Below are positions 1 through 64,000 of a stretch of 64,000 nt of DNA, piece after piece. Where the stretch lies: positions 384,001 through 448,000 of the forward strand of contig JBBCGK010000001.1 in assembly GCA_037200965.1 (NCBI GenBank), written 5' to 3'. A model generated the notes under the pieces. That model was not told where the DNA came from. It worked only from the letters and a program-made list of their open reading frames with translations, and made no database searches. Every line of letters starts with the position of its first letter. Position 1 is the first letter of the stretch. A program made the translations under genes and the position numbers. The stretch is from a bacterium. GTDB taxonomy: Bacteria > Patescibacteriota > Minisyncoccia > Phycocordibacterales > Phycocordibacteraceae.

Positions 1-2071
1 ACTCGGCGCGCTTCGCTTCGTACGCTGCCTGCGCCGCTTCGTCGCCCATGATGAGTTCGAGTACGAGCGCTTCGATGTCCTCGGCGCTTCCCGTGAGTGC
101 GGCACGGCGGCGGGCATAGACCGCGAGGCGCTGGGTGTTCATCACGTCGTCGTACGCGAGCACCTGCTTGCGGGAATCGAAGTTGAAACCTTCGATGCGC
201 TTCTGCGCGGTCTCAAGCGTCGAGGTGATCATGGAGCTCTCGATCGGCTCGTCCTCGGGAATGCCGAACGTGCCCATGACTCTCTTTATGGTATCCGCCG
301 CAAAGACCCGCATGAGCTTGTCTTCAAGCGATACGAAGAATCTCGTCTCGCCCGCGTCTCCCTGGCGTCCGGCACGACCCCGAAGCTGGTTGTCGATGCG
401 GCGCGCCTCATGCCGCTCGGTGCCGATGACCGCGAGGCCGCCAAGCGCGACGACCTCCTCGCGCTCCTCGGGAAGCGCCGGAACGCCCCCGAGCTTGATG
501 TCGACGCCGCGTCCGGCCATGTTGGTCGCGACGGTCACCTTCCCCTTCCGGCCCGCCTGCGCGATGATCTCTCCTTCGCGTTCGTGGTTCTTCGCATTCA
601 GCATCTCGTGCGGGACTCCCGCGTTCGTAAGATAGGCGCTCACGATCTCGTTATCCTCGATCGAGACGGTGCCGACGAGGACCGGCTGGCCCTTCCCGTG
701 GAGTTCCTTGATGTATTTCGCGACCGCCGCGTACTTCCCCGCCGCGGTCTGGTAGATGAGGTCGTTGTGGTCGGCGCGCTTCGTAGGCCTGTTGGTCGGA
801 ATCACGACCACCTCGAGCCCGTACACGGTATAAAACTCCTCTTCGGACGAGAGCGCGGTGCCGGTCATGCCCGCAAGCGCGTCATACATGCGGAAATAGT
901 TCTGGAAGGTCACGCTCGCGTACGTGCGCGTCTCCCGCTGCACCGCGACGCCTTCCTTGGCTTCGACCGCCTGATGAAGCCCTTCGGACCAGCGCCGGCC
1001 CGGCTGAAGGCGCCCGGTGAATTCGTCGACGATCACGACCTCCCCGTCCTTGACCACATACTCCTTATCATTATGAAAGAGCGCCTTGGCGCGCACGGCC
1101 GTCTCAAGATGGTGCGCGTATTTCATGCCGCCTTCGGTATACAGATTTTCGAGACCGAGCACCTTCTCGGCCTTCCCGATGCCTTCTTCGGTGATCTGGA
1201 TCGCCCGCTGCTTCTCGTCGATGGTATAGTCCTCACCTTCCTTGAACCCTTCGACGATCTTCGCGAAGCGCACGTAGAGGTCTCCCGATTCCGCGGCCGG
1301 ACCCGAGATGATGAGCGGGGTACGCGCCTCGTCGATAAGGATAGAGTCGACCTCGTCGACGATGGCGTAGTGGTGCCCGCGCTGGGAAATCTGGGAAGCG
1401 TCGTAGGCGGTGTTGTCGCGCAGATAATCGAAGCCCAGCTCGTTATTGGTCGCGTAGGTGACATCCGCCGCGTACGCCTCCTTCTTGGTCGCGGGTCGGA
1501 GATAGTCGTAGAACACCCGGAAGGAGCCAAGTTCGTCGCGCGCCTTGTCTTCCTCCTTCTCGACGTGCGATTCGTCGTAGAGATAGCTCCCGCCTGAGGT
1601 GACGACGCCCACCGTTATGCCGAGATAGGCGTATACCTGCCCCATCCAAGTCGCGTCGCGCCTGGCGAGGAAATCGTTCACCGTGACGATATGCACGCCC
1701 TTGCCTGCAAGCGCCCGAAGCACCGCCGGAAGCGTCGCGACCAGGGTCTTGCCTTCTCCGGTGCGCATTTCGGCGATCTTGCCGCGCGCAAGCGCGAGAC
1801 CGCCGATAAGCTGCACGTCGAAATGCCGTTCGTTTCGCGTCCTGCGGGCCGCTTCCCGCACGATGGCGAAGACTTCCGCGATAGCCTCGTCCGAGGGCTT
1901 TCCGTCCGCAACGCGCGTCCGAAGACCCTCAAGCCGGGCCGCAAGCGCTTCCCGAGGAAGCTCCAGAAGCTCGGATTCGAGCGCATTTGCCCGCGCAACC
2001 ACGGGCGCGGCTTCCTTCAGGAATCCTGCGGACTGGTTGCGGGAGAAGAGCCGGTTGAGGATATTGGCCAT
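1..2071 (-). CDS. secA: preprotein translocase ATPase SecA (partial; C-terminus lies beyond window start)
   Basis: Reverse-complement translation from ATG at 2071 reads MANILNRLFSRNQSAGFLKEAAPVVARANALE...HFDVQLIGGLALARGKIAEMRTGEGKTLVATLPAVLRALAGKGVHIVTVNDFLARRDATWMGQVYAYLGITVGVV, the canonical SecA N-terminus with Walker A GEGKT. The + strand ORFs 135-1597 are its antisense. Confidence 0.9.
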   Translation of the reverse strand, partial: MANILNRLFSRNQSAGFLKEAAPVVARANALESELLELPREALAARLEGLRTRVADGKPSDEAIAEVFAIVREAARRTRNERHFDVQLIGGLALARGKIAEMRTGEGKTLVATLPAVLRALAGKGVHIVTVNDFLARRDATWMGQVYAYLGITVGVVTSGGSYLYDESHVEKEEDKARDELGSFRVFYDYLRPATKKEAYAADVTYATNNELGFDYLRDNTAYDASQISQRGHHYAIVDEVDSILIDEARTPLIISGPAAESGDLYVRFAKIVEGFKEGEDYTIDEKQRAIQITEEGIGKAEKVLGLENLYTEGGMKYAHHLETAVRAKALFHNDKEYVVKDGEVVIVDEFTGRLQPGRRWSEGLHQAVEAKEGVAVQRETRTYASVTFQNYFRMYDALAGMTGTALSSEEEFYTVYGLEVVVIPTNRPTKRADHNDLIYQTAAGKYAAVAKYIKELHGKGQPVLVGTVSIEDNEIVSAYLTNAGVPHEMLNAKNHEREGEIIAQAGRKGKVTVATNMAGRGVDIKLGGVPALPEEREEVVALGGLAVIGTERHEARRIDNQLRGRAGRQGDAGETRFFVSLEDKLMRVFAADTIKRVMGTFGIPEDEPIESSMITSTLETAQKRIEGFNFDSRKQVLAYDDVMNTQRLAVYARRRAALTGSAEDIEALVLELIMGDEAAQAAYEAKRAE

Positions 2072-2087
2072 GAATCGACACTATAAC

Positions 2088-2118
2088 GCGAAAAGCCTCC
2101 TTGTGGGAGGCTTTTCGC
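2088..2118. terminator. perfect 10-bp-stem hairpin (AAAAGCCTCC-ttgtg-GGAGGCTTTT) with flanking T/U runs, usable on either strand
   Basis: Inverted repeat seen directly; lies 35 nt downstream of the small minus-strand ORF 2153-2248 and just upstream of the secA -10 element. Confidence 0.55.
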
Positions 2119-2152
2119 TCTAGATCGGTTCCGCCCGAAGGGCGTTGCCAAA

Positions 2153-2248
2153 CTATTTGCGGCGCTTTGCGGCCTTGCGCTTTGCAGGCTTCTTTGCCTT
2201 CGACTTCTTCGAAGTCTTCTTGGCTGCCTTCTTCATTTTCTTTGCCAT
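2153..2248 (-). CDS. 31-aa lysine-rich small basic protein (MAKKMKKAAKKTSKKSKAKKPAKRKAAKRRK), function unknown
   Basis: ATG..TAG ORF on the minus strand in an AT-rich spacer between murB and secA, followed by a terminator hairpin. Too short for the ORF track. Confidence 0.35.
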   Translation of the reverse strand: MAKKMKKAAKKTSKKSKAKKPAKRKAAKRRK

Positions 2249-2383
2249 GGTGTTTCGTAAATTAATTTCTTGCTCATCGACCCATCCACGCGAGAAATAA
2301 TTCACGCATGAATGTTTCTAATGAACAGTATCGCGCGTAATAACTTTTTGTGTGAGCGAAAAAACAAAAGTGTGGATAACTTT

Positions 2384-3424
2384 TTATCCGAACGCGCGCA
2401 CTTCGCGCACGACAACGATGCCGGTAGCGTCAAAAACTTTTTTCGCGATCATATCGGCGAACGCTTCCACATCCGCCGCGGTCGCGCCGTCCTCGGCGAC
2501 GAGCACGAGCGCTTGCTTCTCGAAAAGGCGCACGCGCTTCTCCCGGAAACCCCGGAGTCCGAGTACGTGATCCAGAAGCCACGCAAGCGGCACCTTAAGA
2601 TCGCTGGTTTCCGGCATGGAGAACAGCGGCATTTCCGGGTAGCGCGCCTGAAGCGCACGGGCATGTGTTTCGGGAAGGATCGGGTTCTCGAAAAACGACC
2701 CCGCAGTACCTTCCTTCGAGAGGTCGGGGAACTTATCGGCACGAATGGACAGGATGGCCGTCCGGATATCGGCGAGCGTCGGGGCCGGATTCTCCCCGAG
2801 CACCCGCGCGACATCTTTATAGGAGCGGTTCGGATCCCGGTACGAGAAATTCGGCGCCGGAACGCTCGAAAGCGTGAACGTCGCGCGCATGATGACGTGT
2901 TTCCTTCCCTCGTGCTTAAAGAAACTGTCGCGGTATCCGAACCGGCATTCATCGCGGGTGTATATTCGGGACGCAAGGAGCGCAGTATCGAACGCTTCCG
3001 CGCGTACAAGCGTCCCGGAGAGCGCGGCCCCGTACGCGCCTATATTTTGTACGACGGCGCCGCCGACGGTACCCGGAATCCCGGAAAGATTCTCAAGACC
3101 CCACAGGCAGCGCAGGACGCATATGCGTACGAGTTCGTCCCACAGGATTCCCGCTCCGGCCGTGACTTCGACGCTGCCGCTTCGAAGCTCAGAAAACGTG
3201 ACGCCCGGAATCCGCGGACGAAGGACGACGCCTGGGTATCCCGCATCGCGCGCAAGCACGTTCGATCCTCCGCCTAGTATGAAAACGGGAAGGCCGAGCT
3301 TGCGGGCTTCAAGAACCGCTGTTTCGATATCTTCTCCGGTATCGCAGTCGATGACGAAGCGCGCGTCACCGCCGATCCTGAGGGTGGTGAGATTCCGAAG
3401 CGAGACGTTCTCCCGGATCGTCAT
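2384..3424 (-). CDS. murB: UDP-N-acetylenolpyruvoylglucosamine reductase MurB
   Basis: 346 aa with FAD-binding PCMH motifs (FILGGGSNVL, GIPGTVGGAVVQNIGAYG) and the C-terminal MurB domain. 4-bp overlap with the upstream gene. Confidence 0.85.
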   Translation of the reverse strand: MTIRENVSLRNLTTLRIGGDARFVIDCDTGEDIETAVLEARKLGLPVFILGGGSNVLARDAGYPGVVLRPRIPGVTFSELRSGSVEVTAGAGILWDELVRICVLRCLWGLENLSGIPGTVGGAVVQNIGAYGAALSGTLVRAEAFDTALLASRIYTRDECRFGYRDSFFKHEGRKHVIMRATFTLSSVPAPNFSYRDPNRSYKDVARVLGENPAPTLADIRTAILSIRADKFPDLSKEGTAGSFFENPILPETHARALQARYPEMPLFSMPETSDLKVPLAWLLDHVLGLRGFREKRVRLFEKQALVLVAEDGATAADVEAFADMIAKKVFDATGIVVVREVRAFG

Positions 3425-5607
3425 TGGCCCTGGGCCGCCATCGCGTCGATCTGCAGGAGAAGATCCCGGCCCTGGGCCGCGGCCTCGGGATGCGCCGCGA
3501 TGCCTTCCTGGACCGCCTTGCGCGCGCTTGAAAGGTCGCGCGCGTTCACGTATCCGGCCGCGAGGCGGAACCAGGCGTTCGCCGCCCCGTTCTGATCGAT
3601 CACGTTCTGCGCCAGGCTTCGTATAAGGCGCGGCCAGTCCTGAAAACGATAGTACGCGAGAATGAGTTTCTCGTTCGCCACGCTTGTCGTCCCGAATGCG
3701 TCCTGGAGAATGGCATCCGCTGCGACGCTGTCGCCGGTGATGACGCTTCCGACCGCCGCATAGACGGCAAGATCGCTGAAGGAAGGATCGAGCGCATAGG
3801 CTTTCTCATACGCTTCCTTCGCACCGGCCATATCTCCCGCTTCCCAGAGGGTATTTCCTTCTTCTATATATATGCCCTGCTTCCTCGGCGACAGCGCCTC
3901 GGCGGCTTCATCTTGTTTGAGTGCGTTCTGGCTGTCCCCGGCGACCCGATAGGCGAGGGCGTATTCGAGGCGCAGGCGCGGATCAAGCGGCAGACGTTCG
4001 ACGAGCTCTCCCATCTTGGCGATCGCGAAAGAGGCAATCGCGGCTTTATCCTCCTGACCCGTGCTTTCGCTGCTTATGGCGCTCACTGAAAACGACACGA
4101 GCTGTTCGTTTATCTCCTGGGAAGCGAACGCCGGGTGCGTGAGCAAATCCCTGAACGAGGCAAGCTGCCCCGCAGGCCCTTGCGCCGAAGGCGTGATGGC
4201 TTCGATAAGCTGGCTCCCCGCCCGGATACCGGGCACGTTCACGAACCAGAGAACGGCGAGGAGCAGCACCGCGGCCACCGGGAGAACCATGGTCGACGCC
4301 GACTCGTCGGCGACCTCCGGCAGGCGTTCAAGGTACGGAACGGGGCGGGCGCTCTTCCCGTGGATATACGCGATGACTAGAACGAACAGGAGCGAGGATA
4401 TGAGATTGTCGAAGACGAACATCGAATGCACCCCGTACGCAACCAGAAGCGACGACAGGCCGACTTTCTCCGCGATCGTGAATTCGGGACGCCGCAGCAG
4501 GAGCCAGAATGCGGCGATGAAGAGGCTTATATACAGAAGGAACGCCGGAAGACCGCCCGCGACGAGCCAGTCGACGAAGGAATTATGCGCCCGGTCAAAC
4601 CACGCCTCCTGGTCATACAGCGACGGGCGATAGAATTCGCTGAAGACGTAGTTGTAGCCTTCCTGACCCCAGCCGAGCACCGGATGCACGAGGAATCCTT
4701 CGTACGCCATGTGCCAGAGCGCGAAGCGCGTCGAGCCCTGGTCGATCGAAATGGACGCGATGCGCGCAAGCGCGGAATTGTTCGTAACGAACGACGAATC
4801 GCGTACCAAGAAGAATCCGCCGCACAGGACGAGGACTGCGATAACCGCTCCCGCGCCGTACCGCCGAGTTTTCCCGCCCGACAACAGCGCGGCGAGAAGA
4901 CCGGCAACCGCGGCTCCGATGACGACCCCGAGGACCGCCCCGCGCGTCTCGGTCTTAAAGAGGATATAGGTCTCAAAGAGGATAAGCAGCGGGAGCGCAT
5001 ACCGGAGCCACGAACGGCGTTCGATCTCGCCCCGCAGAAGCCAGGCGGCTATGCATATATGGAACAGGAGATATACCGCAAGATACGTGGCGTTCCCGAG
5101 AGATGCGTCCAGACGCCCGCTTCCCTGGTGTATCGCGGCGACGCCCAGAAGCTGCAGGACGCCGTGGAGGCACACGATCACGGAAACCCCGAGCGAGGTA
5201 AGCCAGAGCCGGCGCCACAGATCCTTGGCTGACAGTACCGAGCTCGCTACCACAAAAAGGCCGAGAAGATGGACGAGCGTGATCCATCCCTCCATCCGCT
5301 CGAAGTTGCTCCAGAGCGCCTTTTCGGGGTTTATCGCGAAGCAGTCGGCGAGGAACATCCAAAGCACGAATACGGCGAAGAGCGCGCCAAGCCAGGAGAA
5401 GCGCGGGCGGTATCGCTTGTCGGCAAACGCGAGCACCGCCCATCCGGCGAGCGCGATCTCGACCAGGATACGGAAGGCGAACGCCTTTCCGGTTATGAAC
5501 GGGAAATACAGGCTGTTCGTGACCAAAAGCGGAACAAAGGGCAGAAGGAAGAGCGCCCCGACCGCCGTCCACCACCCTATCTGAGCTGCCGTCCCTTTCA
5601 CATGCAT
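3421..5607 (-). CDS. O-antigen ligase (Wzy_C/WaaL-like) family polytopic membrane protein with C-terminal TPR repeats
   Basis: About 12 TM segments plus a Wzy_C-like motif (RAHNSFVDWLVAGGLPAFLLYISLF); the C-terminal ~250 aa is TPR-like repeats. A TATAGT -10 lies 9 nt upstream of the ATG. Confidence 0.55.
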   Translation of the reverse strand: MHVKGTAAQIGWWTAVGALFLLPFVPLLVTNSLYFPFITGKAFAFRILVEIALAGWAVLAFADKRYRPRFSWLGALFAVFVLWMFLADCFAINPEKALWSNFERMEGWITLVHLLGLFVVASSVLSAKDLWRRLWLTSLGVSVIVCLHGVLQLLGVAAIHQGSGRLDASLGNATYLAVYLLFHICIAAWLLRGEIERRSWLRYALPLLILFETYILFKTETRGAVLGVVIGAAVAGLLAALLSGGKTRRYGAGAVIAVLVLCGGFFLVRDSSFVTNNSALARIASISIDQGSTRFALWHMAYEGFLVHPVLGWGQEGYNYVFSEFYRPSLYDQEAWFDRAHNSFVDWLVAGGLPAFLLYISLFIAAFWLLLRRPEFTIAEKVGLSSLLVAYGVHSMFVFDNLISSLLFVLVIAYIHGKSARPVPYLERLPEVADESASTMVLPVAAVLLLAVLWFVNVPGIRAGSQLIEAITPSAQGPAGQLASFRDLLTHPAFASQEINEQLVSFSVSAISSESTGQEDKAAIASFAIAKMGELVERLPLDPRLRLEYALAYRVAGDSQNALKQDEAAEALSPRKQGIYIEEGNTLWEAGDMAGAKEAYEKAYALDPSFSDLAVYAAVGSVITGDSVAADAILQDAFGTTSVANEKLILAYYRFQDWPRLIRSLAQNVIDQNGAANAWFRLAAGYVNARDLSSARKAVQEGIAAHPEAAAQGRDLLLQIDAMAAQGQ

Positions 5608-5622
5608 ATTGCAAAAACTATA

Positions 5623-6678
5623 TCACGCCGAAGCAAGCAGCCAGGCTACGTTCCCGGCAAGCACGGCACAGACCAGGCCGTAGCGCACGGCAGGATGCCG
5701 TACCCGCGACAGCGCAAGCACCGCGATGAGCGCGAAAGCGGGCGCGATGATGAAAAACAACCGGGACGAAACATACCCCCAGAAGAACGCCATGCAGGAG
5801 GCAGGGATGGCGATAAGCAGGAAGCGCTTCTGCCACACGGCAAGCCCACGGACGCGGGCGAGACCGAACGGCACGAGAAGCCAGCCAAGGCCGAGAAGCG
5901 CCGCGAGGCTTTTCGCGATGTTGAAGGCCGTGAATTCGGTCTTGAAACCGGCTTCGCCCGCCTGGTGATACCAGGAGAGATACGTGTAGTGATAACGTGT
6001 ATAGACAAAGATTTCCCAGGCAAGATTCACGACCGCGAAGACACCGACATATACGAAAAGGTCGCGGAACCTCTCGCGCCACGAAAGAGCCGGGTGCGCG
6101 AGAATCGCAAGGCCGAAGGCGAGCGCCGCGACGGCGCTGTACTCCTTCCAAAGGAAGCCGAGGGTGATGACTGCGCTGTTTATAAGGAGCACTCGCCATC
6201 CGGGAGCGCGCAGGTACCGGAGCGTGAGCGCGAACGAAAGCACGCAAAAGAAGAGCGCGCCTGTTTCCGTATACAGATCAACGCCGTACCTGAGCACGGG
6301 ATAGCTCGCGCCAAGCAGGAGCGCAAGGAGCGCGCTCTCCTTCGCAGCGAATCCGAAGGCGCGCCCGAGCGCGTAGCAGGCCGCTATGAGAAGGAAATAA
6401 AAGACGACAACCTGCACGAGAAACGCGGTTCCCGGAGGAAGCGCCGTTTCGAGCGCCGCGACCGAAAGCGGAGCGAGCGGCTTCAGGATTCTCCCGGGAT
6501 TCGCGGCCGCATCCGGCGCGCCCCTGAAAAGTTCCGCGGTTTCAAGATAGCTCGCGTAGTCGCTATTGAGCGTAAGCCCGGCGGCATCGAGCTTAAAGAC
6601 CGCGAGTCCCGCGCCGATGATTAGAACGCATACAAGCGGCGTGAGGGCCGTATGGGAGATAGCGCGCAGCGGCTCCAT
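5623..6678 (-). CDS. polytopic membrane protein, putative GT-C-type (ArnT/PMT-like) glycosyltransferase
   Basis: 351 aa, around 10 predicted TM helices, 3-nt spacing from the neighbouring methyltransferase gene. The family assignment rests only on topology and operon context. Confidence 0.35.
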   Translation of the reverse strand: MEPLRAISHTALTPLVCVLIIGAGLAVFKLDAAGLTLNSDYASYLETAELFRGAPDAAANPGRILKPLAPLSVAALETALPPGTAFLVQVVVFYFLLIAACYALGRAFGFAAKESALLALLLGASYPVLRYGVDLYTETGALFFCVLSFALTLRYLRAPGWRVLLINSAVITLGFLWKEYSAVAALAFGLAILAHPALSWRERFRDLFVYVGVFAVVNLAWEIFVYTRYHYTYLSWYHQAGEAGFKTEFTAFNIAKSLAALLGLGWLLVPFGLARVRGLAVWQKRFLLIAIPASCMAFFWGYVSSRLFFIIAPAFALIAVLALSRVRHPAVRYGLVCAVLAGNVAWLLASA

Positions 6679-6680
6679 AG

Positions 6681-7319
6681 TCAGGATACGCGCTTCCGGG
6701 CCGCGATAAAGACGCCTCCGGACAGCAGATGATCTTCGGGAGCGGAACGGTTGATATCGCCATACGAGCGCACGACGAGCCAGTCCATCCGTGAAAAGAG
6801 AAGCGCGAGAAGATAAAGGAGACCCTTCGTAACTTTTCCTCCCCGCACGTCGGACTGGAAGAATATCCGCTGAAGCTGCACGCCAAGGGCGTAGAACGGC
6901 CCGCTGTCCCCTGCCGCTTCGACGATTTCGAACCGGTGGAACAGCTTCCGGAGGCCGTACGGCGTGAAGCGCCAGTAATCCCCGGGCGCGTCGTGGACCG
7001 GAAACGCGAAGCGCGTCGTAAGGAGGGCGAGGCCGCCGGGCGCAAGCACCCGGTGGATTTCCTCGACTACTTGCCTCGGATCATCCGCATGTTCGAGCAT
7101 CTCGGCGCATACTACCCGCTCGAAACTTCCGTCCGGAAACGGCAACCGGTGCGCGTCCCCGAGCACGTCCGGCTTTCGCGCGGGATCGATATCGACCGCG
7201 ATGCTGTCCGGAAAATAGTCCTTGTGCTCGCCGCTCGTCGCCCCGATGTCGAGCGTGTGCGCGCCGGTGGCGTACTTCGCGAGGAATCCGCGTATCTTGC
7301 CGTGCGTGAGTTTTATCAT
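6681..7319 (-). CDS. class I SAM-dependent methyltransferase (Methyltransf_11-like)
   Basis: 212 aa with motif I (LDIGATSGE) and post-I acidic residues (VCAEMLEHADDP...LAPGGLAL). Confidence 0.7.
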   Translation of the reverse strand: MIKLTHGKIRGFLAKYATGAHTLDIGATSGEHKDYFPDSIAVDIDPARKPDVLGDAHRLPFPDGSFERVVCAEMLEHADDPRQVVEEIHRVLAPGGLALLTTRFAFPVHDAPGDYWRFTPYGLRKLFHRFEIVEAAGDSGPFYALGVQLQRIFFQSDVRGGKVTKGLLYLLALLFSRMDWLVVRSYGDINRSAPEDHLLSGGVFIAARKRVS

Positions 7320-7389
7320 GAGCCCTGCCGTAAAGCCGCACTATACCACGCGGCCGGATACGGTGCGGAAATGGTATAGTCTCCATGAC

Positions 7390-7782
7390 ATGCCCTCTCC
7401 CCATATGCGCAAGCTCGCGCGCTATGTCGTTTCCGGCGGAACCGCAACCGCGGTGAATTTGCTCGTGCTCTATCTTCTCGTCGATCACGCGGGTATGCAT
7501 TATCTTTCCGCCTCGGTCCTCTCCTTCCTCAGCTCGACCGTCGTGAGCTTTACGCTTCAGAAGTTCTGGACGTTCCGGAACCGGGCGACCGAACGCATGC
7601 ACTTCCAGTTCGCGCTCTACGCACTCATCACGGTCACGAACATTTGCATCAATACCGCTCTCATGTACGGTTTCGTGGACGTGCTTGGCGTTTGGTACCT
7701 CGCCGCGCAGGTGCTCTCGGGCGGACTCATCGCCATTGCAAGTTATTTTACGTACCAGAAGCTCGTCTTCGCGTCCGCATGA
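7390..7782 (+). CDS. gtrA: GtrA-family small membrane protein (polysaccharide synthesis/flippase accessory)
   Basis: 130 aa with four TM helices and a GtrA-like sequence (VVSGGTATAVNLLVLYLLV...FTLQKFWTFR). The start is chosen at the ATG 9 nt downstream of a TATAGT; the ORF-track start at 7222 would overlap the divergent gene. Confidence 0.65.
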   Translation: MPSPHMRKLARYVVSGGTATAVNLLVLYLLVDHAGMHYLSASVLSFLSSTVVSFTLQKFWTFRNRATERMHFQFALYALITVTNICINTALMYGFVDVLGVWYLAAQVLSGGLIAIASYFTYQKLVFASA

Positions 7783-8465
7783 AGAAACTTTCCGTCATTA
7801 TTCCCGCGTATAACGAGGAGCGCACGCTTGCCGAAATCGTGCGGCGCGTACGGGCCATCGACCTGTCGCCGCTTGAAATCGAGGTTATCGTCGTCGACAA
7901 CAATTCCAAGGATTCGACCTACGCCATCGCTTCCGGCATCCCCGGCATTCGCGTCATCAAGGAAAAAACGCCCGGCAAAGGCGCGGCGGTGCGCGCGGGC
8001 TTTGCTGCCGCGGCCGGGGACATGGTGATCATCCAGGACGCCGATCTCGAGTACGAGCCGAAAGACTATGCCTCCGTGATCGCGCCGATCCTCTCCGGGA
8101 AGGTGAAGGCGGTCGTCGGCGTGCGCACGATCATTCCCGAAGACGCCCCGCCCCGCGGAGTGGCATACGATATCGGAAATACGCTCATCACGCTTGCGAC
8201 GAACATTCTCTACGGAGGCAATGCCGAAGAATATACGGGCTGTTATAAGGCGTTTACGAAAGAGCTTATCGATTCCATACAGGTACGGGAGCATGGTTTC
8301 GCCTACGAGCACGAGCTCGTATGCAAAGTACTGAAGCGCGGAAATGCGGTCGCGAGCGTCCCGATCCACTATTACCCCCGCAGCTACGACGAAGGCAAAA
8401 AGATCAACTGGAAGGACGGGTTCCGCATCCTTTGGGCGATCATCAAATACCGCTTCGTCGATTAG
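7779..8465 (+). CDS. family 2 glycosyltransferase, GtrB/DPM1-like polyprenyl-phosphate hexosyltransferase
   Basis: 228 aa with LSVIIPAYNEE...DNNSKDST...IIQDADLEY (DXD). ATGA overlap with gtrA. Confidence 0.75.
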   Translation: MKKLSVIIPAYNEERTLAEIVRRVRAIDLSPLEIEVIVVDNNSKDSTYAIASGIPGIRVIKEKTPGKGAAVRAGFAAAAGDMVIIQDADLEYEPKDYASVIAPILSGKVKAVVGVRTIIPEDAPPRGVAYDIGNTLITLATNILYGGNAEEYTGCYKAFTKELIDSIQVREHGFAYEHELVCKVLKRGNAVASVPIHYYPRSYDEGKKINWKDGFRILWAIIKYRFVD

Positions 8466-8489
8466 GAAGAAGGCGGGTATACTTCCCTC

Positions 8490-9584
8490 ATGCCACGCGG
8501 CAAGACACTCGCGCTTCTTCTGGGTCTTGCTATCGCCATCATTCTTGCCGACGTATTCATCTTCGGCATCGGACACGTCGACACCGGCACCTACCTTTCG
8601 CAGATCGACGGCTGGCGGCACTTCACGTTCGCGGTCACGGACAATCCGTGGGACGCGTTCCGGGCGTTCAAGCCGCTCTACGGCGTTCTCGGGCTCGTCG
8701 GGTGGTTTCTTTCGCCGGTCGCCGTGCTGCTTGTCGTAAACGCGGGGTTCCTCTTCGGGCTCTCGGTCGCGGCCTACCTTTGTCTCGAACGACTCGGGTT
8801 CTCAAAGGAAGAGACGCTTCTCGGCACGTTCTGGGTCATGACCGCCTATCCGGCGCTCGGCCTCGGGTTTGCGGCTGGTACCGATATTTCGGGATGGTTC
8901 TTCTGCGCCGCGACCATCGCGATCGCGCTTCAGGCGATCAGGCTCGAAAGCGATCGCCTGCTTATGCTCGCGTCGCTCGTCGGTTTTCTCGGCGCGACGG
9001 GGAAAGAGACCGGGGTTCTGGGACTCGTATTTGCCGGTACCTATCTTCTGCTCGTATTCTTCGATCGGGGATTTCGCCGCACCCTCCGCTCGCTCGCGGC
9101 GCTCTGCCTTCCCTTCCTGGTCCTAGAAGGACTGCTGCTGTTTGCCATAAGCCAGGCGGGACTTCCCGGATTCTTCGGCTGGGTCACGTTCAATAACGCC
9201 CTGTATGCCGATATCCATACGCTTAAATACTTTATAGGAGCGGAACTCGCGACGTTCGGTATCCTGTGGCTGCCGGCCGCTCTTGGCGCATATGCGCTTC
9301 TTGCGCGCCGCATTCGGACCGGTGCGCGGGAGTGGAAACTCCTCGCCGCGCTCGGGTTAGCCGCGCTCATACCGATCGCGTGGCCGACATTCACCGACCG
9401 CATCCTCTACATCCAATGGATCGCCCTTGTTCCGCTCGCGCTCTATGGCGCGCGGTTCCTTGGTCTCCCCCGCTATCGCTGGATCCTCTACCTTGCACCC
9501 GTCGCCGTAAGCGCGGTGTTATTGTCCATCGGAGGGCATGACGGGCTGTACCGCTTCGCGCACTATCTTGCGAATTTCCTATGA
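8490..9584 (+). CDS. polytopic membrane protein, GtrC-like / GT-C-type candidate glycosyltransferase
   Basis: 364 aa with at least 10 TM helices, directly after the gtrA-gtrB-like pair. A TATACT lies 6 nt upstream of the ATG. Confidence 0.35.
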   Translation: MPRGKTLALLLGLAIAIILADVFIFGIGHVDTGTYLSQIDGWRHFTFAVTDNPWDAFRAFKPLYGVLGLVGWFLSPVAVLLVVNAGFLFGLSVAAYLCLERLGFSKEETLLGTFWVMTAYPALGLGFAAGTDISGWFFCAATIAIALQAIRLESDRLLMLASLVGFLGATGKETGVLGLVFAGTYLLLVFFDRGFRRTLRSLAALCLPFLVLEGLLLFAISQAGLPGFFGWVTFNNALYADIHTLKYFIGAELATFGILWLPAALGAYALLARRIRTGAREWKLLAALGLAALIPIAWPTFTDRILYIQWIALVPLALYGARFLGLPRYRWILYLAPVAVSAVLLSIGGHDGLYRFAHYLANFL

Positions 9585-10852
9585 AAAGATTCCGAAATAC
9601 TCCGCTCGTGCGGCTTCTCGAGCGCTATACCAAAACCGATATAACCTACCTCGCGTCAGGCGGTTTCTGGCTGTCGCTTGATCAGGTAGCGACGGGGCTT
9701 GCCGCGTTCCTGCTGGCGATCGCGTTCGCGCATTTCGTCCCGAAGGAAACGTACGGAACCTACCGGTATCTTTTGTCCGCGTTCTGGGTACTGACCGCCT
9801 TTTCCCTCACCGGCCTCCCTACCGCGCTTTCCCAGGCGGTCGCCCGGGGGCGCGAGGGGGTATACCGTTCGTCATTCGCGACGAGCCTCGCATGGGGCCT
9901 GCCGTTTGGCGTTATCGCGCTTGGCATAAGCGCCTACTACTTCGTGAACGCGAACGCGCAATTCGGGTACGGGTTCCTCATCATCGCCGTTCTCGGTCCC
10001 CTCATGCAGCCCGCGTATTTGTTCGGGTCGTATCTCATCGGCAAGAAAGAGTTTCGTGTGGTCGCCATCTCGGGCGCGATATTCGCCGTTGCGCCAGCCG
10101 CCGCGCTTTTCGCGACCATGTTCGCGACGCAGAGTCCGCTCGTATTTCTCGTTATCTATCTGCTCAGCAGCGTTGTTACGGGCTTCGCGCTCGCGGCATT
10201 CACGTATATCAGGTACCGTCCGAACCGCGTGAACGATCCGGAATTCCGGGCGCTCGGCGCGCACTTCAGCGTCATGAATCTCCTCACGACGCTCGCGGGA
10301 CAGGTTGATAAGCTCGTCGTCTTCCATTATCTCGGCGCGGTCGAGCTGGCCGTCTACGCATTCGCCACCGCTCTTCCCGAACAGCTTAAGAACGTATTCG
10401 GCGGCGTCTCGACCCTGGCGCTTCCCAAGTTCGTCGCGCGGCCCTTTGAAGAGGTGCGGGCGAATTTCTGGAACCGCCTGTGGCTTTTGACCGCGGGCCT
10501 TGCGCTCGCGGCGCTTGCCTATGCGGCGGCCGCACCGATGCTCTTCCACATTTTCTTTCCGACCTATGCCGAAGCCATCTTCTATTCGCAGGTGTACGCG
10601 CTCGCGCTCGTTCCGATCGGGAGCGCCCTTCCCTCGACGCTCCTGCAGGCCCAGGAAGCGAAGCGGGAACTCTATATCCTCAATATTGTGTCCCCTGTTT
10701 TCCAGATCCTCGCGCTCGTTCTTCTTACGAGCATGTACGGCCTTATAGGCGCCATCGCAGCGCGCATCGCGGGACGGGTATGGACGTTCGCCGTGAGCGG
10801 CGCGCTCCTTGAAGCGTATGCGTGGCGCAGGAAGCGCTTCTCGGGCGCATAG
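9581..10852 (+). CDS. Wzx-like polysaccharide/oligosaccharide flippase (MOP superfamily, Polysacc_synt)
   Basis: 423 aa with 12-14 TM helices and the typical Wzx N-terminus. ATGA overlap with the preceding gene. Confidence 0.6.
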   Translation: MKRFRNTPLVRLLERYTKTDITYLASGGFWLSLDQVATGLAAFLLAIAFAHFVPKETYGTYRYLLSAFWVLTAFSLTGLPTALSQAVARGREGVYRSSFATSLAWGLPFGVIALGISAYYFVNANAQFGYGFLIIAVLGPLMQPAYLFGSYLIGKKEFRVVAISGAIFAVAPAAALFATMFATQSPLVFLVIYLLSSVVTGFALAAFTYIRYRPNRVNDPEFRALGAHFSVMNLLTTLAGQVDKLVVFHYLGAVELAVYAFATALPEQLKNVFGGVSTLALPKFVARPFEEVRANFWNRLWLLTAGLALAALAYAAAAPMLFHIFFPTYAEAIFYSQVYALALVPIGSALPSTLLQAQEAKRELYILNIVSPVFQILALVLLTSMYGLIGAIAARIAGRVWTFAVSGALLEAYAWRRKRFSGA

Positions 10853-10855
10853 CAT

Positions 10856-11464
10856 ATGCTTATGTTCAATTTCCTCAGAATCCGCATATTCGACTTCCTC
10901 AAGAAGAGGAATATGGACCGGGTGTATCAACGCGGCGGCATGTGGGGCCGGGAGCAGGGCGTAGCGGATATCAAAGCCGCCATCGGACTTATAAACAGCC
11001 GGCGCTATGCCCGCTGCCTTGACCTTGGCACGGGAAGGGGCCAGTATGCGGAAGAAGCCGCGCCCCATTGCGGAGAGGTCCTGGCAATCGATATTTCTCC
11101 GGAAGCTGTCGAACGCGCGAAGGAGCGGCTCGGACATATTCCGAATATCCGCTTCTCGGTTGCGAATCTGCGCACATTCGGATCCTCCGAACCTTTCGAT
11201 CTCGTCATCCTCGGGGACACCCTGTATTATCTCGGCGATCTCCGCTTCCCGCTCGAATTCCGGAAGGCCATAGCGAATATCGTACGACTCGTCGCTCCCG
11301 AAGGACGCATCCTCATGGTGAATTATATTTCGCCCGGGCGGAGCGAAAAACAGCTGCGGGAATATGCGGCCCTGTTCCAGGCCGAAGGAATGCGCATTGA
11401 GCATAACGATATATTTTCAGACGGCCCGAAGCGGTGGCTTCAGACCGTGCTCGTGCGGAACTGA
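10856..11464 (+). CDS. SAM-dependent methyltransferase (NodS-like)
   Basis: 202 aa with motif I (LDLGTGRGQYA) and LAIDISPEAVERAKERL...LVAPEGRILM. Confidence 0.6.
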   Translation: MLMFNFLRIRIFDFLKKRNMDRVYQRGGMWGREQGVADIKAAIGLINSRRYARCLDLGTGRGQYAEEAAPHCGEVLAIDISPEAVERAKERLGHIPNIRFSVANLRTFGSSEPFDLVILGDTLYYLGDLRFPLEFRKAIANIVRLVAPEGRILMVNYISPGRSEKQLREYAALFQAEGMRIEHNDIFSDGPKRWLQTVLVRN

Positions 11465-11494
11465 CAAAACGCCCCCTTCGGGGCGTTTTGTCAG
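11461..11494. terminator. bidirectional intrinsic terminator: 14-bp perfect stem CTGACAAAACGCCC / GGGCGTTTTGTCAG
   Basis: Perfect inverted repeat with a 6-nt loop between convergent genes 10856-11464(+) and 11514-12797(-). The stem carries its own U-tracts in both orientations. Confidence 0.7.
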
Positions 11495-11513
11495 TCCTTC
11501 AGAATCCGCCCGG

Positions 11514-12797
11514 TTATTCCGGATACTGATTCCCGGCTCCTCCGTTATAGAGTTCGGCTATTTCGCCTGCGGTGAGAGCCCGGGACCAGACGCCGCACTC
11601 GTCCTGCAATTGGTCCCCGGAGATATTGCCTCCGGCCTGGTACCCGAGCCCGAACGCCGTGGAGCTGTCGTTCTTCGTTTCCGCTACGGTTCCGGTGCCG
11701 ATGCCCGCGCCGTTCACATAGATCGTTCCCGTCGTTCCGCTCGCGGTGGCGGCGATGTAATACCAGGCGCCGTCCGAAAGCGTCTGGGGGATGGTAACTT
11801 GCTCGTTGCTTGAGCCGTTGGTGCCGAAAAACAATGCGCCTGTTCCCCCGGCATTTGCATATGCTAGACGGTACGAATTCGCATCAGACGGCCCGCCCCA
11901 CTTCGCGAGGATCGGATACATGTCCGGCGGCTGCGACCCGAATTTGACCCAGCACGCGAGCGTCATGTCTCCCGTCACGTCGAGCCCGTTCTGGGTTAAG
12001 TCGTCGGCGGTGAAATAATGCCCTGCCCTGCCCGCGCCCGTAATCCGGGCGGCATTATGAACGAGGCCTGGCGCGTACACGGTGCCGTTGTTTGCCAACG
12101 TATTGCCGCCGACCGAATCGATGGCATCGCCGCCCGTCTCGTCGAGTTTCCAGTAGGAAACGAGCGAGCCGTCCGAATACGCGGCAGGCACCGGAGCGGG
12201 CGGAGTATCATCGGGAGGAGTATCAGGCTCGTCGTTGCCGCCCCCATCGCCTTCATCATCGTCGTTCTCGTCATCGTTCCCTCCCGAACTGCCTCCGCCG
12301 GAACTATGATGAGAAGAATGGTGGGTAATAATGCGGCCGGAGGTTGACGCAGGTTTCGGAGCTCCGTATCCGAGCGCATAGGAACCTAAGTAACGGGCGC
12401 CGTCATACAGAAACGTAAACACATCGGCACTCCCCGCGGCAGCGCTTAAGGTCGGCGCTTCGCCCCCGAGCCACAGGATCGAACCGGGCCATGCGACGGT
12501 ACGGTTTCCGGACGCATCCTGGTTGAGGATAAGCTTGTATTCGCTTCCCGGCTGCGCGCCTCCGAACGCCAGGCCGATATCGCTCGTGATGAGGTTGAGC
12601 AAATGCACGTTCCCCGTATTCCAGTCGATCGTAAGCGACGAGGGAATCACGTCGGTAACTATCTTTTGCTGGGAGGGCGAAGTGGTTCCGGCGGCGAATA
12701 AGGAAAGAGCGTACGGCGGCTCCGCCGCGAGCGCTGCCGAGGGCAGAGCGAATAAAAATGCCGCTACCAGGAGCGGAACGAACGACGTATGTCTCAT
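11514..12797 (-). CDS. secreted LamG/concanavalin-A-like lectin domain protein with an acidic low-complexity linker
   Basis: 427 aa with a signal peptide (MRHTSFVPLLVAAFLFALPSAALAA) and a mid-protein HHSSHHSSGGGSSGGNDDENDDDEGDGGGNDEPDTPP linker. The C-terminal motif DGAWYYIAATASGTTGTIYVNGAG is typical of Laminin_G_3. Confidence 0.55.
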   Translation of the reverse strand: MRHTSFVPLLVAAFLFALPSAALAAEPPYALSLFAAGTTSPSQQKIVTDVIPSSLTIDWNTGNVHLLNLITSDIGLAFGGAQPGSEYKLILNQDASGNRTVAWPGSILWLGGEAPTLSAAAGSADVFTFLYDGARYLGSYALGYGAPKPASTSGRIITHHSSHHSSGGGSSGGNDDENDDDEGDGGGNDEPDTPPDDTPPAPVPAAYSDGSLVSYWKLDETGGDAIDSVGGNTLANNGTVYAPGLVHNAARITGAGRAGHYFTADDLTQNGLDVTGDMTLACWVKFGSQPPDMYPILAKWGGPSDANSYRLAYANAGGTGALFFGTNGSSNEQVTIPQTLSDGAWYYIAATASGTTGTIYVNGAGIGTGTVAETKNDSSTAFGLGYQAGGNISGDQLQDECGVWSRALTAGEIAELYNGGAGNQYPE

Positions 12798-12841
12798 GTG
12801 CGAGGTCTTACTTAATAAGTAAGCGCAACACCTCGGAAAAA

Positions 12842-12847
12842 ATTATA
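12842..12847 (-). promoter_or_regulatory. putative -10 (TATAAT on minus strand) for the LamG gene
   Basis: The minus strand reads TTTCAT-N18-TATAAT about 45 nt upstream of ATG 12797. A 17-bp palindrome (12807-12823, CTTACTTA-A-TAAGTAAG) sits in the predicted 5' UTR. Confidence 0.3.
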
Positions 12848-12897
12848 TTCGTTACCCTGTTTGAAATGAAATATCGGGCGTGTGGATATCCGCCGTT

Positions 12898-13800
12898 TTA
12901 GATAAAATATTGCTGAACGGATGCGCGGATGGAGTCGCGCATCGTAACAAACTCGGGATATTGGTAGAAGAAAAGTATCTTCTGGTCTTTTTTGAGCGTA
13001 CCGGCAGGCTTCGCCCGAAGCACGAAGTCGGTGAACGATTCGGCGATGTCTTCCTCGGGACCGCTCGCGCCGTACTTGGTGGTGAAATCGTCGAGGTGCC
13101 GGTTGTAAAACGCGGGCGTCTTCCCTTTCTCCCGCGCCTCGCGCGCGTCCGCCACGTCGCCGGCGCTCCAGAAAGCTTTCACGAACGCGTCGAGATACGA
13201 ATCCTTTTTGGTGCACCCGGCAAGAGAGAGATACCGCCCTGTTTTGGCGCAATAGCGCGGACTCTTTTTCTTGAATTCGACCTGATCCTTATCGAGCGTG
13301 AGGAGATGCGTGTATTCGTGCGTCAGGATGATGGCGGCGTCGCGCACCCATGTCCGGTTCTCGAAGCTGGACGCGTTCGTGTTCACGGCGAGCATCCACG
13401 ACGGCTGCTTGTTGCTTATGCGCGTCACGAACGCGAGCACGGGCTCGTGCGGGAGATTGTAGGTAAGGTAGACGCCGATATGCTGGTAGGTGAAGTCGGT
13501 CCCCGCGATGCCCTCGAATATGTCCCAGACTTTCTGCTCGTTGGTGTCCGTGTTCCTCGTCCACTTGTAGTTCTTATACAGCCGCTGGTTCGCGACCCTG
13601 AACACGTTCACGATGTCCTCTTCGTCATACGGCACTTCCCTGCTCACCTCATTCCCGATGGGAACGTCGAGAGAGGAACGGTCGAACGACCATTCGGTAT
13701 TGGCTGTCGGGACGGCCTGGACTGGCGGGGCCGCCTGGGCGGGCAGCGCCATAAGGAGCGCGAACGGCAGAAGGAGGGCGCTATAGAAAGCCTTTCTCAT
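12898..13800 (-). CDS. secreted putative zinc metallopeptidase (HExxH: HEYTH)
   Basis: About 300 aa with a signal peptide (MRKAFYSALLLPFALLMALPAQA) and an HEYTHLLT motif. The start is chosen at ATG 13800, 7 nt downstream of a TATAGT; the track start at 13809 is a GTG. Confidence 0.5.
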   Translation of the reverse strand: MRKAFYSALLLPFALLMALPAQAAPPVQAVPTANTEWSFDRSSLDVPIGNEVSREVPYDEEDIVNVFRVANQRLYKNYKWTRNTDTNEQKVWDIFEGIAGTDFTYQHIGVYLTYNLPHEPVLAFVTRISNKQPSWMLAVNTNASSFENRTWVRDAAIILTHEYTHLLTLDKDQVEFKKKSPRYCAKTGRYLSLAGCTKKDSYLDAFVKAFWSAGDVADAREAREKGKTPAFYNRHLDDFTTKYGASGPEEDIAESFTDFVLRAKPAGTLKKDQKILFFYQYPEFVTMRDSIRASVQQYFI

Positions 13801-13893
13801 GCCGAACACTATATACCGGGCTGTGGGCGAAATGAAGGCGCGTCTTGCGGAAACGTTAAAGCGTAAAGGAATACGATCGACTGCTAGAAGCCA

Positions 13894-13920
13894 CTAGACG
13901 CTAAAGGCTGTATACAAGCC
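13894..13920. repeat. 27-bp direct repeat, copy A (24/27 identical to 15333-15359)
   Basis: Copy A is ctagacGctaaAGgctgtatacaagcc and copy B is ctagacActaaGTgctgtatacaagcc. On the minus strand copy A encodes only ...GLYTAFSV*, a remnant of the last 8 codons of an immunity-like gene homologous to the 15333-15542 gene. Confidence 0.6.
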
Positions 13921-14335
13921 GTATTGGATCGGTAAGCTATTTCAGTGAACTTTTACATCTGGAAAGTATTGAGTATTTGGTAGCAGAAAACCGCCTTTCA
14001 GCGGTTTTCTGGGAAGGTGTGGCCGTAATGCGCTGTTTGGTCTTGCCTTAACTCAGTCATTCCTCTGACCTCAAGCTCTCATCGTAGGACAGCTTTTTCC
14101 AAGTCCCCTATTTCTTCTTACGCTTTGTGTCGCCAAGGGCGGCACCTGCGACTGACTTCTGGACTGTACGCTTTTGCGGCTTCTTCAGCAACTTCGATGC
14201 CATACTTGCCACACGTTTGCTCGTGTTTCCCATGATAGTGCTTGCCGAGGAGGATTAGTAGAAGTGACCACCTTCTATCCTCGGTCTCTACATTTTACTC
14301 TTGTAAGAATTTACAGCGAGGTGGATAACTGATTC

Positions 14336-14869
14336 CTACAGGAATGCGATGAAACCCAGTAAACCAAGTCCTACCGCGAGAAGGATGAAGGTTGGAACCA
14401 CACTGAAATTAATATAGCGTCTCTCAGATTTCCTTAGCTCGTCAACAGACTCAAACTGCTGTAGTTTCGGATTCAGAATATTTTTCCTTGAATATACATA
14501 CCTGCCCCGATTCCATGATAGACGTCTCCCATGTCTAAATGTAAAGATGATTGCAAAGAGCGATGCAAGAAACATTGCCAGAGTTAAAAGACCGAAAAAC
14601 AGAGTCCATATACCTTCAAAACCATCTGTATTGATTAGCTTATCCGTCACTTCAAAATAAAGGTAGGTTATGACATATACAATGAGTATGTCAGGCAGCT
14701 TCCTTAGTGAGATATATGCTATGTATCCGTACCCAAAGGGAGAGATGGTCCATCCTTTAATATATTTCAGATCATTATCTGAAAGCTGATTCTCATTTCT
14801 TACCTGCTTTCTTTCAAACCATGTAAAGCTTGACAGGTATTCGCGAGTCTCCTTAAATCCAAATTTCAT
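14336..14869 (-). CDS. hypothetical membrane protein in the AT-rich island (orphan immunity-protein candidate)
   Basis: 177 aa, 3-4 TM helices, low-GC codon usage unlike the host; lies between the two 27-bp repeats. Confidence 0.45.
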   Translation of the reverse strand: MKFGFKETREYLSSFTWFERKQVRNENQLSDNDLKYIKGWTISPFGYGYIAYISLRKLPDILIVYVITYLYFEVTDKLINTDGFEGIWTLFFGLLTLAMFLASLFAIIFTFRHGRRLSWNRGRYVYSRKNILNPKLQQFESVDELRKSERRYINFSVVPTFILLAVGLGLLGFIAFL

Positions 14870-14973
14870 AACCTGCTTAAATTCACTTCACTATAATAAA
14901 TCCTTGTCAGGATTAATTCCGCTAAGATTAATTTCCTCTAGGTCAATCTGAAAAGCTCTTGCTTGCTGTTGCA

Positions 14974-15309
14974 TTAGAGAAATAATCTCATATACAGCCA
15001 TCTGGTAGCCTCTGTCATAGTCTGTAGTCTCCGTATTGATTTTCTTATTGGAATTTCGCCAAGTTTGTATTCAATAATGTCGCCAGTACCTGGAAGTGCA
15101 AATTCCTCAAGTAAGAATCGAGGAATATAGTGATGATTCGATTGTTCGTAATCATTGATATAAACTCCTTTTTGTAGGATTCCATATATATAAAATACTA
15201 CTTTAGATAAAAGACGACTTCTTATCCTCCTATTTAGCATTACCATGATTAGCTTATTTGCTAATCTAAGTCTCGCGATGTTTATACGCTTTACTAGCAC
15301 CGATATCAT
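14974..15309 (-). CDS. hypothetical protein in the AT-rich island (possibly a truncated orphan module)
   Basis: 111 aa, AT-rich, no recognisable motif; the start is uncertain. Confidence 0.3.
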   Translation of the reverse strand: MISVLVKRINIARLRLANKLIMVMLNRRIRSRLLSKVVFYIYGILQKGVYINDYEQSNHHYIPRFLLEEFALPGTGDIIEYKLGEIPIRKSIRRLQTMTEATRWLYMRLFL

Positions 15310-15332
15310 TAAGTAGGGACTGTTAGGTCTTT

Positions 15333-15359
15333 CTAGACACTAAGTGCTGTATACAAGCC
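15333..15359. repeat. 27-bp direct repeat, copy B (stop codon plus 24 nt at the 3' end of the 15333-15542 gene)
   Basis: See copy A. A local tandem duplication tacaagcca/tacaagcc sits next to it. Confidence 0.6.
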
Positions 15360-15542
15360 ATACAAGCCAATAACTATAAAGAATAGAGCGGATAATCTGA
15401 TCATTACCAGCATCCACTTTGGTTCTTGATTATTTTTTATAGAATAGACACTGCGTGTAAAATTCCAAATTACACCAGGATTTACAATCGATAGGAGACC
15501 GGCGATAAGAAAAATAGAATTTAATATTATTTGAGAAGTCAT
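15333..15542 (-). CDS. small 2-TM membrane protein, putative cognate immunity protein of the RHS C-terminal toxin
   Basis: 69 aa with two hydrophobic helices. It starts 4 nt after the RHS stop codon, and the region is AT-rich like the toxin tip. Confidence 0.55.
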   Translation of the reverse strand: MTSQIILNSIFLIAGLLSIVNPGVIWNFTRSVYSIKNNQEPKWMLVMIRLSALFFIVIGLYGLYTALSV

Positions 15543-15546
15543 ATAG

Positions 15547-18500
15547 TTATCTGTTATTTTTAACCTTATTTTTTGTCTCGGTCGTTGTTGGCTTCGTTGT
15601 AGCTGGTGTTGTCGGAGCAGGCGCGGTTTGAATCATACTTCCAGGAATGATTGGGACATGGACTGTATAGGTTTGCGATACTGCTGCTCCAACGCCAATT
15701 TGCAGGTTATGACTGCTTGAAACATCTTGTTTTGGACCTGTAGCATTAGTTCCATCCTTTACGTTAACAGTTGCTGATTTCGAGTATTTATACCCCACCC
15801 CTACTGCGCCGCCCACACTTTGTTCAACCTGCACCTCAGCGTTTTTTGGCATAGAACCTGATGAGAACCCTCCACCTATCTTTGCTTCCGCTCCAAGCGA
15901 AGGTCCTCCGCCGGCAACTGCGTTAACTCCTTGGTCACTTGCTTCAAAACCTATCTGCACATTGAAGAATCCATATGTTAGACCTCCATTGATATAAACA
16001 TACCAATTACCAGACGGATCCTTATTAATTATTGGATTATTTCGGACATAACTATAGCTATTCAAAGTTTGAGGATCCATCAGAATCTGATTCAATTCTT
16101 GCTGTGTTAGTTCCTTTACCTTCTTTGCATCTCCCATAGCCAAGAAAGATGGGTCTTGTGATAGAAACTGTCCACGTCCCCCGTCGTAATAACGTGCATT
16201 TAGATACGACAAATCAGACTCGTCATCATGGAACTGCCCGATGAAAGTCCGCCCGAGATCGACGGCTCCCGCATCGACCCTCTCGCTCCCGTACGGATAG
16301 TAGTCGAGGGTCTTCGCAAGCTGGCCCGCATCGTCCGAGACGACGTTCGTCGAGCCCAGGTGGTCGGGATGCATATAGCTCGTGGTGGTGGCGGAGCCGT
16401 TTCCTTCGATCGCGGCGACAAGCCCGTCTCCCGCCCAGATATACGCCGTAGTGGTCGCGCCTTGTAGTTCGAAGTATTTATTCGGGTACAGAGTGGCGAT
16501 GCCGCCAGAAACCTTCGCGGCCCTGTTGCCGACATGGTCATAGGCATAGGTGGTGGTCGCGGACCCATCACTTGAAGCGGCGAGGCGGTTGCGGTAATCC
16601 CAGGCGAACGAATCGGGACCGTGGGCGACGACGTTCCCGTCGTTGTCGTAGGAGAGGGTCGTGGACGCGACGGAGGTCGGCGCATGGGGATTCGCGTAGC
16701 CGGTCCCGGCATAGGCATAGGAGCCCTGGCCGGACTTGCCCGTAAGGTTGCCGATGGCGCTGTAGCCGTAGGTCTCGCGATACGGCAGAGATGCGGCGGC
16801 GGTCGTCGAGGCGACCGTCAGGCGGTCGAGATCGTCATAGGCGAACACCGCGCTTTTCGCCGCCTGCGTGTCGGAATAGTCATCGATGCCGGTAACATTC
16901 CCCACGGCGTCATAGGTGAAATAGATGTCCTGGATCGTCGTACCCGACGGCGGCGTTCCGATCACGTAGCTTGCGGCGGCGCTCCAGTCGCTGTCCACGT
17001 CGTGGTCGTCCCATACCCGCATCCGCCAGTAGTACGGGATGCCAGCCGCAAGCGCGTCCCCCGCATAGGTAATGTCCTCCGTGCGCGTGCCGGGGGCGGT
17101 GGAGCTCGCAAACGGCGCCTTCGCGCTGTCCCAAACCGGAGCGCTCCAAGCGCCCGTCGAGGTCGCCACCTGTATCTGGAAATACCGCGCGGAATCGCCG
17201 GAGTCCGGATCGGCATACACCGCGGAGAACTCGGGGAAATAATCCGTGATCCCGGCCGGGTTCGTAAGCCCTTCGGTCAGGAGCGAGGCGGGCGCGCCCG
17301 GCGGAAAGGACACGGGAATCTCGAAGCTCGCCACGGAACTCCACTCGCTTTGCGTATCGGCATCCCAAAGCTTGATCCGCCAATAATACGGCGTGGACGA
17401 GGCGAGGGCCGGTCCCGCGTATGAGATGTCCGGTATGCGCATGCCGGACGGCGTCGAGCTTGCAAGGGCCGTCATGCCAGTGTCCCAATAGACGCTTGAG
17501 AACGCGCTTGAGGCGGCGAGCTGGATCCGGTATGCGAGGGCCAGATCGCCCGCGTCCGCGTCCGTAAAGAGGGCCGAAAACTCCGGCGTAAGGTCGGTGA
17601 CGTGCACGGGATCCGTCTGCCCTTCGGTAAGAAGGGCCGTCGGCCCGGCAGGAGCCGTGTCGTAGACAACGACGAGCTTCGGATCGTGGCCCGTACCCGT
17701 ATCGTCCGCCGAAGCGAAATTCGCGACGAGTTCGGTCGCGTCGGTGGGAGCGATATTGTTGAAGTCGTTATACGTCCGGACGGAAAGCTTCGTGACGCCG
17801 GTCCTCGAAATGGAAGCCAGCCCGTTCGCGTTAAGCGCGATCGGTTCGTACGTGTTGCCGGCATACGTTCCGTCGCTTACGCCATAGGACGTGCTGCCGA
17901 TCATGTCGAAGTCCTGGCTTACGAGGCTCGCAGCGGACGAAGGCGAAGAAGAAGCGACATAGAGCCGTTTCTCGGAGCCGCCCGCCGTGACGCCGGTCAT
18001 GTAAAGGCTGAGGGTCGCGTCGATGACCGGAACGCTGTCGGGAAGCGAGGACGTGTCGAAAAGAAGGAACCCGCGCCTGATGCCGTAGTCAAGCGCCCCG
18101 GAAGCGACCCCGAGCTCGTCGCTCACGATGATCTCAGCAGCGTCGGAATTGGCGTTGATACCGTTCGTCGCGTTATGAACCGAGTTCCAGTTCGAGCTGT
18201 GATCCTTATACACGTATCCGTCGACCGACGACGTCTCGGGGTCAGGGTCGGGATAGAACGTACCTGTGTCCGCGCGCGCTCTTTTGGGGAACAGGAAGCC
18301 GACGATCGCTTCAAGGATGCCGGGGCTCCCGCCCTGCGCCCGTTTCTGGGCTTCATAGGAGTCCGCGGTGGTGATGCCGTAATCGGCGACCCACCACCCG
18401 CCTTTTTCGTCTTCGTAATACTGGGGATCGCCGGAAACGATTTCGGCGACGAACGTGTTCGGCTTGTCGGTCGCGAAAACGCGCGCGTGCTTGGTTCGCT

Positions 18501-21500
18501 GGCTTTTAATCTCTCCTTTCACCGCCACGCCCGCTGCCTTTGCCCGCGCCCGGGTCTCCTCGCTTGCCGGAAGATCGTCCACGTTCTCGTCCGTCCGGTA
18601 GGCATAGCGGACGATGCCGTCCGAAATTTCCCTGGTGCCAAGATGCCGGTCAACCGGCGCGCGCAACCGGAGCTCCGGCGCGTCGAATGGAAGCGCCTTC
18701 AGGGAAGCGTACGAGTCCCCGTCCGGTGCCGCTCTCTCATCCGTCGTGGTCGAGGCCGTTTCGCCAACTGCCGCTTCCGGAACGAGCGATTCCCCGAGAG
18801 GCTGCGTAGTCGAGGCCGCACGGGACTCCGTTTCCGGAACCTCCTCCGTCGTAGCGGCTCCTTCTTCCGGCGAGATCGCATCATGCCCGTCGAGATCGGA
18901 AGGAACGATCGGCTCGACGGACGCTTCTTCGCCAGCCTCTTCCTGGCCCATACCCAAAAACGCGAGCAGATACGGACTGTTCGACGCAAGCGCGAGACGG
19001 CCGTTTCGTATGCCAAGCAATTTCCCGAAAGCGCCCGCCTGCTCCGAGTCTTCGCCATCTCCATCCGTGCGGAGAGAATCTCCCGCCTGGGGAAGGACCG
19101 TGCGGATGTTCGTGAGCCGATAGAGCTGGTCCGCCGCGTAGGTGTAGGAACTCTCGGTTCCGTTCCCCAGCGCCGCATACTTGACCTTCCCGGTCGGCGC
19201 ATAATCGAAGTCGCTCACGACATCGGCAAAAGTCCCCGCTTCTCCCTGCCGCTGTGCGATCCTCTCGAGCTGCCCGGCGCTGTTGTATGTGTACCGGGCC
19301 TGTATCCCGTTCGGATATCCGAGCGTCGCAAGGTTCCCGAGCCGGTCGTACCCGTACCGCGTTATCGCGGATACGCCGCCGATAGTGTCGGTTTCCGTCT
19401 CCATCCGCCCGAGCGGATCGTATGCGAAAGCCGCCGTCGTTTCGGTCGTCGATGCCGTGCAGAGAAGTCCCTTTCCTTCCGTACAGGCGTCATAGGTATA
19501 GGCGACCTCGATACTTGGGCTCCCGGCGAAATCTTCGGCGAGGGGCCGGTTGAGATCGTCATAGGTGAATACCGTCGTCTGCCCCTTCGGATCGGTCGAG
19601 GATGCCAGATTCCCGGAAGCATCGTAGTTGTATGACCAGATGCCGTAGGTCGCGTCCGCGCCCGCATGGAGGTCTGTCGCGCTCAGGCGGCGGCCGAGGC
19701 CGTCATAAGCAAAGTCGCGGATATTCCCCTGCGCGTCCGTTATCTTCGTCAGGTTCTTATTGCCGTCGTACTCATACGCGGTCGTCTGCGAGCTCCCGCC
19801 GACATGCTCGACAACTGACGCCAAATTCCCGTAAGCATCCTTGACGAGATCCTTCGCGCGCCCGAGCGCGTCGGTGACGGTCGTTTTCCAGTCGTCATAG
19901 GCGTATTCCGTCTCCCCGACGGCGTTCTCGACCGAACTCACGCGCTTCAGCGGATCGTACGCATAGCGCGTGCGAAGCGGGAGGGCGGGCGGCGAGCTGG
20001 TGCCGGTGAAACCGGTCCCGGAGGCGAAGTAGGGCTGGGATTCGCTTACGAGAAGCCCGCGTCCGTCGTACGCGAACGTGCGTACCGCGTACCGGTTCGA
20101 TCCTTCGGCTTCGGCAAGCTCTTCGACTTTCCTGCCGAAACCGTCGAAGTACGTATAGGAATCGGCCGAAACGGCGTCGTCGAGATAGTCGGTCCGCTTG
20201 GCGCGGCGCGGCATCCCGGTATCGGTATAGGCATACGCGCTTTTCATAACCAGCGCCGAAGGCTCCTCCGTGTCCGGCTGCCACTCTTCGAGCACCCGGT
20301 CGAGCGGATCATACACGGTATGGTACGTCCGGCCGTTCGGATTCGTCGTCTGCCGCGGCTTGCCCGAGGAATAGTCGTAGAGATACGCGGTGCTCTGCCC
20401 GAGCGCATTGGTAGTCGTCGCCGGATACAAGCCATAGGGATCGTACTCGTAGATCGTCTGCTTATCGCGCGGATCCTTTTCGGTGAGTACGAGCCCGCGG
20501 GCGTCGTAGGTTTTTTCGGTATCGATCGTCGTCGAAGCCGCGATCCATGACTCCTGCTTGGTCAGGTTCCCCCTGTTCAGTGAACCGAAAGAAAGCGCGT
20601 CATAGTAGTTTTTCGTCTCCCGCACCGTCGAGCTTGCCTGATCCGTACGCGTCTCTCGCGACAGAAGCGAGAAGGGCGCGGTGGAGCTTGCCGCGTAGGC
20701 ATACGCGGTCGTGAACTTGTCCGTGCCGGTATCGGCAAACGAGCCGTCCGCGCCCGCATTCACCCTTCCCCATTCGACCTTCTGCGTCAGGTTTCCGGCC
20801 CCGTCGTCATACGCGTACGTCTCGGCCTTGTCCGCATGGTCGGAATCCCCGTCGTAGTCGAGCACCGTCATTTGGGTCTTCCTGACGAAGTCCGCCTTCC
20901 CGCCCCGGTTATAAGTTTCCCATTTGTCCACTTCAAGCGAATACAGATGCCCCGCGTCGTCGTACGACTCGCTGCGGTACGCCTTCCCGATCTTCGACTG
21001 GTCGTCGAGATATTCCCCGGTCGAGGTCGCCGAGGCGTCGCCCTGATGGAAGAAGGTTTTCGTAACGTTCCCGGCGGCATCCGTCTTCGTGGTCGTCCCG
21101 AATCCGGCGATGCGCCGGTCGAAGGGGCTGCCAAAATAATACCTGCCGCCCGCATACGCGTAGGAATCGGTCGAAGTCGCCCCGATACCGGCATACCTGC
21201 TTATGCCCTCCGCAGTCTCGAGGTTCACCGGAAGCCCGGGATTGAGCATGGCACCGCCCGCGCCCCGATAGCTTGCGGAAGACTTGTACGACGCGGTAAT
21301 GGCCCCGCCCGCGGGCTCGACGACGCGCGTGAGCAGATCGGCCATGCCTCCGGTGCCGAGATAGACGAAGTTGTAGTTGTGATAATAGCTGCCGCCGATG
21401 GTACCCGAGGTGATGAAATCCACGGGGCCGTTCCCGTCCGCTTCCCCGATGCGCGTTCCGGCATCGAGACCGTTCGCAATGAACGGCGCGGGAAGCGTTC

Positions 21501-23451
21501 GGGCCGGATCGAGCGCCCATCCGGTACCCGTATTGAGGTAGACGGCGTTGCCCGACCATAAGGAATTCGCGCCGTTGAATTCGACCCATGAGTTATAGCC
21601 GATATCGACGAGGCCGTCGTTGTTGAAGTCGGCGAGACGGGTGCTCGTGCCGCCGCCGGGCGGGATTGGCACGGCCCACTCGGTGCTCGTGGCCCACCCC
21701 GACCCGGTGTTGAGATACACCATATCGGTCGGGCCGTACTGGGAATCGGAACCTCCGATAACGTCGTCGAGCCCGTCGTTGTTCACGTCGGCTATGCGCG
21801 CGCCGGTATCCGCCCGGAGCCGCGCGGAGAAAAGCACCGGTATCTGCCACGACGGCGCGTACGTCCAGCCGTGGCCGTTGTTGAGGTACACCTTCTTCGT
21901 ATACGTTACGCTCCCGCCGTTCGGATTGTTCACATACGAGCGGACGATATCGGCGGGGCCGTCGCCGTTCACGTCACTGAACCGGGTGCCGACGTCCTTA
22001 TTATTCTCCACAATCGTCTCCGGATTGGTCCATACGGTACTCGTCGCCCAGCCGCTGCCGGTATTGAGAAACACCGACGAATTACACACGAAATCCGGTA
22101 GCAGATCTCCGTTCACGTCCACTATGCGGGTCCCTTTGTCGCGTATCGATGAACTTCCGTATTCGGTGATGATGCAGGGAGCGTTCCAGAGCGTGTTTTC
22201 AGCCCATCCGGTACCGGTGCCAAGATAGGTATGCTTGGTTATCACGGGGCTGCTGTACTTGGATTCGACAAGGTCGGTGAGCGAATCGCCGTTCACATCG
22301 GCGAGCGTCACTCCGCGATCGCCCTGATCGTTCGTGAATTCGACCGGCACCGTCCAGCCGGGACTGGCCCACGCGGGACTCGATGTCGCATAGGAGAATG
22401 CGGCCGCGGGAAGCGAGATTACCGCCCCGCCGTCGTCCCGGCCCGATTCGGTAACGCCCGCGAGGAGGAGGCGCGAGCCGTTGTCGCCGTGCGTATAGGC
22501 GAAATCGTAGCTCCGAACCCACTCCCCGTTCACCTTCGTCCGTATCTGGTCGATCTTATACCGTGTCCGCACACCAAAGCCGCCGGGAGACGTCGTCGCG
22601 GTCGCGGTCGCCCGAAGGCTCTTCGCGAACTCGACCGAAAAGACTCCGGGCGCTCCGCCGCTCCCGGTATAGCGGATGGATTCGGGATAGATCTGCCCCG
22701 AATCTTTCGCGTAGCCGTACGTGACGGTATTTCCGTTCGCATCCATGGTTTCCTGGAGCATCCACTTGTACACTCTGCCCGAATCTCCCGGGTCATCCTG
22801 CCTGGCGGCGGTCGAGGTGCCGAACCTGTACACGACGCCGTTTTTATCCGTCACCATCCAGATGTTTCCGGCAAGCGCATAGCGCAGATAAGAACCGTCA
22901 TCGCTGCGGGCGAGAAAGACCGAGGAATCCGACGTGGTCGCAAGCTCTCCCGAAAGCGAGGAATAGAAATGCGGCGAGGTCGTGCTATAGAGATTTTGCA
23001 TCCCTTCGACGTTATACCGTTCTATGTACGGTATGGAGATATTCCAGCCGTATCCGAAAGCGCTCGCCTCGTCGCGGTCCTGACTCGAATAGGACAGGGA
23101 AAGATGCGGCTCCATACCGTTTCTTCCGGGCGGAACGGTGATCGCGTAGTCGTACGTAAAAGCACCTGTTGCGGCCGATTGATCGGCGCGGGTACGTTCC
23201 GGGCCGGAATCCCGCAGGTATGGCGGCAACTGATCATCGCCGTCCCCCAAACTGAGAGTCTGCGCTCCCCCGCCCTGAAGAAAGGCATCGCCCTCCGTAT
23301 CCGGCATAGCCGATGAAACATCCTCGGCCGGATCTTCCGACGCCGCCAAAACGGGAGCGCAGAAGAGCGGCGTGAAAGAAAGAATCAGCGATGCTGCCAC
23401 GAACTTGTTGAAGGATATTACCCAGGTCGCCCGTTTCGAGGGCTTTGCCAT
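15547..23451 (-). CDS. giant secreted RHS/YD-repeat polymorphic toxin: SpvB-like N-terminal domain, FG-GAP beta-propeller repeats, YD/RHS shell, RHS core, variable C-terminal toxin domain
   Basis: From N- to C-terminus the protein shows: a signal peptide (MAKPSKRATWVISFNKFVAASLILSFTPLFCAPVLAA); an SpvB/TcB motif (TGAFTYDYAITVPPGRNGMEPHLSLSYSS...GYGWNISIPY); at least 6 FG-GAP-like repeats (DVNGDxxxDxV); dozens of YD repeats (YEYDPYG, YAYDGRGLL, YNYDASGNL...); an RHS core end (ARYYDGGRGQFLSQDP...NSYSYVRNNPIINKDPSGNWY); and a ~150-aa Gly-rich tail. The start is chosen at ATG 23451, giving a good signal peptide; the ORF-track start at 23556 adds 35 aa. Confidence 0.85.
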   Translation of the reverse strand: MAKPSKRATWVISFNKFVAASLILSFTPLFCAPVLAASEDPAEDVSSAMPDTEGDAFLQGGGAQTLSLGDGDDQLPPYLRDSGPERTRADQSAATGAFTYDYAITVPPGRNGMEPHLSLSYSSQDRDEASAFGYGWNISIPYIERYNVEGMQNLYSTTSPHFYSSLSGELATTSDSSVFLARSDDGSYLRYALAGNIWMVTDKNGVVYRFGTSTAARQDDPGDSGRVYKWMLQETMDANGNTVTYGYAKDSGQIYPESIRYTGSGGAPGVFSVEFAKSLRATATATTSPGGFGVRTRYKIDQIRTKVNGEWVRSYDFAYTHGDNGSRLLLAGVTESGRDDGGAVISLPAAAFSYATSSPAWASPGWTVPVEFTNDQGDRGVTLADVNGDSLTDLVESKYSSPVITKHTYLGTGTGWAENTLWNAPCIITEYGSSSIRDKGTRIVDVNGDLLPDFVCNSSVFLNTGSGWATSTVWTNPETIVENNKDVGTRFSDVNGDGPADIVRSYVNNPNGGSVTYTKKVYLNNGHGWTYAPSWQIPVLFSARLRADTGARIADVNNDGLDDVIGGSDSQYGPTDMVYLNTGSGWATSTEWAVPIPPGGGTSTRLADFNNDGLVDIGYNSWVEFNGANSLWSGNAVYLNTGTGWALDPARTLPAPFIANGLDAGTRIGEADGNGPVDFITSGTIGGSYYHNYNFVYLGTGGMADLLTRVVEPAGGAITASYKSSASYRGAGGAMLNPGLPVNLETAEGISRYAGIGATSTDSYAYAGGRYYFGSPFDRRIAGFGTTTKTDAAGNVTKTFFHQGDASATSTGEYLDDQSKIGKAYRSESYDDAGHLYSLEVDKWETYNRGGKADFVRKTQMTVLDYDGDSDHADKAETYAYDDGAGNLTQKVEWGRVNAGADGSFADTGTDKFTTAYAYAASSTAPFSLLSRETRTDQASSTVRETKNYYDALSFGSLNRGNLTKQESWIAASTTIDTEKTYDARGLVLTEKDPRDKQTIYEYDPYGLYPATTTNALGQSTAYLYDYSSGKPRQTTNPNGRTYHTVYDPLDRVLEEWQPDTEEPSALVMKSAYAYTDTGMPRRAKRTDYLDDAVSADSYTYFDGFGRKVEELAEAEGSNRYAVRTFAYDGRGLLVSESQPYFASGTGFTGTSSPPALPLRTRYAYDPLKRVSSVENAVGETEYAYDDWKTTVTDALGRAKDLVKDAYGNLASVVEHVGGSSQTTAYEYDGNKNLTKITDAQGNIRDFAYDGLGRRLSATDLHAGADATYGIWSYNYDASGNLASSTDPKGQTTVFTYDDLNRPLAEDFAGSPSIEVAYTYDACTEGKGLLCTASTTETTAAFAYDPLGRMETETDTIGGVSAITRYGYDRLGNLATLGYPNGIQARYTYNSAGQLERIAQRQGEAGTFADVVSDFDYAPTGKVKYAALGNGTESSYTYAADQLYRLTNIRTVLPQAGDSLRTDGDGEDSEQAGAFGKLLGIRNGRLALASNSPYLLAFLGMGQEEAGEEASVEPIVPSDLDGHDAISPEEGAATTEEVPETESRAASTTQPLGESLVPEAAVGETASTTTDERAAPDGDSYASLKALPFDAPELRLRAPVDRHLGTREISDGIVRYAYRTDENVDDLPASEETRARAKAAGVAVKGEIKSQRTKHARVFATDKPNTFVAEIVSGDPQYYEDEKGGWWVADYGITTADSYEAQKRAQGGSPGILEAIVGFLFPKRARADTGTFYPDPDPETSSVDGYVYKDHSSNWNSVHNATNGINANSDAAEIIVSDELGVASGALDYGIRRGFLLFDTSSLPDSVPVIDATLSLYMTGVTAGGSEKRLYVASSSPSSAASLVSQDFDMIGSTSYGVSDGTYAGNTYEPIALNANGLASISRTGVTKLSVRTYNDFNNIAPTDATELVANFASADDTGTGHDPKLVVVYDTAPAGPTALLTEGQTDPVHVTDLTPEFSALFTDADAGDLALAYRIQLAASSAFSSVYWDTGMTALASSTPSGMRIPDISYAGPALASSTPYYWRIKLWDADTQSEWSSVASFEIPVSFPPGAPASLLTEGLTNPAGITDYFPEFSAVYADPDSGDSARYFQIQVATSTGAWSAPVWDSAKAPFASSTAPGTRTEDITYAGDALAAGIPYYWRMRVWDDHDVDSDWSAAASYVIGTPPSGTTIQDIYFTYDAVGNVTGIDDYSDTQAAKSAVFAYDDLDRLTVASTTAAASLPYRETYGYSAIGNLTGKSGQGSYAYAGTGYANPHAPTSVASTTLSYDNDGNVVAHGPDSFAWDYRNRLAASSDGSATTTYAYDHVGNRAAKVSGGIATLYPNKYFELQGATTTAYIWAGDGLVAAIEGNGSATTTSYMHPDHLGSTNVVSDDAGQLAKTLDYYPYGSERVDAGAVDLGRTFIGQFHDDESDLSYLNARYYDGGRGQFLSQDPSFLAMGDAKKVKELTQQELNQILMDPQTLNSYSYVRNNPIINKDPSGNWYVYINGGLTYGFFNVQIGFEASDQGVNAVAGGGPSLGAEAKIGGGFSSGSMPKNAEVQVEQSVGGAVGVGYKYSKSATVNVKDGTNATGPKQDVSSSHNLQIGVGAAVSQTYTVHVPIIPGSMIQTAPAPTTPATTKPTTTETKNKVKNNR

Positions 23452-23542
23452 TACGGGTATCGTAGCATCCATTATCGAGGGCTTGTGGATATCGGGAGAA
23501 TCGGAAACTTTCGTTTTTATTGACGATACGCAGCGCAACATA

Positions 23543-23557
23543 TATGATATTATCATA
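23543..23557. promoter_or_regulatory. 15-bp perfect palindrome TATGATA-T-TATCATA, putative operator of the RHH antitoxin operon
   Basis: Seen directly; lies 20-34 nt upstream of the antitoxin ATG and overlaps -10-like TACTAT/TATAAG hexamers. Confidence 0.45.
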
Positions 23558-23576
23558 CTATAAGTTAATACCCCTT

Positions 23577-23795
23577 ATGGCCACCGTCTCCGTACCCCTC
23601 AACGCCGAGCTTGAAGAGCGTCTGGATTTCCTTGTCGCGAGCGGCGTGGGCGCGAACCGCGCGGATGTCATGCGCCGCGGGCTTGAAAACCTGGCGGAAG
23701 AAGAGGCGATCAACGCCGTACTTAAGGCCGAACGTGAAGTGGCGGGCGGCAAGATACTGCGCGGGAACGCACGCAAAGTATTGCTTGGTCCGTAG
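23577..23795 (+). CDS. ribbon-helix-helix (CopG/ParD-like) type II antitoxin
   Basis: 72 aa: MATVSVPLNAELEERLDFLVASGVGANRADVMRRGLENL..., an RHH signature. Sits immediately upstream of a RelE/ParE-like ORF. Confidence 0.65.
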   Translation: MATVSVPLNAELEERLDFLVASGVGANRADVMRRGLENLAEEEAINAVLKAEREVAGGKILRGNARKVLLGP

Positions 23796-23801
23796 TCTTC
23801 T

Positions 23802-24062
23802 ATGCAGGTCGCGTTCGCACCCCAATTCAGGCGGCAATTCAAGAAGCTGCCGAAACCTCTTCAGGAAGAAGCGCTCGAAAAGATCGAGACCTTCGGGGAT
23901 GCCGGGAACCACGCGGCGTTGCGCGTTCATAAGCTTGGCGGGAAGCTTCACGGCCGCCTGAGCTTTTCGGTCAATTATCGGTATCGGATACTGTTTTTAT
24001 GGGAAGTTCCGAATAAATCAGCAATCCTGCTCGCCATCGGCGATCACGCCGTATACGAATAA
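23802..24062 (+). CDS. RelE/ParE-family type II toxin
   Basis: 86 aa; the C-terminus LGGKLHGRLSFSVNYRYRILFLWEVPNKSAILLAIGDHAVYE matches the ParE/RelE fold signature. Confidence 0.65.
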   Translation: MQVAFAPQFRRQFKKLPKPLQEEALEKIETFGDAGNHAALRVHKLGGKLHGRLSFSVNYRYRILFLWEVPNKSAILLAIGDHAVYE

Positions 24063-24066
24063 GCGC

Positions 24067-25182
24067 TTAGGGATCCTTGTCCTTCAGAGCCGCGATGATC
24101 CTTCGCGCGCGCGCAGCCCACGTATGCGAGGCGGCGAGCGAAAGCGCTTTTACGGACTTATCTCGTGCCGCCTGGGAATCGGCAAGCGCGTCCCGTATGC
24201 CAGCCGCAAGAGCTTCGGGATCGTCAGGCGGCACGAGATACGCGCTGTCGCCTGCAAGGACTTCCCGGATCGAGGGAAGATCGGACGCGACGATCGGCGT
24301 ACCGGAAGCGATATACTCGAAGAGCTTCATGGGCGAGGTAAAGCGGGTGGAATCCTCGTCCTTCCCGGAATTCGGCAGGACAAGGATGTCCGCGGCGCGA
24401 AGATAGACCGGAACGCCCTCGTGCGGCACGTGTCCGATTATCCTGACGTTCACCCTGCTTCCCCACTTCCCCCCGAATGCCTCGATATCTTCCGGCGTGC
24501 CGCCGAGAAATATGAAAAGCGCGTCCGGAACGAGGGCGGCGGCCTCGGCAAGCGCGGCGGCGCCCTTCCTCGGATAGAGATGCCCCGCATACAGCACGAT
24601 GCGCTTGTCGCGCGGGAATCCGAGCGCGCCGCGCGCCGCCGCGCGATCCGGTACGCCGTCAAACAAGCGCTCATCGACCGCGTCGGGAGCCACGACGATT
24701 CGCTCCGGGGCGACGCCCGCAGCCGCATACGCCGTTCGCAGCCCTTCCGATATGACGACAGTGCGAAGCGCCCGGCGGGCAACGATTTTCGAGACGAACG
24801 ACGGCCGCGCATGCGCTTCAAAAACGAGTCTCTTCCCGAGAAGCAGGTACTGCGCGAGCACGAGCGCATCGCGCGAATAGATGACGTCGGCGCCGCGAAA
24901 CGCGGGAAGCCAGCGGACTTTCTCGGAAAACCAGAGTGCGGAGACCAAAAACCCGAGCGGACCGGACCGGACGAAGTCCGGCGCTTCCAGGGTCGCAACC
25001 TTGAAGGAAGGACGAATGCCGTAGTACGCGAACGGGTCGGCGGCGAGATGATTGATGCGCAAAGGGATGACGAGCTCAAGGTCGACGCCCGCTTCCGCAA
25101 GCGCTTCGCACGTCTTCATGATCTGGAGGCCGTAGGCGCGCTCGGTCGGCAGGCGCGCATTCGATATATAGAGAAGTTTCAT
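24067..25182 (-). CDS. GT4-family (GT-B) glycosyltransferase
   Basis: 371 aa with the C-terminal GT4 signature (PNSGKDEDSTRFTSPMKLFEYIASGTPIVASD). Confidence 0.8.
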   Translation of the reverse strand: MKLLYISNARLPTERAYGLQIMKTCEALAEAGVDLELVIPLRINHLAADPFAYYGIRPSFKVATLEAPDFVRSGPLGFLVSALWFSEKVRWLPAFRGADVIYSRDALVLAQYLLLGKRLVFEAHARPSFVSKIVARRALRTVVISEGLRTAYAAAGVAPERIVVAPDAVDERLFDGVPDRAAARGALGFPRDKRIVLYAGHLYPRKGAAALAEAAALVPDALFIFLGGTPEDIEAFGGKWGSRVNVRIIGHVPHEGVPVYLRAADILVLPNSGKDEDSTRFTSPMKLFEYIASGTPIVASDLPSIREVLAGDSAYLVPPDDPEALAAGIRDALADSQAARDKSVKALSLAASHTWAARARRIIAALKDKDP

Positions 25183-26237
25183 TGCGCAGTGTATGCGGCC
25201 AGTTCCGAACGTATTTCAGGTACTGACAACAGGAGTTCTTTTATCTCGTTTTTGGAGAGTCGTCGCGCATCTAACGAACCATAACCGCTCCCGCCCACAT
25301 CATCACCGCCCTGACTCTGAACGTCGGAGGAAGATCTGGCGGTTTCTTCGTCGGGCGACTCCGGAACAATTCTGTAATATTCGCCGTGATCGACGGCCCG
25401 GCGGAGTTCCTCAGCGGAAATAAGAAATTCGTCACGTCGTTCTCCCAGACGCATGCCGATGTATGCGGCGGGCGTTTTGTACGAAAATAATTCGGCGATC
25501 GCCAACGCGAGATCGGCAAGCGCTATCCCAGGTATTTTGCGAACGTATATTTCGCCCGCTGCACCGCTGGTGAGAGCGAAGAGAATGAGGTCAAGCGCTT
25601 GGTCGAGGGTCATGAAGAAGCGCGTCATCTGCGGATCGGTAATAGTAATAGGTTGGCCTTGCTTGATTCGTTCGATAAAATACGGTACGACGGAACCACG
25701 CGTATAGAGAATATTGCCGAACCGCGCAATACATACGACCGTTTTGGAATTGCGCGCGGATGCTATCGCGACGCGCTCCATTAAGGCTTTGCTCATCCCC
25801 ATCGCACTTGTCGGAGCAGGTGCCTTGTCGGTTGAAAGCACGACAAGCCGTTTTACTGCGTGACCAATCGCGCTTTGAATGACATTGTTACTTCCGAGCA
25901 CGTTAGTTTTTACGAACTCAAGCGGAAACGATTCACCGATCGGCACCTGTTTAAGCGCTGCTGCATGGAATACGTAGTCGACGCCTCGCATCGAAACATC
26001 CACCGCTTGCCGGTCGCGGATATCGCCGACAATAAAAGCAAGCCGTGGGTCACTCACGCGATTGCGCATATCAAATTGTTTTTGCTCGTCCCTGCTGAAG
26101 ATAACCACTTGCTTGGGTGCGAGCGTAAGCAGCGCTTCGGCAACTGCGGAGCCGACCGATCCGGTACCGCCGGTTATGAGTATAGTCGCGTCCTTAATTT
26201 GCTCCGCATAAGAAGAATGCAGGTTCAGATCAGACAT
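25179..26237 (-). CDS. UDP-N-acetylglucosamine 4,6-dehydratase (PseB/FlaA1/CapD family)
   Basis: ILITGGTGSVGS...LSTDKAPAPTSAMGMSKAL (Sx-K). The start is chosen at ATG 26237; the track start at 26309 would read into the IS481 left inverted repeat. ATGA overlap with the downstream GT4. Confidence 0.75.
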   Translation of the reverse strand: MSDLNLHSSYAEQIKDATILITGGTGSVGSAVAEALLTLAPKQVVIFSRDEQKQFDMRNRVSDPRLAFIVGDIRDRQAVDVSMRGVDYVFHAAALKQVPIGESFPLEFVKTNVLGSNNVIQSAIGHAVKRLVVLSTDKAPAPTSAMGMSKALMERVAIASARNSKTVVCIARFGNILYTRGSVVPYFIERIKQGQPITITDPQMTRFFMTLDQALDLILFALTSGAAGEIYVRKIPGIALADLALAIAELFSYKTPAAYIGMRLGERRDEFLISAEELRRAVDHGEYYRIVPESPDEETARSSSDVQSQGGDDVGGSGYGSLDARRLSKNEIKELLLSVPEIRSELAAYTAQ

Positions 26238-26289
26238 GGATTTGCTCAAAGTAGCAATAAATACTAAAGGTTTCAACCGTGCCTTAAGG

Positions 26290-27237
26290 TCGCACTGCAT
26301 ATCGAACACTCCCTAATACTAAGGAGGATATGCGCAAAGAACCCAGGGAAATCATCAGGAAATTGAAGAAGTCGGGAGGAAAGGTGCGCGAAACCGCACG
26401 GACACTCGGCATATCTCCGGGCACGGTGGTGTTCTGGAAGAAGCGAGCCCGGAGCATCCGGAGCCGGTTTGCGCTCTCGACGCGGCAGCTTGTCCGCAAG
26501 TCGACAAGACCGAAGCGTCTTCGCCGCAGGACGCTCTCGGGAGAGCGGGCTGAGGCGCTCTTGCGCCTGCGCGAAGAGAAAGGATACGGGGCGCGCAAGC
26601 TCAAAGTGCTGCTCGGCCTCTCCGAGCACCCGGCGACCATCCATCGCTTCCTCAAAGCGAAAGGTCATATACTGGAAGGCGCGTCATACCGACGGCCGAG
26701 ATATCAGGAGACCACGCATATGTATCTCAAGAACGTGACCGCGCCCGGGAAGCTTCAGATGGATGTGAAGTACGTGACGCCCGAGCTGTCGGGGCTCCCG
26801 CATACCCTGTATCTGTATGCCGTCATTGATATTTGGAGCCGATACAAAGCTGGCGTCATCTTCCCCGAGCTCGTGCAGGACTTCTCCATCGAGGCCCTGC
26901 GGACGGTTTCGCTGCCGTTCGTACCGGATTTCGTGCAGACCGACAACGGCCTTGAGTTCCAGAGCCGCTTCCGCGCCTTCGTGACTGGGGAACTCGGCTG
27001 GAAGCATCATTTCATCCACAAGGCGAACCCGAATGAGAACGCGGTCATCGAGCGGTCATTCCGCACCGACGAGGAGGAGTTCTTCTGGCGCTTCATGAAA
27101 AAGCCCGCTTCAATGGAGGACCTCAATGCCCAGTATCAGGCCTTTCTGCGCGAATACAACCACGAACGGCCGCACCTTGGCATCGAGCTCAAGACGCCGT
27201 ATGCTCGACTGCAAGAGTGTTCGATATGTTAGTGCGA
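26290..27237 (+). mobile_element. IS481-family-like insertion sequence (~948 bp) with 22/23-bp imperfect terminal inverted repeats and a probable 6-bp TTAAGG target-site duplication
   Basis: IRL is TCGCACTGCATATCGAACACTC (26290-26311) and IRR is GAGTGTTCGATATGTTAGTGCGA (27215-27237). Their reverse complements differ only by G vs AA. Flanking TTAAGG lies at 26284-26289 and 27240-27245. Confidence 0.7.
26330..27232 (+). CDS. DDE transposase (N-terminal HTH + rve integrase core), IS481-like
   Basis: 300 aa. The DDE triad context reads LYLYAVIDIWSR ... VQTDNGLEF ... AVIERSFRTDEEE. A canonical SD (AAGGAGG) lies 3-9 nt upstream of the ATG, unlike most host genes. Confidence 0.8.
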   Translation: MRKEPREIIRKLKKSGGKVRETARTLGISPGTVVFWKKRARSIRSRFALSTRQLVRKSTRPKRLRRRTLSGERAEALLRLREEKGYGARKLKVLLGLSEHPATIHRFLKAKGHILEGASYRRPRYQETTHMYLKNVTAPGKLQMDVKYVTPELSGLPHTLYLYAVIDIWSRYKAGVIFPELVQDFSIEALRTVSLPFVPDFVQTDNGLEFQSRFRAFVTGELGWKHHFIHKANPNENAVIERSFRTDEEEFFWRFMKKPASMEDLNAQYQAFLREYNHERPHLGIELKTPYARLQECSIC

Positions 27238-27272
27238 TATTAAGGCGTGAAAGCGTCCGTGGCTATAGCTGA

Positions 27273-28079
27273 TTACAGTTTTATTCCGAAATACGCTGCC
27301 GTAAGGAACCGCAGAATATTCCATTGGTATGCGACGCGCGTCCATTCGACCGCAAGCGGCATGCTCTTGTCGGAGCCATACCGAAAGCGATTGAAAAGAC
27401 TTTTGAGGACGACCTTGGCTATGGTCGATATCTTGGACACCGCGAGGCGCAGGAACATGCCTGTTTCCCGCGTCGCATAGAGTTTCGCGTCCATGAGCGC
27501 ATAGCGCCGGTTCTTCTCAACATCCTGTCCGCTCGCAACGAAATAGTGCCAGTGCCCCGCGAGATATCCGGCCGGATAGCGGGCTTCGTCGTACGTGATG
27601 CGCTCGTGGATAGCCTTGCGGAAGCGCGCGCCGCTCCCGCGGTTGAAAAAGCGCTTTTGCCAGCCCGGATAGTTCGAAGAATGCCCGATGAGGCGGCCGT
27701 CAAGCACGATGCGGGGCGAGATATTGTAGACGAACGTTTCCGCCGGCTGCCGCGAAGCTATGACGCGGACTTCCGATACCAGTTCCGGCGTCGCTTCCTC
27801 GTCCGAATCGATATAGAAAAACCAGTCATGCGTCGCGGCATCGAGGCACTGGTTTCGCACTCCGGCATAGTCGCGGAGCGTATTATCGGGATTCTTGAAC
27901 TCGGAGTTCTGCGCGATGATATGCGCGCCGCAGGTCCCGGCAATGGCGAGCGTCTCGTCCGTGCTGCTTCCGTCGCAGATAATGATCTCGGCGAAGTCCT
28001 TCACGGACTCGAGCGCCCTCGGCAGGTTCTTTGCCGAGTTATAGGTGAGGATAGCGGCCGTGCAGGGAATCTTTTCCAT
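27273..28079 (-). CDS. family 2 glycosyltransferase
   Basis: AAILTYNSAKNLPRALESV...ICDGSSTDET...YIDSDEE (DXD). The start is chosen at ATG 28079, giving MEKIPC. Confidence 0.7.
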   Translation of the reverse strand: MEKIPCTAAILTYNSAKNLPRALESVKDFAEIIICDGSSTDETLAIAGTCGAHIIAQNSEFKNPDNTLRDYAGVRNQCLDAATHDWFFYIDSDEEATPELVSEVRVIASRQPAETFVYNISPRIVLDGRLIGHSSNYPGWQKRFFNRGSGARFRKAIHERITYDEARYPAGYLAGHWHYFVASGQDVEKNRRYALMDAKLYATRETGMFLRLAVSKISTIAKVVLKSLFNRFRYGSDKSMPLAVEWTRVAYQWNILRFLTAAYFGIKL

Positions 28080-28080
28080 A

Positions 28081-28842
28081 TCAGAATGCTCGCACGATGC
28101 TCCGGTACCACTCGATCGCTTTGGTGGCGCGGAGCGCGAACTGCCAGAACGGCATCGGCCCGGTGATGACATTTCGCTTCAGGGCGAACAGATCGTCTCC
28201 GGGGGCTATAAGCCCCGGCTTTATCGAAAACGCGGCTGTAAAGCCCGCCTTCGCGACCGCGCGGGCGACTTCCGCCGAGTAATGCCCTCCGGGATAGGCG
28301 AAATAGCGGTATCCCTTAGGGTTCGCAATCTCGCGTGAGAGCGTCTCCGCACCGGTCGTCTCGAGCATCGCATGCGTCTTCGAGTGGTGTGCGAGCGTTA
28401 TGAGGCCGCTTGCGGCGAGCTCCGCAAGCTGCGCTTCGCCGAGCATCTTCGCTCCGGGCTTGAGATAGCTCCCCGCCGCCTCCGGCTCTGCGATGAGGAA
28501 TACCGCTGCGGACGCCTGGTACTTCCTGAGGATCGGCAGTGCGTGCGTCAGCAGGTCTTCATATCCGTCGTCGAACGTGACCGCGGCGCACTTGCGCAGC
28601 AAACTCCCTTCCCTTTTGGCATATGCGCTTATCTCGTCAAGCGCCGCGAAATGATACCCGTGCGCCTTGAGAAACCGCAGCTGGCGCTCGAACATTTCCG
28701 GGCTCGTCGAGAGTTCCCAGCCGTCGCTTGAAATCGAGTGATAGCAAAGTACCGATACCTCCCGGAAGTTGAAAAGGAAATCGGCAGCGCTGCGCGCCGC
28801 ATATAAAAAGGCATAGAGGATGTTTTTGATGAAATCTCTCAT
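28081..28842 (-). CDS. polysaccharide deacetylase (NodB/CE4) family protein
   Basis: 253 aa with the NodB motif AAVTFDDGYEDL plus HSKTH. Confidence 0.7.
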   Translation of the reverse strand: MRDFIKNILYAFLYAARSAADFLFNFREVSVLCYHSISSDGWELSTSPEMFERQLRFLKAHGYHFAALDEISAYAKREGSLLRKCAAVTFDDGYEDLLTHALPILRKYQASAAVFLIAEPEAAGSYLKPGAKMLGEAQLAELAASGLITLAHHSKTHAMLETTGAETLSREIANPKGYRYFAYPGGHYSAEVARAVAKAGFTAAFSIKPGLIAPGDDLFALKRNVITGPMPFWQFALRATKAIEWYRSIVRAF

Positions 28843-29630
28843 GCTGGCTCCGCGGCTTCGATGATAAGCATGACGTGCGGGAGGAAGGCTTGATATGGAA
28901 TACCGAATGTCCGCAGTATTCCTTTCATAAGCCGTTTGAAAACGTTCGTGCTCTTCCCTTCCTCCGGACGTATACGCCAGGACCGGGCTTCCGTCTCGGA
29001 AGCCCGGAGCATTCGCCGTACGGCGAAATAGGTGTAGAAATGGAGGCCGTTGTCCTCAAGCGGATTATGCCCCACCAGGCGCACATAGAGTCGGGCAAGC
29101 GGTAGAGGAAGATAGGAGAGACCCCAGAGGCCGGTGTGCGTTTCTTTCGGGTTCAAGCGGTTCGGGAAAGCGAGGTAGAAGACTCCCCCGGGCTTTAGAA
29201 CCCGCCGGATCTCGGAAAGGTAGCGGACGGGATCGTCGACATGCTCGATGACGCTCACGGACAGCACCGCGTCAAACGACGCGTCCGGAAACGGAAGCGT
29301 TCTGCCCTCATAGAATTGGAAATGCGCGGAGGAGCCGGAGGTTTCCGCCTCCGCGCGGGCAATTGCCACGAGCTCGTTTTCTATATCGACGCCTTCGACC
29401 GAAGCTCCGCGCTTCGCAAACGCTATGCCGATGCCGCCGTTTCCCGCCCCGGCGTCGAGCACTCGGAGACCTTCCAAAAGACCGACGCGCCGCTCGAAGT
29501 CGTCCGCGATGCCTTCCGATTGCTTCTCCTTCGTACGCCAGTCCTCGATGATCTTCTCCCGCTCCCCTTTCGAGGCCCGCGGGAAGCGCTTTTCTACATA
29601 CTTTCGCGCAATACGGTCGGTATAGGCCAT
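28839..29630 (-). CDS. class I SAM-dependent methyltransferase
   Basis: 263 aa with motif I (VLDAGAGNGGIG) and a post-I acidic stretch (VDIE...VLKPGGVFYL). ATGA overlap. Confidence 0.7.
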   Translation of the reverse strand: MAYTDRIARKYVEKRFPRASKGEREKIIEDWRTKEKQSEGIADDFERRVGLLEGLRVLDAGAGNGGIGIAFAKRGASVEGVDIENELVAIARAEAETSGSSAHFQFYEGRTLPFPDASFDAVLSVSVIEHVDDPVRYLSEIRRVLKPGGVFYLAFPNRLNPKETHTGLWGLSYLPLPLARLYVRLVGHNPLEDNGLHFYTYFAVRRMLRASETEARSWRIRPEEGKSTNVFKRLMKGILRTFGIPYQAFLPHVMLIIEAAEPA

Positions 29631-29696
29631 TGGCTTTCAGTATGAACTATCCCCTGCCCTCTGGCGACCTTGTTTTGGCCTTATTTGCTTTTTGTA

Positions 29697-30815
29697 CTAC
29701 CGATCCGAAAACAGCTTTTCGTATGCCGTAACGGCCCGCTCGATGGAATAGGCCTCGGCAGAACGGATAGCGGCAGCCTTCATCGCGGAACGGTCGCATA
29801 CGATCATATCCGAAAGACCCCCCGCGGCGGCCTCCGGCGCGTAGCCCTTGATGAACAAGCCGTTCACTCCCTCCTCGATCATCTCGTCGGGACCCGCAGT
29901 CTTGGTCGTAAGGACGGGGAGGCCGCAGGCGAGGGCTTCGGCGTGCGCGATGCCGAAGCCCTCGATAAGCGAAGTGGAGACGAAGAAATCCGCGACGGCG
30001 AAGAAGCGCGGCACGTCCTTGCGATAGCCCGTAAACCGCACGATGTCGTGAAGGCCGATACTCTCCGCGTATGCGCGTATCTTCTTCTCGTGGCTTCCGC
30101 CGCCGACGATGAGCAGGCGGTATTCGGGATTCGAACGGACGAAAAGCTTGAAACCGTCAAGGAGGAGTTTGTGATTCTTCTGCGGGATGACGCGCGAGAC
30201 GTTCAGTATGATCCTGTCTTCCGGAGCGAACCCTGTTTCTCTTCTGGTCTCTCCCGTATCATATCGGTTCATTTCGGCCCGCAGCTTTTCGATATCGATA
30301 CCATTATGAATGACGGCAAACTTCTCCCGAGATATGCCTTCCTGCCATGACGTAAAATCGGCTACGGTTTCCGAGACGGCGACGATACGCTTCGTGAGAT
30401 GCGAGAGCAGGCGGTCGAGGAAGCGTTCTTTCGCCGTCTTTCCGACGTATGTGTTGTGCTCGACGACGAACACGCGGTATCCGAAGAACGGCTTCAGGAG
30501 CCGCATGATCGTATTGCTAAAAAAGAGGTTCGCGAGAACCACATCCGGATTTATAGCGCGCAGCAGCCGATACAGTTCCCGCCACGCCCTCCAGTCGCGG
30601 ATGCCCGTAAAATGAAGTTTGTGGAGTTCGGTTCCTTCGGGAAGCGCGTCATAGAGATATTCGCGCTCGTCCTCGCCGAAGGTGAACAGCGTGAGGAGAA
30701 CGGGTTCGAAGCGGCTTCGATCGATGCGCGCGAGAAGATCGGCGATGAGCTTCTGCGCTCCGCCGATCAGGAAGTCGTTTATGACGATGAGCGCCTTGAT
30801 CCGCTTCTCCGGCAT
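29697..30815 (-). CDS. GT4-family glycosyltransferase
   Basis: A GT-B fold with the EX7E-like region LIEGFGIAHAEALACGLPVLTT. The start is chosen at ATG 30815 (MPEKRIKALIV) to avoid overlap with the upstream gene. Confidence 0.75.
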   Translation of the reverse strand: MPEKRIKALIVINDFLIGGAQKLIADLLARIDRSRFEPVLLTLFTFGEDEREYLYDALPEGTELHKLHFTGIRDWRAWRELYRLLRAINPDVVLANLFFSNTIMRLLKPFFGYRVFVVEHNTYVGKTAKERFLDRLLSHLTKRIVAVSETVADFTSWQEGISREKFAVIHNGIDIEKLRAEMNRYDTGETRRETGFAPEDRIILNVSRVIPQKNHKLLLDGFKLFVRSNPEYRLLIVGGGSHEKKIRAYAESIGLHDIVRFTGYRKDVPRFFAVADFFVSTSLIEGFGIAHAEALACGLPVLTTKTAGPDEMIEEGVNGLFIKGYAPEAAAGGLSDMIVCDRSAMKAAAIRSAEAYSIERAVTAYEKLFSDR

Positions 30816-30817
30816 GG

Positions 30818-31450
30818 CTAGGGCGCGCGCATCTTGAAAATGAACCCGAGCGGATAGCGTTCGCGTATCCCGGGGCGAAGCCGGAGGAATAGAGCATCCA
30901 GAAGCGCATACGGGAGGTACAGGGGCGGCCGGAGGAAACACGGCACCGAAAGCACGAGTGCGTTGAAATTCGACGTGAACGGGCCGCCGCCGATCGATCG
31001 TATCTCGAGCGAGGCGAATTCCGCCTCGCCAAACATCCGCGCGAGCGCTTCCTTGGTATAACGGAAATAATCGTGCGGGTCGGGATGGTACTGGATGAGA
31101 AACGGGACGAAGCCTATAAGCGTGCCGCCGGGCTTGAGGATCCGGCGCATCTCTTGTATGAGGAACCGATAGTTATAAACATGCTCGAGCACGTTCGCGC
31201 AGAGCACCGTATCGACGCTCGCGTCGGGAAACGGCAAGGCGTCCCGTTCGAAGTCGATGCCGGACATGGAACCGTCGACCGGGGTAACGCCCGTTACGCC
31301 GGATATATCAAAATATTCGAAGTAATCGGGCTTGTGCCCGCCGCCGACATCCACAACCGCGCCCGTAAGGGGCCGGCCTTCAAAACCCTGGTTCATGCGG
31401 ATGCGCAGCAAACTCTGTCCGGCATAAAGCTTTTTGAGCGTGAATATCAT
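30818..31450 (-). CDS. class I SAM-dependent methyltransferase
   Basis: 210 aa: VVDVGGGHK...LCANVLEHV...LKPGGTLIGF. Confidence 0.7.
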   Translation of the reverse strand: MIFTLKKLYAGQSLLRIRMNQGFEGRPLTGAVVDVGGGHKPDYFEYFDISGVTGVTPVDGSMSGIDFERDALPFPDASVDTVLCANVLEHVYNYRFLIQEMRRILKPGGTLIGFVPFLIQYHPDPHDYFRYTKEALARMFGEAEFASLEIRSIGGGPFTSNFNALVLSVPCFLRPPLYLPYALLDALFLRLRPGIRERYPLGFIFKMRAP

Positions 31451-32481
31451 GTTCGGTTCAGTTCTACCACGAGACGGTCCATAAGCGTTGCGAGGCCGTG
31501 CTCCCGCACGACGACGGCCCGCTCGAGGCTGCCGAGCGCGCGGTATTCCTCGCCCGAGAGCTTAAAAAGCTTCAGAATGGCTTCCGCGAGCGCCTTGGGA
31601 TCGTTCTCGGACACGATCCACTCGGCGGGCACGATGCCTTCGAACGCCGCGCTCGTAACCACGACCGGCGTCTCGCACGCCATGGATTCGAACGCTGTTT
31701 TGTCGAAGTACCCGTTCGCAGCGAGATTCAAGGCAACCCCGTGCGCGCTATAGAGGTTCGGCGTCTCCTCGTTCCGGCGCGGTCCGAGAAACGCGAGAGC
31801 GTTCGCTTCGACGAGGTCGGCAAAGTCGGCGCGAAGCTTCTCGCCATATGCGGGATCGAGTTCCGGACCAACGAACGTGAGAACGGCCGCCGTGCCGCTT
31901 GAACGGAGAATTCTGAGCGCTTCAAGCGCGATATGCGCGCGCTTGCTCGGCATGATGCGGCCCTGCATATAGAGCGCATAGCGGTTCTTCGAGACCGGAC
32001 GCGGCGCGAAAAGCTCCGTGTCGATGCCAACCGGCATCCGCCGGGCCTTTCCCAGAAGCGCGGGCGCGGCGTAGGGCGACGTATAGAACACCTTCCGCGC
32101 AAGAAACGCGGCGAGCTTGAAGCGCGCGTCGCGCTGCGGATGGTTGTACCAGAGAGCCGCGTGTTTCCTGAATACCCGCCAGAACAGTCCGCCGAGAATC
32201 ATATATTCGGGATTCATGTGCACGAAGACCGTATCGTAGCGGCCGCGCAGCTTCCATATGAGCATTTTGAAGCGGTATGCATACGCAAGGCGGCTTCGCG
32301 CGCCCTGTTCTTTTCCGAGAGAACATACCCGCACGTTGTCCGGAAGCGCGTGCGCTCCTTCACGCAGACAGATCACCTCGATGCTTTCGCATCTTCCCGC
32401 GAGTTCTTCAAGCCAATGATGGAAGAAGCCGAGCACCGGATCCTCGCGGTCGACCGTTTGCGTGGCGATAAGGAGTTTCAT
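31447..32481 (-). CDS. GT4-family glycosyltransferase
   Basis: 344 aa, GT-B fold; ATGA overlaps on both sides. Confidence 0.7.
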   Translation of the reverse strand: MKLLIATQTVDREDPVLGFFHHWLEELAGRCESIEVICLREGAHALPDNVRVCSLGKEQGARSRLAYAYRFKMLIWKLRGRYDTVFVHMNPEYMILGGLFWRVFRKHAALWYNHPQRDARFKLAAFLARKVFYTSPYAAPALLGKARRMPVGIDTELFAPRPVSKNRYALYMQGRIMPSKRAHIALEALRILRSSGTAAVLTFVGPELDPAYGEKLRADFADLVEANALAFLGPRRNEETPNLYSAHGVALNLAANGYFDKTAFESMACETPVVVTSAAFEGIVPAEWIVSENDPKALAEAILKLFKLSGEEYRALGSLERAVVVREHGLATLMDRLVVELNRT

Positions 32482-33614
32482 GAGAGCGTGCGGGCGAGGT
32501 CGTTTGCTATGAGTGTCGGCTGGTCCGTGTACGCGGCAAGATGTTCCCTGGCGGCGACTTCGGCGCTCCGCACCATGAGTTGCCTGGCTTGCGCGTCCTC
32601 TATCATGCCGACCATGGCTATCGAAAGCGCTGCGGGATCGGCGACCGGCACCGAAAGTACGTCGCGATATCCCCGGAACACTTCCCCGACGATGCCGACA
32701 TCGGTCGTGATGATCGGCACCCGGGCGAGCGCGGCTTCGATGAGCGTAAGGCCGTAACCTTCATACGCGCTCGCTTGTATAAACGCTTGCGCGCTTTGCA
32801 GAAGACCCCGGGCGTCGGCGCGTTCGCCAAGGAAGAGCACGTGCTTTTCAAGGCCCCATTTATGCACGTACCGCTCGAGCTTGCGGCGCTCGCGTCCCCT
32901 GCCGACAAGCATGACGCCCGCTTGCGGATACTGCCCGTGCACGCGCGCAAGCGCGTCTATTATGTCTTCTATGCGCTTTTCGGGCTCAAGACGCCCGATC
33001 GCCACGAATGTGAACTTAAAGTCGTGCGGCGGAAGTGGTACCGGGGCGGATATCTCAAGCGGCGTCGCGATCGGAATAACGGTAGGCTCCTTGATGCGCG
33101 TGCCGTAGCGGAGCGTAAGCGAGTCCTTGATGCGCTTTGAGACCGCACGGATGCCGTCGGCTTTGGGAAGTACCTGGTCGGCAAAGCGGAGGCGGAAACG
33201 GTTCAAAAACGGCATGCGAACTTTGAGCGAGTGGAGGTTACCGTTTCTCGTAAACCAGGGGGAAAGGAAGTCGGTATGTATCTGTATATAAAGTTTCGCG
33301 TTCGTGCCTTTCACCGCCCAGAGCGCGATAAGGCCGTACTCGAACGGATCCTGCGCGGCAACGACATCGATGTTATAGGCAGTGATAAGCGCCCGGACTT
33401 TGGGCGGAAGAAACGCGAGTATAAGAAGTCGGGGCGTCCGGACCGGATGCAGGAAGAGCGTACCTTCCTGCTCTTCGCGCGCGCCCCGGGCGGCCCGGGA
33501 AATGATGTGCAGCTCGCCGCCCTTGATCGCGGCTGCATACGCGCGCATGCGCGCCCTCGAAGCGCTTCCGGGATTGAAAATCGATGGATCGTTCGAGACG
33601 AAAAGGACGTTCAT
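32478..33614 (-). CDS. GT4-family glycosyltransferase
   Basis: 378 aa; C-terminal domain signature ...ASAYEGYGLTLIEAALARVPIITTDVG. Confidence 0.75.
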   Translation of the reverse strand: MNVLFVSNDPSIFNPGSASRARMRAYAAAIKGGELHIISRAARGAREEQEGTLFLHPVRTPRLLILAFLPPKVRALITAYNIDVVAAQDPFEYGLIALWAVKGTNAKLYIQIHTDFLSPWFTRNGNLHSLKVRMPFLNRFRLRFADQVLPKADGIRAVSKRIKDSLTLRYGTRIKEPTVIPIATPLEISAPVPLPPHDFKFTFVAIGRLEPEKRIEDIIDALARVHGQYPQAGVMLVGRGRERRKLERYVHKWGLEKHVLFLGERADARGLLQSAQAFIQASAYEGYGLTLIEAALARVPIITTDVGIVGEVFRGYRDVLSVPVADPAALSIAMVGMIEDAQARQLMVRSAEVAAREHLAAYTDQPTLIANDLARTLS

Positions 33615-34708
33615 ACGAGGGATTTTAGAAATGTGGCGGTTCTAGGAATCAGAGCCTCGACGGAAAAGCGTTTCGCGGATTCGCGCGCTTCCCGCGAAAG
33701 GCGCGCAGCAAGCTCCTTGTCGGAAAGAATGCGCCTGAGGGCTTCGACAAGCGCATCCGCATCGCCCGGCGGCGCGAGAAGCCCGTTCTCTCCGTTGCGT
33801 ATGAGTTCGCCGTTTCCGCCGACATCGGTCGTGACGACCGGAACGCCGAGCGCGAGCGCTTCGATAAGCAGATGCGAGAGGCCTTCGTATGAGGTATTGA
33901 GCACGAACGCGTCCGCGCTTTCCATGACCGTAAGCGTATCGGCGTGCGAGAGCCGTCCTGTAAGCACTGCCCGACTCCCGAGTTTCTTCGCGTGCGTCCC
34001 GATGTTCGCGTGTTCGGGCCCGTCGCCGACGATCGCGAGCGATACGCTCGGAACCGACTCCGATACCGCTGCGACCGCGTCTATCGTGCCTAGCATCCCC
34101 TTCCACGGTACCAGGCGGCCGACGGATACGACAAGAGGCCGCGAAAGCGCGGCCACCGATTCGTGCACCCTGCCCGGTTTTTCTGACTGCATGGCGTTAT
34201 AGATAACTTCGATTTTCTCTGCGGGGATGCCCCAAATCGCTGTAACGTCCTTGAGGTATGTGCTCGGGACGATCACGCGGACCGCGTTTTTCGCGACCCT
34301 GGTTTGGATCCATCTAAGTGCGCCAACTGGGAATGGAACCGTCTTCGTCCGGACGAACGTATCCAAATCGGCCACGATTCCAAACCGCTGCCTCCCCTGC
34401 TCCCAGGCATAGTCGCCGACGATCTTTACGACAAACGGCTTCCCCGCCCGTTTCGCGGCCTTCATCGCCGGAAAGCCGACCGAGACCGGGTCAAGCGCGA
34501 GTATCGCGTCCGCTTCCCGCGCTGCCTTAAGAACGCGGCGATAGTAGGCGAAATGCCGGATAAGCTTCGGCAGATGCCGTACATCCGAGAACTTCACCAC
34601 CTCGACCTCGATTCCCTGTCCAGGAAAGCCCTCGACAAGGAGTTTGGCGTAGGTAGCTGGCCCCCCGGACTCGGGCGGGTATAAAGGAGTCGCTATGACG
34701 AGCCGCAT
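33611..34708 (-). CDS. GT4-family glycosyltransferase
   Basis: 365 aa; ...TSYEGLSHLLIEALALGVPVVTTDVGG. Confidence 0.75.
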   Translation of the reverse strand: MRLVIATPLYPPESGGPATYAKLLVEGFPGQGIEVEVVKFSDVRHLPKLIRHFAYYRRVLKAAREADAILALDPVSVGFPAMKAAKRAGKPFVVKIVGDYAWEQGRQRFGIVADLDTFVRTKTVPFPVGALRWIQTRVAKNAVRVIVPSTYLKDVTAIWGIPAEKIEVIYNAMQSEKPGRVHESVAALSRPLVVSVGRLVPWKGMLGTIDAVAAVSESVPSVSLAIVGDGPEHANIGTHAKKLGSRAVLTGRLSHADTLTVMESADAFVLNTSYEGLSHLLIEALALGVPVVTTDVGGNGELIRNGENGLLAPPGDADALVEALRRILSDKELAARLSREARESAKRFSVEALIPRTATFLKSLV

Positions 34709-34717
34709 GGGGCCATT

Positions 34718-35929
34718 CTAGCGGCTTTCAAGCATCCCGTCGAAGAGCGCTTTCATGTTCTGCGCGATGAGGTCCCAATCGTACTTCTCAAAGGCGAGGG
34801 CTTTTGCCGTCGAGAGGACTTCTTTTACCTTGTCTGGCCGCGAGAGTATATCTTTCACCGCAAGCGCAATCTGCTCCGGGTTGTTCTTATCGACCGCCCA
34901 CCCGGTCGTCGGCTTATCGGGATTGCGCTTTTCGTCGAACAGGAAGTCCCCGATGCCGCCTTCCTGCGTCGCTATTACCGGAAGCTCCGCCGCCATCGCT
35001 TCGACGAACGAGTTGCCCATGCCTTCCGAACGCGACGGCCTGATGAAAATATCGCACGCCTTGAGCGCGAGCGGCATTTCCGCATGGCCAATCTGTCCGA
35101 GGAAATGCGTACGTTCCCCGACGCCGGTAGTTTCTGCGAGTTTCTTGAGGACTTCTTCGTCAGGACCGATTCCGTAGATTATAAAATGCAGGTTCTCCGG
35201 GAGAAGCGCGAGTGCGCGTATGACGTCGTCTAGGGCGTTCTTGTGCACCAGCCTTGAGGTCGTGACCAGAAATATGTCGCCCGGTTTCTTGCCAAGCTTC
35301 TCACGCATTGCCTGTAATTCGCCAGCTGGATATAGATGCGAAAAATGTGCGGCATTCACCGCGTTTGGAATAACCTCCGCGGGGCCTTTAAAGCCCATAC
35401 GCCTGCCCCATGTCAGCAGGAAGTTTGAGATGGGTTGGAGCACGTCCGCCTTCGTGAAGCCCCACCTAAAAAGCGGCCATACGGGCCTCGCGATCTTCTC
35501 GATGTGCTCTGGCGGGTCCCCTTCCTGAAGCGTCAGGAGATATTTCACTTCGGGATGAAATGTCTTGAAGAGTCCGGCGGGAATACCGGTCGCATGTGCC
35601 ATCATCGCCCAGACGCCGTCAAAGTGGTGCGCTCGATGAAGCTTGAGCGCTGCGAAGAAAGCTCCAAACTGATACCAATGTTTGAGATAGTGGAGTGGAT
35701 ACCGTTTCAAGTCGTTCATCGATGGATTCAGACGCGCAGCACCGATACGGTGCACGACGACGTTCCTTATACGTTCTGTTCTCGGCAAGCCAGAGTCGAC
35801 ACGCAGTGTCAGCACATGAAACTCGAGTTGTTCGGGATCGATACGATCCGTTATTTCCTTGATAGCGACTTCCGCCCCACCTATGAATCGAGGATAGTAA
35901 TTAAGAGAAAATATGAGGATTTTCCTCAT
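34718..35929 (-). CDS. GT4-family glycosyltransferase
   Basis: About 403 aa; ...RPSRSEGMGNSFVEAMAAELPVIAT. The start is chosen at ATG 35929 (MRKILIFSLNYYPRFIGGAEV), in an ATGA overlap with the upstream ORF stop. Confidence 0.75.
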   Translation of the reverse strand: MRKILIFSLNYYPRFIGGAEVAIKEITDRIDPEQLEFHVLTLRVDSGLPRTERIRNVVVHRIGAARLNPSMNDLKRYPLHYLKHWYQFGAFFAALKLHRAHHFDGVWAMMAHATGIPAGLFKTFHPEVKYLLTLQEGDPPEHIEKIARPVWPLFRWGFTKADVLQPISNFLLTWGRRMGFKGPAEVIPNAVNAAHFSHLYPAGELQAMREKLGKKPGDIFLVTTSRLVHKNALDDVIRALALLPENLHFIIYGIGPDEEVLKKLAETTGVGERTHFLGQIGHAEMPLALKACDIFIRPSRSEGMGNSFVEAMAAELPVIATQEGGIGDFLFDEKRNPDKPTTGWAVDKNNPEQIALAVKDILSRPDKVKEVLSTAKALAFEKYDWDLIAQNMKALFDGMLESR

Positions 35930-37371
35930 AGCGATGTGTGCGCAGCCCTTTGGAGTATTTGCGAGTATGCGAAGCGCATTGCATTCGCGAACGAGTCGCC
36001 CGAGCCAAGTAACCTTTGTGCCCGCATGCGCGAGGCAAGCGAAGCGAGACGCCTGCCCTGCTCCGCATTTGAAGCATAAACCTGATCGGCGGCGCCAATG
36101 AACATACGCAGGAAAAGGCGGACATACCAAGATATATCCTGATCGGCGAGCGTGATGAGAAGCGGTACTGGCGACTCCTTACGAACTGAGAGGGCCGCAA
36201 GCGCGCCGTAACTTGCCATGAGTGACCATGAAAACAGGTACCGATGTTCTCGCACGAGCCTTTTCCCCGTACGCGCACCCAGAAACGGAAGAAGGTATTT
36301 ATCGAAGGAGTTTCCAAAACCGATACGATGGATAGTCGCGTTCGGCACCGGACAAACCGCATGGCGCGCATGCGAAACGTAATGCGTTGTAACGATATCG
36401 AAATGCAGCTCTGGCATCTGACGCATGAGCTCGCAAAGCGCGTCTTCAGCGGGTCCCGAGACCGGATGAAACGTCGTCGTAAAGACGAGCACGCGTTTTT
36501 CAGGTTCCGCGGCAGCATTCGTCCGCACCGTTTCCTTTCGTACGTATTCCTTAAGTGCACGAGAAGGACTCCACCCGAGCGAGCGCGTCTTGCCTGTATC
36601 AATGTCCGCCTGCGCGCGGTTGCCAGCGCGTTCCGGAAGCATGATGAGCGTACTGCTATAGAGCTTCGCGAGGTCGAGGATGGATATGCGGTCGTCGCTC
36701 CCGATCCCGTATCCGTCGCCATTTCCTTTCTCGCCGACAAGTATGAGGCCGTCGACAATATCTTCGACATGCGTGAAAATACGTTCCTGCGTTCCGGGAG
36801 CGACGACCGTGAGCGGCAAACCGCGTATGGCCTGCTGGCGGAATATTTCAACGACGGTGCCGTACGCATCCCCGCGCTCGCCGGGACCGTATACGTTATA
36901 GAAATAGGCGATCGCGTAGGAAAGCTCAAACCAAGTTCCGTAGTTGACGATCAGCTCCGTCATACTCGCCTTTGACCAGGCGTAAGGACTTTGGTCACGT
37001 CCGAGACCACTATCACCGAACTTGGTGGAACTGCCAGCATAGACCAGTTTTGCGCGGCGGCGGCGTACAAATTCGAGTACGGCAAACGTGCCGAACTGAT
37101 TCAAGTCCCAAACTTGCTCAATATCTTCAAAGCTTTTCTCGACACGGGAGTATTCCCCAAGATGATAGACAATGTCCGGAGTCTCGGGAATGAGCTTTTC
37201 TATATCCTTCGTATGTCCCTCCCTATAGTCGACGCCTGGAACATGATTCTCGCGGGAACCCGTAAAATAATTGTCGAGAGAAATGACCTTGTGCCCGTCC
37301 TTTATGAGCCGTTCGCACAGGTGTGAGCCGATAAAGCCCGCACCGCCGGTCACGAGGATAGTCTTTTGCAT
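35926..37371 (-). CDS. NAD-dependent epimerase/dehydratase (SDR, UDP-sugar 4-epimerase/decarboxylase-like) fused to a C-terminal GT-B N-terminal-half-like domain
   Basis: The N-terminus is ILVTGGAGFIGSHL...YAWSK (YxxxK). The C-terminal ~190 aa (VLVFTTTFHPVSGPAEDALCELMRQMPELHFDIVTT...) resembles a Glyco_trans_4 N-terminal domain with no catalytic C-terminal domain. Confidence 0.6.
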   Translation of the reverse strand: MQKTILVTGGAGFIGSHLCERLIKDGHKVISLDNYFTGSRENHVPGVDYREGHTKDIEKLIPETPDIVYHLGEYSRVEKSFEDIEQVWDLNQFGTFAVLEFVRRRRAKLVYAGSSTKFGDSGLGRDQSPYAWSKASMTELIVNYGTWFELSYAIAYFYNVYGPGERGDAYGTVVEIFRQQAIRGLPLTVVAPGTQERIFTHVEDIVDGLILVGEKGNGDGYGIGSDDRISILDLAKLYSSTLIMLPERAGNRAQADIDTGKTRSLGWSPSRALKEYVRKETVRTNAAAEPEKRVLVFTTTFHPVSGPAEDALCELMRQMPELHFDIVTTHYVSHARHAVCPVPNATIHRIGFGNSFDKYLLPFLGARTGKRLVREHRYLFSWSLMASYGALAALSVRKESPVPLLITLADQDISWYVRLFLRMFIGAADQVYASNAEQGRRLASLASRMRAQRLLGSGDSFANAMRFAYSQILQRAAHTSL

Positions 37372-37414
37372 GCCTTGAGGATAAGGGTTTCGTGAAGGAA
37401 TACAAGGCGAAAGC

Positions 37415-37456
37415 CGCCCCCGCCAGAAGCAACCTCGGCTGCTTCTGGCGGGGGCG
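37415..37456. terminator. 16-bp perfect-stem hairpin (CGCCCCCGCCAGAAGC / GCTTCTGGCGGGGGCG) between the T4CP-like gene and the glycan operon
   Basis: Perfect inverted repeat with a 10-nt loop; the minus-strand reading is followed by GCTTTCGCCTTGTATT. Confidence 0.5.
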
Positions 37457-37553
37457 ATTACTCTTTCCTTGGCATAGCGGACTTTGGTTACGATCCAACA
37501 ATCTTTGTCCGACGTTCCTTAGTACTCTCCGTTCGGGGAAAAAGTTTCAAACA

Positions 37554-39518
37554 CTATGCCTCGCCCTTGAGTATTTTCTTCAGCGTCTCTTCAGGAACTT
37601 CGAAAGGCTGCACTCCTGGCGTTTTTTGCTGCGTTTGCGGTTCTTGCCGCGGTGCCGGAGCTTGGGGCACAACATCTGTCGCCGCGGAAGGCGCTACGGC
37701 TGGCTGCTTCGCGATAACGCTCGCGAGCGCGTCCTTGAGCGAACTTTGCTTCTCGGTCTCTTTCTGCTGTTTCTCCTTCCCGGCCGATGCGGTCATATTC
37801 TTGAGTATTGATTTAAGCTCCTCGGTGGTCTTTGCTTTCGGTACGGGCGGAACGCGTTCCCGGATCGGCGCGTTTATGGGCCGGTTTTGCTCTACGGAAG
37901 CGGGCTCGCCCATGGGAAGCTCTTCCCGGTGCGGGCGCGGCGGAAGCGCCTCTTCCTTTGGTCGTGGAGGGAGCGTACGCTCCGGAGAAAGGACAGGAGC
38001 GCGCATCAGGGTCCTTGCGGGAGAAGGCATGCGGGCCGGAACCGGGCGCTCGCTTGCCTCGCGCCGTGGCGCGGCAGGCACCGGGCGGGCCCCGGGCCCC
38101 GGCACTTCGCTTCCCTGGTTCGCAAGCGCCTTTTGCATGGCGACATTGCTTGGGGCTTTTCTCGGGGCCCCTGGCGGGCCGTACGAGGCCTTGCGCATGC
38201 GTGCGTCGACCGGCGCTTCGGAGGCGACGCTCGCCTCAAGCTCGGCGACTATGGCGCTTTCGATTCCTTCGCGCGGCGAGGTGAACTGCGCGCGGGAGGA
38301 GGCGATAACCTCGTTCCGGTACGAAACGGGCGGCGCTTCGATCGGCGGTATGGTTACGGCCGAAAACGGCGGCGAGCCGACGCCGTCGATCATGAGGGTC
38401 AGGTATATCTGCCGCTTGTCGAGACCGACGATGTCCTCCTTGAGGAAGGCGGGCGAAAAGACCGTTTCGAGTGTCTCGGCGTCGAAGGGACCGACGCGGA
38501 ACGCGACCGTCGTGCCCACGTTCCCGAATACGGCGTCCCGGACCTCTTCTTCCATCTGTTCGATGTACTGGTGCGCGATGACGAGGTTAAGTTTGTATTT
38601 TCGGGCTTCGGAAAGAATCTCGGCAAACGTCTCGTTCGCGAAGTTCTGGAATTCGTCGACATAGAAATAGAAGTGCGGGAGCCGGGCGAGGTCGGCGCCG
38701 TGGAGATTCGCGCGGCTCATGGCGCCGAGAAAGATGCGCGTCGTTAGCATGGAGCCCAGGAGCCGCATGTTGGTCTCGCCGACAAGCCCCTTCGAGAGGT
38801 TGATGATGAGTATCTTCCGGTTGTCCATCATCTCCCTGATGTCGAACGAGGACTTCGGCTGCCCGATAATGTTTCGAATGAGCGGGTTCCCGGTAAACTG
38901 GCCGATCTTGTTCTGGATCGCGGGCGTCGCCTCTTGCGTGTACTTGTCACCGTAGTTTGCGAATTCCTTGACCCAGAAATCCTTCACGACCGGATCTTTC
39001 ACGTTATCGACGACTTTGGTGCGATAAGCCCTGTCGGTGTACATGCGGTTCACCCCGAGAAGCGTCGCGTCCGGGTATTCAAGGAGCGCGAGGAGCGTGT
39101 TCGTGAGGATGTACTCCATGCGGGCGCTCCAGGCGTCCTCCCAAATCTTCTTGAAGGTCGCCATGAGACCCGAGACCACGAGGTGTCGCTTGTCGTACCC
39201 GACGTCTTCCATCACGTTGAAAGCGATCGGATTGTCCATGTCAAACGGCGCGAAGTAGACCACGTCCTTGATGCGCTCCTGCGGGACGTACTCCAGGAGC
39301 TTGTTGGCAGTCTCGCCGTGCGGGTCGATAAAGGTGAGACCTTCGCCGTTCCGAAGGTCCTGGATCGCCATGTTCTCAAGCAAGGTCGACTTGCCCATAC
39401 CCGTCTTCCCGATCACGTACATATGGCGGTCGCGGTCCTTCTGCTTGATGCCAAATGGCACTTTCTTCCCTCTCGAGTCGGTCGCCGCGAAATAGGTAAC
39501 GCGTTCCGGATTATCCAT
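37554..39518 (-). CDS. TraG/TraD/VirD4-family coupling-protein-like P-loop ATPase (soluble, no N-terminal TM helices) with a ~250-aa Pro/Ala-rich disordered C-terminal tail
   Basis: Walker A YVIGKTGMGKSTLL and Walker B FYFYVDEFQNFA (a DEF-type motif as in T4CPs). The C-terminus is PRPKEEALPPRPHREELP-rich. The start is chosen at ATG 39518, 6 nt after a perfect TATAAT; the track start at 39545 is a TTG. Confidence 0.5.
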   Translation of the reverse strand: MDNPERVTYFAATDSRGKKVPFGIKQKDRDRHMYVIGKTGMGKSTLLENMAIQDLRNGEGLTFIDPHGETANKLLEYVPQERIKDVVYFAPFDMDNPIAFNVMEDVGYDKRHLVVSGLMATFKKIWEDAWSARMEYILTNTLLALLEYPDATLLGVNRMYTDRAYRTKVVDNVKDPVVKDFWVKEFANYGDKYTQEATPAIQNKIGQFTGNPLIRNIIGQPKSSFDIREMMDNRKILIINLSKGLVGETNMRLLGSMLTTRIFLGAMSRANLHGADLARLPHFYFYVDEFQNFANETFAEILSEARKYKLNLVIAHQYIEQMEEEVRDAVFGNVGTTVAFRVGPFDAETLETVFSPAFLKEDIVGLDKRQIYLTLMIDGVGSPPFSAVTIPPIEAPPVSYRNEVIASSRAQFTSPREGIESAIVAELEASVASEAPVDARMRKASYGPPGAPRKAPSNVAMQKALANQGSEVPGPGARPVPAAPRREASERPVPARMPSPARTLMRAPVLSPERTLPPRPKEEALPPRPHREELPMGEPASVEQNRPINAPIRERVPPVPKAKTTEELKSILKNMTASAGKEKQQKETEKQSSLKDALASVIAKQPAVAPSAATDVVPQAPAPRQEPQTQQKTPGVQPFEVPEETLKKILKGEA

Positions 39519-39588
39519 GCGCCTATTATACACTTTCCAACGCAACGGCCGCGCCTAAAGACGCGGTCGTTGCTTATTTTCGTTTTTT

Positions 39589-39816
39589 CTACCCTACGCT
39601 ACTGATTTCTTCAGAGCCGCCTGGCGCCGGAGCGGGAGCGGCGGCGGAAGCGCGTATCTCCGCGCGTACCCTTGATTGACGCAGCGAGAGGCCCGCGACC
39701 ACTATGGCGATGCCAAGGATCGGTAGAAACCATGAGAGCCACGAAACCGGAAGGCCCGAAAAAGGCGAAAGGAAAACGAGGACGCCAAGAAGTATAAGGG
39801 TACTTACGCGGGACAT
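39589..39816 (-). CDS. small 2-TM membrane protein encoded immediately upstream of the T4CP-like ATPase
   Basis: 75 aa: MSRVSTLILLGVLVFLSPFSGLPVSWLSWFLPILGIAIVVAGLSL... Confidence 0.35.
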   Translation of the reverse strand: MSRVSTLILLGVLVFLSPFSGLPVSWLSWFLPILGIAIVVAGLSLRQSRVRAEIRASAAAPAPAPGGSEEISSVG

Positions 39817-39828
39817 GGCCAGATTCTA

Positions 39829-40512
39829 TCAAGGACTCACGATGACGACAAATTCTCCCCGGATCTCGCCCGGAAACGCCGCGAAATGCGCCCGGCACTG
39901 GGTAGCGGTGCCGACGACGAGCGACTCGTAGAGTTTCGTGAGCTCGCGGCAAACGGCGACCTTCCGATTGGCGTCGAGGACCTCGACAAGAGAATCGAGC
40001 GCTTTCTCGATACGGTGCGGGGATTCATAAAAAACGACAGCGCGCCGGCTTGTTCCGATTTCCTTAAAGAGCGTCTGCCGCCCTTTTTTATGCGGAAGGA
40101 ATCCGAGGAACGTGAACTCCGCAGCCGGGAGTCCCGCGATCGAGAGTGCGGCAGTAAGGGCCGAGGCGCCAGGGATGGCCTCGATCTTTACCGATTCCCC
40201 GAGCCGCTCGCGCGTTTCTCTTACCAGCTCGTTTCCGGGGTCCGAGATGCCCGGCGTCCCCGCATCGGTCACGAGCGCGACGCGCTTTCCTTCCCCAAGA
40301 AGCGCGAAGATCTTCGAGGCAGCCTTGGGGCCGCTTCGCGCATGGAAAATAAGAAGCGGCTTCGAGATTTCATAGCGCGCCAAGAGCTTCGCCGTCACGC
40401 GCGTGTCCTCGCACGCTATCGCGTCGGCCTGCCTGAGCGTCTCGAGCGCCCGCAGCGTGATGTCACCCAGGTTGCCTATGGGCGTTGCCACAACGGAAAG
40501 AGTCCCGAGCAT
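39829..40512 (-). CDS. rsmI: 16S rRNA (cytidine1402-2'-O)-methyltransferase RsmI
   Basis: 227 aa, tetrapyrrole-methylase fold: LSVVATPIGNLGDITLRALETL...AIACEDTRVT...TDAGTPGISDPG. Confidence 0.85.
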   Translation of the reverse strand: MLGTLSVVATPIGNLGDITLRALETLRQADAIACEDTRVTAKLLARYEISKPLLIFHARSGPKAASKIFALLGEGKRVALVTDAGTPGISDPGNELVRETRERLGESVKIEAIPGASALTAALSIAGLPAAEFTFLGFLPHKKGRQTLFKEIGTSRRAVVFYESPHRIEKALDSLVEVLDANRKVAVCRELTKLYESLVVGTATQCRAHFAAFPGEIRGEFVVIVSP

Positions 40513-40606
40513 CGTGTCCGTACCTTACCACCATGCGCTTCGTCCGAACAGCGCAGGACGCTGTTCCCGGGATTATTCGTGGATAAATTGCCGGGTCCAC
40601 GAGTCG

Positions 40607-40616
40607 TGATCCGGGG
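40607..40616. repeat. 10-bp direct repeat TGATCCGGGG (left flank of the IS1595-like element)
   Basis: An identical 10-mer recurs at 41459-41468, bracketing the transposase gene. Confidence 0.5.
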
Positions 40617-41458
40617 GTATTAAGAACAAGTTGGCACAAGCGTGAGTGATTTCGTTAAGTAAATACGGGGCGAATTGAAGATTTCCGGCGAGGAAAATCT
40701 GAAGCAGAATTCCCTCACGTATTCCTCCAAGTTCTCGCTCCAGTGATGATGATACATCCTGCGCACGAAGGTGCGGTATACCCCGAACATTCCCTCGATC
40801 TCAGAGGTGTGCTCGAACTCGAATTTGGAGTGAATATCTCGCTGGTGCGACACCGGCCAGCGTTGGCTGATGTTCTTGTATATCGACCCGCCATCGGTCC
40901 AGAGCTCGCTTCCCGGCGCCACATGCTCGAACAGGAATGAGACGGCATCAGTCTTGGTTGGGTACCTGCCGTGGAATACCTCGAAGGCGAGCTTTCTCGT
41001 ACCTTTCTGCTTGGCCATGACGAGCGCGGCGTTTTTGAAGTACGCTTCGTCCATTTGGACGATACGTTCGAGCACATGGGTTTCCTGGGGCAAATGGAGC
41101 CTGAAGGTGGCATACCAACGCCTGACCGTGCGTTCCGGAAGGCCAGAGAGCGTGACGGCTTGGCGTACCGGCTCTTGTATGGTCCAGCACCAGAGCAGCA
41201 CCCACCACTGCTCGAGGGGGAGCTTCAGATTCGAGAGCCAGGTGTGCGAGGTGAGGGAGAAGCGGATGCGGCACGTGCGGCACCGATACCGCTCCTGTTG
41301 CTTTTCGATCCTTCGTGACCGGCACGAAGGACAGAACACGTTCTTGCCGAAGAGCGTACGGCGCAAGAACTTCCGAATCTGCGCTTCGCTCGGTATCTGT
41401 TTGAGAGTGTACATAGCTTCCATGGTATGGGAGCTGTGCCAACTGAGTCTGAATGCCC
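40617..41458 (-). mobile_element. IS1595-family-like insertion sequence (~840 bp) bounded by 10-bp direct repeats, with short AGTTGGCACA-core terminal inverted repeats
   Basis: Direct repeats as listed. Left end is AGTTGGCACA at 40629-40638; right end is the reverse complement of TGTGCCAACT at 41436-41445. Confidence 0.5.
40620..41423 (-). CDS. IS1595-family DDE transposase (N-terminal zinc-ribbon CPSC...CRTC)
   Basis: FCPSCRSRRIEKQQERYRCRTCRIRF, then IVQMDEAYF ... LWTDGGSIY. The start is chosen at ATG 41423 (MEAMYTLKQ); the track start at 41477 would cross the direct repeat. Confidence 0.7.
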   Translation of the reverse strand: MEAMYTLKQIPSEAQIRKFLRRTLFGKNVFCPSCRSRRIEKQQERYRCRTCRIRFSLTSHTWLSNLKLPLEQWWVLLWCWTIQEPVRQAVTLSGLPERTVRRWYATFRLHLPQETHVLERIVQMDEAYFKNAALVMAKQKGTRKLAFEVFHGRYPTKTDAVSFLFEHVAPGSELWTDGGSIYKNISQRWPVSHQRDIHSKFEFEHTSEIEGMFGVYRTFVRRMYHHHWSENLEEYVREFCFRFSSPEIFNSPRIYLTKSLTLVPTCS

Positions 41459-41468
41459 TGATCCGGGG
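41459..41468. repeat. 10-bp direct repeat TGATCCGGGG (right flank of the IS1595-like element)
   Basis: See 40607-40616. Confidence 0.5.
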
Positions 41469-41470
41469 AC

Positions 41471-41500
41471 TTGACAATACAATATACTAAGGTGTATAAT
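41471..41500 (+). promoter_or_regulatory. perfect-consensus sigma70-type promoter TTGACA-N18-TATAAT
   Basis: Both hexamers are perfect. The promoter sits 3 bp outside the IS1595 direct repeat and about 45 nt upstream of the small ORF 41548-41658. Confidence 0.55.
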
Positions 41501-41547
41501 TGATGCCGTACCCTGTACATCAATCATCACGCTAAGAGGAGAGTTAC

Positions 41548-41658
41548 ATGGATATGACCACCTTACCCTTCGTTGTCGCTTTGGCGACGTTCGGGCTGTA
41601 TTTCGCGGGCCTGTTTTTCGAGGCACGCGCGACAGCGATCCCGTACTTCCGCCCGTAG
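41548..41658 (+). CDS. 36-aa hydrophobic single-TM peptide (MDMTTLPFVVALATFGLYFAGLFFEARATAIPYFRP)
   Basis: A strong SD (AAGAGGAGAG, AGGAG 6 nt before the ATG), a perfect upstream promoter and a downstream hairpin terminator. Too short for the ORF track. Confidence 0.45.
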   Translation: MDMTTLPFVVALATFGLYFAGLFFEARATAIPYFRP

Positions 41659-41680
41659 ACCGAAAAACGGGCGTCTCATT

Positions 41681-41708
41681 GGCGCAGGCTCCGTAAGGAA
41701 CCTGCGCC
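41681..41708. terminator. hairpin GGCGCAGG-loop12-CCTGCGCC followed by CTTTTC, between convergent murC and the small ORF
   Basis: 8-bp GC stem seen directly; a second short hairpin (41651-41670) precedes it. Confidence 0.45.
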
Positions 41709-41745
41709 AACCTGCTTTTCAAGATGAATCAAAATCGGTAACGGT

Positions 41746-43029
41746 CTAGGTCTTAGGTGCGGCGAGCATGTCCGCAATTTTATAAATATCTCCTGCGCCC
41801 ATGGTCATAAGGGAGTCGCCGGAGCCATACGTTTCGAGCACCTTCTCGATAGCGTCAAACGAAGGAAGCGCTGCGGCGTCGGTGCCTTCCGCACGGATAC
41901 GTTCGGCGAGTATGTCACTTGAAATGGTGCCGTCGTCCGTCTCACGCGCCGCATAGATGGGAGCTATAAGGACCTTGTCCGCGTCCTTGAAGGCGGTTGC
42001 GAAATCGTCGAGGAGGTCGCGGGTGCGGCTGTAAAGATGCGGGTGGAAGGCGACAACGACCCTGCCGTTCGTCTTTTCCCGAAGCGCCTTCAAGGTCTCG
42101 CGCACTTCGGTCGGGTGATGCGCGTAGTCATCGTATACGTCGGCCCCGCTCTTGGTTTTTCCTTTGTATTCGAAACGCCGCCAGGTGCCGTGGAAATGAG
42201 AGAGCGAAGTGGCGATGGAACTTTCAGCGATAGACGGAAGAACGGCGCGGGCGGCCCCGGCGGCAGCGCGGGCATTCATTTGATTGAAGCCTCCCGGAAG
42301 CCGCAGCTCATAGGCAGGCTCGAGCGTATAGTCGATAACGGGCGCCACGGCGTCGGCGAGCACCGCCGCGATATTCGCGTCGTGGGGGTTCGTGACGATA
42401 CAGCCGTCCTCGGGCACGTTCCGTATCGCCGTACGAAACGTTTCCTGAAGAGCTGCAAGCGACGGGAAATGATCGGTATGGTCCCATTCGAGGTTGGTGA
42501 CCACGAGCACCGAGGGGGAGAGCTCGAGCAGGTGATCCTTATATTCGCACGCCTCGACGACGAAAAGATCCGAATTACCGGAAAGATAGTTGGAGCCGAA
42601 ATCCTTGACGATAGAGCCGACGATGGCGGTCGGAGAAGCCCCGGCGTCGGCGAGAATCTTCGCAAGCATGCCGGTCGTGGTCGTCTTCCCGTGCGTTCCG
42701 GCGACCGCGATCGTCTTCTTTCCCCGCGACACTTCCCCGAGCATGGCGAAGTACGAGAGTTCGGGTATGCCAAGCTCCCGGGCGCGCATTCGTTCCGGAT
42801 TTTCCGGAGGCACCGCGTCGCTATAGATGAGCCTGTTCGTGAGAGCCTCTACGTTCTCCGCCTTTTGACCTATCACGACCCTGATCCCCTTCTTCTCCAA
42901 TAGCTCCGTCACCGGACCCGCCTCCCTGTCCGATCCGGTTATTTCATTTCCCTGCTCCTTGAGCATTTGCGCGAGCGCGCTCATCCCGATGCCGCCGATG
43001 CCGGTGAAATGGAGTTTTTGAGGGTTCAT
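41746..43029 (-). CDS. murC: UDP-N-acetylmuramate--L-alanine ligase MurC
   Basis: 427 aa: HFTGIGGIGMSALA...IAVAGTHGKTTTTGML...VVEACEYKDH (Mur ligase motifs). Confidence 0.9.
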   Translation of the reverse strand: MNPQKLHFTGIGGIGMSALAQMLKEQGNEITGSDREAGPVTELLEKKGIRVVIGQKAENVEALTNRLIYSDAVPPENPERMRARELGIPELSYFAMLGEVSRGKKTIAVAGTHGKTTTTGMLAKILADAGASPTAIVGSIVKDFGSNYLSGNSDLFVVEACEYKDHLLELSPSVLVVTNLEWDHTDHFPSLAALQETFRTAIRNVPEDGCIVTNPHDANIAAVLADAVAPVIDYTLEPAYELRLPGGFNQMNARAAAGAARAVLPSIAESSIATSLSHFHGTWRRFEYKGKTKSGADVYDDYAHHPTEVRETLKALREKTNGRVVVAFHPHLYSRTRDLLDDFATAFKDADKVLIAPIYAARETDDGTISSDILAERIRAEGTDAAALPSFDAIEKVLETYGSGDSLMTMGAGDIYKIADMLAAPKT

Positions 43030-44099
43030 GCGCCTGTGCCAAGCACGATATCAGAAATATCCCGGCGAAGCTCGTTGATGGCATCCGGGCTCGAGCGCTT
43101 GGGATACGTCCTGTTGGAGAGAACGGCAAACGCTGTTTCCCGTTCCGGATCGACGACGCAGAGCGTTCCCGTGAACCCTGTTTTCCCGAATGTGCTCGGA
43201 CGCACGTGATTTCCCATGAACCTCGGCTCGTTGAGTTCCCATCCAAGGCCCATCGATACGCCAGGCAGGCTGAGCTGGTTGGTATGCATCTGCGCGACCG
43301 TCGCGGGCTCGAAGTATTTGATGCCGCTCAGCGAGCCTTCGTTCAGAAGCATCTCGAGGAAGATGAGGATGTCCGGTACGTTCGTAAAGAGGCCGGCGCA
43401 ACCCATGGGATGCTCTTTCTCCAGAACGAAGCTGGTCTCGTCGTGTACGAATCCCTGCACGAGCCCCCGCCATTCGTCTATCTCCGTCGGCGGAATGCTC
43501 TTCTGGTCGCGAGGAAAAAAGGTTGAGTTCGTCATGCCAAGCGGCTTGAAGAAGTATCCGTGTCCGACTTTATCGACCGTCGAACCTGTTATGTTTTCTA
43601 TGACCAGGCTAAGGAGGAGCGCCGGAAGATTCGAATATTTCGCCTGTTCGCCCGGCCGGGCCTTGAGATTCACGTGCGGAAGATTCTTTCCTATTTCTTG
43701 CGCAGTCGCCTTCGTGACGTCGAATCCGGGCGTCGGAAAATCTGGGATAATCGCGTATGTGAGCAGGTGCCGGATGAGCGTCTCGTGTGTGTAGTTATTT
43801 TTGTAAGTCGGCAGATGAGTGACAAGCTTGTCGTCGAGGGAAAGCTTCCCTTCTTCGATCAGTTTGAGCGCGATGGAGCTCGTCGGGATCGATTTGGTGA
43901 TGGAGGCGACATCATACGATGTATCCGCCATGACCCGGGGACTTTCCGGTTCGTAGGTGAAGCGGCCTTCCGCGAAAATCTCGCGCTTCCCGTCGCGCCC
44001 TACGATGCCGACGACGGCACCCGGGAAGACTCTTTCTTCGATAGCGCGTATAAGCCTGTTTCGGAGTGCTGATTCCATAGACGCTATCAACTCTAGCAT
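43026..44099 (-). CDS. beta-lactamase-family serine hydrolase / PBP-like (SxxK: SITK)
   Basis: 357 aa with the active-site SITKS and YSN-like motifs. ATGA overlap with murC. Confidence 0.7.
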   Translation of the reverse strand: MLELIASMESALRNRLIRAIEERVFPGAVVGIVGRDGKREIFAEGRFTYEPESPRVMADTSYDVASITKSIPTSSIALKLIEEGKLSLDDKLVTHLPTYKNNYTHETLIRHLLTYAIIPDFPTPGFDVTKATAQEIGKNLPHVNLKARPGEQAKYSNLPALLLSLVIENITGSTVDKVGHGYFFKPLGMTNSTFFPRDQKSIPPTEIDEWRGLVQGFVHDETSFVLEKEHPMGCAGLFTNVPDILIFLEMLLNEGSLSGIKYFEPATVAQMHTNQLSLPGVSMGLGWELNEPRFMGNHVRPSTFGKTGFTGTLCVVDPERETAFAVLSNRTYPKRSSPDAINELRRDISDIVLGTGA

Positions 44100-44146
44100 T
44101 TTCGATGCATGGGTGCCTTTTCTCTGCCTCTGCTACACTGGCCCGT

Positions 44147-45067
44147 ATGGCCCGAATCTATGACAAGGCGTATTTCGGTTCAAAGGTGGTGCCCATTGAT
44201 GACGCAGCGCTCAACATCACTACCTCAGCTGTACTCTACGGGCTCAGCGTCTATACGGTATTCCCGGTATGCGTGACGCAAGACGGACTCGCAGCGTTTC
44301 GCCTGTCCGACCATTTCAAGCGCCTTATCGAGTCGGCGCGCATAGTTGGAATCGACACATTCGAACAGGAATGGACGTATGAGAAGTTCTTGGTGGCCGT
44401 GAAGGAGACTACGGCCGCAAACAGCATCCGCCAAGACGCATTCGTGCGCGCGAGTGTACATGTGAGTGAGCGCGTGCCGGGCACGCGCTCGAGAGGACTG
44501 GCGACGACCTTGAGCATGTTCGTCTATGAAGCACTCCCGATCATCCCGCAGGACGGGACGCGCCTCAAGACGAGCGTCTGGAGGCGCGTCCCCGACTATG
44601 CGATTCCTTCCCGCGCGAAGGTAAACGGGGCGTATGTGAACTCGGTGCTTGGAAAGCAGGACGCGCTCGACAGCGGGTACGACGACTGCATCTTCCTAGA
44701 CGCCGAAGGCCATGTCTGCGAATTGTCCGCGGCAAACATCTTCATCGTCCGCGACGGCATGCTTGTTACACCGCCGACCTCAGGCGATATTCTTGAGGGA
44801 ATAAACCGGCGCACCATACTCGAGCTTGCGAAGAACATGGAAATCCCCGCGGTTGAACGCACGATCGACCTTACCGAACTCTATGTGGCGGAGGAGGCAT
44901 TCGCCTGCGGTACCTCTTCCTTCATCGCTCCTATCGCCGAGATCGACAAGCGTCGTATCGGTTCGGGTGCGATAGGCCCGATTACGACACGGATACGGCA
45001 ACAACACACGGCCGCGCTTCACGGGAGCGATCCGGCTTACCACAAATGGCTTACGATTTTAAGCTAG
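44147..45067 (+). CDS. class IV (fold-type IV) aminotransferase: branched-chain amino acid or D-amino-acid aminotransferase
   Basis: About 306 aa with motifs FLDAEGHVCELSAANIFIV and GITR-like regions. The start is chosen at ATG 44147, 7 nt after TACACT. Its stop overlaps the murD stop on the opposite strand at the CTAG. Confidence 0.7.
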   Translation: MARIYDKAYFGSKVVPIDDAALNITTSAVLYGLSVYTVFPVCVTQDGLAAFRLSDHFKRLIESARIVGIDTFEQEWTYEKFLVAVKETTAANSIRQDAFVRASVHVSERVPGTRSRGLATTLSMFVYEALPIIPQDGTRLKTSVWRRVPDYAIPSRAKVNGAYVNSVLGKQDALDSGYDDCIFLDAEGHVCELSAANIFIVRDGMLVTPPTSGDILEGINRRTILELAKNMEIPAVERTIDLTELYVAEEAFACGTSSFIAPIAEIDKRRIGSGAIGPITTRIRQQHTAALHGSDPAYHKWLTILS

Positions 45068-46272
45068 TTTTCTGCAAGAGTTGAAATCCATTTCCTGTAC
45101 TGCGCACTCTTGTCCTTATAGTCCTTGAAGAGGTTGAAGCTCGGTGAGGCATTCGAAAGAAGAACGATCCCGCCAGGGCGCGTATGCGTATACGCGGCAC
45201 GCACCGCTTCTTCCATAGAAGATACGGGGATGATATTCCGCTCGCTCACTTCGGCCACCATCTTGGCACCCGTATCGGGAAATATGATAAAGGTTTGTAT
45301 CTTGGTCTTCCCCAATTCTTGAGCAAAAGCATCAAATGAAATGCCGCGATCTTCTCCGCCGAGGATGATGGTATCGACACCGGAAAGAGCGTGTACGGAA
45401 GCCATCGAGGCTTCCGGAATGGTGGCGAGAGAGTCGTCGTAAAATGTGATGCCGCGATACGTTCCGAGTCTCTCCAGTCGGTACGGGAGCGGAATAAATG
45501 TCTTGATATGTTCGCGGGCTTCGGCTTCCGAGATACCCAACGCCTGCACCGCCGCGACCGCAAGCGCACAATCCTTTTGATTATGCTCGCCGAGGAGTTT
45601 TGTCTCGAAGCTTTTGCTCATATCCGGCCGCACTACCTTTCCTGCAAACTGAATAGCAAGATCACTGCCGTTTATGAAAACATCTTCCGAACCTTGGAAA
45701 CGCGCGATATTGAGCTTCGCCTCCTTGTACTTTTCAAAAGAACCGTGATGGGATAAATGTTCCTGATAGAGATTCGTAAGGACGGCAACGTGTGGGGAGT
45801 GCGTCAGGTATTCGCACTGATAACTCGACAGCTCAAGGACATGAAGCTGACCCGGAATATCCGCGCTCAGGATATCTGCGTCGGCAATACCAATATTGCC
45901 CGAGAGCCGGACGGTACGGCCCGCTCCTTTGAGTATGTGGTAAATCAGCGAAGAGACGGTACTCTTTCCTTTCGTACCCGTGACCCCGATGGCCCGGTCG
46001 CGCACGCGTTCAAGCACCAAGTCGGTAAACGTGGTGACGCGCGTTTTCGAAGAAGCAAGCCGGAGCTTTCTCGTCGGTATGCCGGGAGTCTTGTAGACAA
46101 TCTCGATAATGTCCGGTATCGAGAGCCCGAGATGCACGGTCGCATCCAATCCCCCAGGGTCTATAGCCGCTTCGTCGAAAATATGGAGTTCGGCCTTTCC
46201 TTTGAAATATTCATAAGCGGCATGGCCTTCCAGACCGAAACCGGCAATCCCGATGATAGGCTGTGCGCTCAT
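45064..46272 (-). CDS. murD: UDP-N-acetylmuramoylalanine--glutamate ligase MurD (possibly the L-Glu-adding MurD2 type)
   Basis: 402 aa: IGIAGFGLEGHAAYEYF...IGVTGTKGKSTVSSL... (Mur ligase). Confidence 0.85.
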   Translation of the reverse strand: MSAQPIIGIAGFGLEGHAAYEYFKGKAELHIFDEAAIDPGGLDATVHLGLSIPDIIEIVYKTPGIPTRKLRLASSKTRVTTFTDLVLERVRDRAIGVTGTKGKSTVSSLIYHILKGAGRTVRLSGNIGIADADILSADIPGQLHVLELSSYQCEYLTHSPHVAVLTNLYQEHLSHHGSFEKYKEAKLNIARFQGSEDVFINGSDLAIQFAGKVVRPDMSKSFETKLLGEHNQKDCALAVAAVQALGISEAEAREHIKTFIPLPYRLERLGTYRGITFYDDSLATIPEASMASVHALSGVDTIILGGEDRGISFDAFAQELGKTKIQTFIIFPDTGAKMVAEVSERNIIPVSSMEEAVRAAYTHTRPGGIVLLSNASPSFNLFKDYKDKSAQYRKWISTLAEN

Positions 46273-47588
46273 GGCTGGTGATAGTCGGCGGGAATGCCGT
46301 GCTCCCCGGTCGTCTCAGAAAGCATGGGCAAATACGCACCTCCTTCCATAATCGGCAGAGCTGCCAACACCGCCGGGAGCGGCAATCCTGCGTCGCTATA
46401 CTGCTTCGCGGAAAGATAAAGCGCGAGAAGATTTTCCTTGAACGTACCCACACAATCAAATGGCTTCCCCTCGTGCATACCGATCAATTCCTCAAAGAGC
46501 GGAATGAGAGCCGCATCCTCAAAGAGATTCTTCCTGAAGATATTGAAAACGGTGTTTGGCGCAAGAAATGCGGATAACGCTCCGAACATGAAAGCGCATT
46601 TCGCGCATTCGCCACACCACGACCCGGTCTTAAGGCCCCGATTGCAAGAAACGAAATACGGAAAATATTGCGGATATTCGATGAATCTGCGGACCACCTG
46701 CAGCTCGTAGAGCGGCCGGATAAGGGAAAAGAGGCGGATGCCTGGATTCACATACTTCCGGACATACTCTGCCGCCATCTTCTCGAACTCATAGCTTTTC
46801 GAATACTGATGGTTAATATTCTGACCCAGATACTCGACATTACCTTCGCTCGCGCTCCGTTCAAGCGAGGGAATTATATCGGTGAAGCCGTTCGCCTGCG
46901 CGGCAAGCACGGCGCTCATCATGTATGTGGCGGTGATAGGCACGTGTCCGTTCGGCGCTCCCCGCTTCACAAGCTCCATGACGGGAGCGAAATTCTTCGC
47001 CACATCGCGCCTGACGCTCACACAATCGGTGACTCCGGACACTTCGCGCAGGCGCGGGCCAAAAGGGAGCGGTTCGAGCTCGAACCATGAAAATGCTTTC
47101 TCTTGCTTTTTTAGCAGTTCGCCAGTCACCAAGCTGTCCTTCCCTCCTCCGAAAGGCACCAGCGCGCGGCGCGGGCCATTCGGGATACTTTGAACCGGCA
47201 AAATATCGGGTGCCTGAGGGTCTCCAACCACGTGTACCAGCCCTCGAAAGTCGATCTTGTTGACATAAAAGAATTCCCCAAGACCCTGAGTATATAAATT
47301 CTCCCAAAATGCGATTTGTTCCGGCAAAAGCCGCCCCGCTTTTATAACAATTTCCGGAGCAAGGATTGCTTTCCAAAAGCCCGCAAGTTCCGCGAGACCG
47401 AGTGCAAACGCAGCTGGTCTTAATGTTTCGGGGTTTGTGCCGTCTGGGAATGTATACCCAAGTTCGTGGACGAAGCGGTGCCCGGCATCGGTCGTATAGG
47501 TATAGGCAACCTTCCCCCGTTCGATATCTATCGCAAACGCATCGAAATAGAATCTGTGCGCGAGCGGCGAAGGTTTCATCGCGTCCAT
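46269..47588 (-). CDS. PP-loop (SGGKDS-type) ATP-pyrophosphatase-superfamily protein with a C-terminal CxxC...CGxCxKC zinc motif; candidate MurL-like glycopeptidyl-glutamate epimerase
   Basis: 439 aa: RALVPFGGGKDSLVTG (PP-loop) and SCNRGLKTGSWCGECAKCAFMFGAL. ATGA-coupled to murD. Confidence 0.4.
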   Translation of the reverse strand: MDAMKPSPLAHRFYFDAFAIDIERGKVAYTYTTDAGHRFVHELGYTFPDGTNPETLRPAAFALGLAELAGFWKAILAPEIVIKAGRLLPEQIAFWENLYTQGLGEFFYVNKIDFRGLVHVVGDPQAPDILPVQSIPNGPRRALVPFGGGKDSLVTGELLKKQEKAFSWFELEPLPFGPRLREVSGVTDCVSVRRDVAKNFAPVMELVKRGAPNGHVPITATYMMSAVLAAQANGFTDIIPSLERSASEGNVEYLGQNINHQYSKSYEFEKMAAEYVRKYVNPGIRLFSLIRPLYELQVVRRFIEYPQYFPYFVSCNRGLKTGSWCGECAKCAFMFGALSAFLAPNTVFNIFRKNLFEDAALIPLFEELIGMHEGKPFDCVGTFKENLLALYLSAKQYSDAGLPLPAVLAALPIMEGGAYLPMLSETTGEHGIPADYHQP

Positions 47589-47633
47589 GCCCCTATTCTA
47601 CCCGCAGAACCGCACTCACGCACGAAACGGAAC

Positions 47634-48182
47634 CTACTCGCACTCCCTGGTCGAAGTCGCGTCCTGGTGCGTCACCGGAAGCGGGCTTCTCGGCATGACG
47701 ATGATGCTATACGGGGTCGAGAGGGACTGCGTCACCATGCAGCCCTTGCCCGGGACGGTGAGGGTGACATAGACGGTACGCTCGGTCGCGCTGTCCTCGA
47801 CTTTCGTGACCGCGATGGCGTATCCCCCGGTTGGCTTTTGCCCGGCGAACACCCCAACGACCTCCTGCGAGGAAAGGTCGACCGCGGGCGTCGTCGAACT
47901 GGTACCGAACGCGAGTTTCCAGAGTTTCGCAATCCCCTCGGCATCGGTCGCGAGATAGTTCTTGCGGGTCGTAACGCCTCCGGCATGGGTGCCGGTGGTG
48001 AGTGTCGTGAAGTCCACGGGGCCTCCTATCTCCATCGCTTCGGTCGAGTTCGGCGTCGTAGTAGCCACCTGCTCGACGGCGGGCACGCCCATCATAAGCT
48101 CGTCAGGAGTGTAAAAATAAAGATAGGCACCGATGATGCCGGACGCGATGATCATCCCGACGATGATAAGAAGGTCTTTCAT
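47634..48182 (-). CDS. membrane-anchored PrcB_C-like domain protein (protease-complex subunit PrcB family), tentative
   Basis: An N-terminal TM (MKDLLIIVGMIIASGIIGAYLYFY) and a C-terminal motif GVFAGQKPTGGYAIAVTKV...GKGCMVTQSLSTPYSIIV. The start is chosen at ATG 48182, 6 nt after TATACT; the track start at 48242 overlaps the tRNA. Confidence 0.4.
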   Translation of the reverse strand: MKDLLIIVGMIIASGIIGAYLYFYTPDELMMGVPAVEQVATTTPNSTEAMEIGGPVDFTTLTTGTHAGGVTTRKNYLATDAEGIAKLWKLAFGTSSTTPAVDLSSQEVVGVFAGQKPTGGYAIAVTKVEDSATERTVYVTLTVPGKGCMVTQSLSTPYSIIVMPRSPLPVTHQDATSTRECE

Positions 48183-48237
48183 AGGTCTAGTATACCTTCT
48201 GTGCGGGCCCCGGGGGCGTTCTCCACAGGGAATTTTG

Positions 48238-48310
48238 TGCACGCTCTAGGATTCGAACCTAGGACCGCTCGAGTATCAGTCGAGTGCTCTACCAACTGAG
48301 CTAAGCGTGC
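48238..48310 (-). tRNA. tRNA-Ile (anticodon GAT)
   Basis: The reverse complement folds as a cloverleaf: acceptor GCACGCT/AGCGTGC, D-arm GCTCAGTTGGTAGAGC, anticodon stem CTCGA/TCGAG with loop CTGATAC, and T-arm CTAGGTTCGAATCCTAG. Discriminator A; CCA not encoded. Confidence 0.85.
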
Positions 48311-48565
48311 AGTTTCGTGATAGTACCAAAATCCGCCTGTTATTTCCACTTTCCCCACCCCCTCCCTTTCCCCCGAACCTTGCCTGTTATAGTGAGCCTA
48401 TAGATGGTCCACCGTGGCAACACGCGCGAACCGAAATTCCTCCGGTCGAGGAGGACTTCTACTCCCGAGTCGAAACTGCGCCGGCATCGCAACAAGGAGC
48501 GCATCTGGCAAAGATGCGTAAAGCGCCTCAAGGTCGCGGAAGTGCCTGCGGCTGCATAGGCCAAA

Positions 48566-48599
48566 AAGAAAGACCCGGATCACCCGGGTTCTTTCTTTA
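48566..48599. other. strong 14-15-bp hairpin (AAAGAAAGACCCGG-atcac-CCGGGTTCTTTCTTT) in the 16S-tRNA-Ile spacer
   Basis: Seen directly. Could be an rRNA processing stem or an attenuator. Confidence 0.4.
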
Positions 48600-48933
48600 T
48601 TCAGTGCATCGAAAACCTGTAGTCGCGTTCTCTTTTGTTCCGCCTATCCTGCTCCCGCTCAAAGGCTCACGTGTGGCCTTCAAGCGACCGCCGGGTTACG
48701 TTATCCGGCTTCCGTAGCGCGTTTGGGGACGACGCTAATCTCCCACTGTCCTTGCAGACAATATCGACATGATATGCCTTTCGGGCGATATCGGTTCCAA
48801 TTGGATATGTTCCACGAGCAGCTTCCGCTACCCGTGCCTTGTTTCGACTTACTCCCTGTCATTGAGTTTGCCGTAGTCCTGCATACGCAGAATTTCGGGC
48901 ACCCCCAACTCCCTTGAGTTGACGGGCGAATGT

Positions 48934-49824
48934 GATACTTAGGCAAGTTCACGTTCCCACGCAGCGAGCGGATTTCCCGCACTGCGCGAGCCCCCGGCGT
49001 GCATTTTCGATTTCAACACAGCGATCTTCCTAACCCCTTCTTTCGTGTGATGGGCTTTCGCAATCGCGAGCTCGAGGACTTGGTAAAATAGCTCAAAGTC
49101 CTTTACGCGCTTGCTTTCAAGCGGGTGCCTTTTGAAAAAAGGCACCACGACTTGCTTCAAGAGATCGTAGCTGAAGATCTCGAACCGATAATTATCCCGT
49201 TGATTCTTCCGATATTCGCGTTGGAAGTATATCTTTCCGCATCCCCAGAATTTCTGTACTTTCTCAAGAAGAGGAAGTTCGTCTTCCCGCATCTTGATGT
49301 AGTAACGGCACTGCACCCGGTAACTTACCGAGCCATGCTCTTTCTTAGGTGGAAGCAGATAGACACAGAAACTCCCTTCGCCATCGGTCAAACCGACGAT
49401 GTAATCAGCGGATAGCACGCCTGGTTTTGTCCTTCTCGCGTTCTTCTTGTGGAAGAGCGCAATACTACGACGCAGCTGACTCCCAGTGTCTTTTGATTCC
49501 TGCATACCGACATAGTATCAATGAGTTGACACTACGGGTATTCAAGAACCGTTGCCGTTGTGGACAACTGGGTCTCCCCGGGTTACGCATACTTCTATTC
49601 CATACATCCTCTACGGGCCTTTCTTCGGCACCTTCCCTATCCTCACCGCCCACTGATAGGTCGATGCGGCCCTTTTTGTGTACAGGCTGTGTTTTGCTTC
49701 CAGATCCTTCAGTCCATACCTTACGGCATTGGACCTATCTTTCGGCTACGCTCCCCACGACGAGTGAGGAGGAGTGGATTTGAACCACTTAGAACTATGC
49801 GCTGCCGGGCGCATTTATTTGTGA
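48934..49824 (-). mobile_element. intervening sequence (group-I-intron-like, ~890 bp) inserted near E. coli 16S position ~1396 (CTTGTAC|ACATTCGCCCGTCA)
   Basis: Conserved 16S sequence stops after TTGTAC at 49825 and resumes at 48933. The insert encodes a LAGLIDADG ORF. Confidence 0.7.
48939..49505 (-). CDS. LAGLIDADG homing endonuclease (single-motif type)
   Basis: 188 aa with the motif YIVGLTDGEGSF; the ORF ends at the insert boundary. Confidence 0.8.
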   Translation of the reverse strand: MQESKDTGSQLRRSIALFHKKNARRTKPGVLSADYIVGLTDGEGSFCVYLLPPKKEHGSVSYRVQCRYYIKMREDELPLLEKVQKFWGCGKIYFQREYRKNQRDNYRFEIFSYDLLKQVVVPFFKRHPLESKRVKDFELFYQVLELAIAKAHHTKEGVRKIAVLKSKMHAGGSRSAGNPLAAWERELA

Positions 49825-50395
49825 GTACAAGACTCGAGAACGTATTCACCGTAGTATGGCTGACCTACGATTACTAGTGATTCCGGCTTCATGAGGTCGG
49901 TTGCAGACCTCAATCCGTACTGGGGGCGGTTTTCGGGATTAGCTCCACCTTGCGGTCTTGCATCCTTCTGTACCGCCCATTGTAACACGTGTGCAGCCCA
50001 GGGTATCAAGGGACATGCTGATCTGGCGTCATCCCCACCTTCCTCTCCCGTGAGGGAGCAGTCTCGCCTGACATATATAACAGGCAACGGGGGTTGCGTT
50101 CGTTACCCCACTGAAGGGAACAGTTCAAACCACGAACTGACGACGACCATGCATCACCTGTCCAGCACCCTCGAAGGCTCCGTCCCTTTCGGGTCGGATG
50201 CAGCTGGATTTCTAACCCTGGTAAGGTTCTTCGCTTGCCGACGAATTAAGCCACATGTTCCACCACTTGTGCGAGTCCCCGTCTATTCCTTTGAGTTTTA
50301 AGCTTGCGCTCGTACTACCCAGGCGGCTCGCTTATCGCGTTAGCTTAGCCCCACAGAGGGTCGATACTCCGTAGAGCGAGCGAGCAACGTTTAGG

Positions 50396-50427
<32 letters not shown>

Positions 50428-50689
50428 ATCCCCTGGCTTTCGTGTGTGAGCGTCAGGAACGTACCAGTCTATTGCCTTCGCCTTTGGTGTTCCCCATGAT
50501 ATCAACGGATTTCACCCCTACACCATGAGTTCCATAGACCTCTTACGCCCTCGAGCCGTACCGTTTCCCGTGCGGACCGGAAGTTGAGCTCCCGGATTTT
50601 ACGCGAGACTAATACGGCCGCCTTGACACCCTTTACGCCCAGTGATTCCGGATAATGCTCGGGGCCTCTGTATTACCGCTCCTGCTGGC

Positions 50690-51624
50690 CATCGTGTGTG
50701 GCATGCCGCACGGGCATGCCGCTCATATCGCTATGAGGATCGGACTATATCATCACCCACCAATACTGATGGGGCTCGGCGTGTAGTCTCTGAGGGGTCA
50801 AAGTATATATTCCGATGATCAGAAGGAAGCTTGTACCTGAAACAGGGCAGGATGTAAGGGGCGACGGTTCTTGTAAACGCGTCGCGTCCTTCTTTCCCGA
50901 TATACAGTTTCGGATACCGCTTCCCGCGGCACAGCGACAAATAGGTTTTTGCCGCGATGCCGAATCTCTCTAATAACAGCGCTTGCAGTCGCTTCACCTC
51001 CGATTCCGTGAAAGAATCAGTACTGATGTGGTACGCATAATGGGATTTTGCTCGATAATCGAGCCTCCCATCATCCATGAACCACACCGCGAGCGTGAGC
51101 GGCGACCGGAACAATTCGGTGATATTTCCAGGAACGACCTTCTCGCGTCCCGCGTAGAAGATTTTGCGCATGTCTTCGAGGTTCTCGAAGAAACGCGTTC
51201 CGAAATACCACTGTTTCGTATCCGGTCTTTGCTTCGGAGGAGTTTTGACGAGATGCGCGAAGTGACTATAAAGCCACACTACATACTCCTTTCGTTCCTC
51301 CGATTGCTTTACCTGCAATCGGGTGCCTCGATAGCCGTTAAACTCGAGATTTCCATCTCCGAGCATGAGGCCTACGAGCACATCCCGTTGTTGCTTCGAG
51401 AGCGCACAGATCATCTTCACAATTATACTCGACTTCCCTGCTGATTGTCTCTTGGGATCTGATTTTGATTTCAAAGAAATCTAAACCAGACGCAGTCCAC
51501 AAGAGAGTTCCAGCATATAGCCAAGTTTTCGATCTCGATTTCTCGAGAAAGCTGCACGCGGTAACGAACGGTTCGTGAGAACCGTTCGATTTGCTCCAAT
51601 GCGCAGAGCCACCTGCGCACGTGT
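50690..51624 (-). mobile_element. intervening sequence (~935 bp) inserted in the 16S 515-region (AACTCTGT|GCCAGCAGGAGCGGTAATAC)
   Basis: The exon sequence ends at 51625 and resumes at 50689. The flanking universal-primer site reads GCCAGCAGGAGCGGTAATAC rather than GCCAGCAGCCGCGGTAATAC. Confidence 0.7.
50731..51474 (-). CDS. LAGLIDADG homing endonuclease (double-motif type)
   Basis: 247 aa with VGLMLGDGNL and VWFMDDGRL motifs. Confidence 0.8.
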   Translation of the reverse strand: MKSKSDPKRQSAGKSSIIVKMICALSKQQRDVLVGLMLGDGNLEFNGYRGTRLQVKQSEERKEYVVWLYSHFAHLVKTPPKQRPDTKQWYFGTRFFENLEDMRKIFYAGREKVVPGNITELFRSPLTLAVWFMDDGRLDYRAKSHYAYHISTDSFTESEVKRLQALLLERFGIAAKTYLSLCRGKRYPKLYIGKEGRDAFTRTVAPYILPCFRYKLPSDHRNIYFDPSETTRRAPSVLVGDDIVRSS

Positions 51625-52214
51625 ACAGAGTTAGGAGCCCCTTATTCCCCGGGTACCGTCAATTACTTCGTCCCCGGGAAAAGCTGTTTACGTACCTAAG
51701 CACTTCGTCCAGCACGCGGCGTCGCTCCGTCAGGCTTGCGCCCATTGCGGAATATTCTCGTCTGCGGCCTCCCGTAGGAGTATGGGCCGTATCTCAGTCC
51801 CATCGGTGGGGGTCAGCCTCTCAGCTCCCCTAAACGTCGTAGCCTTGGTGAGCCATTACCTCACCAACTAGCTGATATTACGCAGGTGACTCCCGGAGCA
51901 ATAAATCTTTACTCTCGCGAGACCATCGGGAATTACCCAACCTTTCGGCTGGCTATGCCCGACTCCGGGGGATCTCCCTGCGCGTTACTACCTCGTTCGC
52001 CACTGCCCTTGCGGGCCGTTCGACTTGCATGACTTATCCACGCCGCCAGCATTCATCCTGAGCTAGGATCAAACTCTCATTAAGAATAGGCGGAACAAAA
52101 CAAAACATAACTTACAGGTTTTCTTGCACCCCCAAGACCGTGCCGGTCCTGGGGACTTTATTCGTATGTCAGAGAGCAAATAAAACCGGCCCCCTGTGGG
52201 GCAGGTAAAGCCAT

Positions 52215-52241
52215 ACTATAGGAGGGCGGGAGGGGCGTCAA
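52215..52241 (-). promoter_or_regulatory. putative rRNA promoter TTGACG-N15-TATAGT (minus strand), ~135 nt upstream of the 16S 5' end
   Basis: Hexamers read from the reverse complement of 52215-52241; the spacer is one nt short of optimal. Confidence 0.4.
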
Positions 52242-52338
52242 GAGGCGTTTTGATGGGCGTCGTAACGAACCGGAGACCCTTTGGACAGGCCTTAGCGCTT
52301 ATGGTATATCTGGCCCAGATCCAACGGAGATTACGCAC

Positions 52339-52824
52339 ATGGGAACTCGGGTAGCCGACATGGCCAAGGCCATGGGAATGTCCTATATAGACCTGAACCG
52401 CCGACTCTTTCCAGTCAACGCTCCCGCCAGGCTGGTGCCGACCATTGAAGAACTCGAGGAGGAACTGGAAGAATCTGAGACGATGGGCGAGGTCGCGTAC
52501 GTCATAAACGAAACGAAGCCCGGAAGCCCCCTCAGGCACCGGGCAACCCAGAAACACTATGCGCTCTGGATCAAAGCCCGTGACGAAGCGCGCACGATTG
52601 CTGAGTGGTACGAAGTGCATCGCTTCGCGCGATTCGACAAGCAACGCGACGCTGCCAGGGCCAAGATCGACAATATCTTCGAGTCGAAATTCAATGCGGC
52701 AGACACTCTCCCGAAACTCATGGAACTTTGGGAAGCGTTGCCGCGGAAGAGCAGGACTTTCGGCTATCTGCGGACACGCATGCTCTTCAAGATCGCCGAA
52801 TACTACCAAGATGAAGGGGGATGA
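52339..52824 (+). CDS. hypothetical protein (161 aa, acidic, no recognisable motif)
   Basis: GGAG sits 10 nt upstream, and the ORF is followed 9 nt later by a GAAA-tetraloop terminator. The antisense ORF 52216-52809 has no such signals. Confidence 0.45.
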   Translation: MGTRVADMAKAMGMSYIDLNRRLFPVNAPARLVPTIEELEEELEESETMGEVAYVINETKPGSPLRHRATQKHYALWIKARDEARTIAEWYEVHRFARFDKQRDAARAKIDNIFESKFNAADTLPKLMELWEALPRKSRTFGYLRTRMLFKIAEYYQDEGG

Positions 52825-52832
52825 ATCTTTGA

Positions 52833-52858
52833 AAGGGCCTGCGGAAACGCGGGCCCTT
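52833..52858 (+). terminator. intrinsic terminator AAGGGCCTGCG-GAAA-CGCGGGCCCTT followed by a T-rich tract
   Basis: 11-bp stem (one G-U) with a GNRA tetraloop seen directly. Confidence 0.55.
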
Positions 52859-52949
52859 CACTGTTTCCCTTATAAAACGATTCTTACCTCCGACAAGTTG
52901 CATGCGGCGTTGAAAAGCGTATGCTGGTTGAAGCCGTCAAACCTTACCT

Positions 52950-53642
52950 ATGAGCGCATCACCGCGGGAGCGTGTTGTCGTGTCTGTCGGAGGGTCTCTT
53001 ATCGTCCCTGAGGGGATCGATGCTTCATTTCTCGCGCGCTTCCGCGAGCTTATTCTCAAAAAGATTTCCGAGGGCTTTTCTTTTTATATCATCACGGGCG
53101 GCGGGAAGACCGCGCGCAGCTATCAGGAAGCCGCGCATCTTGTTCGCGGCGATCTCCCGCGCGAAGACCTCGATTGGCTCGGCATCCACTCGACCAGACT
53201 CAACGCGCACCTCATGCGCACGCTTTTTCGCGAGCAGGGGCACGCGAAGATCGTAAAGGATCCGACAATGGTCCCTGAGGAAAGCCCGGTTATCATCGGT
53301 GCCGGATGGAAGCCCGGCTGGTCGACCGACTATTGCGCCGTGCTTGCGGCAAAGGCGCTCGGCGCGAAGCGCCTCGTGAACCTGTCGAATATCGACTACG
53401 TATACGACAAAGACCCGAGGAAATTCGAGGGTGCGAAGAAGCTTGAAAAACTATCCTGGAGCGAGTTCCGAAGCCTTATCCCTGCCGAGTGGGATCCGGG
53501 GCTCTCTTCCCCGTTCGATCCGGTAGCGGCCAAGGAAGCGGAGGCGCTTGGTCTTGAAATCGCCATCATGAACGGCGCGCGTCTTGATGAATTTGAAAAC
53601 TATTTAGAAAATAGGAACTTCGAGGGAACGGTCATTTCATAA
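52950..53642 (+). CDS. pyrH: UMP kinase PyrH
   Basis: 230 aa: RVVVSVGGSLI...ITGGGKTARSY... (amino-acid kinase fold, UMPK signature). Confidence 0.8.
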   Translation: MSASPRERVVVSVGGSLIVPEGIDASFLARFRELILKKISEGFSFYIITGGGKTARSYQEAAHLVRGDLPREDLDWLGIHSTRLNAHLMRTLFREQGHAKIVKDPTMVPEESPVIIGAGWKPGWSTDYCAVLAAKALGAKRLVNLSNIDYVYDKDPRKFEGAKKLEKLSWSEFRSLIPAEWDPGLSSPFDPVAAKEAEALGLEIAIMNGARLDEFENYLENRNFEGTVIS

Positions 53643-53647
53643 CGAAA

Positions 53648-53667
53648 CGGGCCGCTTTCGCGGCCCG
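53648..53667. terminator. bidirectional hairpin CGGGCCGC-tttc-GCGGCCCG between convergent pyrH and 53684-54580
   Basis: 8-bp GC stem seen directly; the minus-strand reading is followed by TTTCGTT. Confidence 0.5.
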
Positions 53668-53683
53668 CAAGTTGGGGAAGACC

Positions 53684-54580
53684 TTAGTGATATAGGAATG
53701 AGGAATCCGACATCACGACCTGTCCGAGCGACAGGTCTTTGACCCATCCCGGCATTTCAGTCCGATGCTCATGCACGAGCGCGGCGAGGCGCAACTGCAT
53801 GCTCGCCTCGGAACCTGTGATTTTCTTCTCTTCGATCTCACGCAGCACTCGGGCGATCTTGTCGGCAAGATACGGCGCAAGCGCTCCGGTAAACACGTTG
53901 AGCTGCATACCGGACCTGTCTCTGGTCTCTTGCGGGCCCAATGCCTGATAGTGCGTCGCAAGAAGTCCCTGGAGCGATGCGTTCGGCTTGAGCCTGAAGT
54001 CGACTGAAACGAGAGCATGGATGGTATAGCCCCCGTACCAGGCAACTGTGACCGGTACAATAGCGGAACGGCGCCAGACCGGCACCGGGACGCTACGTAC
54101 TTCCAGGCGTTCGGCCTGCACGATCTGCCCCGGCAAGAGCATCCGGCCATCGTCGGTTATCCGCACATACCCAGGAGCGGTACCGAGCAGATGTCCGCCT
54201 TGGTTTATGTAGAGCGCCGCCGCAGTCGGCATGAGGGCGAGCAGCGTGAAGACGCTCAGCGTGATCGGGATAGCTTCGTCGGTCGCTTCGTAGAACCAGT
54301 ACAGCGGACCGAAGTATTTGCGCGTCTTTCCTGTCCAATCATCTGTCCACACGAGAATAAGCGCGTAGGCACTGAGACAGATAACGCCGCCCGCCGACAC
54401 CCAGATCGGCGTCCATTCCCAGAACGCGGCATTGTCTTCCATGGCGCTCACCCCATAGGCGTCCAATAGATACAGGGACGAAAAAAGAAAAGCGGCGACA
54501 CTCACGGCGAAACCGGCAGCAATAAAGGCGGTCCGGCCCAGCCAGTGTGGGAGCTCGAAGCTCCGCGTTGTTGCAGTCAT
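53684..54580 (-). CDS. hypothetical membrane protein (4 TM N-terminal domain + soluble C-terminal domain)
   Basis: 298 aa; no motif recognised. Confidence 0.35.
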   Translation of the reverse strand: MTATTRSFELPHWLGRTAFIAAGFAVSVAAFLFSSLYLLDAYGVSAMEDNAAFWEWTPIWVSAGGVICLSAYALILVWTDDWTGKTRKYFGPLYWFYEATDEAIPITLSVFTLLALMPTAAALYINQGGHLLGTAPGYVRITDDGRMLLPGQIVQAERLEVRSVPVPVWRRSAIVPVTVAWYGGYTIHALVSVDFRLKPNASLQGLLATHYQALGPQETRDRSGMQLNVFTGALAPYLADKIARVLREIEEKKITGSEASMQLRLAALVHEHRTEMPGWVKDLSLGQVVMSDSSFLYH

Positions 54581-54666
54581 TGGATTATCCTCCGTAACGA
54601 GCTTGGTTGCCTAAGGCATTATAGCAGATAAACGTGGCACTGTAAAACGACGACGTCCACTGATCG

Positions 54667-55218
54667 TTATCTTGAAACTTCCGAGAGGATCCGGTCTATC
54701 TGCTTATGAAGCTCTTCGAGCGTGCCGTCGTTGGTGATTGTAAAGTCAGCCGAATCAATGACGGCACGGATATTGTGCTTTGCCGGATCGTTCGATGCTA
54801 TTTCCCGCTCGTTGTCCTCGACAAACTTCTCAAAAGAAACCTGATCGGTCTCGGTTCCCCGCTTCCGTATACGTTCGTAGCGCGCTCTGACATCCGCGTC
54901 CACGCCCAGGATTATGGCCCCGTGCTCCCGGAGGAAATTCGCCTCTCCGAGCGTATGCAATGACTCGATGATAACATCGGCTCCGTACGATTGCGCGCGC
55001 TTCAGAAGCTCTCCCGTGATATATCCGGCTCCATGTTTCGCGCGTAAATCGTTCGCGACGATGCTCAGATTATCGCGAACGCGCGGAAGGCCCCGGCGAT
55101 CCACTTCTTCCCAGAGAAAGTTACGAACCGAGAAATGTGTAAATCCTTGTTCTTCGACCAAGTACTCGACCACCGTTCCCTTCCCCGCCCCGAGCGTCCC
55201 GGCGATACCGAGAATCAT
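54667..55218 (-). CDS. P-loop nucleoside-monophosphate-kinase-like protein (GAGKGT Walker A; adenylate/cytidylate kinase-like)
   Basis: 183 aa: ILGIAGTLGAGKGTVVEYL; the specific substrate is not assignable. Confidence 0.45.
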   Translation of the reverse strand: MILGIAGTLGAGKGTVVEYLVEEQGFTHFSVRNFLWEEVDRRGLPRVRDNLSIVANDLRAKHGAGYITGELLKRAQSYGADVIIESLHTLGEANFLREHGAIILGVDADVRARYERIRKRGTETDQVSFEKFVEDNEREIASNDPAKHNIRAVIDSADFTITNDGTLEELHKQIDRILSEVSR

Positions 55219-55221
55219 GGG

Positions 55222-56130
55222 CTATTTCTTCGCGAACCGGTGCGCGAGCGGGATAAGGAGCGGGGCGGAGCGGCAGATGGAAGAGAACGTTCCGGCGACG
55301 ACGCCGACGAGCATCACGAGCGCGAAGTTGACGGTCACGGGCGCGCCGAAGAAAACGAGTGCGAGGAGTGCGAGCGCGACCGTGAGCCCGGTATTGATGG
55401 AGCGCGTCATGGTCTCGTCGATCGACTTGCCGATCGTCGTCTCGAACGATTCCTTAAGCCCGGTCTTCTCGTTCTTCGCAAGGTGCTCGCGGACGCGGTC
55501 GAAAATGACGATAACGTCGTTCACGCAGTACCCGAGAAGGGCAAGAAGGGCGACCACGAAGAGCGAATCGACTTGAGCGCCCGTGAAATGGCACAGCGCC
55601 GCGAAGAAGCCGGTCGGCACGATGATGTCGATCGCGAGCATGGCGACGACGGTAAGACCGTAGGTCCAGCCGGGGACCGGAGGCGGGACTTTCCGGAACG
55701 CCCAGGCGATATAGAGCACGATGGCGAGGACGACCGCGAGGATGGCCCAGATCGCTTTCTTGCCAAGCTCGGTGCCGAGAGCAGGCCCGACGCTCGTGAA
55801 TTTGTCTTCGGTGAACTCCGCCGTGCCGCCAAGGGTAAGCGCGGAAAGGACTGCCTCGTGTTCCGCGGGAGTGAGCGTCCGGGTACGAAGCGTTACGCCC
55901 GTCTCTCCCGACTGGCGGAGCGATATTTCCCCGAGCGCGACCCGGTCGGTAACGCTCTTCTTAAGCACGTCGAGCGAAGGCTCGGACGTGGTGTACGTGG
56001 CCTCAAGGAGCGACCCGCCCGTGAAATCGATGCCGAGCGGAAGACCGAAGAAGACGATGGCGCCGAGCGCGGCGGCAAGGATGACTCCGGTGATCCAGAA
56101 GAACAGCGTGCGATGGTTGACGATATACAT
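55222..56130 (-). CDS. secF: protein translocase subunit SecF
   Basis: 302 aa with the typical SecF N-terminus (GIDFTGGSLLEATY) and 6 TM helices. Confidence 0.85.
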   Translation of the reverse strand: MYIVNHRTLFFWITGVILAAALGAIVFFGLPLGIDFTGGSLLEATYTTSEPSLDVLKKSVTDRVALGEISLRQSGETGVTLRTRTLTPAEHEAVLSALTLGGTAEFTEDKFTSVGPALGTELGKKAIWAILAVVLAIVLYIAWAFRKVPPPVPGWTYGLTVVAMLAIDIIVPTGFFAALCHFTGAQVDSLFVVALLALLGYCVNDVIVIFDRVREHLAKNEKTGLKESFETTIGKSIDETMTRSINTGLTVALALLALVFFGAPVTVNFALVMLVGVVAGTFSSICRSAPLLIPLAHRFAKK

Positions 56131-56133
56131 ACG

Positions 56134-57435
56134 TTATTTGCGAAGCCCGCTACCAGTAAGAAAACGCCATGCCCCCGTGTTTGCTTCGGGCAGTATCGCA
56201 AGCAGGAAGATGCGCGAGACGGTGACGGCGGAGACGAGCGAAGCGATGACGCCGAGCGCGAAAACGAGCGCGAAGCCCTGGATGAGGCTCGTTCCGAGCC
56301 AGAAGAGAATCACCGCGGAAATAAGCATCGTAAGGTGGCCGTCCCTGATCGCGGGCCACGCGCGGCTGAAGCCGATGTGCGCGGCTTCGCGGGGCCCCTT
56401 CCCTTCGCGAAGCTCTTCCTTGATGCGCTCGAAGATGAGCACGTTCGCGTCGACCGCCATACCGACCGATATGATAAGCCCCGCGATGCCGGAGGCGGTA
56501 AACGTGACCGGAATGAATTTCATCACGGAAAGGACGAGCGCGAGATAGCCGACGAGGGCAACGTCCGCGACCAGGCCCGGAAGACGGTACCAAAGAAGCA
56601 TGAAAACCGCGACCAGGAGGAATCCGACGATGCCGGCAAGCACTCCGGCGGTAATGGCGTTCGCGCCAAGAGTCGGCCCCGCGGTGTTCGAACCGATAAG
56701 TTCGATCGGGACCGGAAGCGCGCCGAAGTTAAGGTTCTGCACCAGGCTCTTCGCTTCGGTCGCGTTGAACTTACCGGTAATGGTTGCGGTGCCGCCCGGA
56801 ATCGCCTCCTGAATGACGGGCGTCGAAATCGGCGAGCCGTCGAGGAAGATGCCGAGTATGTCGCCGACGTGCTCGCTCGTGATTTTCTCGAAAAGCTTCG
56901 CGCCTTCGTCGTTGAACTTGAGAAGGACAATAGGGCTTCCAAGCACGTTGCTTGCGCCGCCGTTCCCGAATTCAAGCGACGCATTCGCAAGATACTGGCC
57001 GGTGAGTCCGGTCGAGACGAACTCGGTCGTCGTGCCGACCGTCTTCTGGAGCCGGAATTCGAGCACCGGCGTCTTGCCGATCGCGTCGACCGCGGCCTTC
57101 ACGTTCGTGACGCCCGGGAGATCGACGATAAGGCGGTCTTCCGCCTGGCCGTTGAGGGTGCTCGCCCGCTCGGTCTGGACGAGGGGTTCCGCGACGCCGA
57201 AGAGGTTCACGCGGCGCTCGATAACCTGATGAAGCGACGCGAGGGCGCCCGGGCGGCTTGCCTCAGCGATCGAGGCAGTATCCGCCTTATAGGTGAGTTC
57301 GGTACCTCCCGCAAGGTCGAGGCCGAGCTTGAAGCGCCACGGGGACTCGGGATTGGCCTGGGTCGACCAGACGAACCATATAAGCGCGGCTCCTATGATA
57401 AGGAGCCCGATGGCGGCAAGCCGATGATGCTTCAT
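56134..57435 (-). CDS. secD: protein translocase subunit SecD
   Basis: 433 aa: LGLDLAGGTELTYKAD..., a periplasmic domain and a C-terminal 6-TM domain. TTGCAT-N16-TATACT lies 9 nt upstream of the ATG. Confidence 0.85.
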   Translation of the reverse strand: MKHHRLAAIGLLIIGAALIWFVWSTQANPESPWRFKLGLDLAGGTELTYKADTASIAEASRPGALASLHQVIERRVNLFGVAEPLVQTERASTLNGQAEDRLIVDLPGVTNVKAAVDAIGKTPVLEFRLQKTVGTTTEFVSTGLTGQYLANASLEFGNGGASNVLGSPIVLLKFNDEGAKLFEKITSEHVGDILGIFLDGSPISTPVIQEAIPGGTATITGKFNATEAKSLVQNLNFGALPVPIELIGSNTAGPTLGANAITAGVLAGIVGFLLVAVFMLLWYRLPGLVADVALVGYLALVLSVMKFIPVTFTASGIAGLIISVGMAVDANVLIFERIKEELREGKGPREAAHIGFSRAWPAIRDGHLTMLISAVILFWLGTSLIQGFALVFALGVIASLVSAVTVSRIFLLAILPEANTGAWRFLTGSGLRK

Positions 57436-57495
57436 GATGGGCCTAGTATAAGGAATTAGGGGCCGGATGCAACCGCATCCGAACCAGGTGGAATC

Positions 57496-57765
57496 TTATT
57501 CAAAAAGATCGGCATGGGTGCCGGTGCGGTGGAGGATAATACTGGATTCCGTGACGGCATAGACGAGGAGCCAGTCGGGTTCGATATGGCATTCGTCGGT
57601 TCCTTTCCACTCCCCTTGAAGGGGGTGAGGCTTGTAGTCCGGGGGAAGGCTGCCTTGAGCCGCAAGCAAGCGCGTGACGGCCACCATCTTCTCTCGATCT
57701 TTCCCCCGTTTTAACTGACGCCGGATATCTTTCTTGAACCGGCTTGTTTGAAGAAGAATCCTCAT
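57496..57765 (-). CDS. yafQ: type II toxin YafQ (RelE/ParE superfamily)
   Basis: KRGKDREKMVAV...DYKPHPLQGEWKGTDECHIEPDWLLVY...LHRTGTHADLFE is a near-textbook YafQ signature. The start is at the second ATG (MRILLQ), in an ATGA overlap with dinJ. Confidence 0.75.
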   Translation of the reverse strand: MRILLQTSRFKKDIRRQLKRGKDREKMVAVTRLLAAQGSLPPDYKPHPLQGEWKGTDECHIEPDWLLVYAVTESSIILHRTGTHADLFE

Positions 57766-58031
57766 GCGCGCATAGCGCGCAACTCCTTCTCCCATGCATC
57801 GAACGATTTCGGCTTCAGCAGCCCGCGGCCCTTACGGGCATCGCGGATGACTTTTGCGGTTTCGGCGTTGGGGATATTGGTACTGAACGGGAGTCCTTGG
57901 TTGAGGGTTACTTGCGTATAGAAGAGCGTAACGGCATCCGTCGGGGAGAGGCCGATTCTCGAAAGCACCGCCTCTCCCCTGCGCTTGAGCGAGGGTTCCA
58001 TGCGGGCTCGTACCGTTGCGGTTTTTGCCAT
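57762..58031 (-). CDS. dinJ: type II antitoxin DinJ (RelB/DinJ family)
   Basis: MAKTATVRARMEPSLKRRGEAVLSRIGLSPTDAVTLFYTQV... The start is chosen at ATG 58031, 6 nt after TACACT. Confidence 0.7.
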   Translation of the reverse strand: MAKTATVRARMEPSLKRRGEAVLSRIGLSPTDAVTLFYTQVTLNQGLPFSTNIPNAETAKVIRDARKGRGLLKPKSFDAWEKELRAMRA

Positions 58032-58069
58032 ATGCGCAGTGTAGCCCATTTGGGCTACACTTGCAAATC

Positions 58070-58882
58070 CTAAGAGTATTCGGCGAGCTCGATAACGTTC
58101 TCAAACAGTTTCGCAACGGCGACCGGACCCACTCCTCCCGGGACGGGCGTAAAAAGAGAACATTTTTCGGCACCCGCCGGATCGGCATCTCCCCTTATAA
58201 CGCCGCCGGACTCGGAGGTGCCCGCATCGATAAGGATGACTCCCTCCTTGATTATCTCAGGCTTCACAAGCCCCGCGGAACCCGCGCCCGCGACGATAAT
58301 GTCCGCGCCGGAAAGCATGCGCGCGAGCTCTTCCGGAGCCGTTTCGATGGTCGCTATGGAAACGTCCGCACCTTGGCGGTTAAGCCATGTCGCAACCGGA
58401 GCGCCGACCAGCCAGCCATTCCCTATGACTACAGCCTTCTTCCCCGCTATCGATACGCCCCTCACTATTTCCGCGACCGCGCCGACGACCGGCGGCAGGA
58501 GCGCGCCGTCTTCTCCTCTTTCAAACCGCGCCCGGGCCGCGGACGAAAGCACGTCAGCGTCTTTTTCCACAGGAATCGCGTCGAGTACCGCCTGCGTATC
58601 GACCGTGGCCGGAAGCGGAAGCTGTACGATGAGCGCGTCTTCCGTAGCGGCCGTGACCGCGGCGATGAGCTCGGTTGTGGTCGCGGTCTCCGGGAGCGTC
58701 TGCACGATCATCCCGATACCGGCCTCCGCGGCGCGCTTTTCTTTGATCTTAAGATACGACGCCGTCGCGGCATTGCCCCCGCAGGCAACCACGCGAAGCG
58801 TCGGCATGCGTCCGAGCTGTTCGGAACGCGCTCTGGCGCGCGAGAGTATATCCGCTGCGAGTCTCTTTCCGTCGAGAATCAT
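58070..58882 (-). CDS. folD: bifunctional methylene-THF dehydrogenase / methenyl-THF cyclohydrolase FolD
   Basis: 270 aa from MILDGKRLAADI...; GKKAVVIGNGWLVGAPVA. The track ORF extends to 59275, but that upstream part lies in a different frame from the SDR gene. Confidence 0.8.
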   Translation of the reverse strand: MILDGKRLAADILSRARARSEQLGRMPTLRVVACGGNAATASYLKIKEKRAAEAGIGMIVQTLPETATTTELIAAVTAATEDALIVQLPLPATVDTQAVLDAIPVEKDADVLSSAARARFERGEDGALLPPVVGAVAEIVRGVSIAGKKAVVIGNGWLVGAPVATWLNRQGADVSIATIETAPEELARMLSGADIIVAGAGSAGLVKPEIIKEGVILIDAGTSESGGVIRGDADPAGAEKCSLFTPVPGGVGPVAVAKLFENVIELAEYS

Positions 58883-59943
58883 TTGTGGCGGCGCGCGCTT
58901 TCGGGCACGAACGACTCGTACGCGCCGTTGGTGTAATAGAAGGCGTCGAAGCTCGGGTAAGCATATGCATATCCGAGTTCCCTCGTAACTTTCGAGCCGT
59001 CGACCGCGATGGGATACGAATAGCTTTTCCAGGCCCCCTTGCCGGTCGGAATCTTCCCGCGCGAAAGATGCCAAAATACGAAAAACGGGAAGCGCACCAT
59101 CCACGGATATACGGGAAGCAGCCGCTTCCCCACCGCCTTCGCCATATCGGGCCCGAGAACAACCGGACCCGGAGGGCAGATATTGAAGACCTCGTATCCC
59201 TTGACCGGTTCGCCAAACGCGAGACGCTCGACGATACCGACGACGTCGTCCTCGTGTATGAACTGCCGGAGCCACTTAGGCGTGACCGGAACAAAGGAAA
59301 CCATGCCGGAGACGAGACGATAGGCGAAGGAATCCTTGAGCTGCCCCGAAAGCGCGGCCTGAAGCCCGAACCGGATACGCATGAACCGCCCGCGGGGGCC
59401 CGTGATGGCCGCGGGGCGCACGACGGCGACGTTCACCCGCTTATCGCTTTTCGCATATTTCTCTTCGAGATGCTCCTCGGCAATCCTCTTCTCTTCCGCA
59501 TATAGATAGTCCATTTTTCGGAACGGCTCGTCTTCCGCATACCGGTGTCCGGTCGAGTTGTCGGGATACGCGCCATAGGAAGCGACGGTGGAGAAATGGA
59601 TCAGGCGCTCGACCGAAGGTTCGCCGAGCGCGAAATCGAATACCGCGTCGGATCCGTCGATATTCCACTTCCACGTAAGCGCATGATCGCCGTACACCTC
59701 CCGTATCTGCCACGCGGTGTGGATCACGATATCCGGCCTTTCCGCCCGCGCCCGCTCCTGCCAGGTCCCGTCGGAAGTATTGGCCTCTATATAGAGAAGC
59801 TTCGGTTCCTTGGCGAGCAGTTCCGGAAGCGGTTCTTTATCGACGCCGATGATGCGTCCGATGTCCTCGCGCTTCGCGAAGCGTTCGACGAGCATGGCGC
59901 CTACATACCCTGCCGCCCCGGTGATGAGTATCGTGCGCTTCAT
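58879..59943 (-). CDS. NAD-dependent epimerase/dehydratase-family (SDR) protein
   Basis: 354 aa: ILITGAAGYVGAML... ATGA overlap with folD. Confidence 0.65.
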   Translation of the reverse strand: MKRTILITGAAGYVGAMLVERFAKREDIGRIIGVDKEPLPELLAKEPKLLYIEANTSDGTWQERARAERPDIVIHTAWQIREVYGDHALTWKWNIDGSDAVFDFALGEPSVERLIHFSTVASYGAYPDNSTGHRYAEDEPFRKMDYLYAEEKRIAEEHLEEKYAKSDKRVNVAVVRPAAITGPRGRFMRIRFGLQAALSGQLKDSFAYRLVSGMVSFVPVTPKWLRQFIHEDDVVGIVERLAFGEPVKGYEVFNICPPGPVVLGPDMAKAVGKRLLPVYPWMVRFPFFVFWHLSRGKIPTGKGAWKSYSYPIAVDGSKVTRELGYAYAYPSFDAFYYTNGAYESFVPESARRHK

Positions 59944-59944
59944 A

Positions 59945-61315
59945 TCACCATGAGCTTACGCGAAACAGCATCCTTTTGATAGTCTTGAGCGCGATAACGA
60001 TGTCGAGCCCGAGCGAGCGGTATTTGAGGTAGTAGAAGTCGTAAGCGAGGCGGGTTTTGGTCTCTTCTATGGATTGCGGGCTGATGCTTCCCTGCTCGTA
60101 CTGCTGGTTGATCTGCGCCCAGCCCGTGATGCCGGGCTTCACGATATAGCGGGCGTCGTAGTACGGAATAGCTTCGGAGAGACGCTTGCCGAGCCCTTCG
60201 ATATCGCTTCGGGGGCCGATGAGCGAGATTTCGCCCCGAAGGACGTTGAGCCATTGCGGAAACTCGTCAAGCGACGTCACGCGAAGGAAGCTGCCGACGC
60301 GTGTGACCCGGTTCTCCCCTTCCGTCGTCCATTCGCCGGAACTTGCGAGATTCTTGGTCATGCTCCGGAACTTGCGCGCGGCGACCGGCCTTCCGCACTC
60401 CCCTATGCGGACCTGTTCGATGAATACGGGACCGGGACCTTCGAGTTTCTGCGCGAAATACACGAAGGGCGTAGCGAGCGCGGTTACGAGGCCCATCACG
60501 AGGCCCCCGATGATATCGATTGCGCGCTTGGCGGCCATATACGCAAGCGACGGATTCGCGGAAACGTGCTTGAGGAACCATTCGTGCTTCATAAGCGAGA
60601 GCGGGATGCGGTCGAAGACCTCTTCGTATACCTGCGTGAATTCGGCAAACTGGTAGGTGCGCCTGAAGCAGGACAGGTGATAGATGAGCGGCAGGAGGCC
60701 CTTGGCAACGGGGTGCTCGGTATCGACGACGAGCATCCCCACGTTCGCTTTCTCGAACTCCGCTTCAAGCGCTGCGGCATCAAGGTCCGCGAACTCCTCC
60801 GGGGTGCGGACAAGCGCGAATTCGAGATGATAGCGGGAATTCCCGTTGACTTCCCGCACAAGCTCGTCCGCTTCCGCGCCGCTTGCGATGAGCGCCGCGC
60901 GAAAACGAACGCGGCGGCTGGTCAGTTTCGGATAGAGCGCAAGGCGCCAGAGGAAGATAAGCCCGAGCGAGATGACGAGATACAGAACGAGATTGGTTTT
61001 CGGGGCGATGCCGACGCCGGGCACGAGAAAGAAGAAGAGTGCGGCGAGCACGATGTTGAATACCTGCGTCTTGAGGAGCGCATCAGCCAGCCGGCTCTTG
61101 AAGAGGATTACCCGCTTGCCATAGAGGCCCGAGAGATAGAAAACGAGGATCCATAGCGCGAACAGGAGCGCGAATACCGGGAAGTGAGCGCCGAACGTCT
61201 CGCGGCTCGGGAGTTCCCCGTAGCGAAGGAGAAGGGTAAGCCAAAGCGCCGCCACGAAGGCGGCAATATCGCCGAGAAACAGGAGCGCGGCTCCCCTTTT
61301 GCCACCGTGAGTCAT
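59945..61315 (-). CDS. polyprenyl-phosphate sugar phosphotransferase (WbaP/CpsE-like priming glycosyltransferase)
   Basis: 456 aa with N-terminal TM helices and a C-terminal bacterial sugar transferase domain (...SLIGPRSDIEGLG..., KPGITGWAQI). Confidence 0.8.
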   Translation of the reverse strand: MTHGGKRGAALLFLGDIAAFVAALWLTLLLRYGELPSRETFGAHFPVFALLFALWILVFYLSGLYGKRVILFKSRLADALLKTQVFNIVLAALFFFLVPGVGIAPKTNLVLYLVISLGLIFLWRLALYPKLTSRRVRFRAALIASGAEADELVREVNGNSRYHLEFALVRTPEEFADLDAAALEAEFEKANVGMLVVDTEHPVAKGLLPLIYHLSCFRRTYQFAEFTQVYEEVFDRIPLSLMKHEWFLKHVSANPSLAYMAAKRAIDIIGGLVMGLVTALATPFVYFAQKLEGPGPVFIEQVRIGECGRPVAARKFRSMTKNLASSGEWTTEGENRVTRVGSFLRVTSLDEFPQWLNVLRGEISLIGPRSDIEGLGKRLSEAIPYYDARYIVKPGITGWAQINQQYEQGSISPQSIEETKTRLAYDFYYLKYRSLGLDIVIALKTIKRMLFRVSSW

Positions 61316-61350
61316 CGGATACGGTTATACTATAGAACATCTACAGCCGC

Positions 61351-62481
61351 ATGGAAGTTACGCCCCCGCACAAGATTCTCTACGTCATCACCAAGGCAAA
61401 CTGGGGCGGCGCGCAGAAATACGTCTTCGACCTCGCGCTTGAGGCGAAAAAACGCGGGTACGATGCGGCGGTCGCGTACGGCGAGGAGGGGCTCCTGGCA
61501 AAAAAACTCGCGGAGGCGGGCGTGCGGACGATGCGCGTCGCGGCGCTTCGCCGCGACGTATTGGGGCTCGGGGAGTTCAAGGCGGCGGCGGAGCTGTGGC
61601 GTTTGTTTCGGGAGGAACGTCCGGACATCGTGCACCTTAACAGCTCGAAAGCGGGGTTTATAGGCACGCTCGCGGCGCGGATGGCCCGCGTGCCGCGCAT
61701 AGTCTTCACGGCGCACGGATGGGCCTTCAACGAACCGCGCCGGAAGTTCGAGAAGAACCTTTTCGGCATCCTCCACCACCTCACCATTCTCGGGACGCAC
61801 CGGACGATCTGCAATTCGGAAGCCACGTACCGGGACGTTGCGTGCATGCCGGGCGCCCGGGGAAGGCTTGTCGTGATATATAACGGGGTCGAACCGGTGG
61901 AACTGCACGGGCGGGCGGCGGCGCGCGCGAAGCTTGCCCCCGGTCTTAAGGCTACATTCTGGCTCGGTACGCTTGCGGAACTCCATCGCGTGAAGGGCCT
62001 TGATGTCGCGCTCAGGGCGTTCTCGAAGATCGCGGAGCGCTTCCCCGACATGGCGCTTGTGCTTATGGGAAGCGGCGAGGAACGCGCGCATCTCACCGCC
62101 CTTGCGCACTGGCTTGGCATCGAGAAGCGCGTCTTTTTTTGCGGACATGTGGAAAACGCGGCGGGCTATCTCCCGGCGTTCGATCTGTTTCTCCTTCCGT
62201 CGCGCTCCGAAAGCTTCGGGTACGTGGTGGCCGAAGCGGGGCTTGCGAGGGTGCCCGTGATCGCAAGCAGCGTGGGCGGCGTGCCGGAGCTTATCGAACA
62301 CAAGGTGACAGGGCTGTTGGTACCTCCGGACGATGCCGATGCGCTCGCGCAGGCGATAGCAGACCTGCGGGAAGATCCCGCGCTTGCCGCCGGACTTGCC
62401 GGGAAGTTCTTCGAGCGCGTGCACAGGGATTTCTCAAAACAGAAATCGCTTGACGAGACATTCGCGCTTTACGGCCTTTAG
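61351..62481 (+). CDS. GT4-family glycosyltransferase
   Basis: 376 aa; ...PSRSESFGYVVAEAGLARVPVIASSVGG. Confidence 0.75.
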   Translation: MEVTPPHKILYVITKANWGGAQKYVFDLALEAKKRGYDAAVAYGEEGLLAKKLAEAGVRTMRVAALRRDVLGLGEFKAAAELWRLFREERPDIVHLNSSKAGFIGTLAARMARVPRIVFTAHGWAFNEPRRKFEKNLFGILHHLTILGTHRTICNSEATYRDVACMPGARGRLVVIYNGVEPVELHGRAAARAKLAPGLKATFWLGTLAELHRVKGLDVALRAFSKIAERFPDMALVLMGSGEERAHLTALAHWLGIEKRVFFCGHVENAAGYLPAFDLFLLPSRSESFGYVVAEAGLARVPVIASSVGGVPELIEHKVTGLLVPPDDADALAQAIADLREDPALAAGLAGKFFERVHRDFSKQKSLDETFALYGL

Positions 62482-63614
62482 CCTATATATTCCTGGCCCG
62501 CGAGCGAACGCGAGACGCTCCTGCCGTGCCGGGCAAGCGATGAGACGATGCCAAGCGCCGCGAATTCCATAAGGAGATGCGACCCGCCGGAGCTCATGAA
62601 CGGTATCGTCGTGCCGGTAACCGGCAGGAGTCCCAGGTTGATCCCCGCGTGTATGAAAAGGTGCGCCATAAGGACGAGGGCGACGCCAAGCGTGAAGAAC
62701 GCGTCGAAATTGGTCGCCGCGCGCTTCGCGATATCGATGAGGCGGGCGAGCAGGAGGCCGTAGAGAAGCAGGAGAAGGAGAACGCCGACGAAGCCCCACT
62801 CTTCGGCGAACGCGGCGAACACGAAGTCCGTCTCGTATTCCGGAAGGAACCGGAGCTTCGACTGCGTGCCGTATCCGATTCCCTTCCCGAGCCACTCCCC
62901 GGAGCCCACGGCGACCGTCGCCTGATAGGCGTTATAGCCCGCGCCGCGGATGTCGGCCGCGGGATTGAGGAAGGCGACAATGCGCGTCCGCTGATAGTCG
63001 TGAAGGCCAAGGGACCAGAACCCCGCCGCGGCGACGATGCCCGCAAGCGCGACGAGCGCCAGATGCTTTTTCGAGATGCCGGAAACGAGCATCATGCCAA
63101 GCCATACGGCGGAAAGTATCACGGCGGTCCCGAGATCGGGCTGCACGAGGACCAGAAGAATCAGGGCGGCCGCATAGAGGCCGGAAATGATGACGTGCTT
63201 CAGCTGCGCGATGTCGACGTGCCGGCGAGAGAGGTATTTCGACAAAAGCATTACGAGCGCGAGCTTCGCGAAATCGGCGGGCTGGAACGAAAAGCCGCCA
63301 AGAAGAAACCAGCTTTTCGCCCCCATTACCTTATGCGCGACAAGGAGGAGGAGCGCGAGGAGCGCGACCGCAAGCGCGTACGCCGCGAACACGACCTCCT
63401 TGCGCCTCAGGAACCGCAAATCAAGCGAGGAAAGGGCGAAATACGCGAATACCGCGAGGACGAGCCACTCAAGCTGGCGCGGCGCGAGGCTTGCGCCCAC
63501 GCCGAACGTATTCATGGTAAGGACGCCAAGCAGCGTGAGCGTTATGGCCGGAAGGATGAGGAGCCAGTCGAACCGGCGGGGGAAGCCCTCGGCCTTCGAA
63601 AACAGTTCCCTCAT
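62478..63614 (-). CDS. SEDS-family peptidoglycan glycosyltransferase (RodA/FtsW)
   Basis: 378 aa, 10 TM helices, with FQPADFAKLALVM and TDFVFAAFAEEWGFVG motifs. Confidence 0.85.
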   Translation of the reverse strand: MRELFSKAEGFPRRFDWLLILPAITLTLLGVLTMNTFGVGASLAPRQLEWLVLAVFAYFALSSLDLRFLRRKEVVFAAYALAVALLALLLLVAHKVMGAKSWFLLGGFSFQPADFAKLALVMLLSKYLSRRHVDIAQLKHVIISGLYAAALILLVLVQPDLGTAVILSAVWLGMMLVSGISKKHLALVALAGIVAAAGFWSLGLHDYQRTRIVAFLNPAADIRGAGYNAYQATVAVGSGEWLGKGIGYGTQSKLRFLPEYETDFVFAAFAEEWGFVGVLLLLLLYGLLLARLIDIAKRAATNFDAFFTLGVALVLMAHLFIHAGINLGLLPVTGTTIPFMSSGGSHLLMEFAALGIVSSLARHGRSVSRSLAGQEYIG

Positions 63615-64000
63615 CGCGGGAGCATAATGACGGGCTTGACCTCAATGCGGGCTACCGGGGCCGGGAAGGCCGCGTTCCAGGTGAAGATCGCAGAAGCGCT
63701 ACCCTGCGGCTGGATCGCTTCGAGCACGGTCTGCGAGGCGCCGACCGCGTTTCCGGATGCGTCGAATACCGTCGCGACGACTTTCGTATTGTAAAGCGGC
63801 TCAACGTCGTCGTTTTGGAGAACGGCAGTGATGCGGGGCGCATCCGGCGTGCCGCCAAGCTCCGCGCTCCTTGCTTTCGGAAGTACGCGCGTCTCCCGAT
63901 AGCTTTCCCACAGGACGGAATCCTGATCGAACGTAAGAAACACCCGAACGACCTGCTGGTTGCCGGAAAAGAAATTCGGCACGTAGACCGGGACGACCGA
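63611..64000 (-). CDS. 3' end of an upstream gene of unknown function (partial; continues past the window end)
   Basis: The open frame runs to the window edge; the C-terminus ...IEVKPVIMLPR* has an ATGA overlap with the SEDS gene. Confidence 0.4.
   Translation of the reverse strand, partial: SVVPVYVPNFFSGNQQVVRVFLTFDQDSVLWESYRETRVLPKARSAELGGTPDAPRITAVLQNDDVEPLYNTKVVATVFDASGNAVGASQTVLEAIQPQGSASAIFTWNAAFPAPVARIEVKPVIMLPR

Follow-up and report, generated by a model that had tools for sequence, protein, structure and literature searches.

What sets the start of translation in a bacterium in which a promoter-like hexamer stands directly before the ATG of many genes? We have addressed this question in a window of 64,000 nucleotides (the whole stretch of DNA analysed here) from an ultra-small bacterium of high GC content (~59%) that belongs to the Candidate Phyla Radiation (CPR, Patescibacteria) and whose closest SecA relatives come from genomes labelled Paceibacterota/Parcubacteria and Saccharibacteria. 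A sequence-only reading had listed eleven genes of this window as first in their transcription units and preceded, 6-9 nt before the ATG, by a -10 hexamer, and had proposed leaderless mRNAs with no Shine-Dalgarno (SD) sequence. Hexamer, spacer length and ATG were all found in place at the eleven sites when checked in the sequence. The counts below cover ~78 kb of the genome (window plus flanks), and the reference gene starts are independent calls on public copies of the contig, not those of the earlier reading.

Enrichment and geometry of the -10 hexamer

The motif was scored as TANNNT 5-9 nt before the start, with non-start ATGs as background. It precedes 13 of 28 unit-first genes vs 70/1680 (4.2%) non-start ATGs (p=2e-11), and this statistical check, run on the ~78 kb, bears out the spacing enrichment that had been proposed. 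When only starts with no possible start codon before them in the ORF are counted, 10/20 have the motif (p=2e-9). The strict hexamers TATAAT, TATAGT and TATACT occur 47 times on both strands; 9 of these have a start 5-9 nt downstream, the expected number being ~0.1 (p=1e-15 for strict hexamers only). An annotation-free tally of ATGs opening at least 100 codons also has its spacing maximum at 5-7 nt. Alignment on the ATG gave T at -12 in 15/30, A at -11 in 17/30 and T at -7 in 15/30.

The commonest distance between hexamer and ATG is 6-7 nt. The A of the ATG then falls where +1 normally lies, in the standard -10-to-+1 geometry. Spacings of 8-9 nt are found at secA, the ligase gene, secD and gtrA (4 of the 11 listed sites) and imply leaders of 1-3 nt if neither a long discriminator nor a second, overlapping hexamer comes into play. 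The start codon is ATG in 52/54 called genes, as expected if initiation needs a 5'-terminal or re-used AUG, and in 17 of the 18 candidate genes with a start-proximal -10 box.

Individual sites

All sites are on the minus strand unless the plus strand is named. At secA (2069..2085) TATAGT (2080-2085) lies 8 nt before the ATG at 2071, and a second hexamer, TAGTGT, overlaps it 6 nt before the same ATG. No start codon of the ORF precedes this ATG, the next in-frame start is 23 codons downstream, and the N-terminus of the protein aligns with the N-termini of its orthologues. A hairpin with the appearance of a terminator (GCGAAAAGCCTCC-CACAA-GGAGGCTTTTCGC, 13 bp plus a T-run, 2088..2118, minus strand) ends 2 nt before the -10 box; the 60-nt segment holding it has a folding energy of -30.3 kcal/mol. 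If upstream transcription terminates there, the hairpin, adjoining the -10 box as it does, leaves scant space for a secA leader. At secD (57433..57472) TTGCAT (57467-57472) and TATACT (57445-57450) are separated by N16, and the latter lies 9 nt before the ATG at 57435; again the ORF has no earlier start codon, and the next in-frame start is more than 60 codons downstream. In the relative L091, with a SecD 83% identical, the -35, the -10 and the stretch to the ATG are kept while the spacer and the upstream sequence have diverged.

The Wzy_C/O-antigen-ligase gene (5605..5622) has TATAGT (5617-5622) 9 nt before the ATG at 5607. It begins 15 nt past the stop of the upstream PMT_2 gene, and since the hexamer adjoins the TGA of that gene it would be an internal promoter. 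A membrane protein gene on the plus strand (8478..8492; TATACT 8478-8483, 6 nt, ATG 8490) begins 24 nt past the upstream stop. The relB/dinJ antitoxin gene (58029..58043; TACACT 58038-58043, 6 nt, ATG 58031), with TTGCAA 17 nt upstream of TACACT, begins 20-38 nt after folD. Ligase, membrane protein and relB/dinJ genes thus follow upstream genes after short gaps, and for these three of the eleven the description as first in unit does not hold; some of the listed genes would instead be driven by internal promoters.

TATAGT (13808-13813) stands 7 nt before ATG 13800 in a 300-aa gene (13798..13813), and TATAAT (39525-39530) 6 nt before ATG 39518 in the gene for a TrwB/TraG-like coupling protein (T4CP; 39516..39530). 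TATACT (48189-48194), in turn, lies 6 nt before ATG 48182 in a gene (48180..48194) that follows tRNA-Ile after 55 nt. The last had been labelled prcB-like and is, by Pfam, only a PrcB_C-domain protein; the 'metallopeptidase' label given to the 300-aa gene has no Pfam support. Independent calls match the listed ATG in these three genes and in secA, secD and the ligase and membrane protein genes. The class IV aminotransferase gene (plus strand, 44134..44149; TGcTACACT, hexamer 44134-44139, 7 nt, ATG 44147) is called at this ATG in one assembly and at 44105 in the other. Three of the eleven ATGs differ from the calls. One is gtrA (plus strand, 7375..7392; TGgTATAGT, hexamer 7375-7380, 9 nt, ATG 7390), called at 7405, with a Pfam GtrA domain compatible with both starts. 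Another is relB/dinJ, called at 58049, where the Pfam RelB domain begins at residue 11 of the resulting long form. The third is the RHS/YD giant protein (23449..23464), called at 23472; its TACGAT (23459-23464), 7 nt before ATG 23451, is present in the sequence and is a weak, doubtful site, and a TATAGT adjoins ATG 23556.

The list was also incomplete. Further cases are the MurL gene (47586..47600; TAGAAT 47595-47600, 6 nt, ATG 47588), an epimerase gene (37369..37383; TATCCT 37378-37383, 6 nt, ATG 37371), a TP_methylase gene (40510..40527; TGgTAAGGT, hexamer 40522-40527, 9 nt, ATG 40512) and a glycosyltransferase gene (34706..34720; TAGAAT 34715-34720, 6 nt, ATG 34708), where TAGAAT shares bases with the TAG that ends the upstream gene, the two genes being 9 nt apart. 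Two LAGLIDADG ORFs in 16S rRNA insertions also belong here (49503..49517; TGaTACTAT, hexamer 49512-49517, 6 nt, ATG 49505; and 51412..51427; TATAAT 51422-51427, 7 nt, ATG 51414), together with four genes in the flanks.

Identity of the hexamer

The hexamers fit extended -10 promoters of the sigma-70 type with a weak -35, apparently used also at a non-coding gene. TGn stands before 6/18 start-proximal hexamers, whereas 5.2% of the TANNNT occurrences across the window have it (p=2e-4), and the extended -10 bases are enriched in the promoters, with G at -14 in 14/22 (p=9e-4) and T at -15 in 10/22 (p=7e-3). The 16S rRNA promoter, TTGACG-N15-TATAGT (52215..52241, minus strand), precedes the 5' end of the 16S by ~130 nt and carries the same TATAGT as the start-proximal sites, here in an untranslated context. 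Geometry, the 16S promoter, TGn and the conservation at secD all favour the proposal that the listed hexamers are promoter -10 boxes. The -35 region is weak, and a generic two-hexamer (-35/-10) promoter scan gave no enrichment and missed the start-proximal sites.

The motif is found in 8/11 genes with gaps of 9-100 nt vs 4/21 tightly coupled internal genes (Fisher p=0.004). The latter fraction still exceeds the 4.2% background (p=0.01), which would fit internal promoters and is equally what an RNA-level role predicts. In the units MT1, h177, BacTr, GT4x and h298 the -10 box lies 13-37 nt before the start, implying leadered SD-less mRNAs; initiation at these units would fall outside what a leaderless model explains.

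Shine-Dalgarno sequences, the 16S rRNA tail and coupled genes

The 16S rRNA 3' tail (48800..48813, minus strand) reads GGAACAUAUCCAAU, the bacterial consensus being GGAUCACCUCCUUU. An Rfam SSU alignment, spanning model positions 1362-1533, sets it against the consensus GGAUcACCUCCUUu and has UAUCC where the anti-SD core CCUCC is expected. With this ending in place of GGAUCACCUCCUUA, the anti-SD is absent. SD-like 4-mers were found upstream of the starts of 5/54 genes vs a background of 9.6%, with no enrichment in any gene class; none of the genes with a start-proximal -10 box has one, and at 4-12 nt they occur in 1/26 internal genes, under the 9.6% background. Predicted pairing of upstream regions was no better than for background ATGs with either the native 16S tail (p=0.87) or an E. 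coli-type tail (p=0.96). The absent CCUCC and the lack of SD enrichment rule against canonical SD-led initiation, and the claim that the listed genes have no SD stands.

Genes without their own -10 box begin within 4 nt of the upstream stop. Gaps of -4 to +3 nt were counted at 21 internal genes, with ATGA overlaps in 14/21 and an SD-like 4-mer 4-12 nt upstream in at most one. Coupled cistrons of this kind without a -10 box are probably translated by termination-reinitiation, as their arrangement suggests.

Other genomes

TANNNT was found 6-9 nt before the conserved ATG in ~14/21 CPR secA orthologues. In eight CPR relatives (GC at least 0.5) the motif precedes 22/75 crude starts, the background being 5.2% (p=2e-11). 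An SD peak is absent from these relatives, as it is from the window. Under the crude first-ATG rule the non-CPR controls gave a strong maximum for SD and none for the -10 motif. The secD loci of AT-rich CPR have TTGACT-N17-TATAAT followed by SD-less leaders of ~5-30 nt.

Proposed initiation scheme and alternatives

The -10 box at the ATG of about half of the units, together with a 16S rRNA lacking the anti-SD, indicates that many mRNAs are probably leaderless. We consider it likely that extended -10 promoters at the ATG produce, in about half of the units, leaderless or near-leaderless and SD-free mRNAs on which coupled cistrons are reinitiated; the positions of transcription starts, leaderless initiation and reinitiation we infer from the sequence. 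Housekeeping promoters would be -10-dominated and of the extended type TGnTAnnnT, mostly TATAGT or TATACT, with a weak -35, and in about half of the transcription units the -10 box occupies -12 to -7, counted from the A of the ATG. With the box so placed, RNA polymerase would begin on the start codon itself or 1-3 nt upstream, and ribosomes would read the 5'-terminal AUG without SD pairing, a set-up with which the loss of the anti-SD (CCUCC to UAUCC) and the SD-poor genes are consistent. Cistrons lying 9-100 nt after a gene on the same strand usually have a -10 box of their own, sometimes across the upstream stop codon, and those without one, at most 4 nt from the upstream stop, would be served by termination-reinitiation.

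The spacing of 6-9 nt is also typical between a ribosome-binding site and its start, and the 16S tail is altered, so that the hexamer might be read as an RNA-level non-SD ribosome-binding motif on leadered mRNAs, like that of GeneMarkS-2 group B, perhaps co-evolved with the altered tail. TANNNT at 5-9 nt in 4/21 coupled internal genes, above expectation, could speak for this, but the motif is absent from the other 17/21, is not complementary to the tail (the reverse complement of which is CCAATTGGATATGTTCC) and duplex energies are unenriched (p=0.87). Moreover, hexamer and TGn are also present in the rRNA promoter and 13-37 nt from other starts, and the enrichment of T-15 and G-14 and the conserved -35 of secD are DNA-level features of sigma-70 promoters; we regard an RNA-level motif as very improbable. 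Even less credible is that the pattern arises from chance or composition, or from callers or the earlier reading favouring ATGs beside TA-rich hexamers. TANNNT is admittedly a loose pattern and the callers differ at 3/11 starts, but the enrichment persists with independent calls (p=2e-11), with first-start-codon ORFs (p=2e-9), with strict hexamers only (p=1e-15) and with the crude first-ATG rule, which in the non-CPR controls recovers the SD peak and no -10 peak.

Real promoters could, on the other hand, produce short-leadered mRNAs, with leaders of 4-10 nt or true start codons further downstream; in that case 30S-dependent initiation would take place on unstructured leaders without SD, and the 70S leaderless kind would not apply. 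The 8-9 nt spacing at 4 of the 11 listed sites points that way, as do several other units of the window, which clearly possess leaders, SD-less and roughly 6-30 nt long, and the comparable leaders (roughly 5-30 nt) at the secD loci of AT-rich CPR. Against it, the A of the ATG falls on the normal +1 at the modal spacing of 6-7 nt, the SecA N-terminus matches its orthologues, and the secA and secD ATGs are the first of their ORFs, with the next start 23 or more than 60 codons on, respectively; we judge it unlikely.

Leaderless and near-leaderless mRNAs may extend beyond this genome. It is conceivable, although we lean slightly against so broad a statement, that a whole anti-SD-less branch within the CPR dispenses with SD pairing and relies almost wholly on two initiation modes, the loss of the anti-SD and the promoter at the ATG having co-evolved. 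Each independently translated cistron would be preceded, at -12..-7 from its AUG, by an extended -10 promoter of its own, embedded even in the last codons or the stop codon of the upstream gene and found also inside rRNA insertions, where it would express homing endonucleases; the remaining cistrons would be reinitiated at stop/start overlaps of at most 4 nt. If true, the branch-wide scheme would parallel, in a bacterial cell, the way mitochondria initiate translation. Promoters at the ATG plus strict stop/start coupling are also a candidate answer to how start codons are chosen in Parcubacteria without an anti-SD. As each -10 box marks a transcription unit, operon maps would be readable directly from the sequence. 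SD-tuned gene callers would misplace starts in such genomes (gtrA, relB/dinJ, the aminotransferase and RHS genes are candidates), and expression tools would have to be of leaderless design in the few CPR that can be cultivated.

Comparison with known systems

Loss of the anti-SD has been described for about half of the Parcubacteria, in which SD helices are probably not formed (Tsurumaki et al. 2022, RNA 28:1041, PMC9297842). The CPR lineage described there lacks CCUCCU at its 16S 3' end, exactly as the 16S of the window does; text searches of the article turned up no proposal for an initiation mechanism and 0 uses of 'leaderless'. Our literature search found no paper tying leaderless mRNAs to CPR.

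The Bacteroidota-type group B hardly uses SD, as in the window, and places one non-SD motif before first and internal genes of leadered mRNAs while retaining the anti-SD (PMC6028130); in the window, by contrast, the motif is a putative promoter box that most coupled internal genes lack. Mostly leaderless transcripts, with SD unused on 5' UTRs, are reported for archaea (group D) such as Haloferax volcanii and for mammalian mitochondria (PMC3986360, PMC11775629), and mitochondrial rRNA, like the 16S of the window, lacks an anti-SD. Haloferax, unlike the organism of the window, retains the anti-SD, and archaeal promoters have TATA/BRE ~26 nt upstream instead of a sigma-70-type -10 box at about -10. 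Mitochondrial mRNAs are made by processing, whereas the window genes would have a promoter at each gene. The -10-at-start layout of the window is that of GeneMarkS-2 group C (Actinobacteria, Deinococcus-Thermus), with members such as Mycobacterium tuberculosis, Streptomyces coelicolor and Deinococcus deserti. In this group a TANNNT Pribnow box lies 6-8 nt before the start of operon-first genes in a quarter to half of the units, conservation of the -35 is poor and AUG is the favoured start codon (PMC6028130); CPR is not among the lineages given for it. Group C genomes keep the anti-SD, with SD on internal and leadered genes, whereas in the window the anti-SD is gone and SD is not enriched. What the window appears to hold is thus a known leaderless architecture, that of group C, in a new lineage, the CPR.

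Hexamers at gene starts

By its sequence, the organism belongs to the Candidate Phyla Radiation (CPR) and is unusually GC-rich for it: GC is ~0.59 over the 64 kb of the window, and the proteins closest to its SecA (62-63% identity) come from genomes that carry the labels Saccharibacteria, Paceibacterota, Patescibacteria or Vogelbacteria. Public copies of the window sequence are found in GCA_037975565.1 (a metagenome-assembled genome, 960-kb contig JBBCBH010010897.1), in GCA_015655515.1 and in the Logan assemblies of SRR28211700 and SRR10968228. Independent gene calls on these copies, covering nearly the whole window, were taken as the reference gene set, and the sequence of this genome that we analysed comprised the window and ~7 kb on either side.

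The loose -10 pattern TANNNT was found 5-9 nt before the start codon in 13 of 28 genes that are first in their transcription unit, using the independent starts, against 70 of 1680 (4.2%) other ATGs on both strands (binomial p=2e-11). The motif was also present in half of the 20 genes beginning at the first start codon after an upstream in-frame stop (p=2e-9), whose start therefore cannot lie further upstream. The hexamers TATAAT, TATAGT and TATACT occur 47 times on both strands of the window, nine of them 5-9 nt ahead of a gene start, against an expectation of ~0.1 (p=1e-15). Without any annotation, ATGs opening at least 100 codons gave a peak at a spacing of 5-7 nt, and the first ATGs of long ORFs one at 6-7 nt. 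The start-proximal hexamer pattern is real and highly non-random.

The sequence-only reading had proposed eleven such sites, 6-9 nt before the ATG of first-in-unit genes, as marks of probable leaderless mRNAs. All eleven combinations of hexamer, spacer and ATG are present as described. Eight of the starts agree with the independent calls, while gtrA, RHS and relB/dinJ had been read at 7390, 23451 and 58031 and are called at 7405, 23472 and 58049; Pfam domain positions did not discriminate between the two starts of gtrA or of relB/dinJ, and the ATG read for the aminotransferase is called in only one of two assemblies. The RHS site is the weak case among the eleven. Judged by spacing, three genes are not first in their unit: the ligase gene lies 15 nt after a PMT_2 gene, whose TGA abuts the TATAGT, the membrane protein gene starts 24 nt downstream of the preceding stop, and dinJ starts 20-38 nt after folD. 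Two gene labels had to be corrected, since the protein called "prcB-like" has a PrcB_C domain and the "metallopeptidase" has no Pfam match. The list can be extended by ~10 sites, with further cases at MurL (47588), a glycosyltransferase (34708), an epimerase (37371), a TP-methylase (40512), a GTG-start gene (26309) and two LAGLIDADG ORFs, and in the flanks at an MNT antitoxin gene, gatB and two hypothetical genes.

Promoter or ribosome-binding site

Spacing by itself does not tell the two apart, because Shine-Dalgarno (SD) sites occupy similar distances. Six results, all drawn from sequence, point to a promoter rather than a ribosome-binding site. Aligned on the ATG, the upstream regions show T-12 (15/30), A-11 (17/30) and T-7 (15/30) with a modal spacing of 6-7 nt, exactly a sigma-70 -10 hexamer with +1 at the A of the ATG. 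The untranslated 16S rRNA gene is preceded by TTGACG-N15-TATAGT, a hexamer shared with the start-proximal sites. When 22 putative promoters were aligned on the hexamer, G-14 appeared in 14 (p=9e-4) and T-15 in 10 (p=7e-3), which is the extended -10 TG motif, a DNA contact of sigma region 3; TGn stands in front of 6 of 18 start-proximal boxes, compared with 5.2% of TANNNT occurrences across the window (p=2e-4). Between the secD of the window and that of L091, a metagenome contig with an 83% identical SecD, the TTGCAT, the TATACT box and all sequence onward to the ATG are conserved, and the spacer core and the sequence farther upstream diverge. At secA, a 13-bp GC-rich hairpin with a T-run stops 2 nt short of the -10 box, and a transcript terminating there cannot supply a leader. 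As the sixth result, upstream regions paired no better than those before random ATGs with the organism's own 16S tail (p=0.87) or with an E. coli-type tail (p=0.96). In addition, the motif was found at only 4 of 21 tightly coupled internal genes versus 8 of 11 genes located 9-100 nt after a same-strand neighbour (Fisher p=0.004).

Of 54 genes, 5 have an SD-like 4-mer within the 4-12 nt before the start, under the 9.6% background. The 16S rRNA gene (52084 to 48800, minus strand) is interrupted by two insertions, and alignment of its 3' tail (48800-48813, minus strand) to the Rfam model gave GGAACAUAUCCAAU versus the consensus GGAUcACCUCCUUu, with the anti-SD CCUCC changed to UAUCC; the anti-SD core is therefore absent. 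This agrees with the loss of the motif in about half of Parcubacteria described by Tsurumaki et al. 2022 (PMC9297842), a paper in which text searches turned up no proposal for the initiation mechanism and the word "leaderless" does not appear. When 16S 3' ends were sought in 170 comparison loci, the window's own was the sole find. Taken as a test for a new SD that would match the altered tail, the pairing of upstream regions with it was not enriched.

A generic sigma-70 two-hexamer scan of positions 1-20000 gave 8 sites versus 7.8 expected and recovered none of the start-proximal boxes; such a scan is uninformative here because the promoters are -10-dominated. A terminator scan was likewise without enrichment. 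Predicted 5'-end structure did not distinguish leaderless candidates from internal genes, both being below random windows. Altogether, leaderless transcription is the best-supported explanation of the start-proximal boxes and a likely one.

Coupled cistrons and leadered genes

All 21 cistrons without an intergenic space of their own start between -4 and +3 nt from the preceding stop, 14 of them by ATGA overlaps, the arrangement that would be expected for termination-reinitiation. ATG is the start codon in 52 of 54 genes. These spacings suggest an either/or rule for the cistrons of the window, by which each would be either stop/start-coupled or provided with its own -10 box at the ATG. Exceptions are a minority of units (MT1, h177, BacTr, GT4x and h298) whose -10 box lies 13-37 nt before the start, which implies a short leader lacking an SD. 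The ATG (54580) of a gene for a 298-aa hypothetical protein is preceded (54581-54623, minus strand) by a good SD-like GGAGG at 7-9 nt and by a TATAAT at 37 nt despite its anti-SD-less host; the GGAGG could be a coincidence or reflect recent acquisition of the gene. Two back-to-back divergent promoter pairs were also seen, one at 7320-7389 between the methyltransferase and gtrA genes, with GGTATAGT on each strand, and the other at 61316-61350, with overlapping TATACT/TATAGT (TATACTATA) in the 35-nt gap of the Bac_transf and GT4 genes. The four genes involved appear to have SD-less leaders of ~3-14 nt.

Neighbouring features

Both 16S insertions are long and each contains a LAGLIDADG homing-endonuclease ORF (51414-50731 and 49505-48939, minus strand). 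A -10-like hexamer 6-7 nt before each ATG suggests that the endonucleases are expressed as leaderless mRNAs from their own internal promoters and not from the rRNA transcript. The rRNA genes are unlinked, with 23S and 5S ~14 kb upstream of 16S on the same strand (locus L088, 1090-6563; ~2-7 kb past the right end of the window) and protein-coding operons between; the 23S gene has a group I intron and LAGLIDADG ORFs. A tRNA-Ile(GAT) gene follows the 16S gene, with a hairpin and T-run between them (region 48237-48340 and ~48565-48600, minus strand). A TACTAT hexamer stands 9 nt upstream of the mature tRNA's 5' end, and the tRNA may therefore have hardly any 5' leader when it is made.

Downstream of the gene for a 2641-aa SpvB/RHS/YD-shell protein lies a low-GC island (~12000-16000, 0.49 versus ~0.59), in which orphan ORFs occur together with clustered strong -10 hexamers; it may be a set of cassettes for toxin tips or immunity. 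No independent gene call covers the 960 nt at 26313-27272, where two further assemblies of this organism are interrupted; the stretch may be variable or repeated. An IS1595-family DDE transposase gene (40620-41414, minus strand) separates the Mur ligase cluster from the TP-methylase and coupling protein (T4CP) genes.

Other CPR genomes and comparison with known systems

Among CPR secA loci, ~14 of 21 have TANNNT 6-9 nt before the ATG of the conserved M-S/A-x-L-x-K-I-F-G-D N-terminus, including genomes with a GC of 0.50, where chance expectation is low. In eight CPR relatives with GC of at least 0.5 (102 kb), the motif preceded 22 of 75 crudely defined starts (background 5.2%, p=2e-11), and SD sites gave no peak. 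When fourteen non-CPR loci were put through identical steps, SD sites peaked strongly at 4-11 nt while the -10 motif gave no peak, which shows that the method works as intended. In the AT-rich CPR secD loci (L095, L096, L098 and L107) a canonical TTGACT-N17-TATAAT promoter is followed by AT-rich SD-less leaders of ~5-30 nt, so the promoter-at-ATG layout is not common to all CPR, and SD-less initiation in the group is therefore not always leaderless.

Our search, of incomplete coverage, found no literature linking leaderless mRNAs to CPR, Patescibacteria, Parcubacteria or Saccharibacteria, so that an earlier description is possible; a TM7x transcriptome preprint mentions neither TSS, UTR nor promoter. 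A leaderless layout offers a mechanism of start-codon selection for CPR bacteria devoid of an anti-SD. This is a known kind of gene-start organisation in a new lineage. In the "group C" of GeneMarkS-2, mostly Actinobacteria and Deinococcus-Thermus, a Pribnow box lies 6-8 nt from the start of operon-first genes and 25-50% of operons are leaderless (PMC6028130). The window shares this placement of the -10 box at first genes, but SD sites do not serve as a fallback for its internal genes, and the anti-SD itself is missing. In missing both the SD fallback and the anti-SD it resembles mitochondria and some archaea, from which it differs in having bacterial sigma-70 promoters.

Follow-up and report, generated by a model that had tools for sequence, protein, structure and literature searches.

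The locus described here lies in a window of 64 kb (the whole stretch of DNA analyzed) and is dominated by a gene for an RHS/YD-repeat polymorphic toxin of 2669 residues (15547-23556), recognized from the ORF list and from Pfam and NCBIfam matches; this gene and the smaller features of the locus all read on the minus strand. Its product carries SpvB, FG-GAP, RHS repeats and Ig_Rha78A_N, followed by a Rhs-associated core domain and a variable C-terminal tip, and the SpvB and FG-GAP domains are in our reading a Tc-toxin B/C-like layout. RHS repeats (PF05593) were matched in eight stretches (E 5e-35), TIGR01643 was matched as well, and the Rhs-associated core domain (TIGR03696) scored 55.3 bits against a cut-off of 32.5. 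An earlier, sequence-only reading of this DNA had placed a polymorphic-toxin locus here, and the presence of RHS repeats, SpvB, FG-GAP and, just before the variable tip, Rhs_assc_core bears this out. The core ends in a conserved tail (DLSYLNARYYDG...NKDPSGN, 16006-16230, delimited by composition profile, tblastn and the sequence itself), in which NKDPSGN is the DPxG-type motif that precedes the tip. This tail is conserved in the related loci L003, L004, L005, L007 and L009, and it is after the tail that the tips diverge. The current putative toxin tip (15547-16005, about 152 residues) is rich in Gly, Ala, Ser and Thr and falls in no known family; searches with it returned no Pfam match, no PDB sequence match and no plasmid match, and it has no similarity to the tip of L007.

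The base composition of the RHS gene changes at about 16225-16240, within the reading frame and immediately ahead of the LNARYYDG codons, where GC drops from the 61.5% of the RHS core to the 38.6% of the core tail, and low GC then continues down to about 13880. We take this drop as the point at which the most recently acquired block crossed over on its upstream side. Within the low-GC DNA, and beginning (at 15542) 4 nt after the RHS stop, is a gene for a small hydrophobic protein of 69 residues (15333-15542), which matches DUF6199 (Pfam PF19701) over profile positions 2-62 of 64 with 30.1 bits, above the family cut-off of 27.7, and which has a length and two hydrophobic stretches consistent with a small membrane protein. 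The protein is absent from the record on exact look-up, a word-indexed homology search gave no matches, and an exhaustive HMMER search of 1.84 billion representative proteins recovered a single close relative besides a few that were marginal. Its nearest relative, P0012 (64% identity), is likewise encoded within an RHS locus, in the 3' region of the RHS gene of L007. From its position alone, the 69-aa protein is presumed to be the cognate immunity protein of the current tip; the family as a whole has no described function and no mention of DUF6199 was found in the literature searched. The 4-nt spacing and the shared low-GC origin of the two coding regions argue that the tip may be a toxin neutralized by this protein; the RHS protein would then deliver the tip to competitor cells, with the 69-aa membrane protein protecting the producer.

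The sequence-only reading had drawn attention to two 27-nt direct repeats at 13894-13920 (copy A) and 15333-15359 (copy B), and their coordinates, common orientation and identity (24/27) are all as it reported. Both are on the minus strand and each is the end of a reading frame, copy A being TAC GGC TTG TAT ACA GCC TTT AGC GTC TAG and copy B TAT GGC TTG TAT ACA GCA CTT AGT GTC TAG when one further codon upstream (Y) is taken in. With this codon and a 9-nt block, CTA[A/G]CAGTC, which ends 15 nt beyond the stop and is separated from it in both copies by six unrelated bases, the similarity reaches 45 nt at 76% identity (13879-13923 against 15318-15362). Differences within the 27-mer consist of two synonymous changes and one conservative L/F replacement; the retained coding part is identical at 27 of 30 nt, and nowhere do the copies match perfectly over more than 14 nt. 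An alignment of the two repeat regions, which had been suggested as a check, gives in-frame homology with the stops aligned and similarity continuing into the 3' flank. Copy B (15318-15362, core 15333-15359) takes in the final nine codons of the intact DUF6199 gene together with its stop and 15 nt of 3' flank, and encodes a C-terminus typical of the family (that of P0012 is ...YSLYKAFAG). It had been described as a stop codon plus 3' UTR; the stop codon is there, 15333 being its last base, but the remainder of the 27-mer is the last eight codons of the gene rather than untranslated sequence. Copy A is the stub of a second DUF6199-type gene (YGLYTAFSV*) with 15 nt of 3' flank (13879-13923, core 13894-13920); it is what remains, after 5' truncation, of a homologue of the intact gene, in agreement with the earlier view of it as a truncated paralogue. 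The in-frame stop noted upstream of it is also present, and its placement can be corrected to seven codons before GGC. The repeats correspond to the 3' ends of two homologous genes of the DUF6199 family, of which one is intact and the other reduced to a stub of 45 nt.

Such a stub, with its specific string TACGGCTTGTATACAGCCTTTAGCGTCTAGTGGCTTCTAGCAGTC, retains nine codons, a length below what the DUF6199 profile can score, and in a tblastn comparison with the window it gave a weak match of 9 aa (E 0.38). The shortness of the match and its weakness at the protein level could be taken to mean that the end of a gene resembles unrelated intergenic DNA by chance or convergence, an explanation that we find barely credible. 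An all-against-all scan of the window found three direct 27-mer pairs with at least 24 of 27 positions identical, copies A and B among them, and the two remaining pairs lie in adjacent paralogous genes and in the RHS repeats, so that all three occur in paralogous contexts; twelve composition-preserving block shuffles of the window yielded none. Frame, stop codon and 3' flank are moreover aligned in both copies, and the stub is located at the boundary of the low-GC island.

The 14-nt core common to the two copies (GGCTTGTATACAGCC) is a near-palindrome, and the DNA enclosed by the repeats is of foreign composition; both features would suit an attC-like or dif-like recombination site, or a regulatory or RNA element, that delimits a cassette. 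We nevertheless consider a functional site of this kind very improbable. The 27-mer pattern, allowing up to three mismatches, has two matches in the 64-kb window (against none in 100 shuffles) and none in 14 other related loci, and in L003 neither end of the homologous block carries a copy. Rfam gave no match over 13700-15600, the closest gene resembling a recombinase, that of an IS3-type transposase at 26330-27232, lies at a distance of more than 11 kb, and copy B is ordinary coding sequence with the expected family C-terminus. Neither is the segment an integron-like, site-specific cassette: the genes called at the locus include no recombinase, and the other loci lack the motif. A scan of 12000-25000 detected no tRNA or tmRNA, which indicates that the region is not a tRNA-targeted island.

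Between the repeats lies a segment of about 1.4 kb with 39.9% GC, compared with 58% for the window, in which the ORFs at 14336-14869 (ORF177) and 14974-15309 (ORF111) are found, as the sequence-only reading stated in calling it AT-rich. That reading further took the whole segment for one orphan-module cassette bounded by the repeats, a view which its composite structure contradicts. From 15031 to 13981 the window is 80% identical over 1052 nt to positions 9838-10888 of the sister locus L003, which comes from another metagenome and to which L018 is identical, in a block that contains the last 46 codons of a gene for a 74-aa protein, ORF177, a 41-aa gene (ORF41) and a terminator-like hairpin. 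Homology to L003 begins only at 15031, leaving an internal junction at about 15031/15032, and in L003 this block follows a different RHS core with an intact tip; at the DNA level, similarity between the two RHS genes is confined to the short core tail. The 74-aa gene is intact in L003, where it stands directly behind the RHS tip, and its truncation point in the window coincides exactly with the start of the L003 homology. What is left here (14891-15031) is, from this homology, a 5'-truncated relic of an immunity-like gene, consisting of 46 codons and the stop, with 83% amino acid identity to the L003 product. Its substitutions against L003 (pN 0.10, pS 0.80) imply that most of the divergence accrued under selection, before truncation. 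Displaced relics of immunity-like genes are therefore recognizable by homology in two places, at 15031-14891 (against the L003 74-aa gene) and at 13923-13879 (against the intact DUF6199 gene), the former having been missed in the sequence-only reading.

Upstream of the junction, 15032-15332 consists of intergenic DNA and the 5' portion of a gene of the DUF4238 type (HHYIPRFLLEEF..., at about 15138-15043), and this stretch makes up most of ORF111. The match of ORF111 to DUF4238 (PF14022) covers profile positions 1-32 of 281 and, at 20.6 bits (E 3e-4), stays below the cut-off of 27. Because this fragment lies upstream of the junction and the 74-aa relic beyond it is read in a different frame, ORF111 is a chimeric pseudo-ORF and no gene, and the earlier suggestion that it is an orphan immunity gene has to be abandoned. 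On the other side, the L003-type homology ends at 13981, and 57 nt (13924-13980) separate it from the stub; alignment and translation of this interval in three frames disclosed no decayed similarity to the DUF6199 gene in any of them. Beyond the stub is a gene for an HExxH-type putative lipoprotein (12898-13809), whose GC content (57.8%) is that of the host and which forms the boundary of the variable region. PADLOC assigned none of the four small products.

These features are most easily reconciled with the successive replacement of RHS tips, which would have left three stacked layers of low-GC DNA (39-42% GC, compared with 61.5% for the RHS core) with the repeats as scars; we put the probability of this interpretation as a whole at roughly 0.6. 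Each layer would have entered by a crossover in the conserved RHS core tail coupled to an illegitimate join downstream, and each incoming layer would have deleted the 5' part of the preceding content. The oldest layer would now be represented by the stub alone (13923-13879), abutting DNA of host composition. The second would have been a module of the L003 type (tip, 74-aa gene, ORF177, ORF41 and terminator), from which the arrival of the third removed the tip together with the initial 28 codons of the 74-aa gene, and which persists as 15031-13981, perhaps with the additional 57 nt to 13924. The third and current layer (16230-15032) would comprise the core tail, the toxin tip, the DUF6199 gene and the first codons of the DUF4238-type gene, the last presumably having been the neighbor of the DUF6199 gene in the donor, so that 15032-15332 would be the distal part of this layer. 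Either of two histories would account for the stub, which may have formed in this genome or may have come already truncated with the second layer. Carried over from the middle layer, ORF177 and ORF41 may be transcribed together, by read-through that extends as far as the hairpin at 13985-14010. The homology to the L003 block, which runs from the 74-aa relic through ORF177 and ORF41 to the terminator, upholds the earlier proposal of serial recombination or replacement at this site, and the order and mechanism of events that we infer give it a more definite form.

Several aspects of the locus sit uneasily with this interpretation. The first and third layers both require closely related DUF6199 genes, a coincidence unless this type of module is common, and close relatives of the 69-aa protein are rare (one in the 1.84 billion proteins searched). 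The L003-type block also ends at the identical nucleotide in L003 and in the window, just beyond the terminator, which is unexpected if illegitimate joins occur at random. No related genome with an intact arrangement of the first layer was found in representative-genome, relatives or metagenome searches.

The first of these points has a simpler solution if the 1.4 kb was inserted once, as a pre-formed composite (for example a circular intermediate) that crossed over within 30-45 nt of homology at the 3' end of the DUF6199 gene. The ancestral order would then have been RHS tip, DUF6199 gene and HExxH gene, and the crossover would have duplicated the homology around the insert. A single placement of DUF6199 at the locus would suffice, the direct repeats do exactly flank the foreign segment, and integration of circular intermediates through homologous recombination has been put forward for rhs tips (PMC2935791). 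We regard this alternative as unlikely. The supposed insert is itself composite, with a junction at 15031 and two truncated genes, so earlier illegitimate events would be needed in any case, and there is no recombinase gene in or beside the segment. The copies, if once identical, must have diverged by 11-24% in a stub that nevertheless escaped deletion from a small genome. Finally, with a longest perfect match of only 14 nt, and 45 nt at 76% identity, the repeats are poor substrates for a homologous crossover, and their divergence is too great for such an insertion to have been recent. Under successive tip replacement, to which we give the same rough probability here as above, they would instead be passive scars, the by-products of replacement.

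The same passage from RHS gene to HExxH gene occurs in a Candidatus Adlerbacteria genome (L009), where the two bracket a different low-GC variable region, so that the site itself is old and its content exchangeable. Nearest relatives and names in the databases likewise indicate that the host is a Patescibacteria-type bacterium close to Candidatus Adlerbacteria. A second assembly (GCA_015655515.1) contains a contig 99.97% identical to the window, with an identical locus structure. Species-representative genomes scanned with the HExxH flank gave one distant gammaproteobacterial match and no syntenic relatives.

Displacement of Rhs C-termini, and the resulting arrays of orphan rhs-CT/rhsI modules, are well documented (Jackson et al. 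2009, PMC2935791; Poole et al. 2011, PMC3150448; Koskiniemi et al. 2014, PMC3967940), and the phenomenon seen here is of this known kind. The finding is real but ordinary, in a lineage that is less studied. The resemblances include a conserved RHS core, a core-associated domain, a variable tip and, directly behind it, a small gene; DNA of foreign composition beginning within the core tail; and relics of earlier modules stacked downstream. Textbook orphan core-tail fragments are carried by the sister loci, each with a second core tail, and classical displacement is visible in both. In L003 the common terminator is followed by an orphan core tail (NARYYDG) with an SLT-domain tip and then by a 161-aa gene, and in L007 a frameshifted orphan core-tail fragment lies further downstream of the RHS gene. 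The window differs in that its displaced layers lack core fragments and tips; what survives of them is a relic of 46 codons, a pair of accessory genes and the stub of 45 nt. It holds a single core tail (16215-16006), and a tblastn search of the window with this tail found no orphan rhs core fragment, so that these layers are not classical orphan rhs-CT/rhsI modules; a heavier deletion at this locus may have removed the displaced core fragments. In contrast to enterobacterial Rhs systems, the host is Patescibacteria-like, and in the annotated part of the locus no T6SS genes (vgrG or hcp) adjoin the RHS gene. The orphan cdiA-CT/cdiI modules of CDI systems offer a further parallel, in the exchange of tips at a conserved motif and the retention of downstream immunity genes, but the delivery protein differs and the locus in the window has neither a VENN motif nor cdiB.

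While current understanding is left unchanged, the locus is of value as a well-resolved example with testable candidates. It indicates that the dynamics of tip replacement described for enterobacterial Rhs and CDI extend to a Patescibacteria-like genome of small size, whose donors were far poorer in GC, and it adds the Gly-rich tip and the DUF6199 protein as a candidate toxin/immunity pair. The block containing ORF177 and ORF41 is also flagged as a recurrent companion of RHS genes. The product of ORF177 (14336-14869) is a conserved membrane protein in which three long helices are predicted and the polar motif HG[RK]RLSWNRG is invariant (alignment A1); its AlphaFold model is of low confidence (pLDDT 65.7) and had no meaningful match to the PDB in Foldseek. 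Its relatives sit two genes behind large RHS genes in three contexts (L003, L004 and L005/L006), and those that follow the RHS genes of L003, L004 and L005 are 56-79% identical to it, the C-terminal ends of these RHS genes and the small genes downstream of them varying from locus to locus. The family also occurs without a nearby RHS gene, in the flanks examined, in L011, L013, L014/L015 and L016. Five loci were returned by a metagenome scan with the ORF177 alignment, of which L011, L013, L014 and L015 belong to this latter category; the short L012 contig has, upstream, a C-terminus of toxin-like character along with two small membrane ORFs. The contexts of L010, L016 and L017 show no RHS linkage. 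As ORF177 neither co-varies with a particular tip nor is specific to toxin loci, the product that the sequence-only reading had named as orphan immunity is best called a conserved RHS-associated membrane protein, although it could possibly be an orphan immunity protein.

ORF177 is 79% identical to its L003 counterpart in amino acid sequence, with a dN/dS of 0.076, and for ORF41, a very basic product of 41 residues (14233 to 14108), the corresponding value is 0.014, at a pS of 0.69 that brings synonymous sites near saturation; as measured in this comparison, both genes are shown to be under purifying selection. ORF41, its non-coding flanks and the terminator-like hairpin, predicted by folding at 13985-14010, form the 3' end of the L003-type block (13981-14335). 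The flanks are more conserved than the synonymous sites: the 5' flank is identical to L003 at 87 of 101 positions and the 3' flank at about 93%, including some 69 identical nt from the last codons of ORF41 to about 14057. Relative to shuffled sequences the folding of the two flanks is unexceptional (z -1.4 and -0.9), and only the hairpin stands out; neither the repeat nor the conserved 3' flank was found when viral contigs were scanned. One could picture ORF177, ORF41 and the terminator as a dedicated 3' end-module of RHS operons in bacteria of the candidate-phyla-radiation type, whose conserved non-coding end, along with short gene-end repeats such as the 27- to 45-mer, might anchor the exchange of tip/immunity cassettes on the downstream side, although we think this quite improbable. 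The basis for such a notion is the conservation of the flanks together with the common 3' end in two unrelated RHS loci, and, if it were true, the locus would represent a cassette system exchanged by double crossover instead of a record of accidental scars. With its flanks conserved above the level of synonymous sites, the ORF41 region is the most interesting loose end of the locus.

The ORF41 region, so named for a 41-codon reading frame (window 13981-14335, minus strand; counterpart at 10535-10888 in L003, another RHS locus), encodes a very basic product of 41 aa, MGNTSKRVASMASKLLKKPQKRTVQKSVAGAALGDTKRKKK, which differs between the window and L003 by one residue even though synonymous sites have reached saturation (dN/dS 0.014). 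In this comparison the non-coding flanks of ORF41, at 86% identity on the 5' side and about 93% on the 3' side and including a run of approximately 69 identical bases (roughly 14125-14057), are better conserved than the third codon positions of ORF41 itself. An Rfam search of the region returned no matches, and the folding energy of the flanks was not unusual. A terminator-like hairpin (window 13985-14010; L003 about 10860-10885) is retained at both loci with an altered stem-loop, CCGC-TGAAAG-GCGG versus CCGCC-CAG-GGCGG, and the block shared with L003 ends at the identical nucleotide in each (…TTCTGCTA), the DNA beyond being unrelated.

The variable tip of the window's RHS toxin (15547-16005, about 152 aa) is rich in Gly, Ala, Ser and Thr, with a Thr/Lys-rich tail, and found no matches in Pfam, the PDB or plasmids; paired with a small membrane protein, it might target the membrane. 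The RHS proteins of L003 and of two further loci, L004 and L005, all with relatives of ORF177 (window 14336-14869, minus strand) downstream, have in common, directly after the DPxG motif, a hydrophobic stretch of about 75 aa (…GEIIPLL..AWAAAEIGLSAYDAY…GGFAAGLALPGGGYG…), beyond which their far C-terminal ends diverge. No such stretch is present in the current tip of the window's RHS protein.

The ORF177 family belongs to no Pfam family; three long helices are predicted, and RKLPD and F.HG[RK]RLSWNRG are invariant in our alignment (A1). Its members occur in Patescibacteria-type contigs, behind RHS genes and elsewhere. On the short metagenome contig L012, a toxin-like C-terminal fragment is followed by two small ORFs of 79 and 66 aa (346-782), both encoding two-helix membrane proteins and neither matching DUF6199, and then by an ORF177 relative. 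In L003, a CBASS-like gene (521-2455) for a DncV-like nucleotidyltransferase with AGS_C lies ahead of the RHS gene; downstream of the RHS gene, past the ORF41 terminator, come an orphan core tail with an SLT (lytic transglycosylase) tip and then a 161-aa gene (11060-12415).

The core common to both copies of the 27-bp repeat is a near-palindrome, GGCTTGTATACAGCC. Within the intact DUF6199 gene a 9-bp unit is perfectly duplicated in tandem, GGCTTGTAT GGCTTGTAT (GLYGLY; window 15351-15368, minus strand); the truncated DUF6199-type stub has this unit once. Apart from RHS sequences, the only other direct 27-mer pair in the window matching at 24/27 (32694-32720 and 33818-33844) falls in adjacent ORFs (32478-33614 and 33611-34708) that are probably tandem paralogues. 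An IS3-type transposase gene (HTH_Tnp_1 and rve_3; 26330-27232, plus strand) lies approximately 2.8 kb beyond the RHS start, within a polysaccharide-biosynthesis gene cluster.

Follow-up and report, generated by a model that had tools for sequence, protein, structure and literature searches.

The 64-kb window, which is the whole stretch of DNA that was analyzed, carries a giant gene that very likely encodes an RHS polymorphic toxin together with an adjacent immunity gene. Judged from its sequence, the protein has the closed-shell architecture of an SpvB domain, a six-bladed FG-GAP propeller, and RHS repeats. As an explanation of the whole, we propose a Sec-exported polymorphic toxin of Patescibacteria (CPR), built as a single-chain TcB/TcC-like cocoon, and we consider this reasonably probable. 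RHS cocoon toxins are well known as a kind; this one is set apart by a sugar-binding-like insert in its shell and by a tip family that has not been described. The features are as follows, with amino acid (aa) positions numbered on the 2669-aa version of the protein that starts at the first ATG.

15547..23451, minus strand: giant RHS toxin gene, intact ORF, 2634 aa counted from Met36
23341..23451, minus strand: Sec-type signal peptide, aa 36-72, cleavage at about VLA/AS, read from the sequence
22372..23199, minus strand: SpvB/TcB-type N-terminal domain, aa ~120-395, Pfam SpvB and a weak match to PDB 6p0x
21337..22371, minus strand: six-bladed FG-GAP beta-propeller, aa ~396-740, FG-GAP_3 and calcium-loop motifs
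19087..21336, minus strand: first part of the RHS/YD shell, aa 741-1490, RHS_repeat and YD_repeat
18721..19086, minus strand: acidic linker of low complexity with which the insert begins, aa 1491-1612, read from the sequence
18271..18720, minus strand: conserved N-region of the insert, aa 1613-1762, block RTKHARVFATDKPNT...GDPQYY
17644..18270, minus strand: DNRLRE/CBM96-like domain, aa 1763-1971, NCBIfam NF033679 below threshold
16936..17643, minus strand: two Rha78A-type N-terminal Ig domains, aa 1972-2207, Pfam Ig_Rha78A_N
16009..16935, minus strand: second part of the RHS shell and Rhs-associated core, aa 2208-2516, RHS_repeat and TIGR03696, ending in NNPIINKDPSG
15997..16203, minus strand: low-GC handle of 207 nt, LNARYYDG...DPSGNWYV, coinciding with the GC break
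15550..16008, minus strand: C-terminal tip of 153 aa, rich in Gly with few charged residues, a predicted eight-stranded beta-barrel and then a basic tail rich in T and P
15333..15542, minus strand: 69-aa ORF with two transmembrane (TM) helices, candidate immunity protein, Pfam DUF6199, 4 nt past the toxin stop
14300..16215, no strand: low-GC island (GC 0.31-0.51) that takes in the end of the core, the tip, the candidate immunity ORF, and two further ORFs
14974-15309: DUF4238 fragment ORF within the low-GC island
14336-14869: 177-aa membrane ORF within the low-GC island

The first ATG, at 23556, gives a minus-strand ORF of 2669 codons (15547..23556). Alternative starts are Met29 at 23472, chosen in the public annotation, and Met36 at 23451, chosen in an earlier sequence-only reading that had described a single ORF of ~2630 aa occupying over 12% of the window. 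Both statements held, with a share of 12.4%. The exact 2641-aa protein was also found on a 960,259-bp contig (NCBI GCA_037975565.1) and in the Logan assembly of SRR28211700, and a separate database entry differs from it by one residue. Since the identical protein is present in two public assemblies, a frameshift or assembly artefact was ruled out. The small genome supposed earlier is consistent with the length of that 960-kb contig, the patescibacterial relatives, and a 16S rRNA gene split by a LAGLIDADG endonuclease.

The sequence-only reading had further named a Sec signal peptide, an SpvB/TcB-type domain, at least six propeller repeats, a long YD/RHS shell, and an RHS core with NNPIINKDPSG and a tail of ~150 aa, and each was recovered. 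The signal peptide after Met36 (MAKPSKRATWVISFNKFVAASLILSFTPLFCAPVLA/ASED) has n-, h-, and c-regions that were read by eye rather than with an HMM, and the same type of N-terminus was present in every family member checked (20 of 20). Pfam SpvB matched at 7e-19 (68.5 bits, curated cut-off 22; 6.3e-21 in a further search). For the propeller, FG-GAP_3 passed its Pfam cut-off (1.1e-9, 39.2 bits against 26.9; 2.8e-17 and 63.5 bits in a further search), the plain FG-GAP model stayed under its own (16.9 against 22.1 bits), and six calcium-loop motifs were located at aa 420, 480, 528, 590, 643, and 705. The shell was matched above curated cut-offs by RHS_repeat (Pfam, 5.3e-35, in six stretches) and YD_repeat_2x (NCBIfam TIGR01643, 1.4e-22), and its best PDB sequence matches are the T6SS Rhs cocoons Tse5, 7q97, and Tse15. 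The Rhs-associated core (NCBIfam TIGR03696) covers aa 2419-2516 with 52.6 bits (cut-off 32.5) and closes with NNPIINKDPSG at aa 2506-2516, followed by a tail of 153 aa. Neither the tip family nor the relatives show any variation at the Asp of D-x-x-G. Two candidate aspartates are present, in LSQDPSF and NKDPSG, which by analogy with TccC3 would be the catalytic pair. No second Rhs core was found in the 64-kb window.

A scan of genome contigs with the single protein retrieved no relatives; an alignment that included the homologue P0040 was required. The family comprises 30 GTDB loci, nearly all from Patescibacteria, with 32-50% identity over SpvB, propeller, shell, and core, and four of these relatives are missing the propeller. 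None of the 30 shares the tip of the window protein. Among the tips that they do have are RNases, a peptidase, and hydrophobic types, e.g. RNAse_A_bac (4e-15, a CdiA-type RNase A), Peptidase_M15_4, and a barnase-type Ribonuclease (7e-10) that is followed by Barstar (1.5e-14). In most loci whose tip is complete, the next ORF begins 2-14 nt past the stop, and orphan core-plus-tip cassettes lie behind the main gene in 12 loci. A comparison of C-terminal tips across related genomes had been suggested as a check on the polymorphic toxin reading. The tips do differ among the family loci, and the reading is supported by this variation as well as by the known toxins with adjacent immunity genes, the orphan cassettes, and the low GC of the tip.

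The GC content, a feature missed earlier, drops at nt ~16200 from ~0.62 in the remainder of the gene to 0.35-0.45 over the tip. The handle is 86% identical at the nucleotide level to an orphan cassette from another metagenome (locus L005), with flanks just 30-40% identical; L005 is syntenic with the window locus and has the same HExxH gene downstream. The cassette, starting at the handle, is thus likely to be exchangeable. The two further ORFs of the island were considered as extra tips or immunity genes and rejected, as neither recurs beside this tip in the fetched loci and the window has a single Rhs core. In the course of this recurrence check, one weak orf111 match was seen elsewhere, in L012. 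Promoter and terminator scans around the gene performed no better than on shuffled controls, and a hairpin near 13985-14010 was discarded under the terminator criteria. Two secreted neighbors are as described previously, namely a LamG protein at 11514-12797 on the minus strand (Laminin_G_3, 2e-21) and an ORF at 12898-13809 on the minus strand with the HExxH motif HEYTH at aa 164.

Directly behind the tip, the 69-aa ORF had been neither called nor noticed in the sequence-only reading. It matches DUF6199 (PF19701) with 30.1 bits (gathering score 27.7; profile positions 2-62 of 64), and its homologue in L008 does so at 1.3e-12. In P0040, a homologue begins 10 nt past the stop of a tip with 47% identity, and the position after the same tip is conserved in L008, L005, and L004. 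The orphan tips in L005 and L004 are trailed by two-TM ORFs of 77 and 88 aa, respectively; these small proteins are ~25% identical to that of the window and have no DUF6199 match, and they may correspond in position without being homologues. By profile searches, the candidate immunity ORF was found in five of six loci with this tip and in none of the 30 other family loci; four intact loci and one degraded locus have a conserved two-TM ORF behind the tip. On this sequence evidence, the 69-aa DUF6199 protein is a candidate immunity protein.

Roughly a dozen sequences make up the tip family, in which 12 positions are invariant. Searches of Pfam and PDB left the tip unmatched, with no Pfam match at E ≤ 1 for any of seven tip sequences, and by this measure the family is one not described before. 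Matches to biliverdin reductase (E 0.8), to Ysc84 (one member), and to the MXAN_2562 outer-membrane barrel (E 0.29), which arose in PDB, Pfam, and NCBIfam searches, were judged to be noise. A tblastn search of plasmids with the tip and the immunity protein returned nothing relevant, and among 223 pattern matches of a three-sequence tip-cassette alignment in metagenome contigs none was a relative. An AF2 model from 12 sequences reached a pLDDT of 68 (above 60 in just two of five models), and DSSP assigned four long strand segments to it, which were read as paired hairpins. With moderate confidence, the predicted fold is an eight-stranded, Vap-like beta-barrel. Since the predicted barrel resembles membrane-active Vap proteins, the tip may be expected to dissipate ion gradients; the chances that it is a membrane-acting toxin appear to us evenly balanced.

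A polymorphic toxin whose tip does not permeabilize membranes is the most serious alternative, although we consider it rather unlikely. The tip would then have an extracytoplasmic target (lipid II, cell-wall precursors, or a membrane transporter) or bind a ligand in the manner of avidin, and the membrane immunity protein would simply be stationed where the toxin arrives. Avidin-type and lipocalin-type soluble barrels are indeed among the structural matches, the tip has no long hydrophobic segment, and the structure of VapB is avidin-like, suggestive of a binding function (PMC4089522). However, the immunity protein consists almost wholly of two TM helices and a loop of ~20 residues and so offers little surface for neutralizing a soluble enzyme, and the tip is very low in charge (11% charged residues and 17% Gly in the barrel region) and high in Gly, Ala, Ser, Thr, and Val.

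An insert of 717 aa, overlooked in the earlier reading, interrupts the RHS shell; it begins with an acidic linker and further carries a DNRLRE/CBM96-like domain as well as two Rha78A-type Ig domains. The linker (aa 1491-1612) has no Pfam match. The N-region (aa 1613-1762) is also found in free-standing secreted proteins of ~500 aa. NF033679 matched the DNRLRE/CBM96-like domain at E 1.3e-5 over profile positions 19-163 of 164, with 25.3 bits against a cut-off of 34; this domain has 38 homologues, and the free-standing homologue P0002 scored 24.4 bits with the same model. The Ig domains, also missed earlier, were matched by Pfam Ig_Rha78A_N at 1.8e-29 in two stretches. A profile of the insert had zero matches in PDB, and AF2 of aa 1470-2669 without an alignment was too poor (pLDDT 32) to model the insert or the closing of the shell. 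At the insertion site, 17 of 25 relatives have just 0-11 aa. The same site holds (i) DNRLRE-like and Ig domains in L008, L009, L010, and L023; (ii) LamG in L024 (1e-16); and (iii) Gly_rich_2 in L028. LamG also occurs in L005, past the point where shell part 1 ends, and in L004, inside the giant gene. We infer that the insert projects outward from the shell on its acidic linker and that its predicted DNRLRE/CBM96-like and Ig domains may bind glycans; that it serves as a targeting module is, in our estimate, about an even prospect.

A lectin-like insert and a LamG neighbor would also suit adhesion. The protein might accordingly be a teneurin-like surface adhesin or scaffold for host attachment, in which case the tail would be an anchor or remnant lacking toxicity and the small ORF would have nothing to do with it. 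CPR bacteria are known as epibionts, living on other cells with tiny genomes, and the tip has no recognizable catalytic domain. We nevertheless regard this alternative as improbable: the tip family is conserved under selection at its invariant positions, it circulates as orphan cassettes along with the small TM ORF, it is part of a low-GC block that is exchanged horizontally, genuine toxins accompanied by immunity genes are found on sister proteins, and the protease motif of the core is intact.

The least credible alternative, which we hold to be highly improbable, is the BC component of a true ABC (Tc) toxin, whose propeller would dock on a TcA pentamer encoded elsewhere and whose tip would be injected into eukaryotes: the domain layout is that of TcB-TcC, the relatives P0040 and P0013 have TcdB_toxin_midN, and conservation of the propeller in most relatives suggests a binding partner, but the longest other ORF in the window has at most 774 aa, orphan tips are the sole conserved neighbors within 3 kb in ~36 loci, where no TcA partner was found, Sec signal peptides are present in all members checked, adjacent immunity genes such as Barstar point to bacterial targets, and in the window protein TcdB_toxin_midN fell short of its Pfam cut-off (20.6 against 24.8 bits) and midC was not detected. 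We know of no report of Sec signal peptides on TcB or TcC subunits. In a published survey, which used the TcdB_toxin_midN/midC domains as the definition of TcB and nearness to tcA/tcB homologues to separate TcC from other Rhs proteins, TcC was almost wholly confined to Proteobacteria (96.4%) and Firmicutes (3.2%) (PMC7861908).

For the Sec-exported cocoon, we propose the following course of events. After export, the core would cut at DPSG, and the severed tip would stay inside the shell. The insert, pointing outward from a loop that is minimal in most relatives, would bind glycans on the surface of the target cell through its DNRLRE/CBM96-like and Ig domains, replacing the targeting role of TcA or of a secretion needle in other RHS systems. 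Upon contact, the tip would be freed and would act in or on the cytoplasmic membrane of the target, dissipating ion gradients, while the DUF6199 protein, seated in the membrane, would shield the producer and related cells. Recombination at the handle would bring in new tips. The most specific form of this proposal is put forward tentatively, as we judge it unlikely to hold in full: the Patescibacteria as a whole would use a TcA-independent, Sec-exported, single-chain BC cocoon whose permissive loop takes interchangeable lectin-type modules, armed in the present case with a Vap-like barrel permeabilizer neutralized by DUF6199. If true, the cocoon would be its own targeting device, and an epibiont might kill competitors with it or render its host cell leaky.

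If confirmed, the family would represent a lineage-wide CPR weapon. Many of these bacteria spend 6-9 kb on this one gene despite tiny genomes, which points to a general device of antagonism or host interaction in organisms whose cell biology is largely unknown. Delivery would proceed without TcA, T6SS, or T7SS. The family has a cocoon, a conserved propeller, and a shell loop that takes lectin-like modules; the natural variants make target finding and entry by a Sec-exported RHS cocoon a testable question. The pair of tip and DUF6199 protein suggests, if confirmed, a role for an uncharacterized Pfam family and a new all-beta toxin fold.

Among known systems, the sequence-only reading had likened the protein to Tc-toxin BC fusions and to teneurins. 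The first likeness stands for the architecture, which the protein shares with TcB-TcC (Photorhabdus TcdB2-TccC3, Yersinia YenB-YenC) in its SpvB domain, FG-GAP propeller, RHS shell, Rhs core with an aspartyl autoprotease motif, and variable C-terminal cargo. It does not extend to a TcA-like gene, detectable neither in the window nor in the 3-kb flanks of relatives, nor to TcdB_toxin_midN, which is sub-threshold. In contrast to TcB-TcC, the window protein is one polypeptide with a Sec signal, its cargo is paired with a candidate immunity gene, its shell carries the large lectin-like insert, and it comes from a patescibacterium and not from a proteobacterium or firmicute. In teneurins, an FN-plug, an NHL propeller, and a YD shell are followed by ABD and Tox-GHH. 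The likeness to them is retained for the YD shell (weak TEN_YD-shell matches) and lost for the propeller, which is of FG-GAP and not of NHL type, and for Tox-GHH, which was not found.

WapA of Bacillus subtilis is reportedly a Sec-dependent RHS toxin of contact-dependent inhibition (Koskiniemi et al., 2013). The window system resembles it in the Sec signal, the RHS repeats, the polymorphic tip, the immunity gene directly downstream (in the window a candidate), and the lack of a dedicated secretion needle. WapA has cell-wall-binding repeats, and its known tips are nucleases, not of barrel type; an SpvB domain, a propeller, or an insert within the shell is not known from it. With the T6SS Rhs effectors (Tse5/RhsP1, RhsA, Tse15), the window system shares the cocoon, a core of autoproteolytic type, arrays of orphan tips, and recombination at core-encoding DNA, but it has a Sec signal, SpvB, and propeller instead of PAAR, VgrG, a clade domain, and a T6SS. 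The tip of Tse5 is a membrane-depolarizing toxin of helical glycine-zipper type, whereas that of the window protein is predicted to be all-beta.

VapA of Rhodococcus equi is membrane-active and neutralizes pH (PMC10100859). The Vap proteins (VapA/B/D/G) have no detectable sequence similarity to the tip; they occur free-standing, secreted or on the surface of an actinobacterial pathogen, rather than as Rhs cargo, and lack an immunity partner. The closest precedent within CPR is a 2487-aa RHS/YD protein of a soil Saccharibacterium, described in one sentence as a 'possible secreted toxin' (Starr et al. 2018, PMC6031116). Its accessory domains are PA14 and galactose-binding ones, as opposed to DNRLRE-like and Rha78A Ig domains here, and its family, insertion site, tip, and cassette were not analyzed in that paper. 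Both are probable giant secreted RHS polymorphic toxins of CPR genomes that combine carbohydrate-binding-type accessories with a neighboring immunity gene, a candidate one in the window.

The giant toxin gene is an intact single ORF of 2669 codons counted from the first ATG, and residues are numbered in this frame. The features discussed are as follows.

15547-23556, minus strand: giant RHS toxin ORF
15997-16203, minus strand: handle, a 207-nt low-GC block
15550-16008, minus strand: tip, the 153-aa C-terminal part of the toxin
15333-15542, minus strand: 69-aa ORF, candidate immunity protein
14974-15309, minus strand: 111-aa ORF in the low-GC island
14336-14869, minus strand: 177-aa membrane ORF in the low-GC island
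12898-13809, minus strand: secreted 303-aa protein with HEYTH
11514-12797, minus strand: secreted 427-aa LamG protein
26330-27232, plus strand: 300-aa rve_3-type transposase ORF
37554-39545, minus strand: 663-aa TrwB/VirD4-type ORF
48237-48310: tRNA-Ile(GAT)
49773-52084, minus strand: 16S rRNA gene
50731-51474, minus strand: homing endonuclease ORF in the 16S insertion

Met36 (23451), the start chosen in the sequence-only reading, heads a Sec-type signal peptide (basic n-region, hydrophobic core, VLA/AS); the public annotation starts at Met29. Pfam models detected SpvB (7e-19), FG-GAP_3 (1.1e-9), RHS_repeat (5.3e-35, six stretches) and two Ig_Rha78A_N domains (1.8e-29), and NCBIfam models detected YD_repeat_2x (1.4e-22) and the Rhs-associated core (aa 2419-2516; 52.6 bits vs. 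a cut-off of 32.5). Six FG-GAP calcium-loop motifs were counted, and the core ends with NNPIINKDPSG (aa 2506-2516), beyond which 153 residues follow. The sequence-only reading had described one giant ORF with a Sec signal peptide, an SpvB-type N-terminal domain, at least six FG-GAP repeats, a YD/RHS shell, this core motif and a tail of ~150 aa, next to secreted LamG and HExxH proteins; all of this was confirmed. An artefact caused by frameshifts is ruled out by the exact protein being encoded also in GCA_037975565.1 (960,259-bp contig) and in an independent Logan assembly; a one-residue variant exists as well. Among solved sequences, T6SS Rhs cocoons come nearest (Tse5, 7q97, 8h8a and Tse15).

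The 16S rRNA gene gave two Rfam hits parted by a ~730-nt insertion encoding a LAGLIDADG_2 homing endonuclease (1.5e-32). Such split 16S genes are typical of CPR/Patescibacteria. The tRNA-Ile(GAT) gene comes after the split gene, and the rRNA genes appear to be unlinked, since the 64-kb window contains no 23S gene. A small, GC-rich genome, as proposed earlier, is plausible given the split 16S gene, the 960-kb contig, a GC content of ~0.59 and the close relatives of the giant protein, which all come from Patescibacteria MAGs.

The family was scanned in one genome per GTDB species with an alignment of the giant protein and P0040, a full-length relative 42% identical to it. This yielded 30 loci, labeled Parcubacteria, Saccharibacteria, Peribacteria, Peregrinibacteria, Gracilibacteria, Kaiserbacteria, Adlerbacteria and Paceibacterota, with two outliers binned as Bryobacteraceae and Bacteroidales. 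Stop-to-stop ORFs mostly span 1850-2800 aa, truncated or fragmentary loci being shorter. SpvB, propeller, shell and core are kept at 32-50% identity (the propeller was undetected in four relatives), and all 20 N-termini inspected in relatives carry a Sec signal peptide. Similarity to the giant protein ends at ~aa 2481-2507, just ahead of the tip, and no two tips are alike, bearing out the predicted C-terminal variation. They include (i) a CdiA-type RNase A (L013, 4e-15); (ii) a barnase-type ribonuclease in L019 (7e-10), after which comes Barstar (1.5e-14); (iii) a Peptidase_M15_4 domain (L035); and (iv) an HExxH metallopeptidase-like tip (L024). The next ORF begins 2-14 nt past the stop codon in 14 of the 18 loci with a complete tip, and TM proteins come after hydrophobic tips in L010 and L027, also in L022 and L028. 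When all flanking ORFs of the family loci were clustered, downstream orphan Rhs-core fragments (12 loci) formed the sole widely shared neighbour class, and no TcA-like or other conserved partner was found. Judged by sequence comparison, the family shows the full signature of polymorphic toxins, and this earlier interpretation is supported.

Very commonly, family tips finish with a short tail rich in Lys/Arg (…KNKVKNNR, …PKKK, …SSKK, …KKSDKKE), as in the window (15550-15580) and in L004, L005, L018, L022, L025, L027, L028 and L030; it may have a function or simply result from AT-rich 3′ ends. The P0040 gene (L008 5315-14536) has a GC content of ~0.48 throughout vs. ~0.60 in its flanks, and carries two further insertions, namely Gly_rich_2 within the first shell part and a ~250-aa block just ahead of the core. 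Whole giant genes, beyond tips alone, may be horizontally mobile. An ENA metagenome locus (L001 7032-15504) has the window-type architecture, including the DNRLRE-like and Ig insert, split over at least eight called ORFs, with a DNRLRE-like module duplicated N-terminally in its SpvB piece; it is a pseudogene or else the product of error-prone assembly.

In the window, GC is 0.60-0.67 above nt ~16200 vs. 0.31-0.51 from there to ~14300, and the break falls inside the Rhs core, at …LNARYYDGGRGQF. The 69-aa ORF, uncalled in the public annotation, begins 4 nt past the toxin stop codon; its product comprises two TM helices joined by a ~20-residue loop and matches Pfam DUF6199 (30.1 bits, above the gathering score of 27.7). 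The tip family is rare, with seven hits among 1.84 billion representatives scanned and seven among 5.8 billion clusters searched by profile. The P0040 tip is 47% identical to that of the window, the L004 and L005 members are C-terminal fragments (orphan cassettes that follow a main Rhs gene whose own tip differs), and L006 and L007 hold two degraded copies in all. Ten nt past the P0040 stop codon, a 66-aa ORF (DUF6199, 1.3e-12) is a clear homologue of the 69-aa ORF (tblastn 3e-7). Two-TM ORFs also follow the orphan tips of L005 (77 aa, 6 nt away) and L004 (88 aa, 2 nt away); being ~25% identical to the 69-aa protein, their products may be analogues, not homologues. Tip and small-protein HMMs hit together in five of six distinct tip loci, and the latter matched none of 30 loci with other tips.

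The handle (LNARYYDG…DPSGNWYV, GC 0.38) is 86% nucleotide-identical to the start of the L005 orphan, with flanks at 30-40%, and L005 holds an extra 55-nt remnant of this block. Directly past its orphan cassette, L005 encodes a homologue (7328-8215, 39% identical) of the 303-aa HEYTH protein, which itself has no Pfam match; the downstream position of this gene is therefore conserved across at least two related loci, and the window and L005 loci are syntenic with differing main-gene tips. We read this pattern as probable tip replacement by recombination at the conserved handle. Such replacement is known for Rhs elements.

Sequence-based annotation found no match for the tip. Its conserved part (~125 aa; 17% Gly, 54% G/A/S/T/V, 11% charged) starts immediately past the putative cleavage motif. 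An AlphaFold2 model from a 12-sequence alignment (pLDDT 68, pTM 0.53) has four long strand segments by DSSP, read as putative paired hairpins. Foldseek returned nothing at E ≤ 0.001, and VapD was the sole high-probability match. Vap proteins form eight-stranded barrels rich in glycine (PMC4089522, PMC4118825); VapA, which binds liposomes and makes them permeable, also neutralises the pH of phagosomes (PMC10100859). The immunity candidate amounts to little more than two membrane helices, and this, taken with the fold prediction, makes a membrane-acting toxin the most economical reading, to which we give an even chance; the tip would then act on the membrane, and the 69-aa protein would neutralise it therein.

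The shell is split by 717 residues between aa 1490 (…LYRLTNIRTVLPQAG) and aa 2208 (IQDIYFTYDAVGN…). This insert comprises (i) an acidic low-complexity linker; (ii) a conserved region of ~150 aa; (iii) a ~210-aa DNRLRE/CBM96-like domain (NF033679, nearly full length, E 1.3e-5, below cut-off); and (iv) two Rha78A-type Ig domains. Most homologues of the module are secreted, free-standing proteins of ~500 aa. Among 25 relatives with both 90-residue anchors, the site measures 0-11 residues in 17, 24 and 98 in two, and 287-784 in six. L009 and L010 carry the same module as the window, L008 and L023 a different N-terminal part followed by a DNRLRE-like and one Ig domain, L024 an acidic linker with Laminin_G_3 (1.1e-16), and L028 Gly_rich_2 (4.4e-19). 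LamG in L005 and the DNRLRE-like module in L001 lie directly at the site, and in L004 LamG and a DNRLRE-like stretch precede the second part of the shell. Since most relatives have 0-11 residues there and others varied modules, the site appears to be a permissive loop that has repeatedly taken carbohydrate-binding-type modules. A folded insert of 717 aa cannot share the lumen with cargo and is tethered by the acidic linker; we infer that it is displayed outside the cocoon, where it would recognise the target.

The free-standing 427-aa LamG protein adjoins the toxin region, and its LamG is ~30% identical to those inside giant RHS genes (L004, L005, L024, L015 and L027); the same lectin modules occur both free-standing and shell-inserted. 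The 111-aa ORF, whose DUF4238 match is limited to positions 1-32, is likely a gene fragment, with one weak match among the fetched loci (L012); the 177-aa ORF matched none of them. Farther away, the 663-aa ORF carries type IV secretion coupling-protein domains (TrwB_AAD_bind 3.9e-8, TraG-D_C, T4SS-DNA_transf), and the transposase ORF lies among glycosyltransferase/polysaccharide-synthesis genes upstream of the toxin (L002 precomputed annotation).

Compared with known systems, the giant toxin presumably functions in the manner of WapA-type contact-dependent RHS toxins, which are Sec-dependent. The earlier likening to Tc BC fusions holds for the single-chain TcB-TcC cocoon architecture; however, two defining Tc features speak against a Tc toxin by sequence, as TcA was found neither in the window nor in the relatives' flanks and TcdB_toxin_midN is sub-threshold. 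The catalogued Tc loci come from phyla that do not include its own (PMC7861908). Likeness to teneurins, also proposed, is confined to the YD shell. T6SS Rhs effectors share the cocoon, core and orphan logic. The proposed tip mechanism resembles that of other polymorphic ionophore or depolarising toxins, e.g. CDI ionophores (PMC11630599), in logic, but the predicted tip fold is all-beta. Open-access literature on Patescibacteria/CPR/Saccharibacteria with RHS, YD, Tc, teneurin or SpvB contained no description of the family, and DUF6199 found no mention in open-access literature; a CPR precedent is a single sentence on an RHS toxin of 2487 aa, encoded by a soil Saccharibacterium, that combines PA14 with galactose-binding domains and has an immunity gene as neighbour (PMC6031116). 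The toxin is of a well-known kind; what rises above routine is that it lacks any known machine for delivery, the lectin-like insertion hot spot in the shell, the Patescibacteria-wide distribution and the pairing of the tip with DUF6199.
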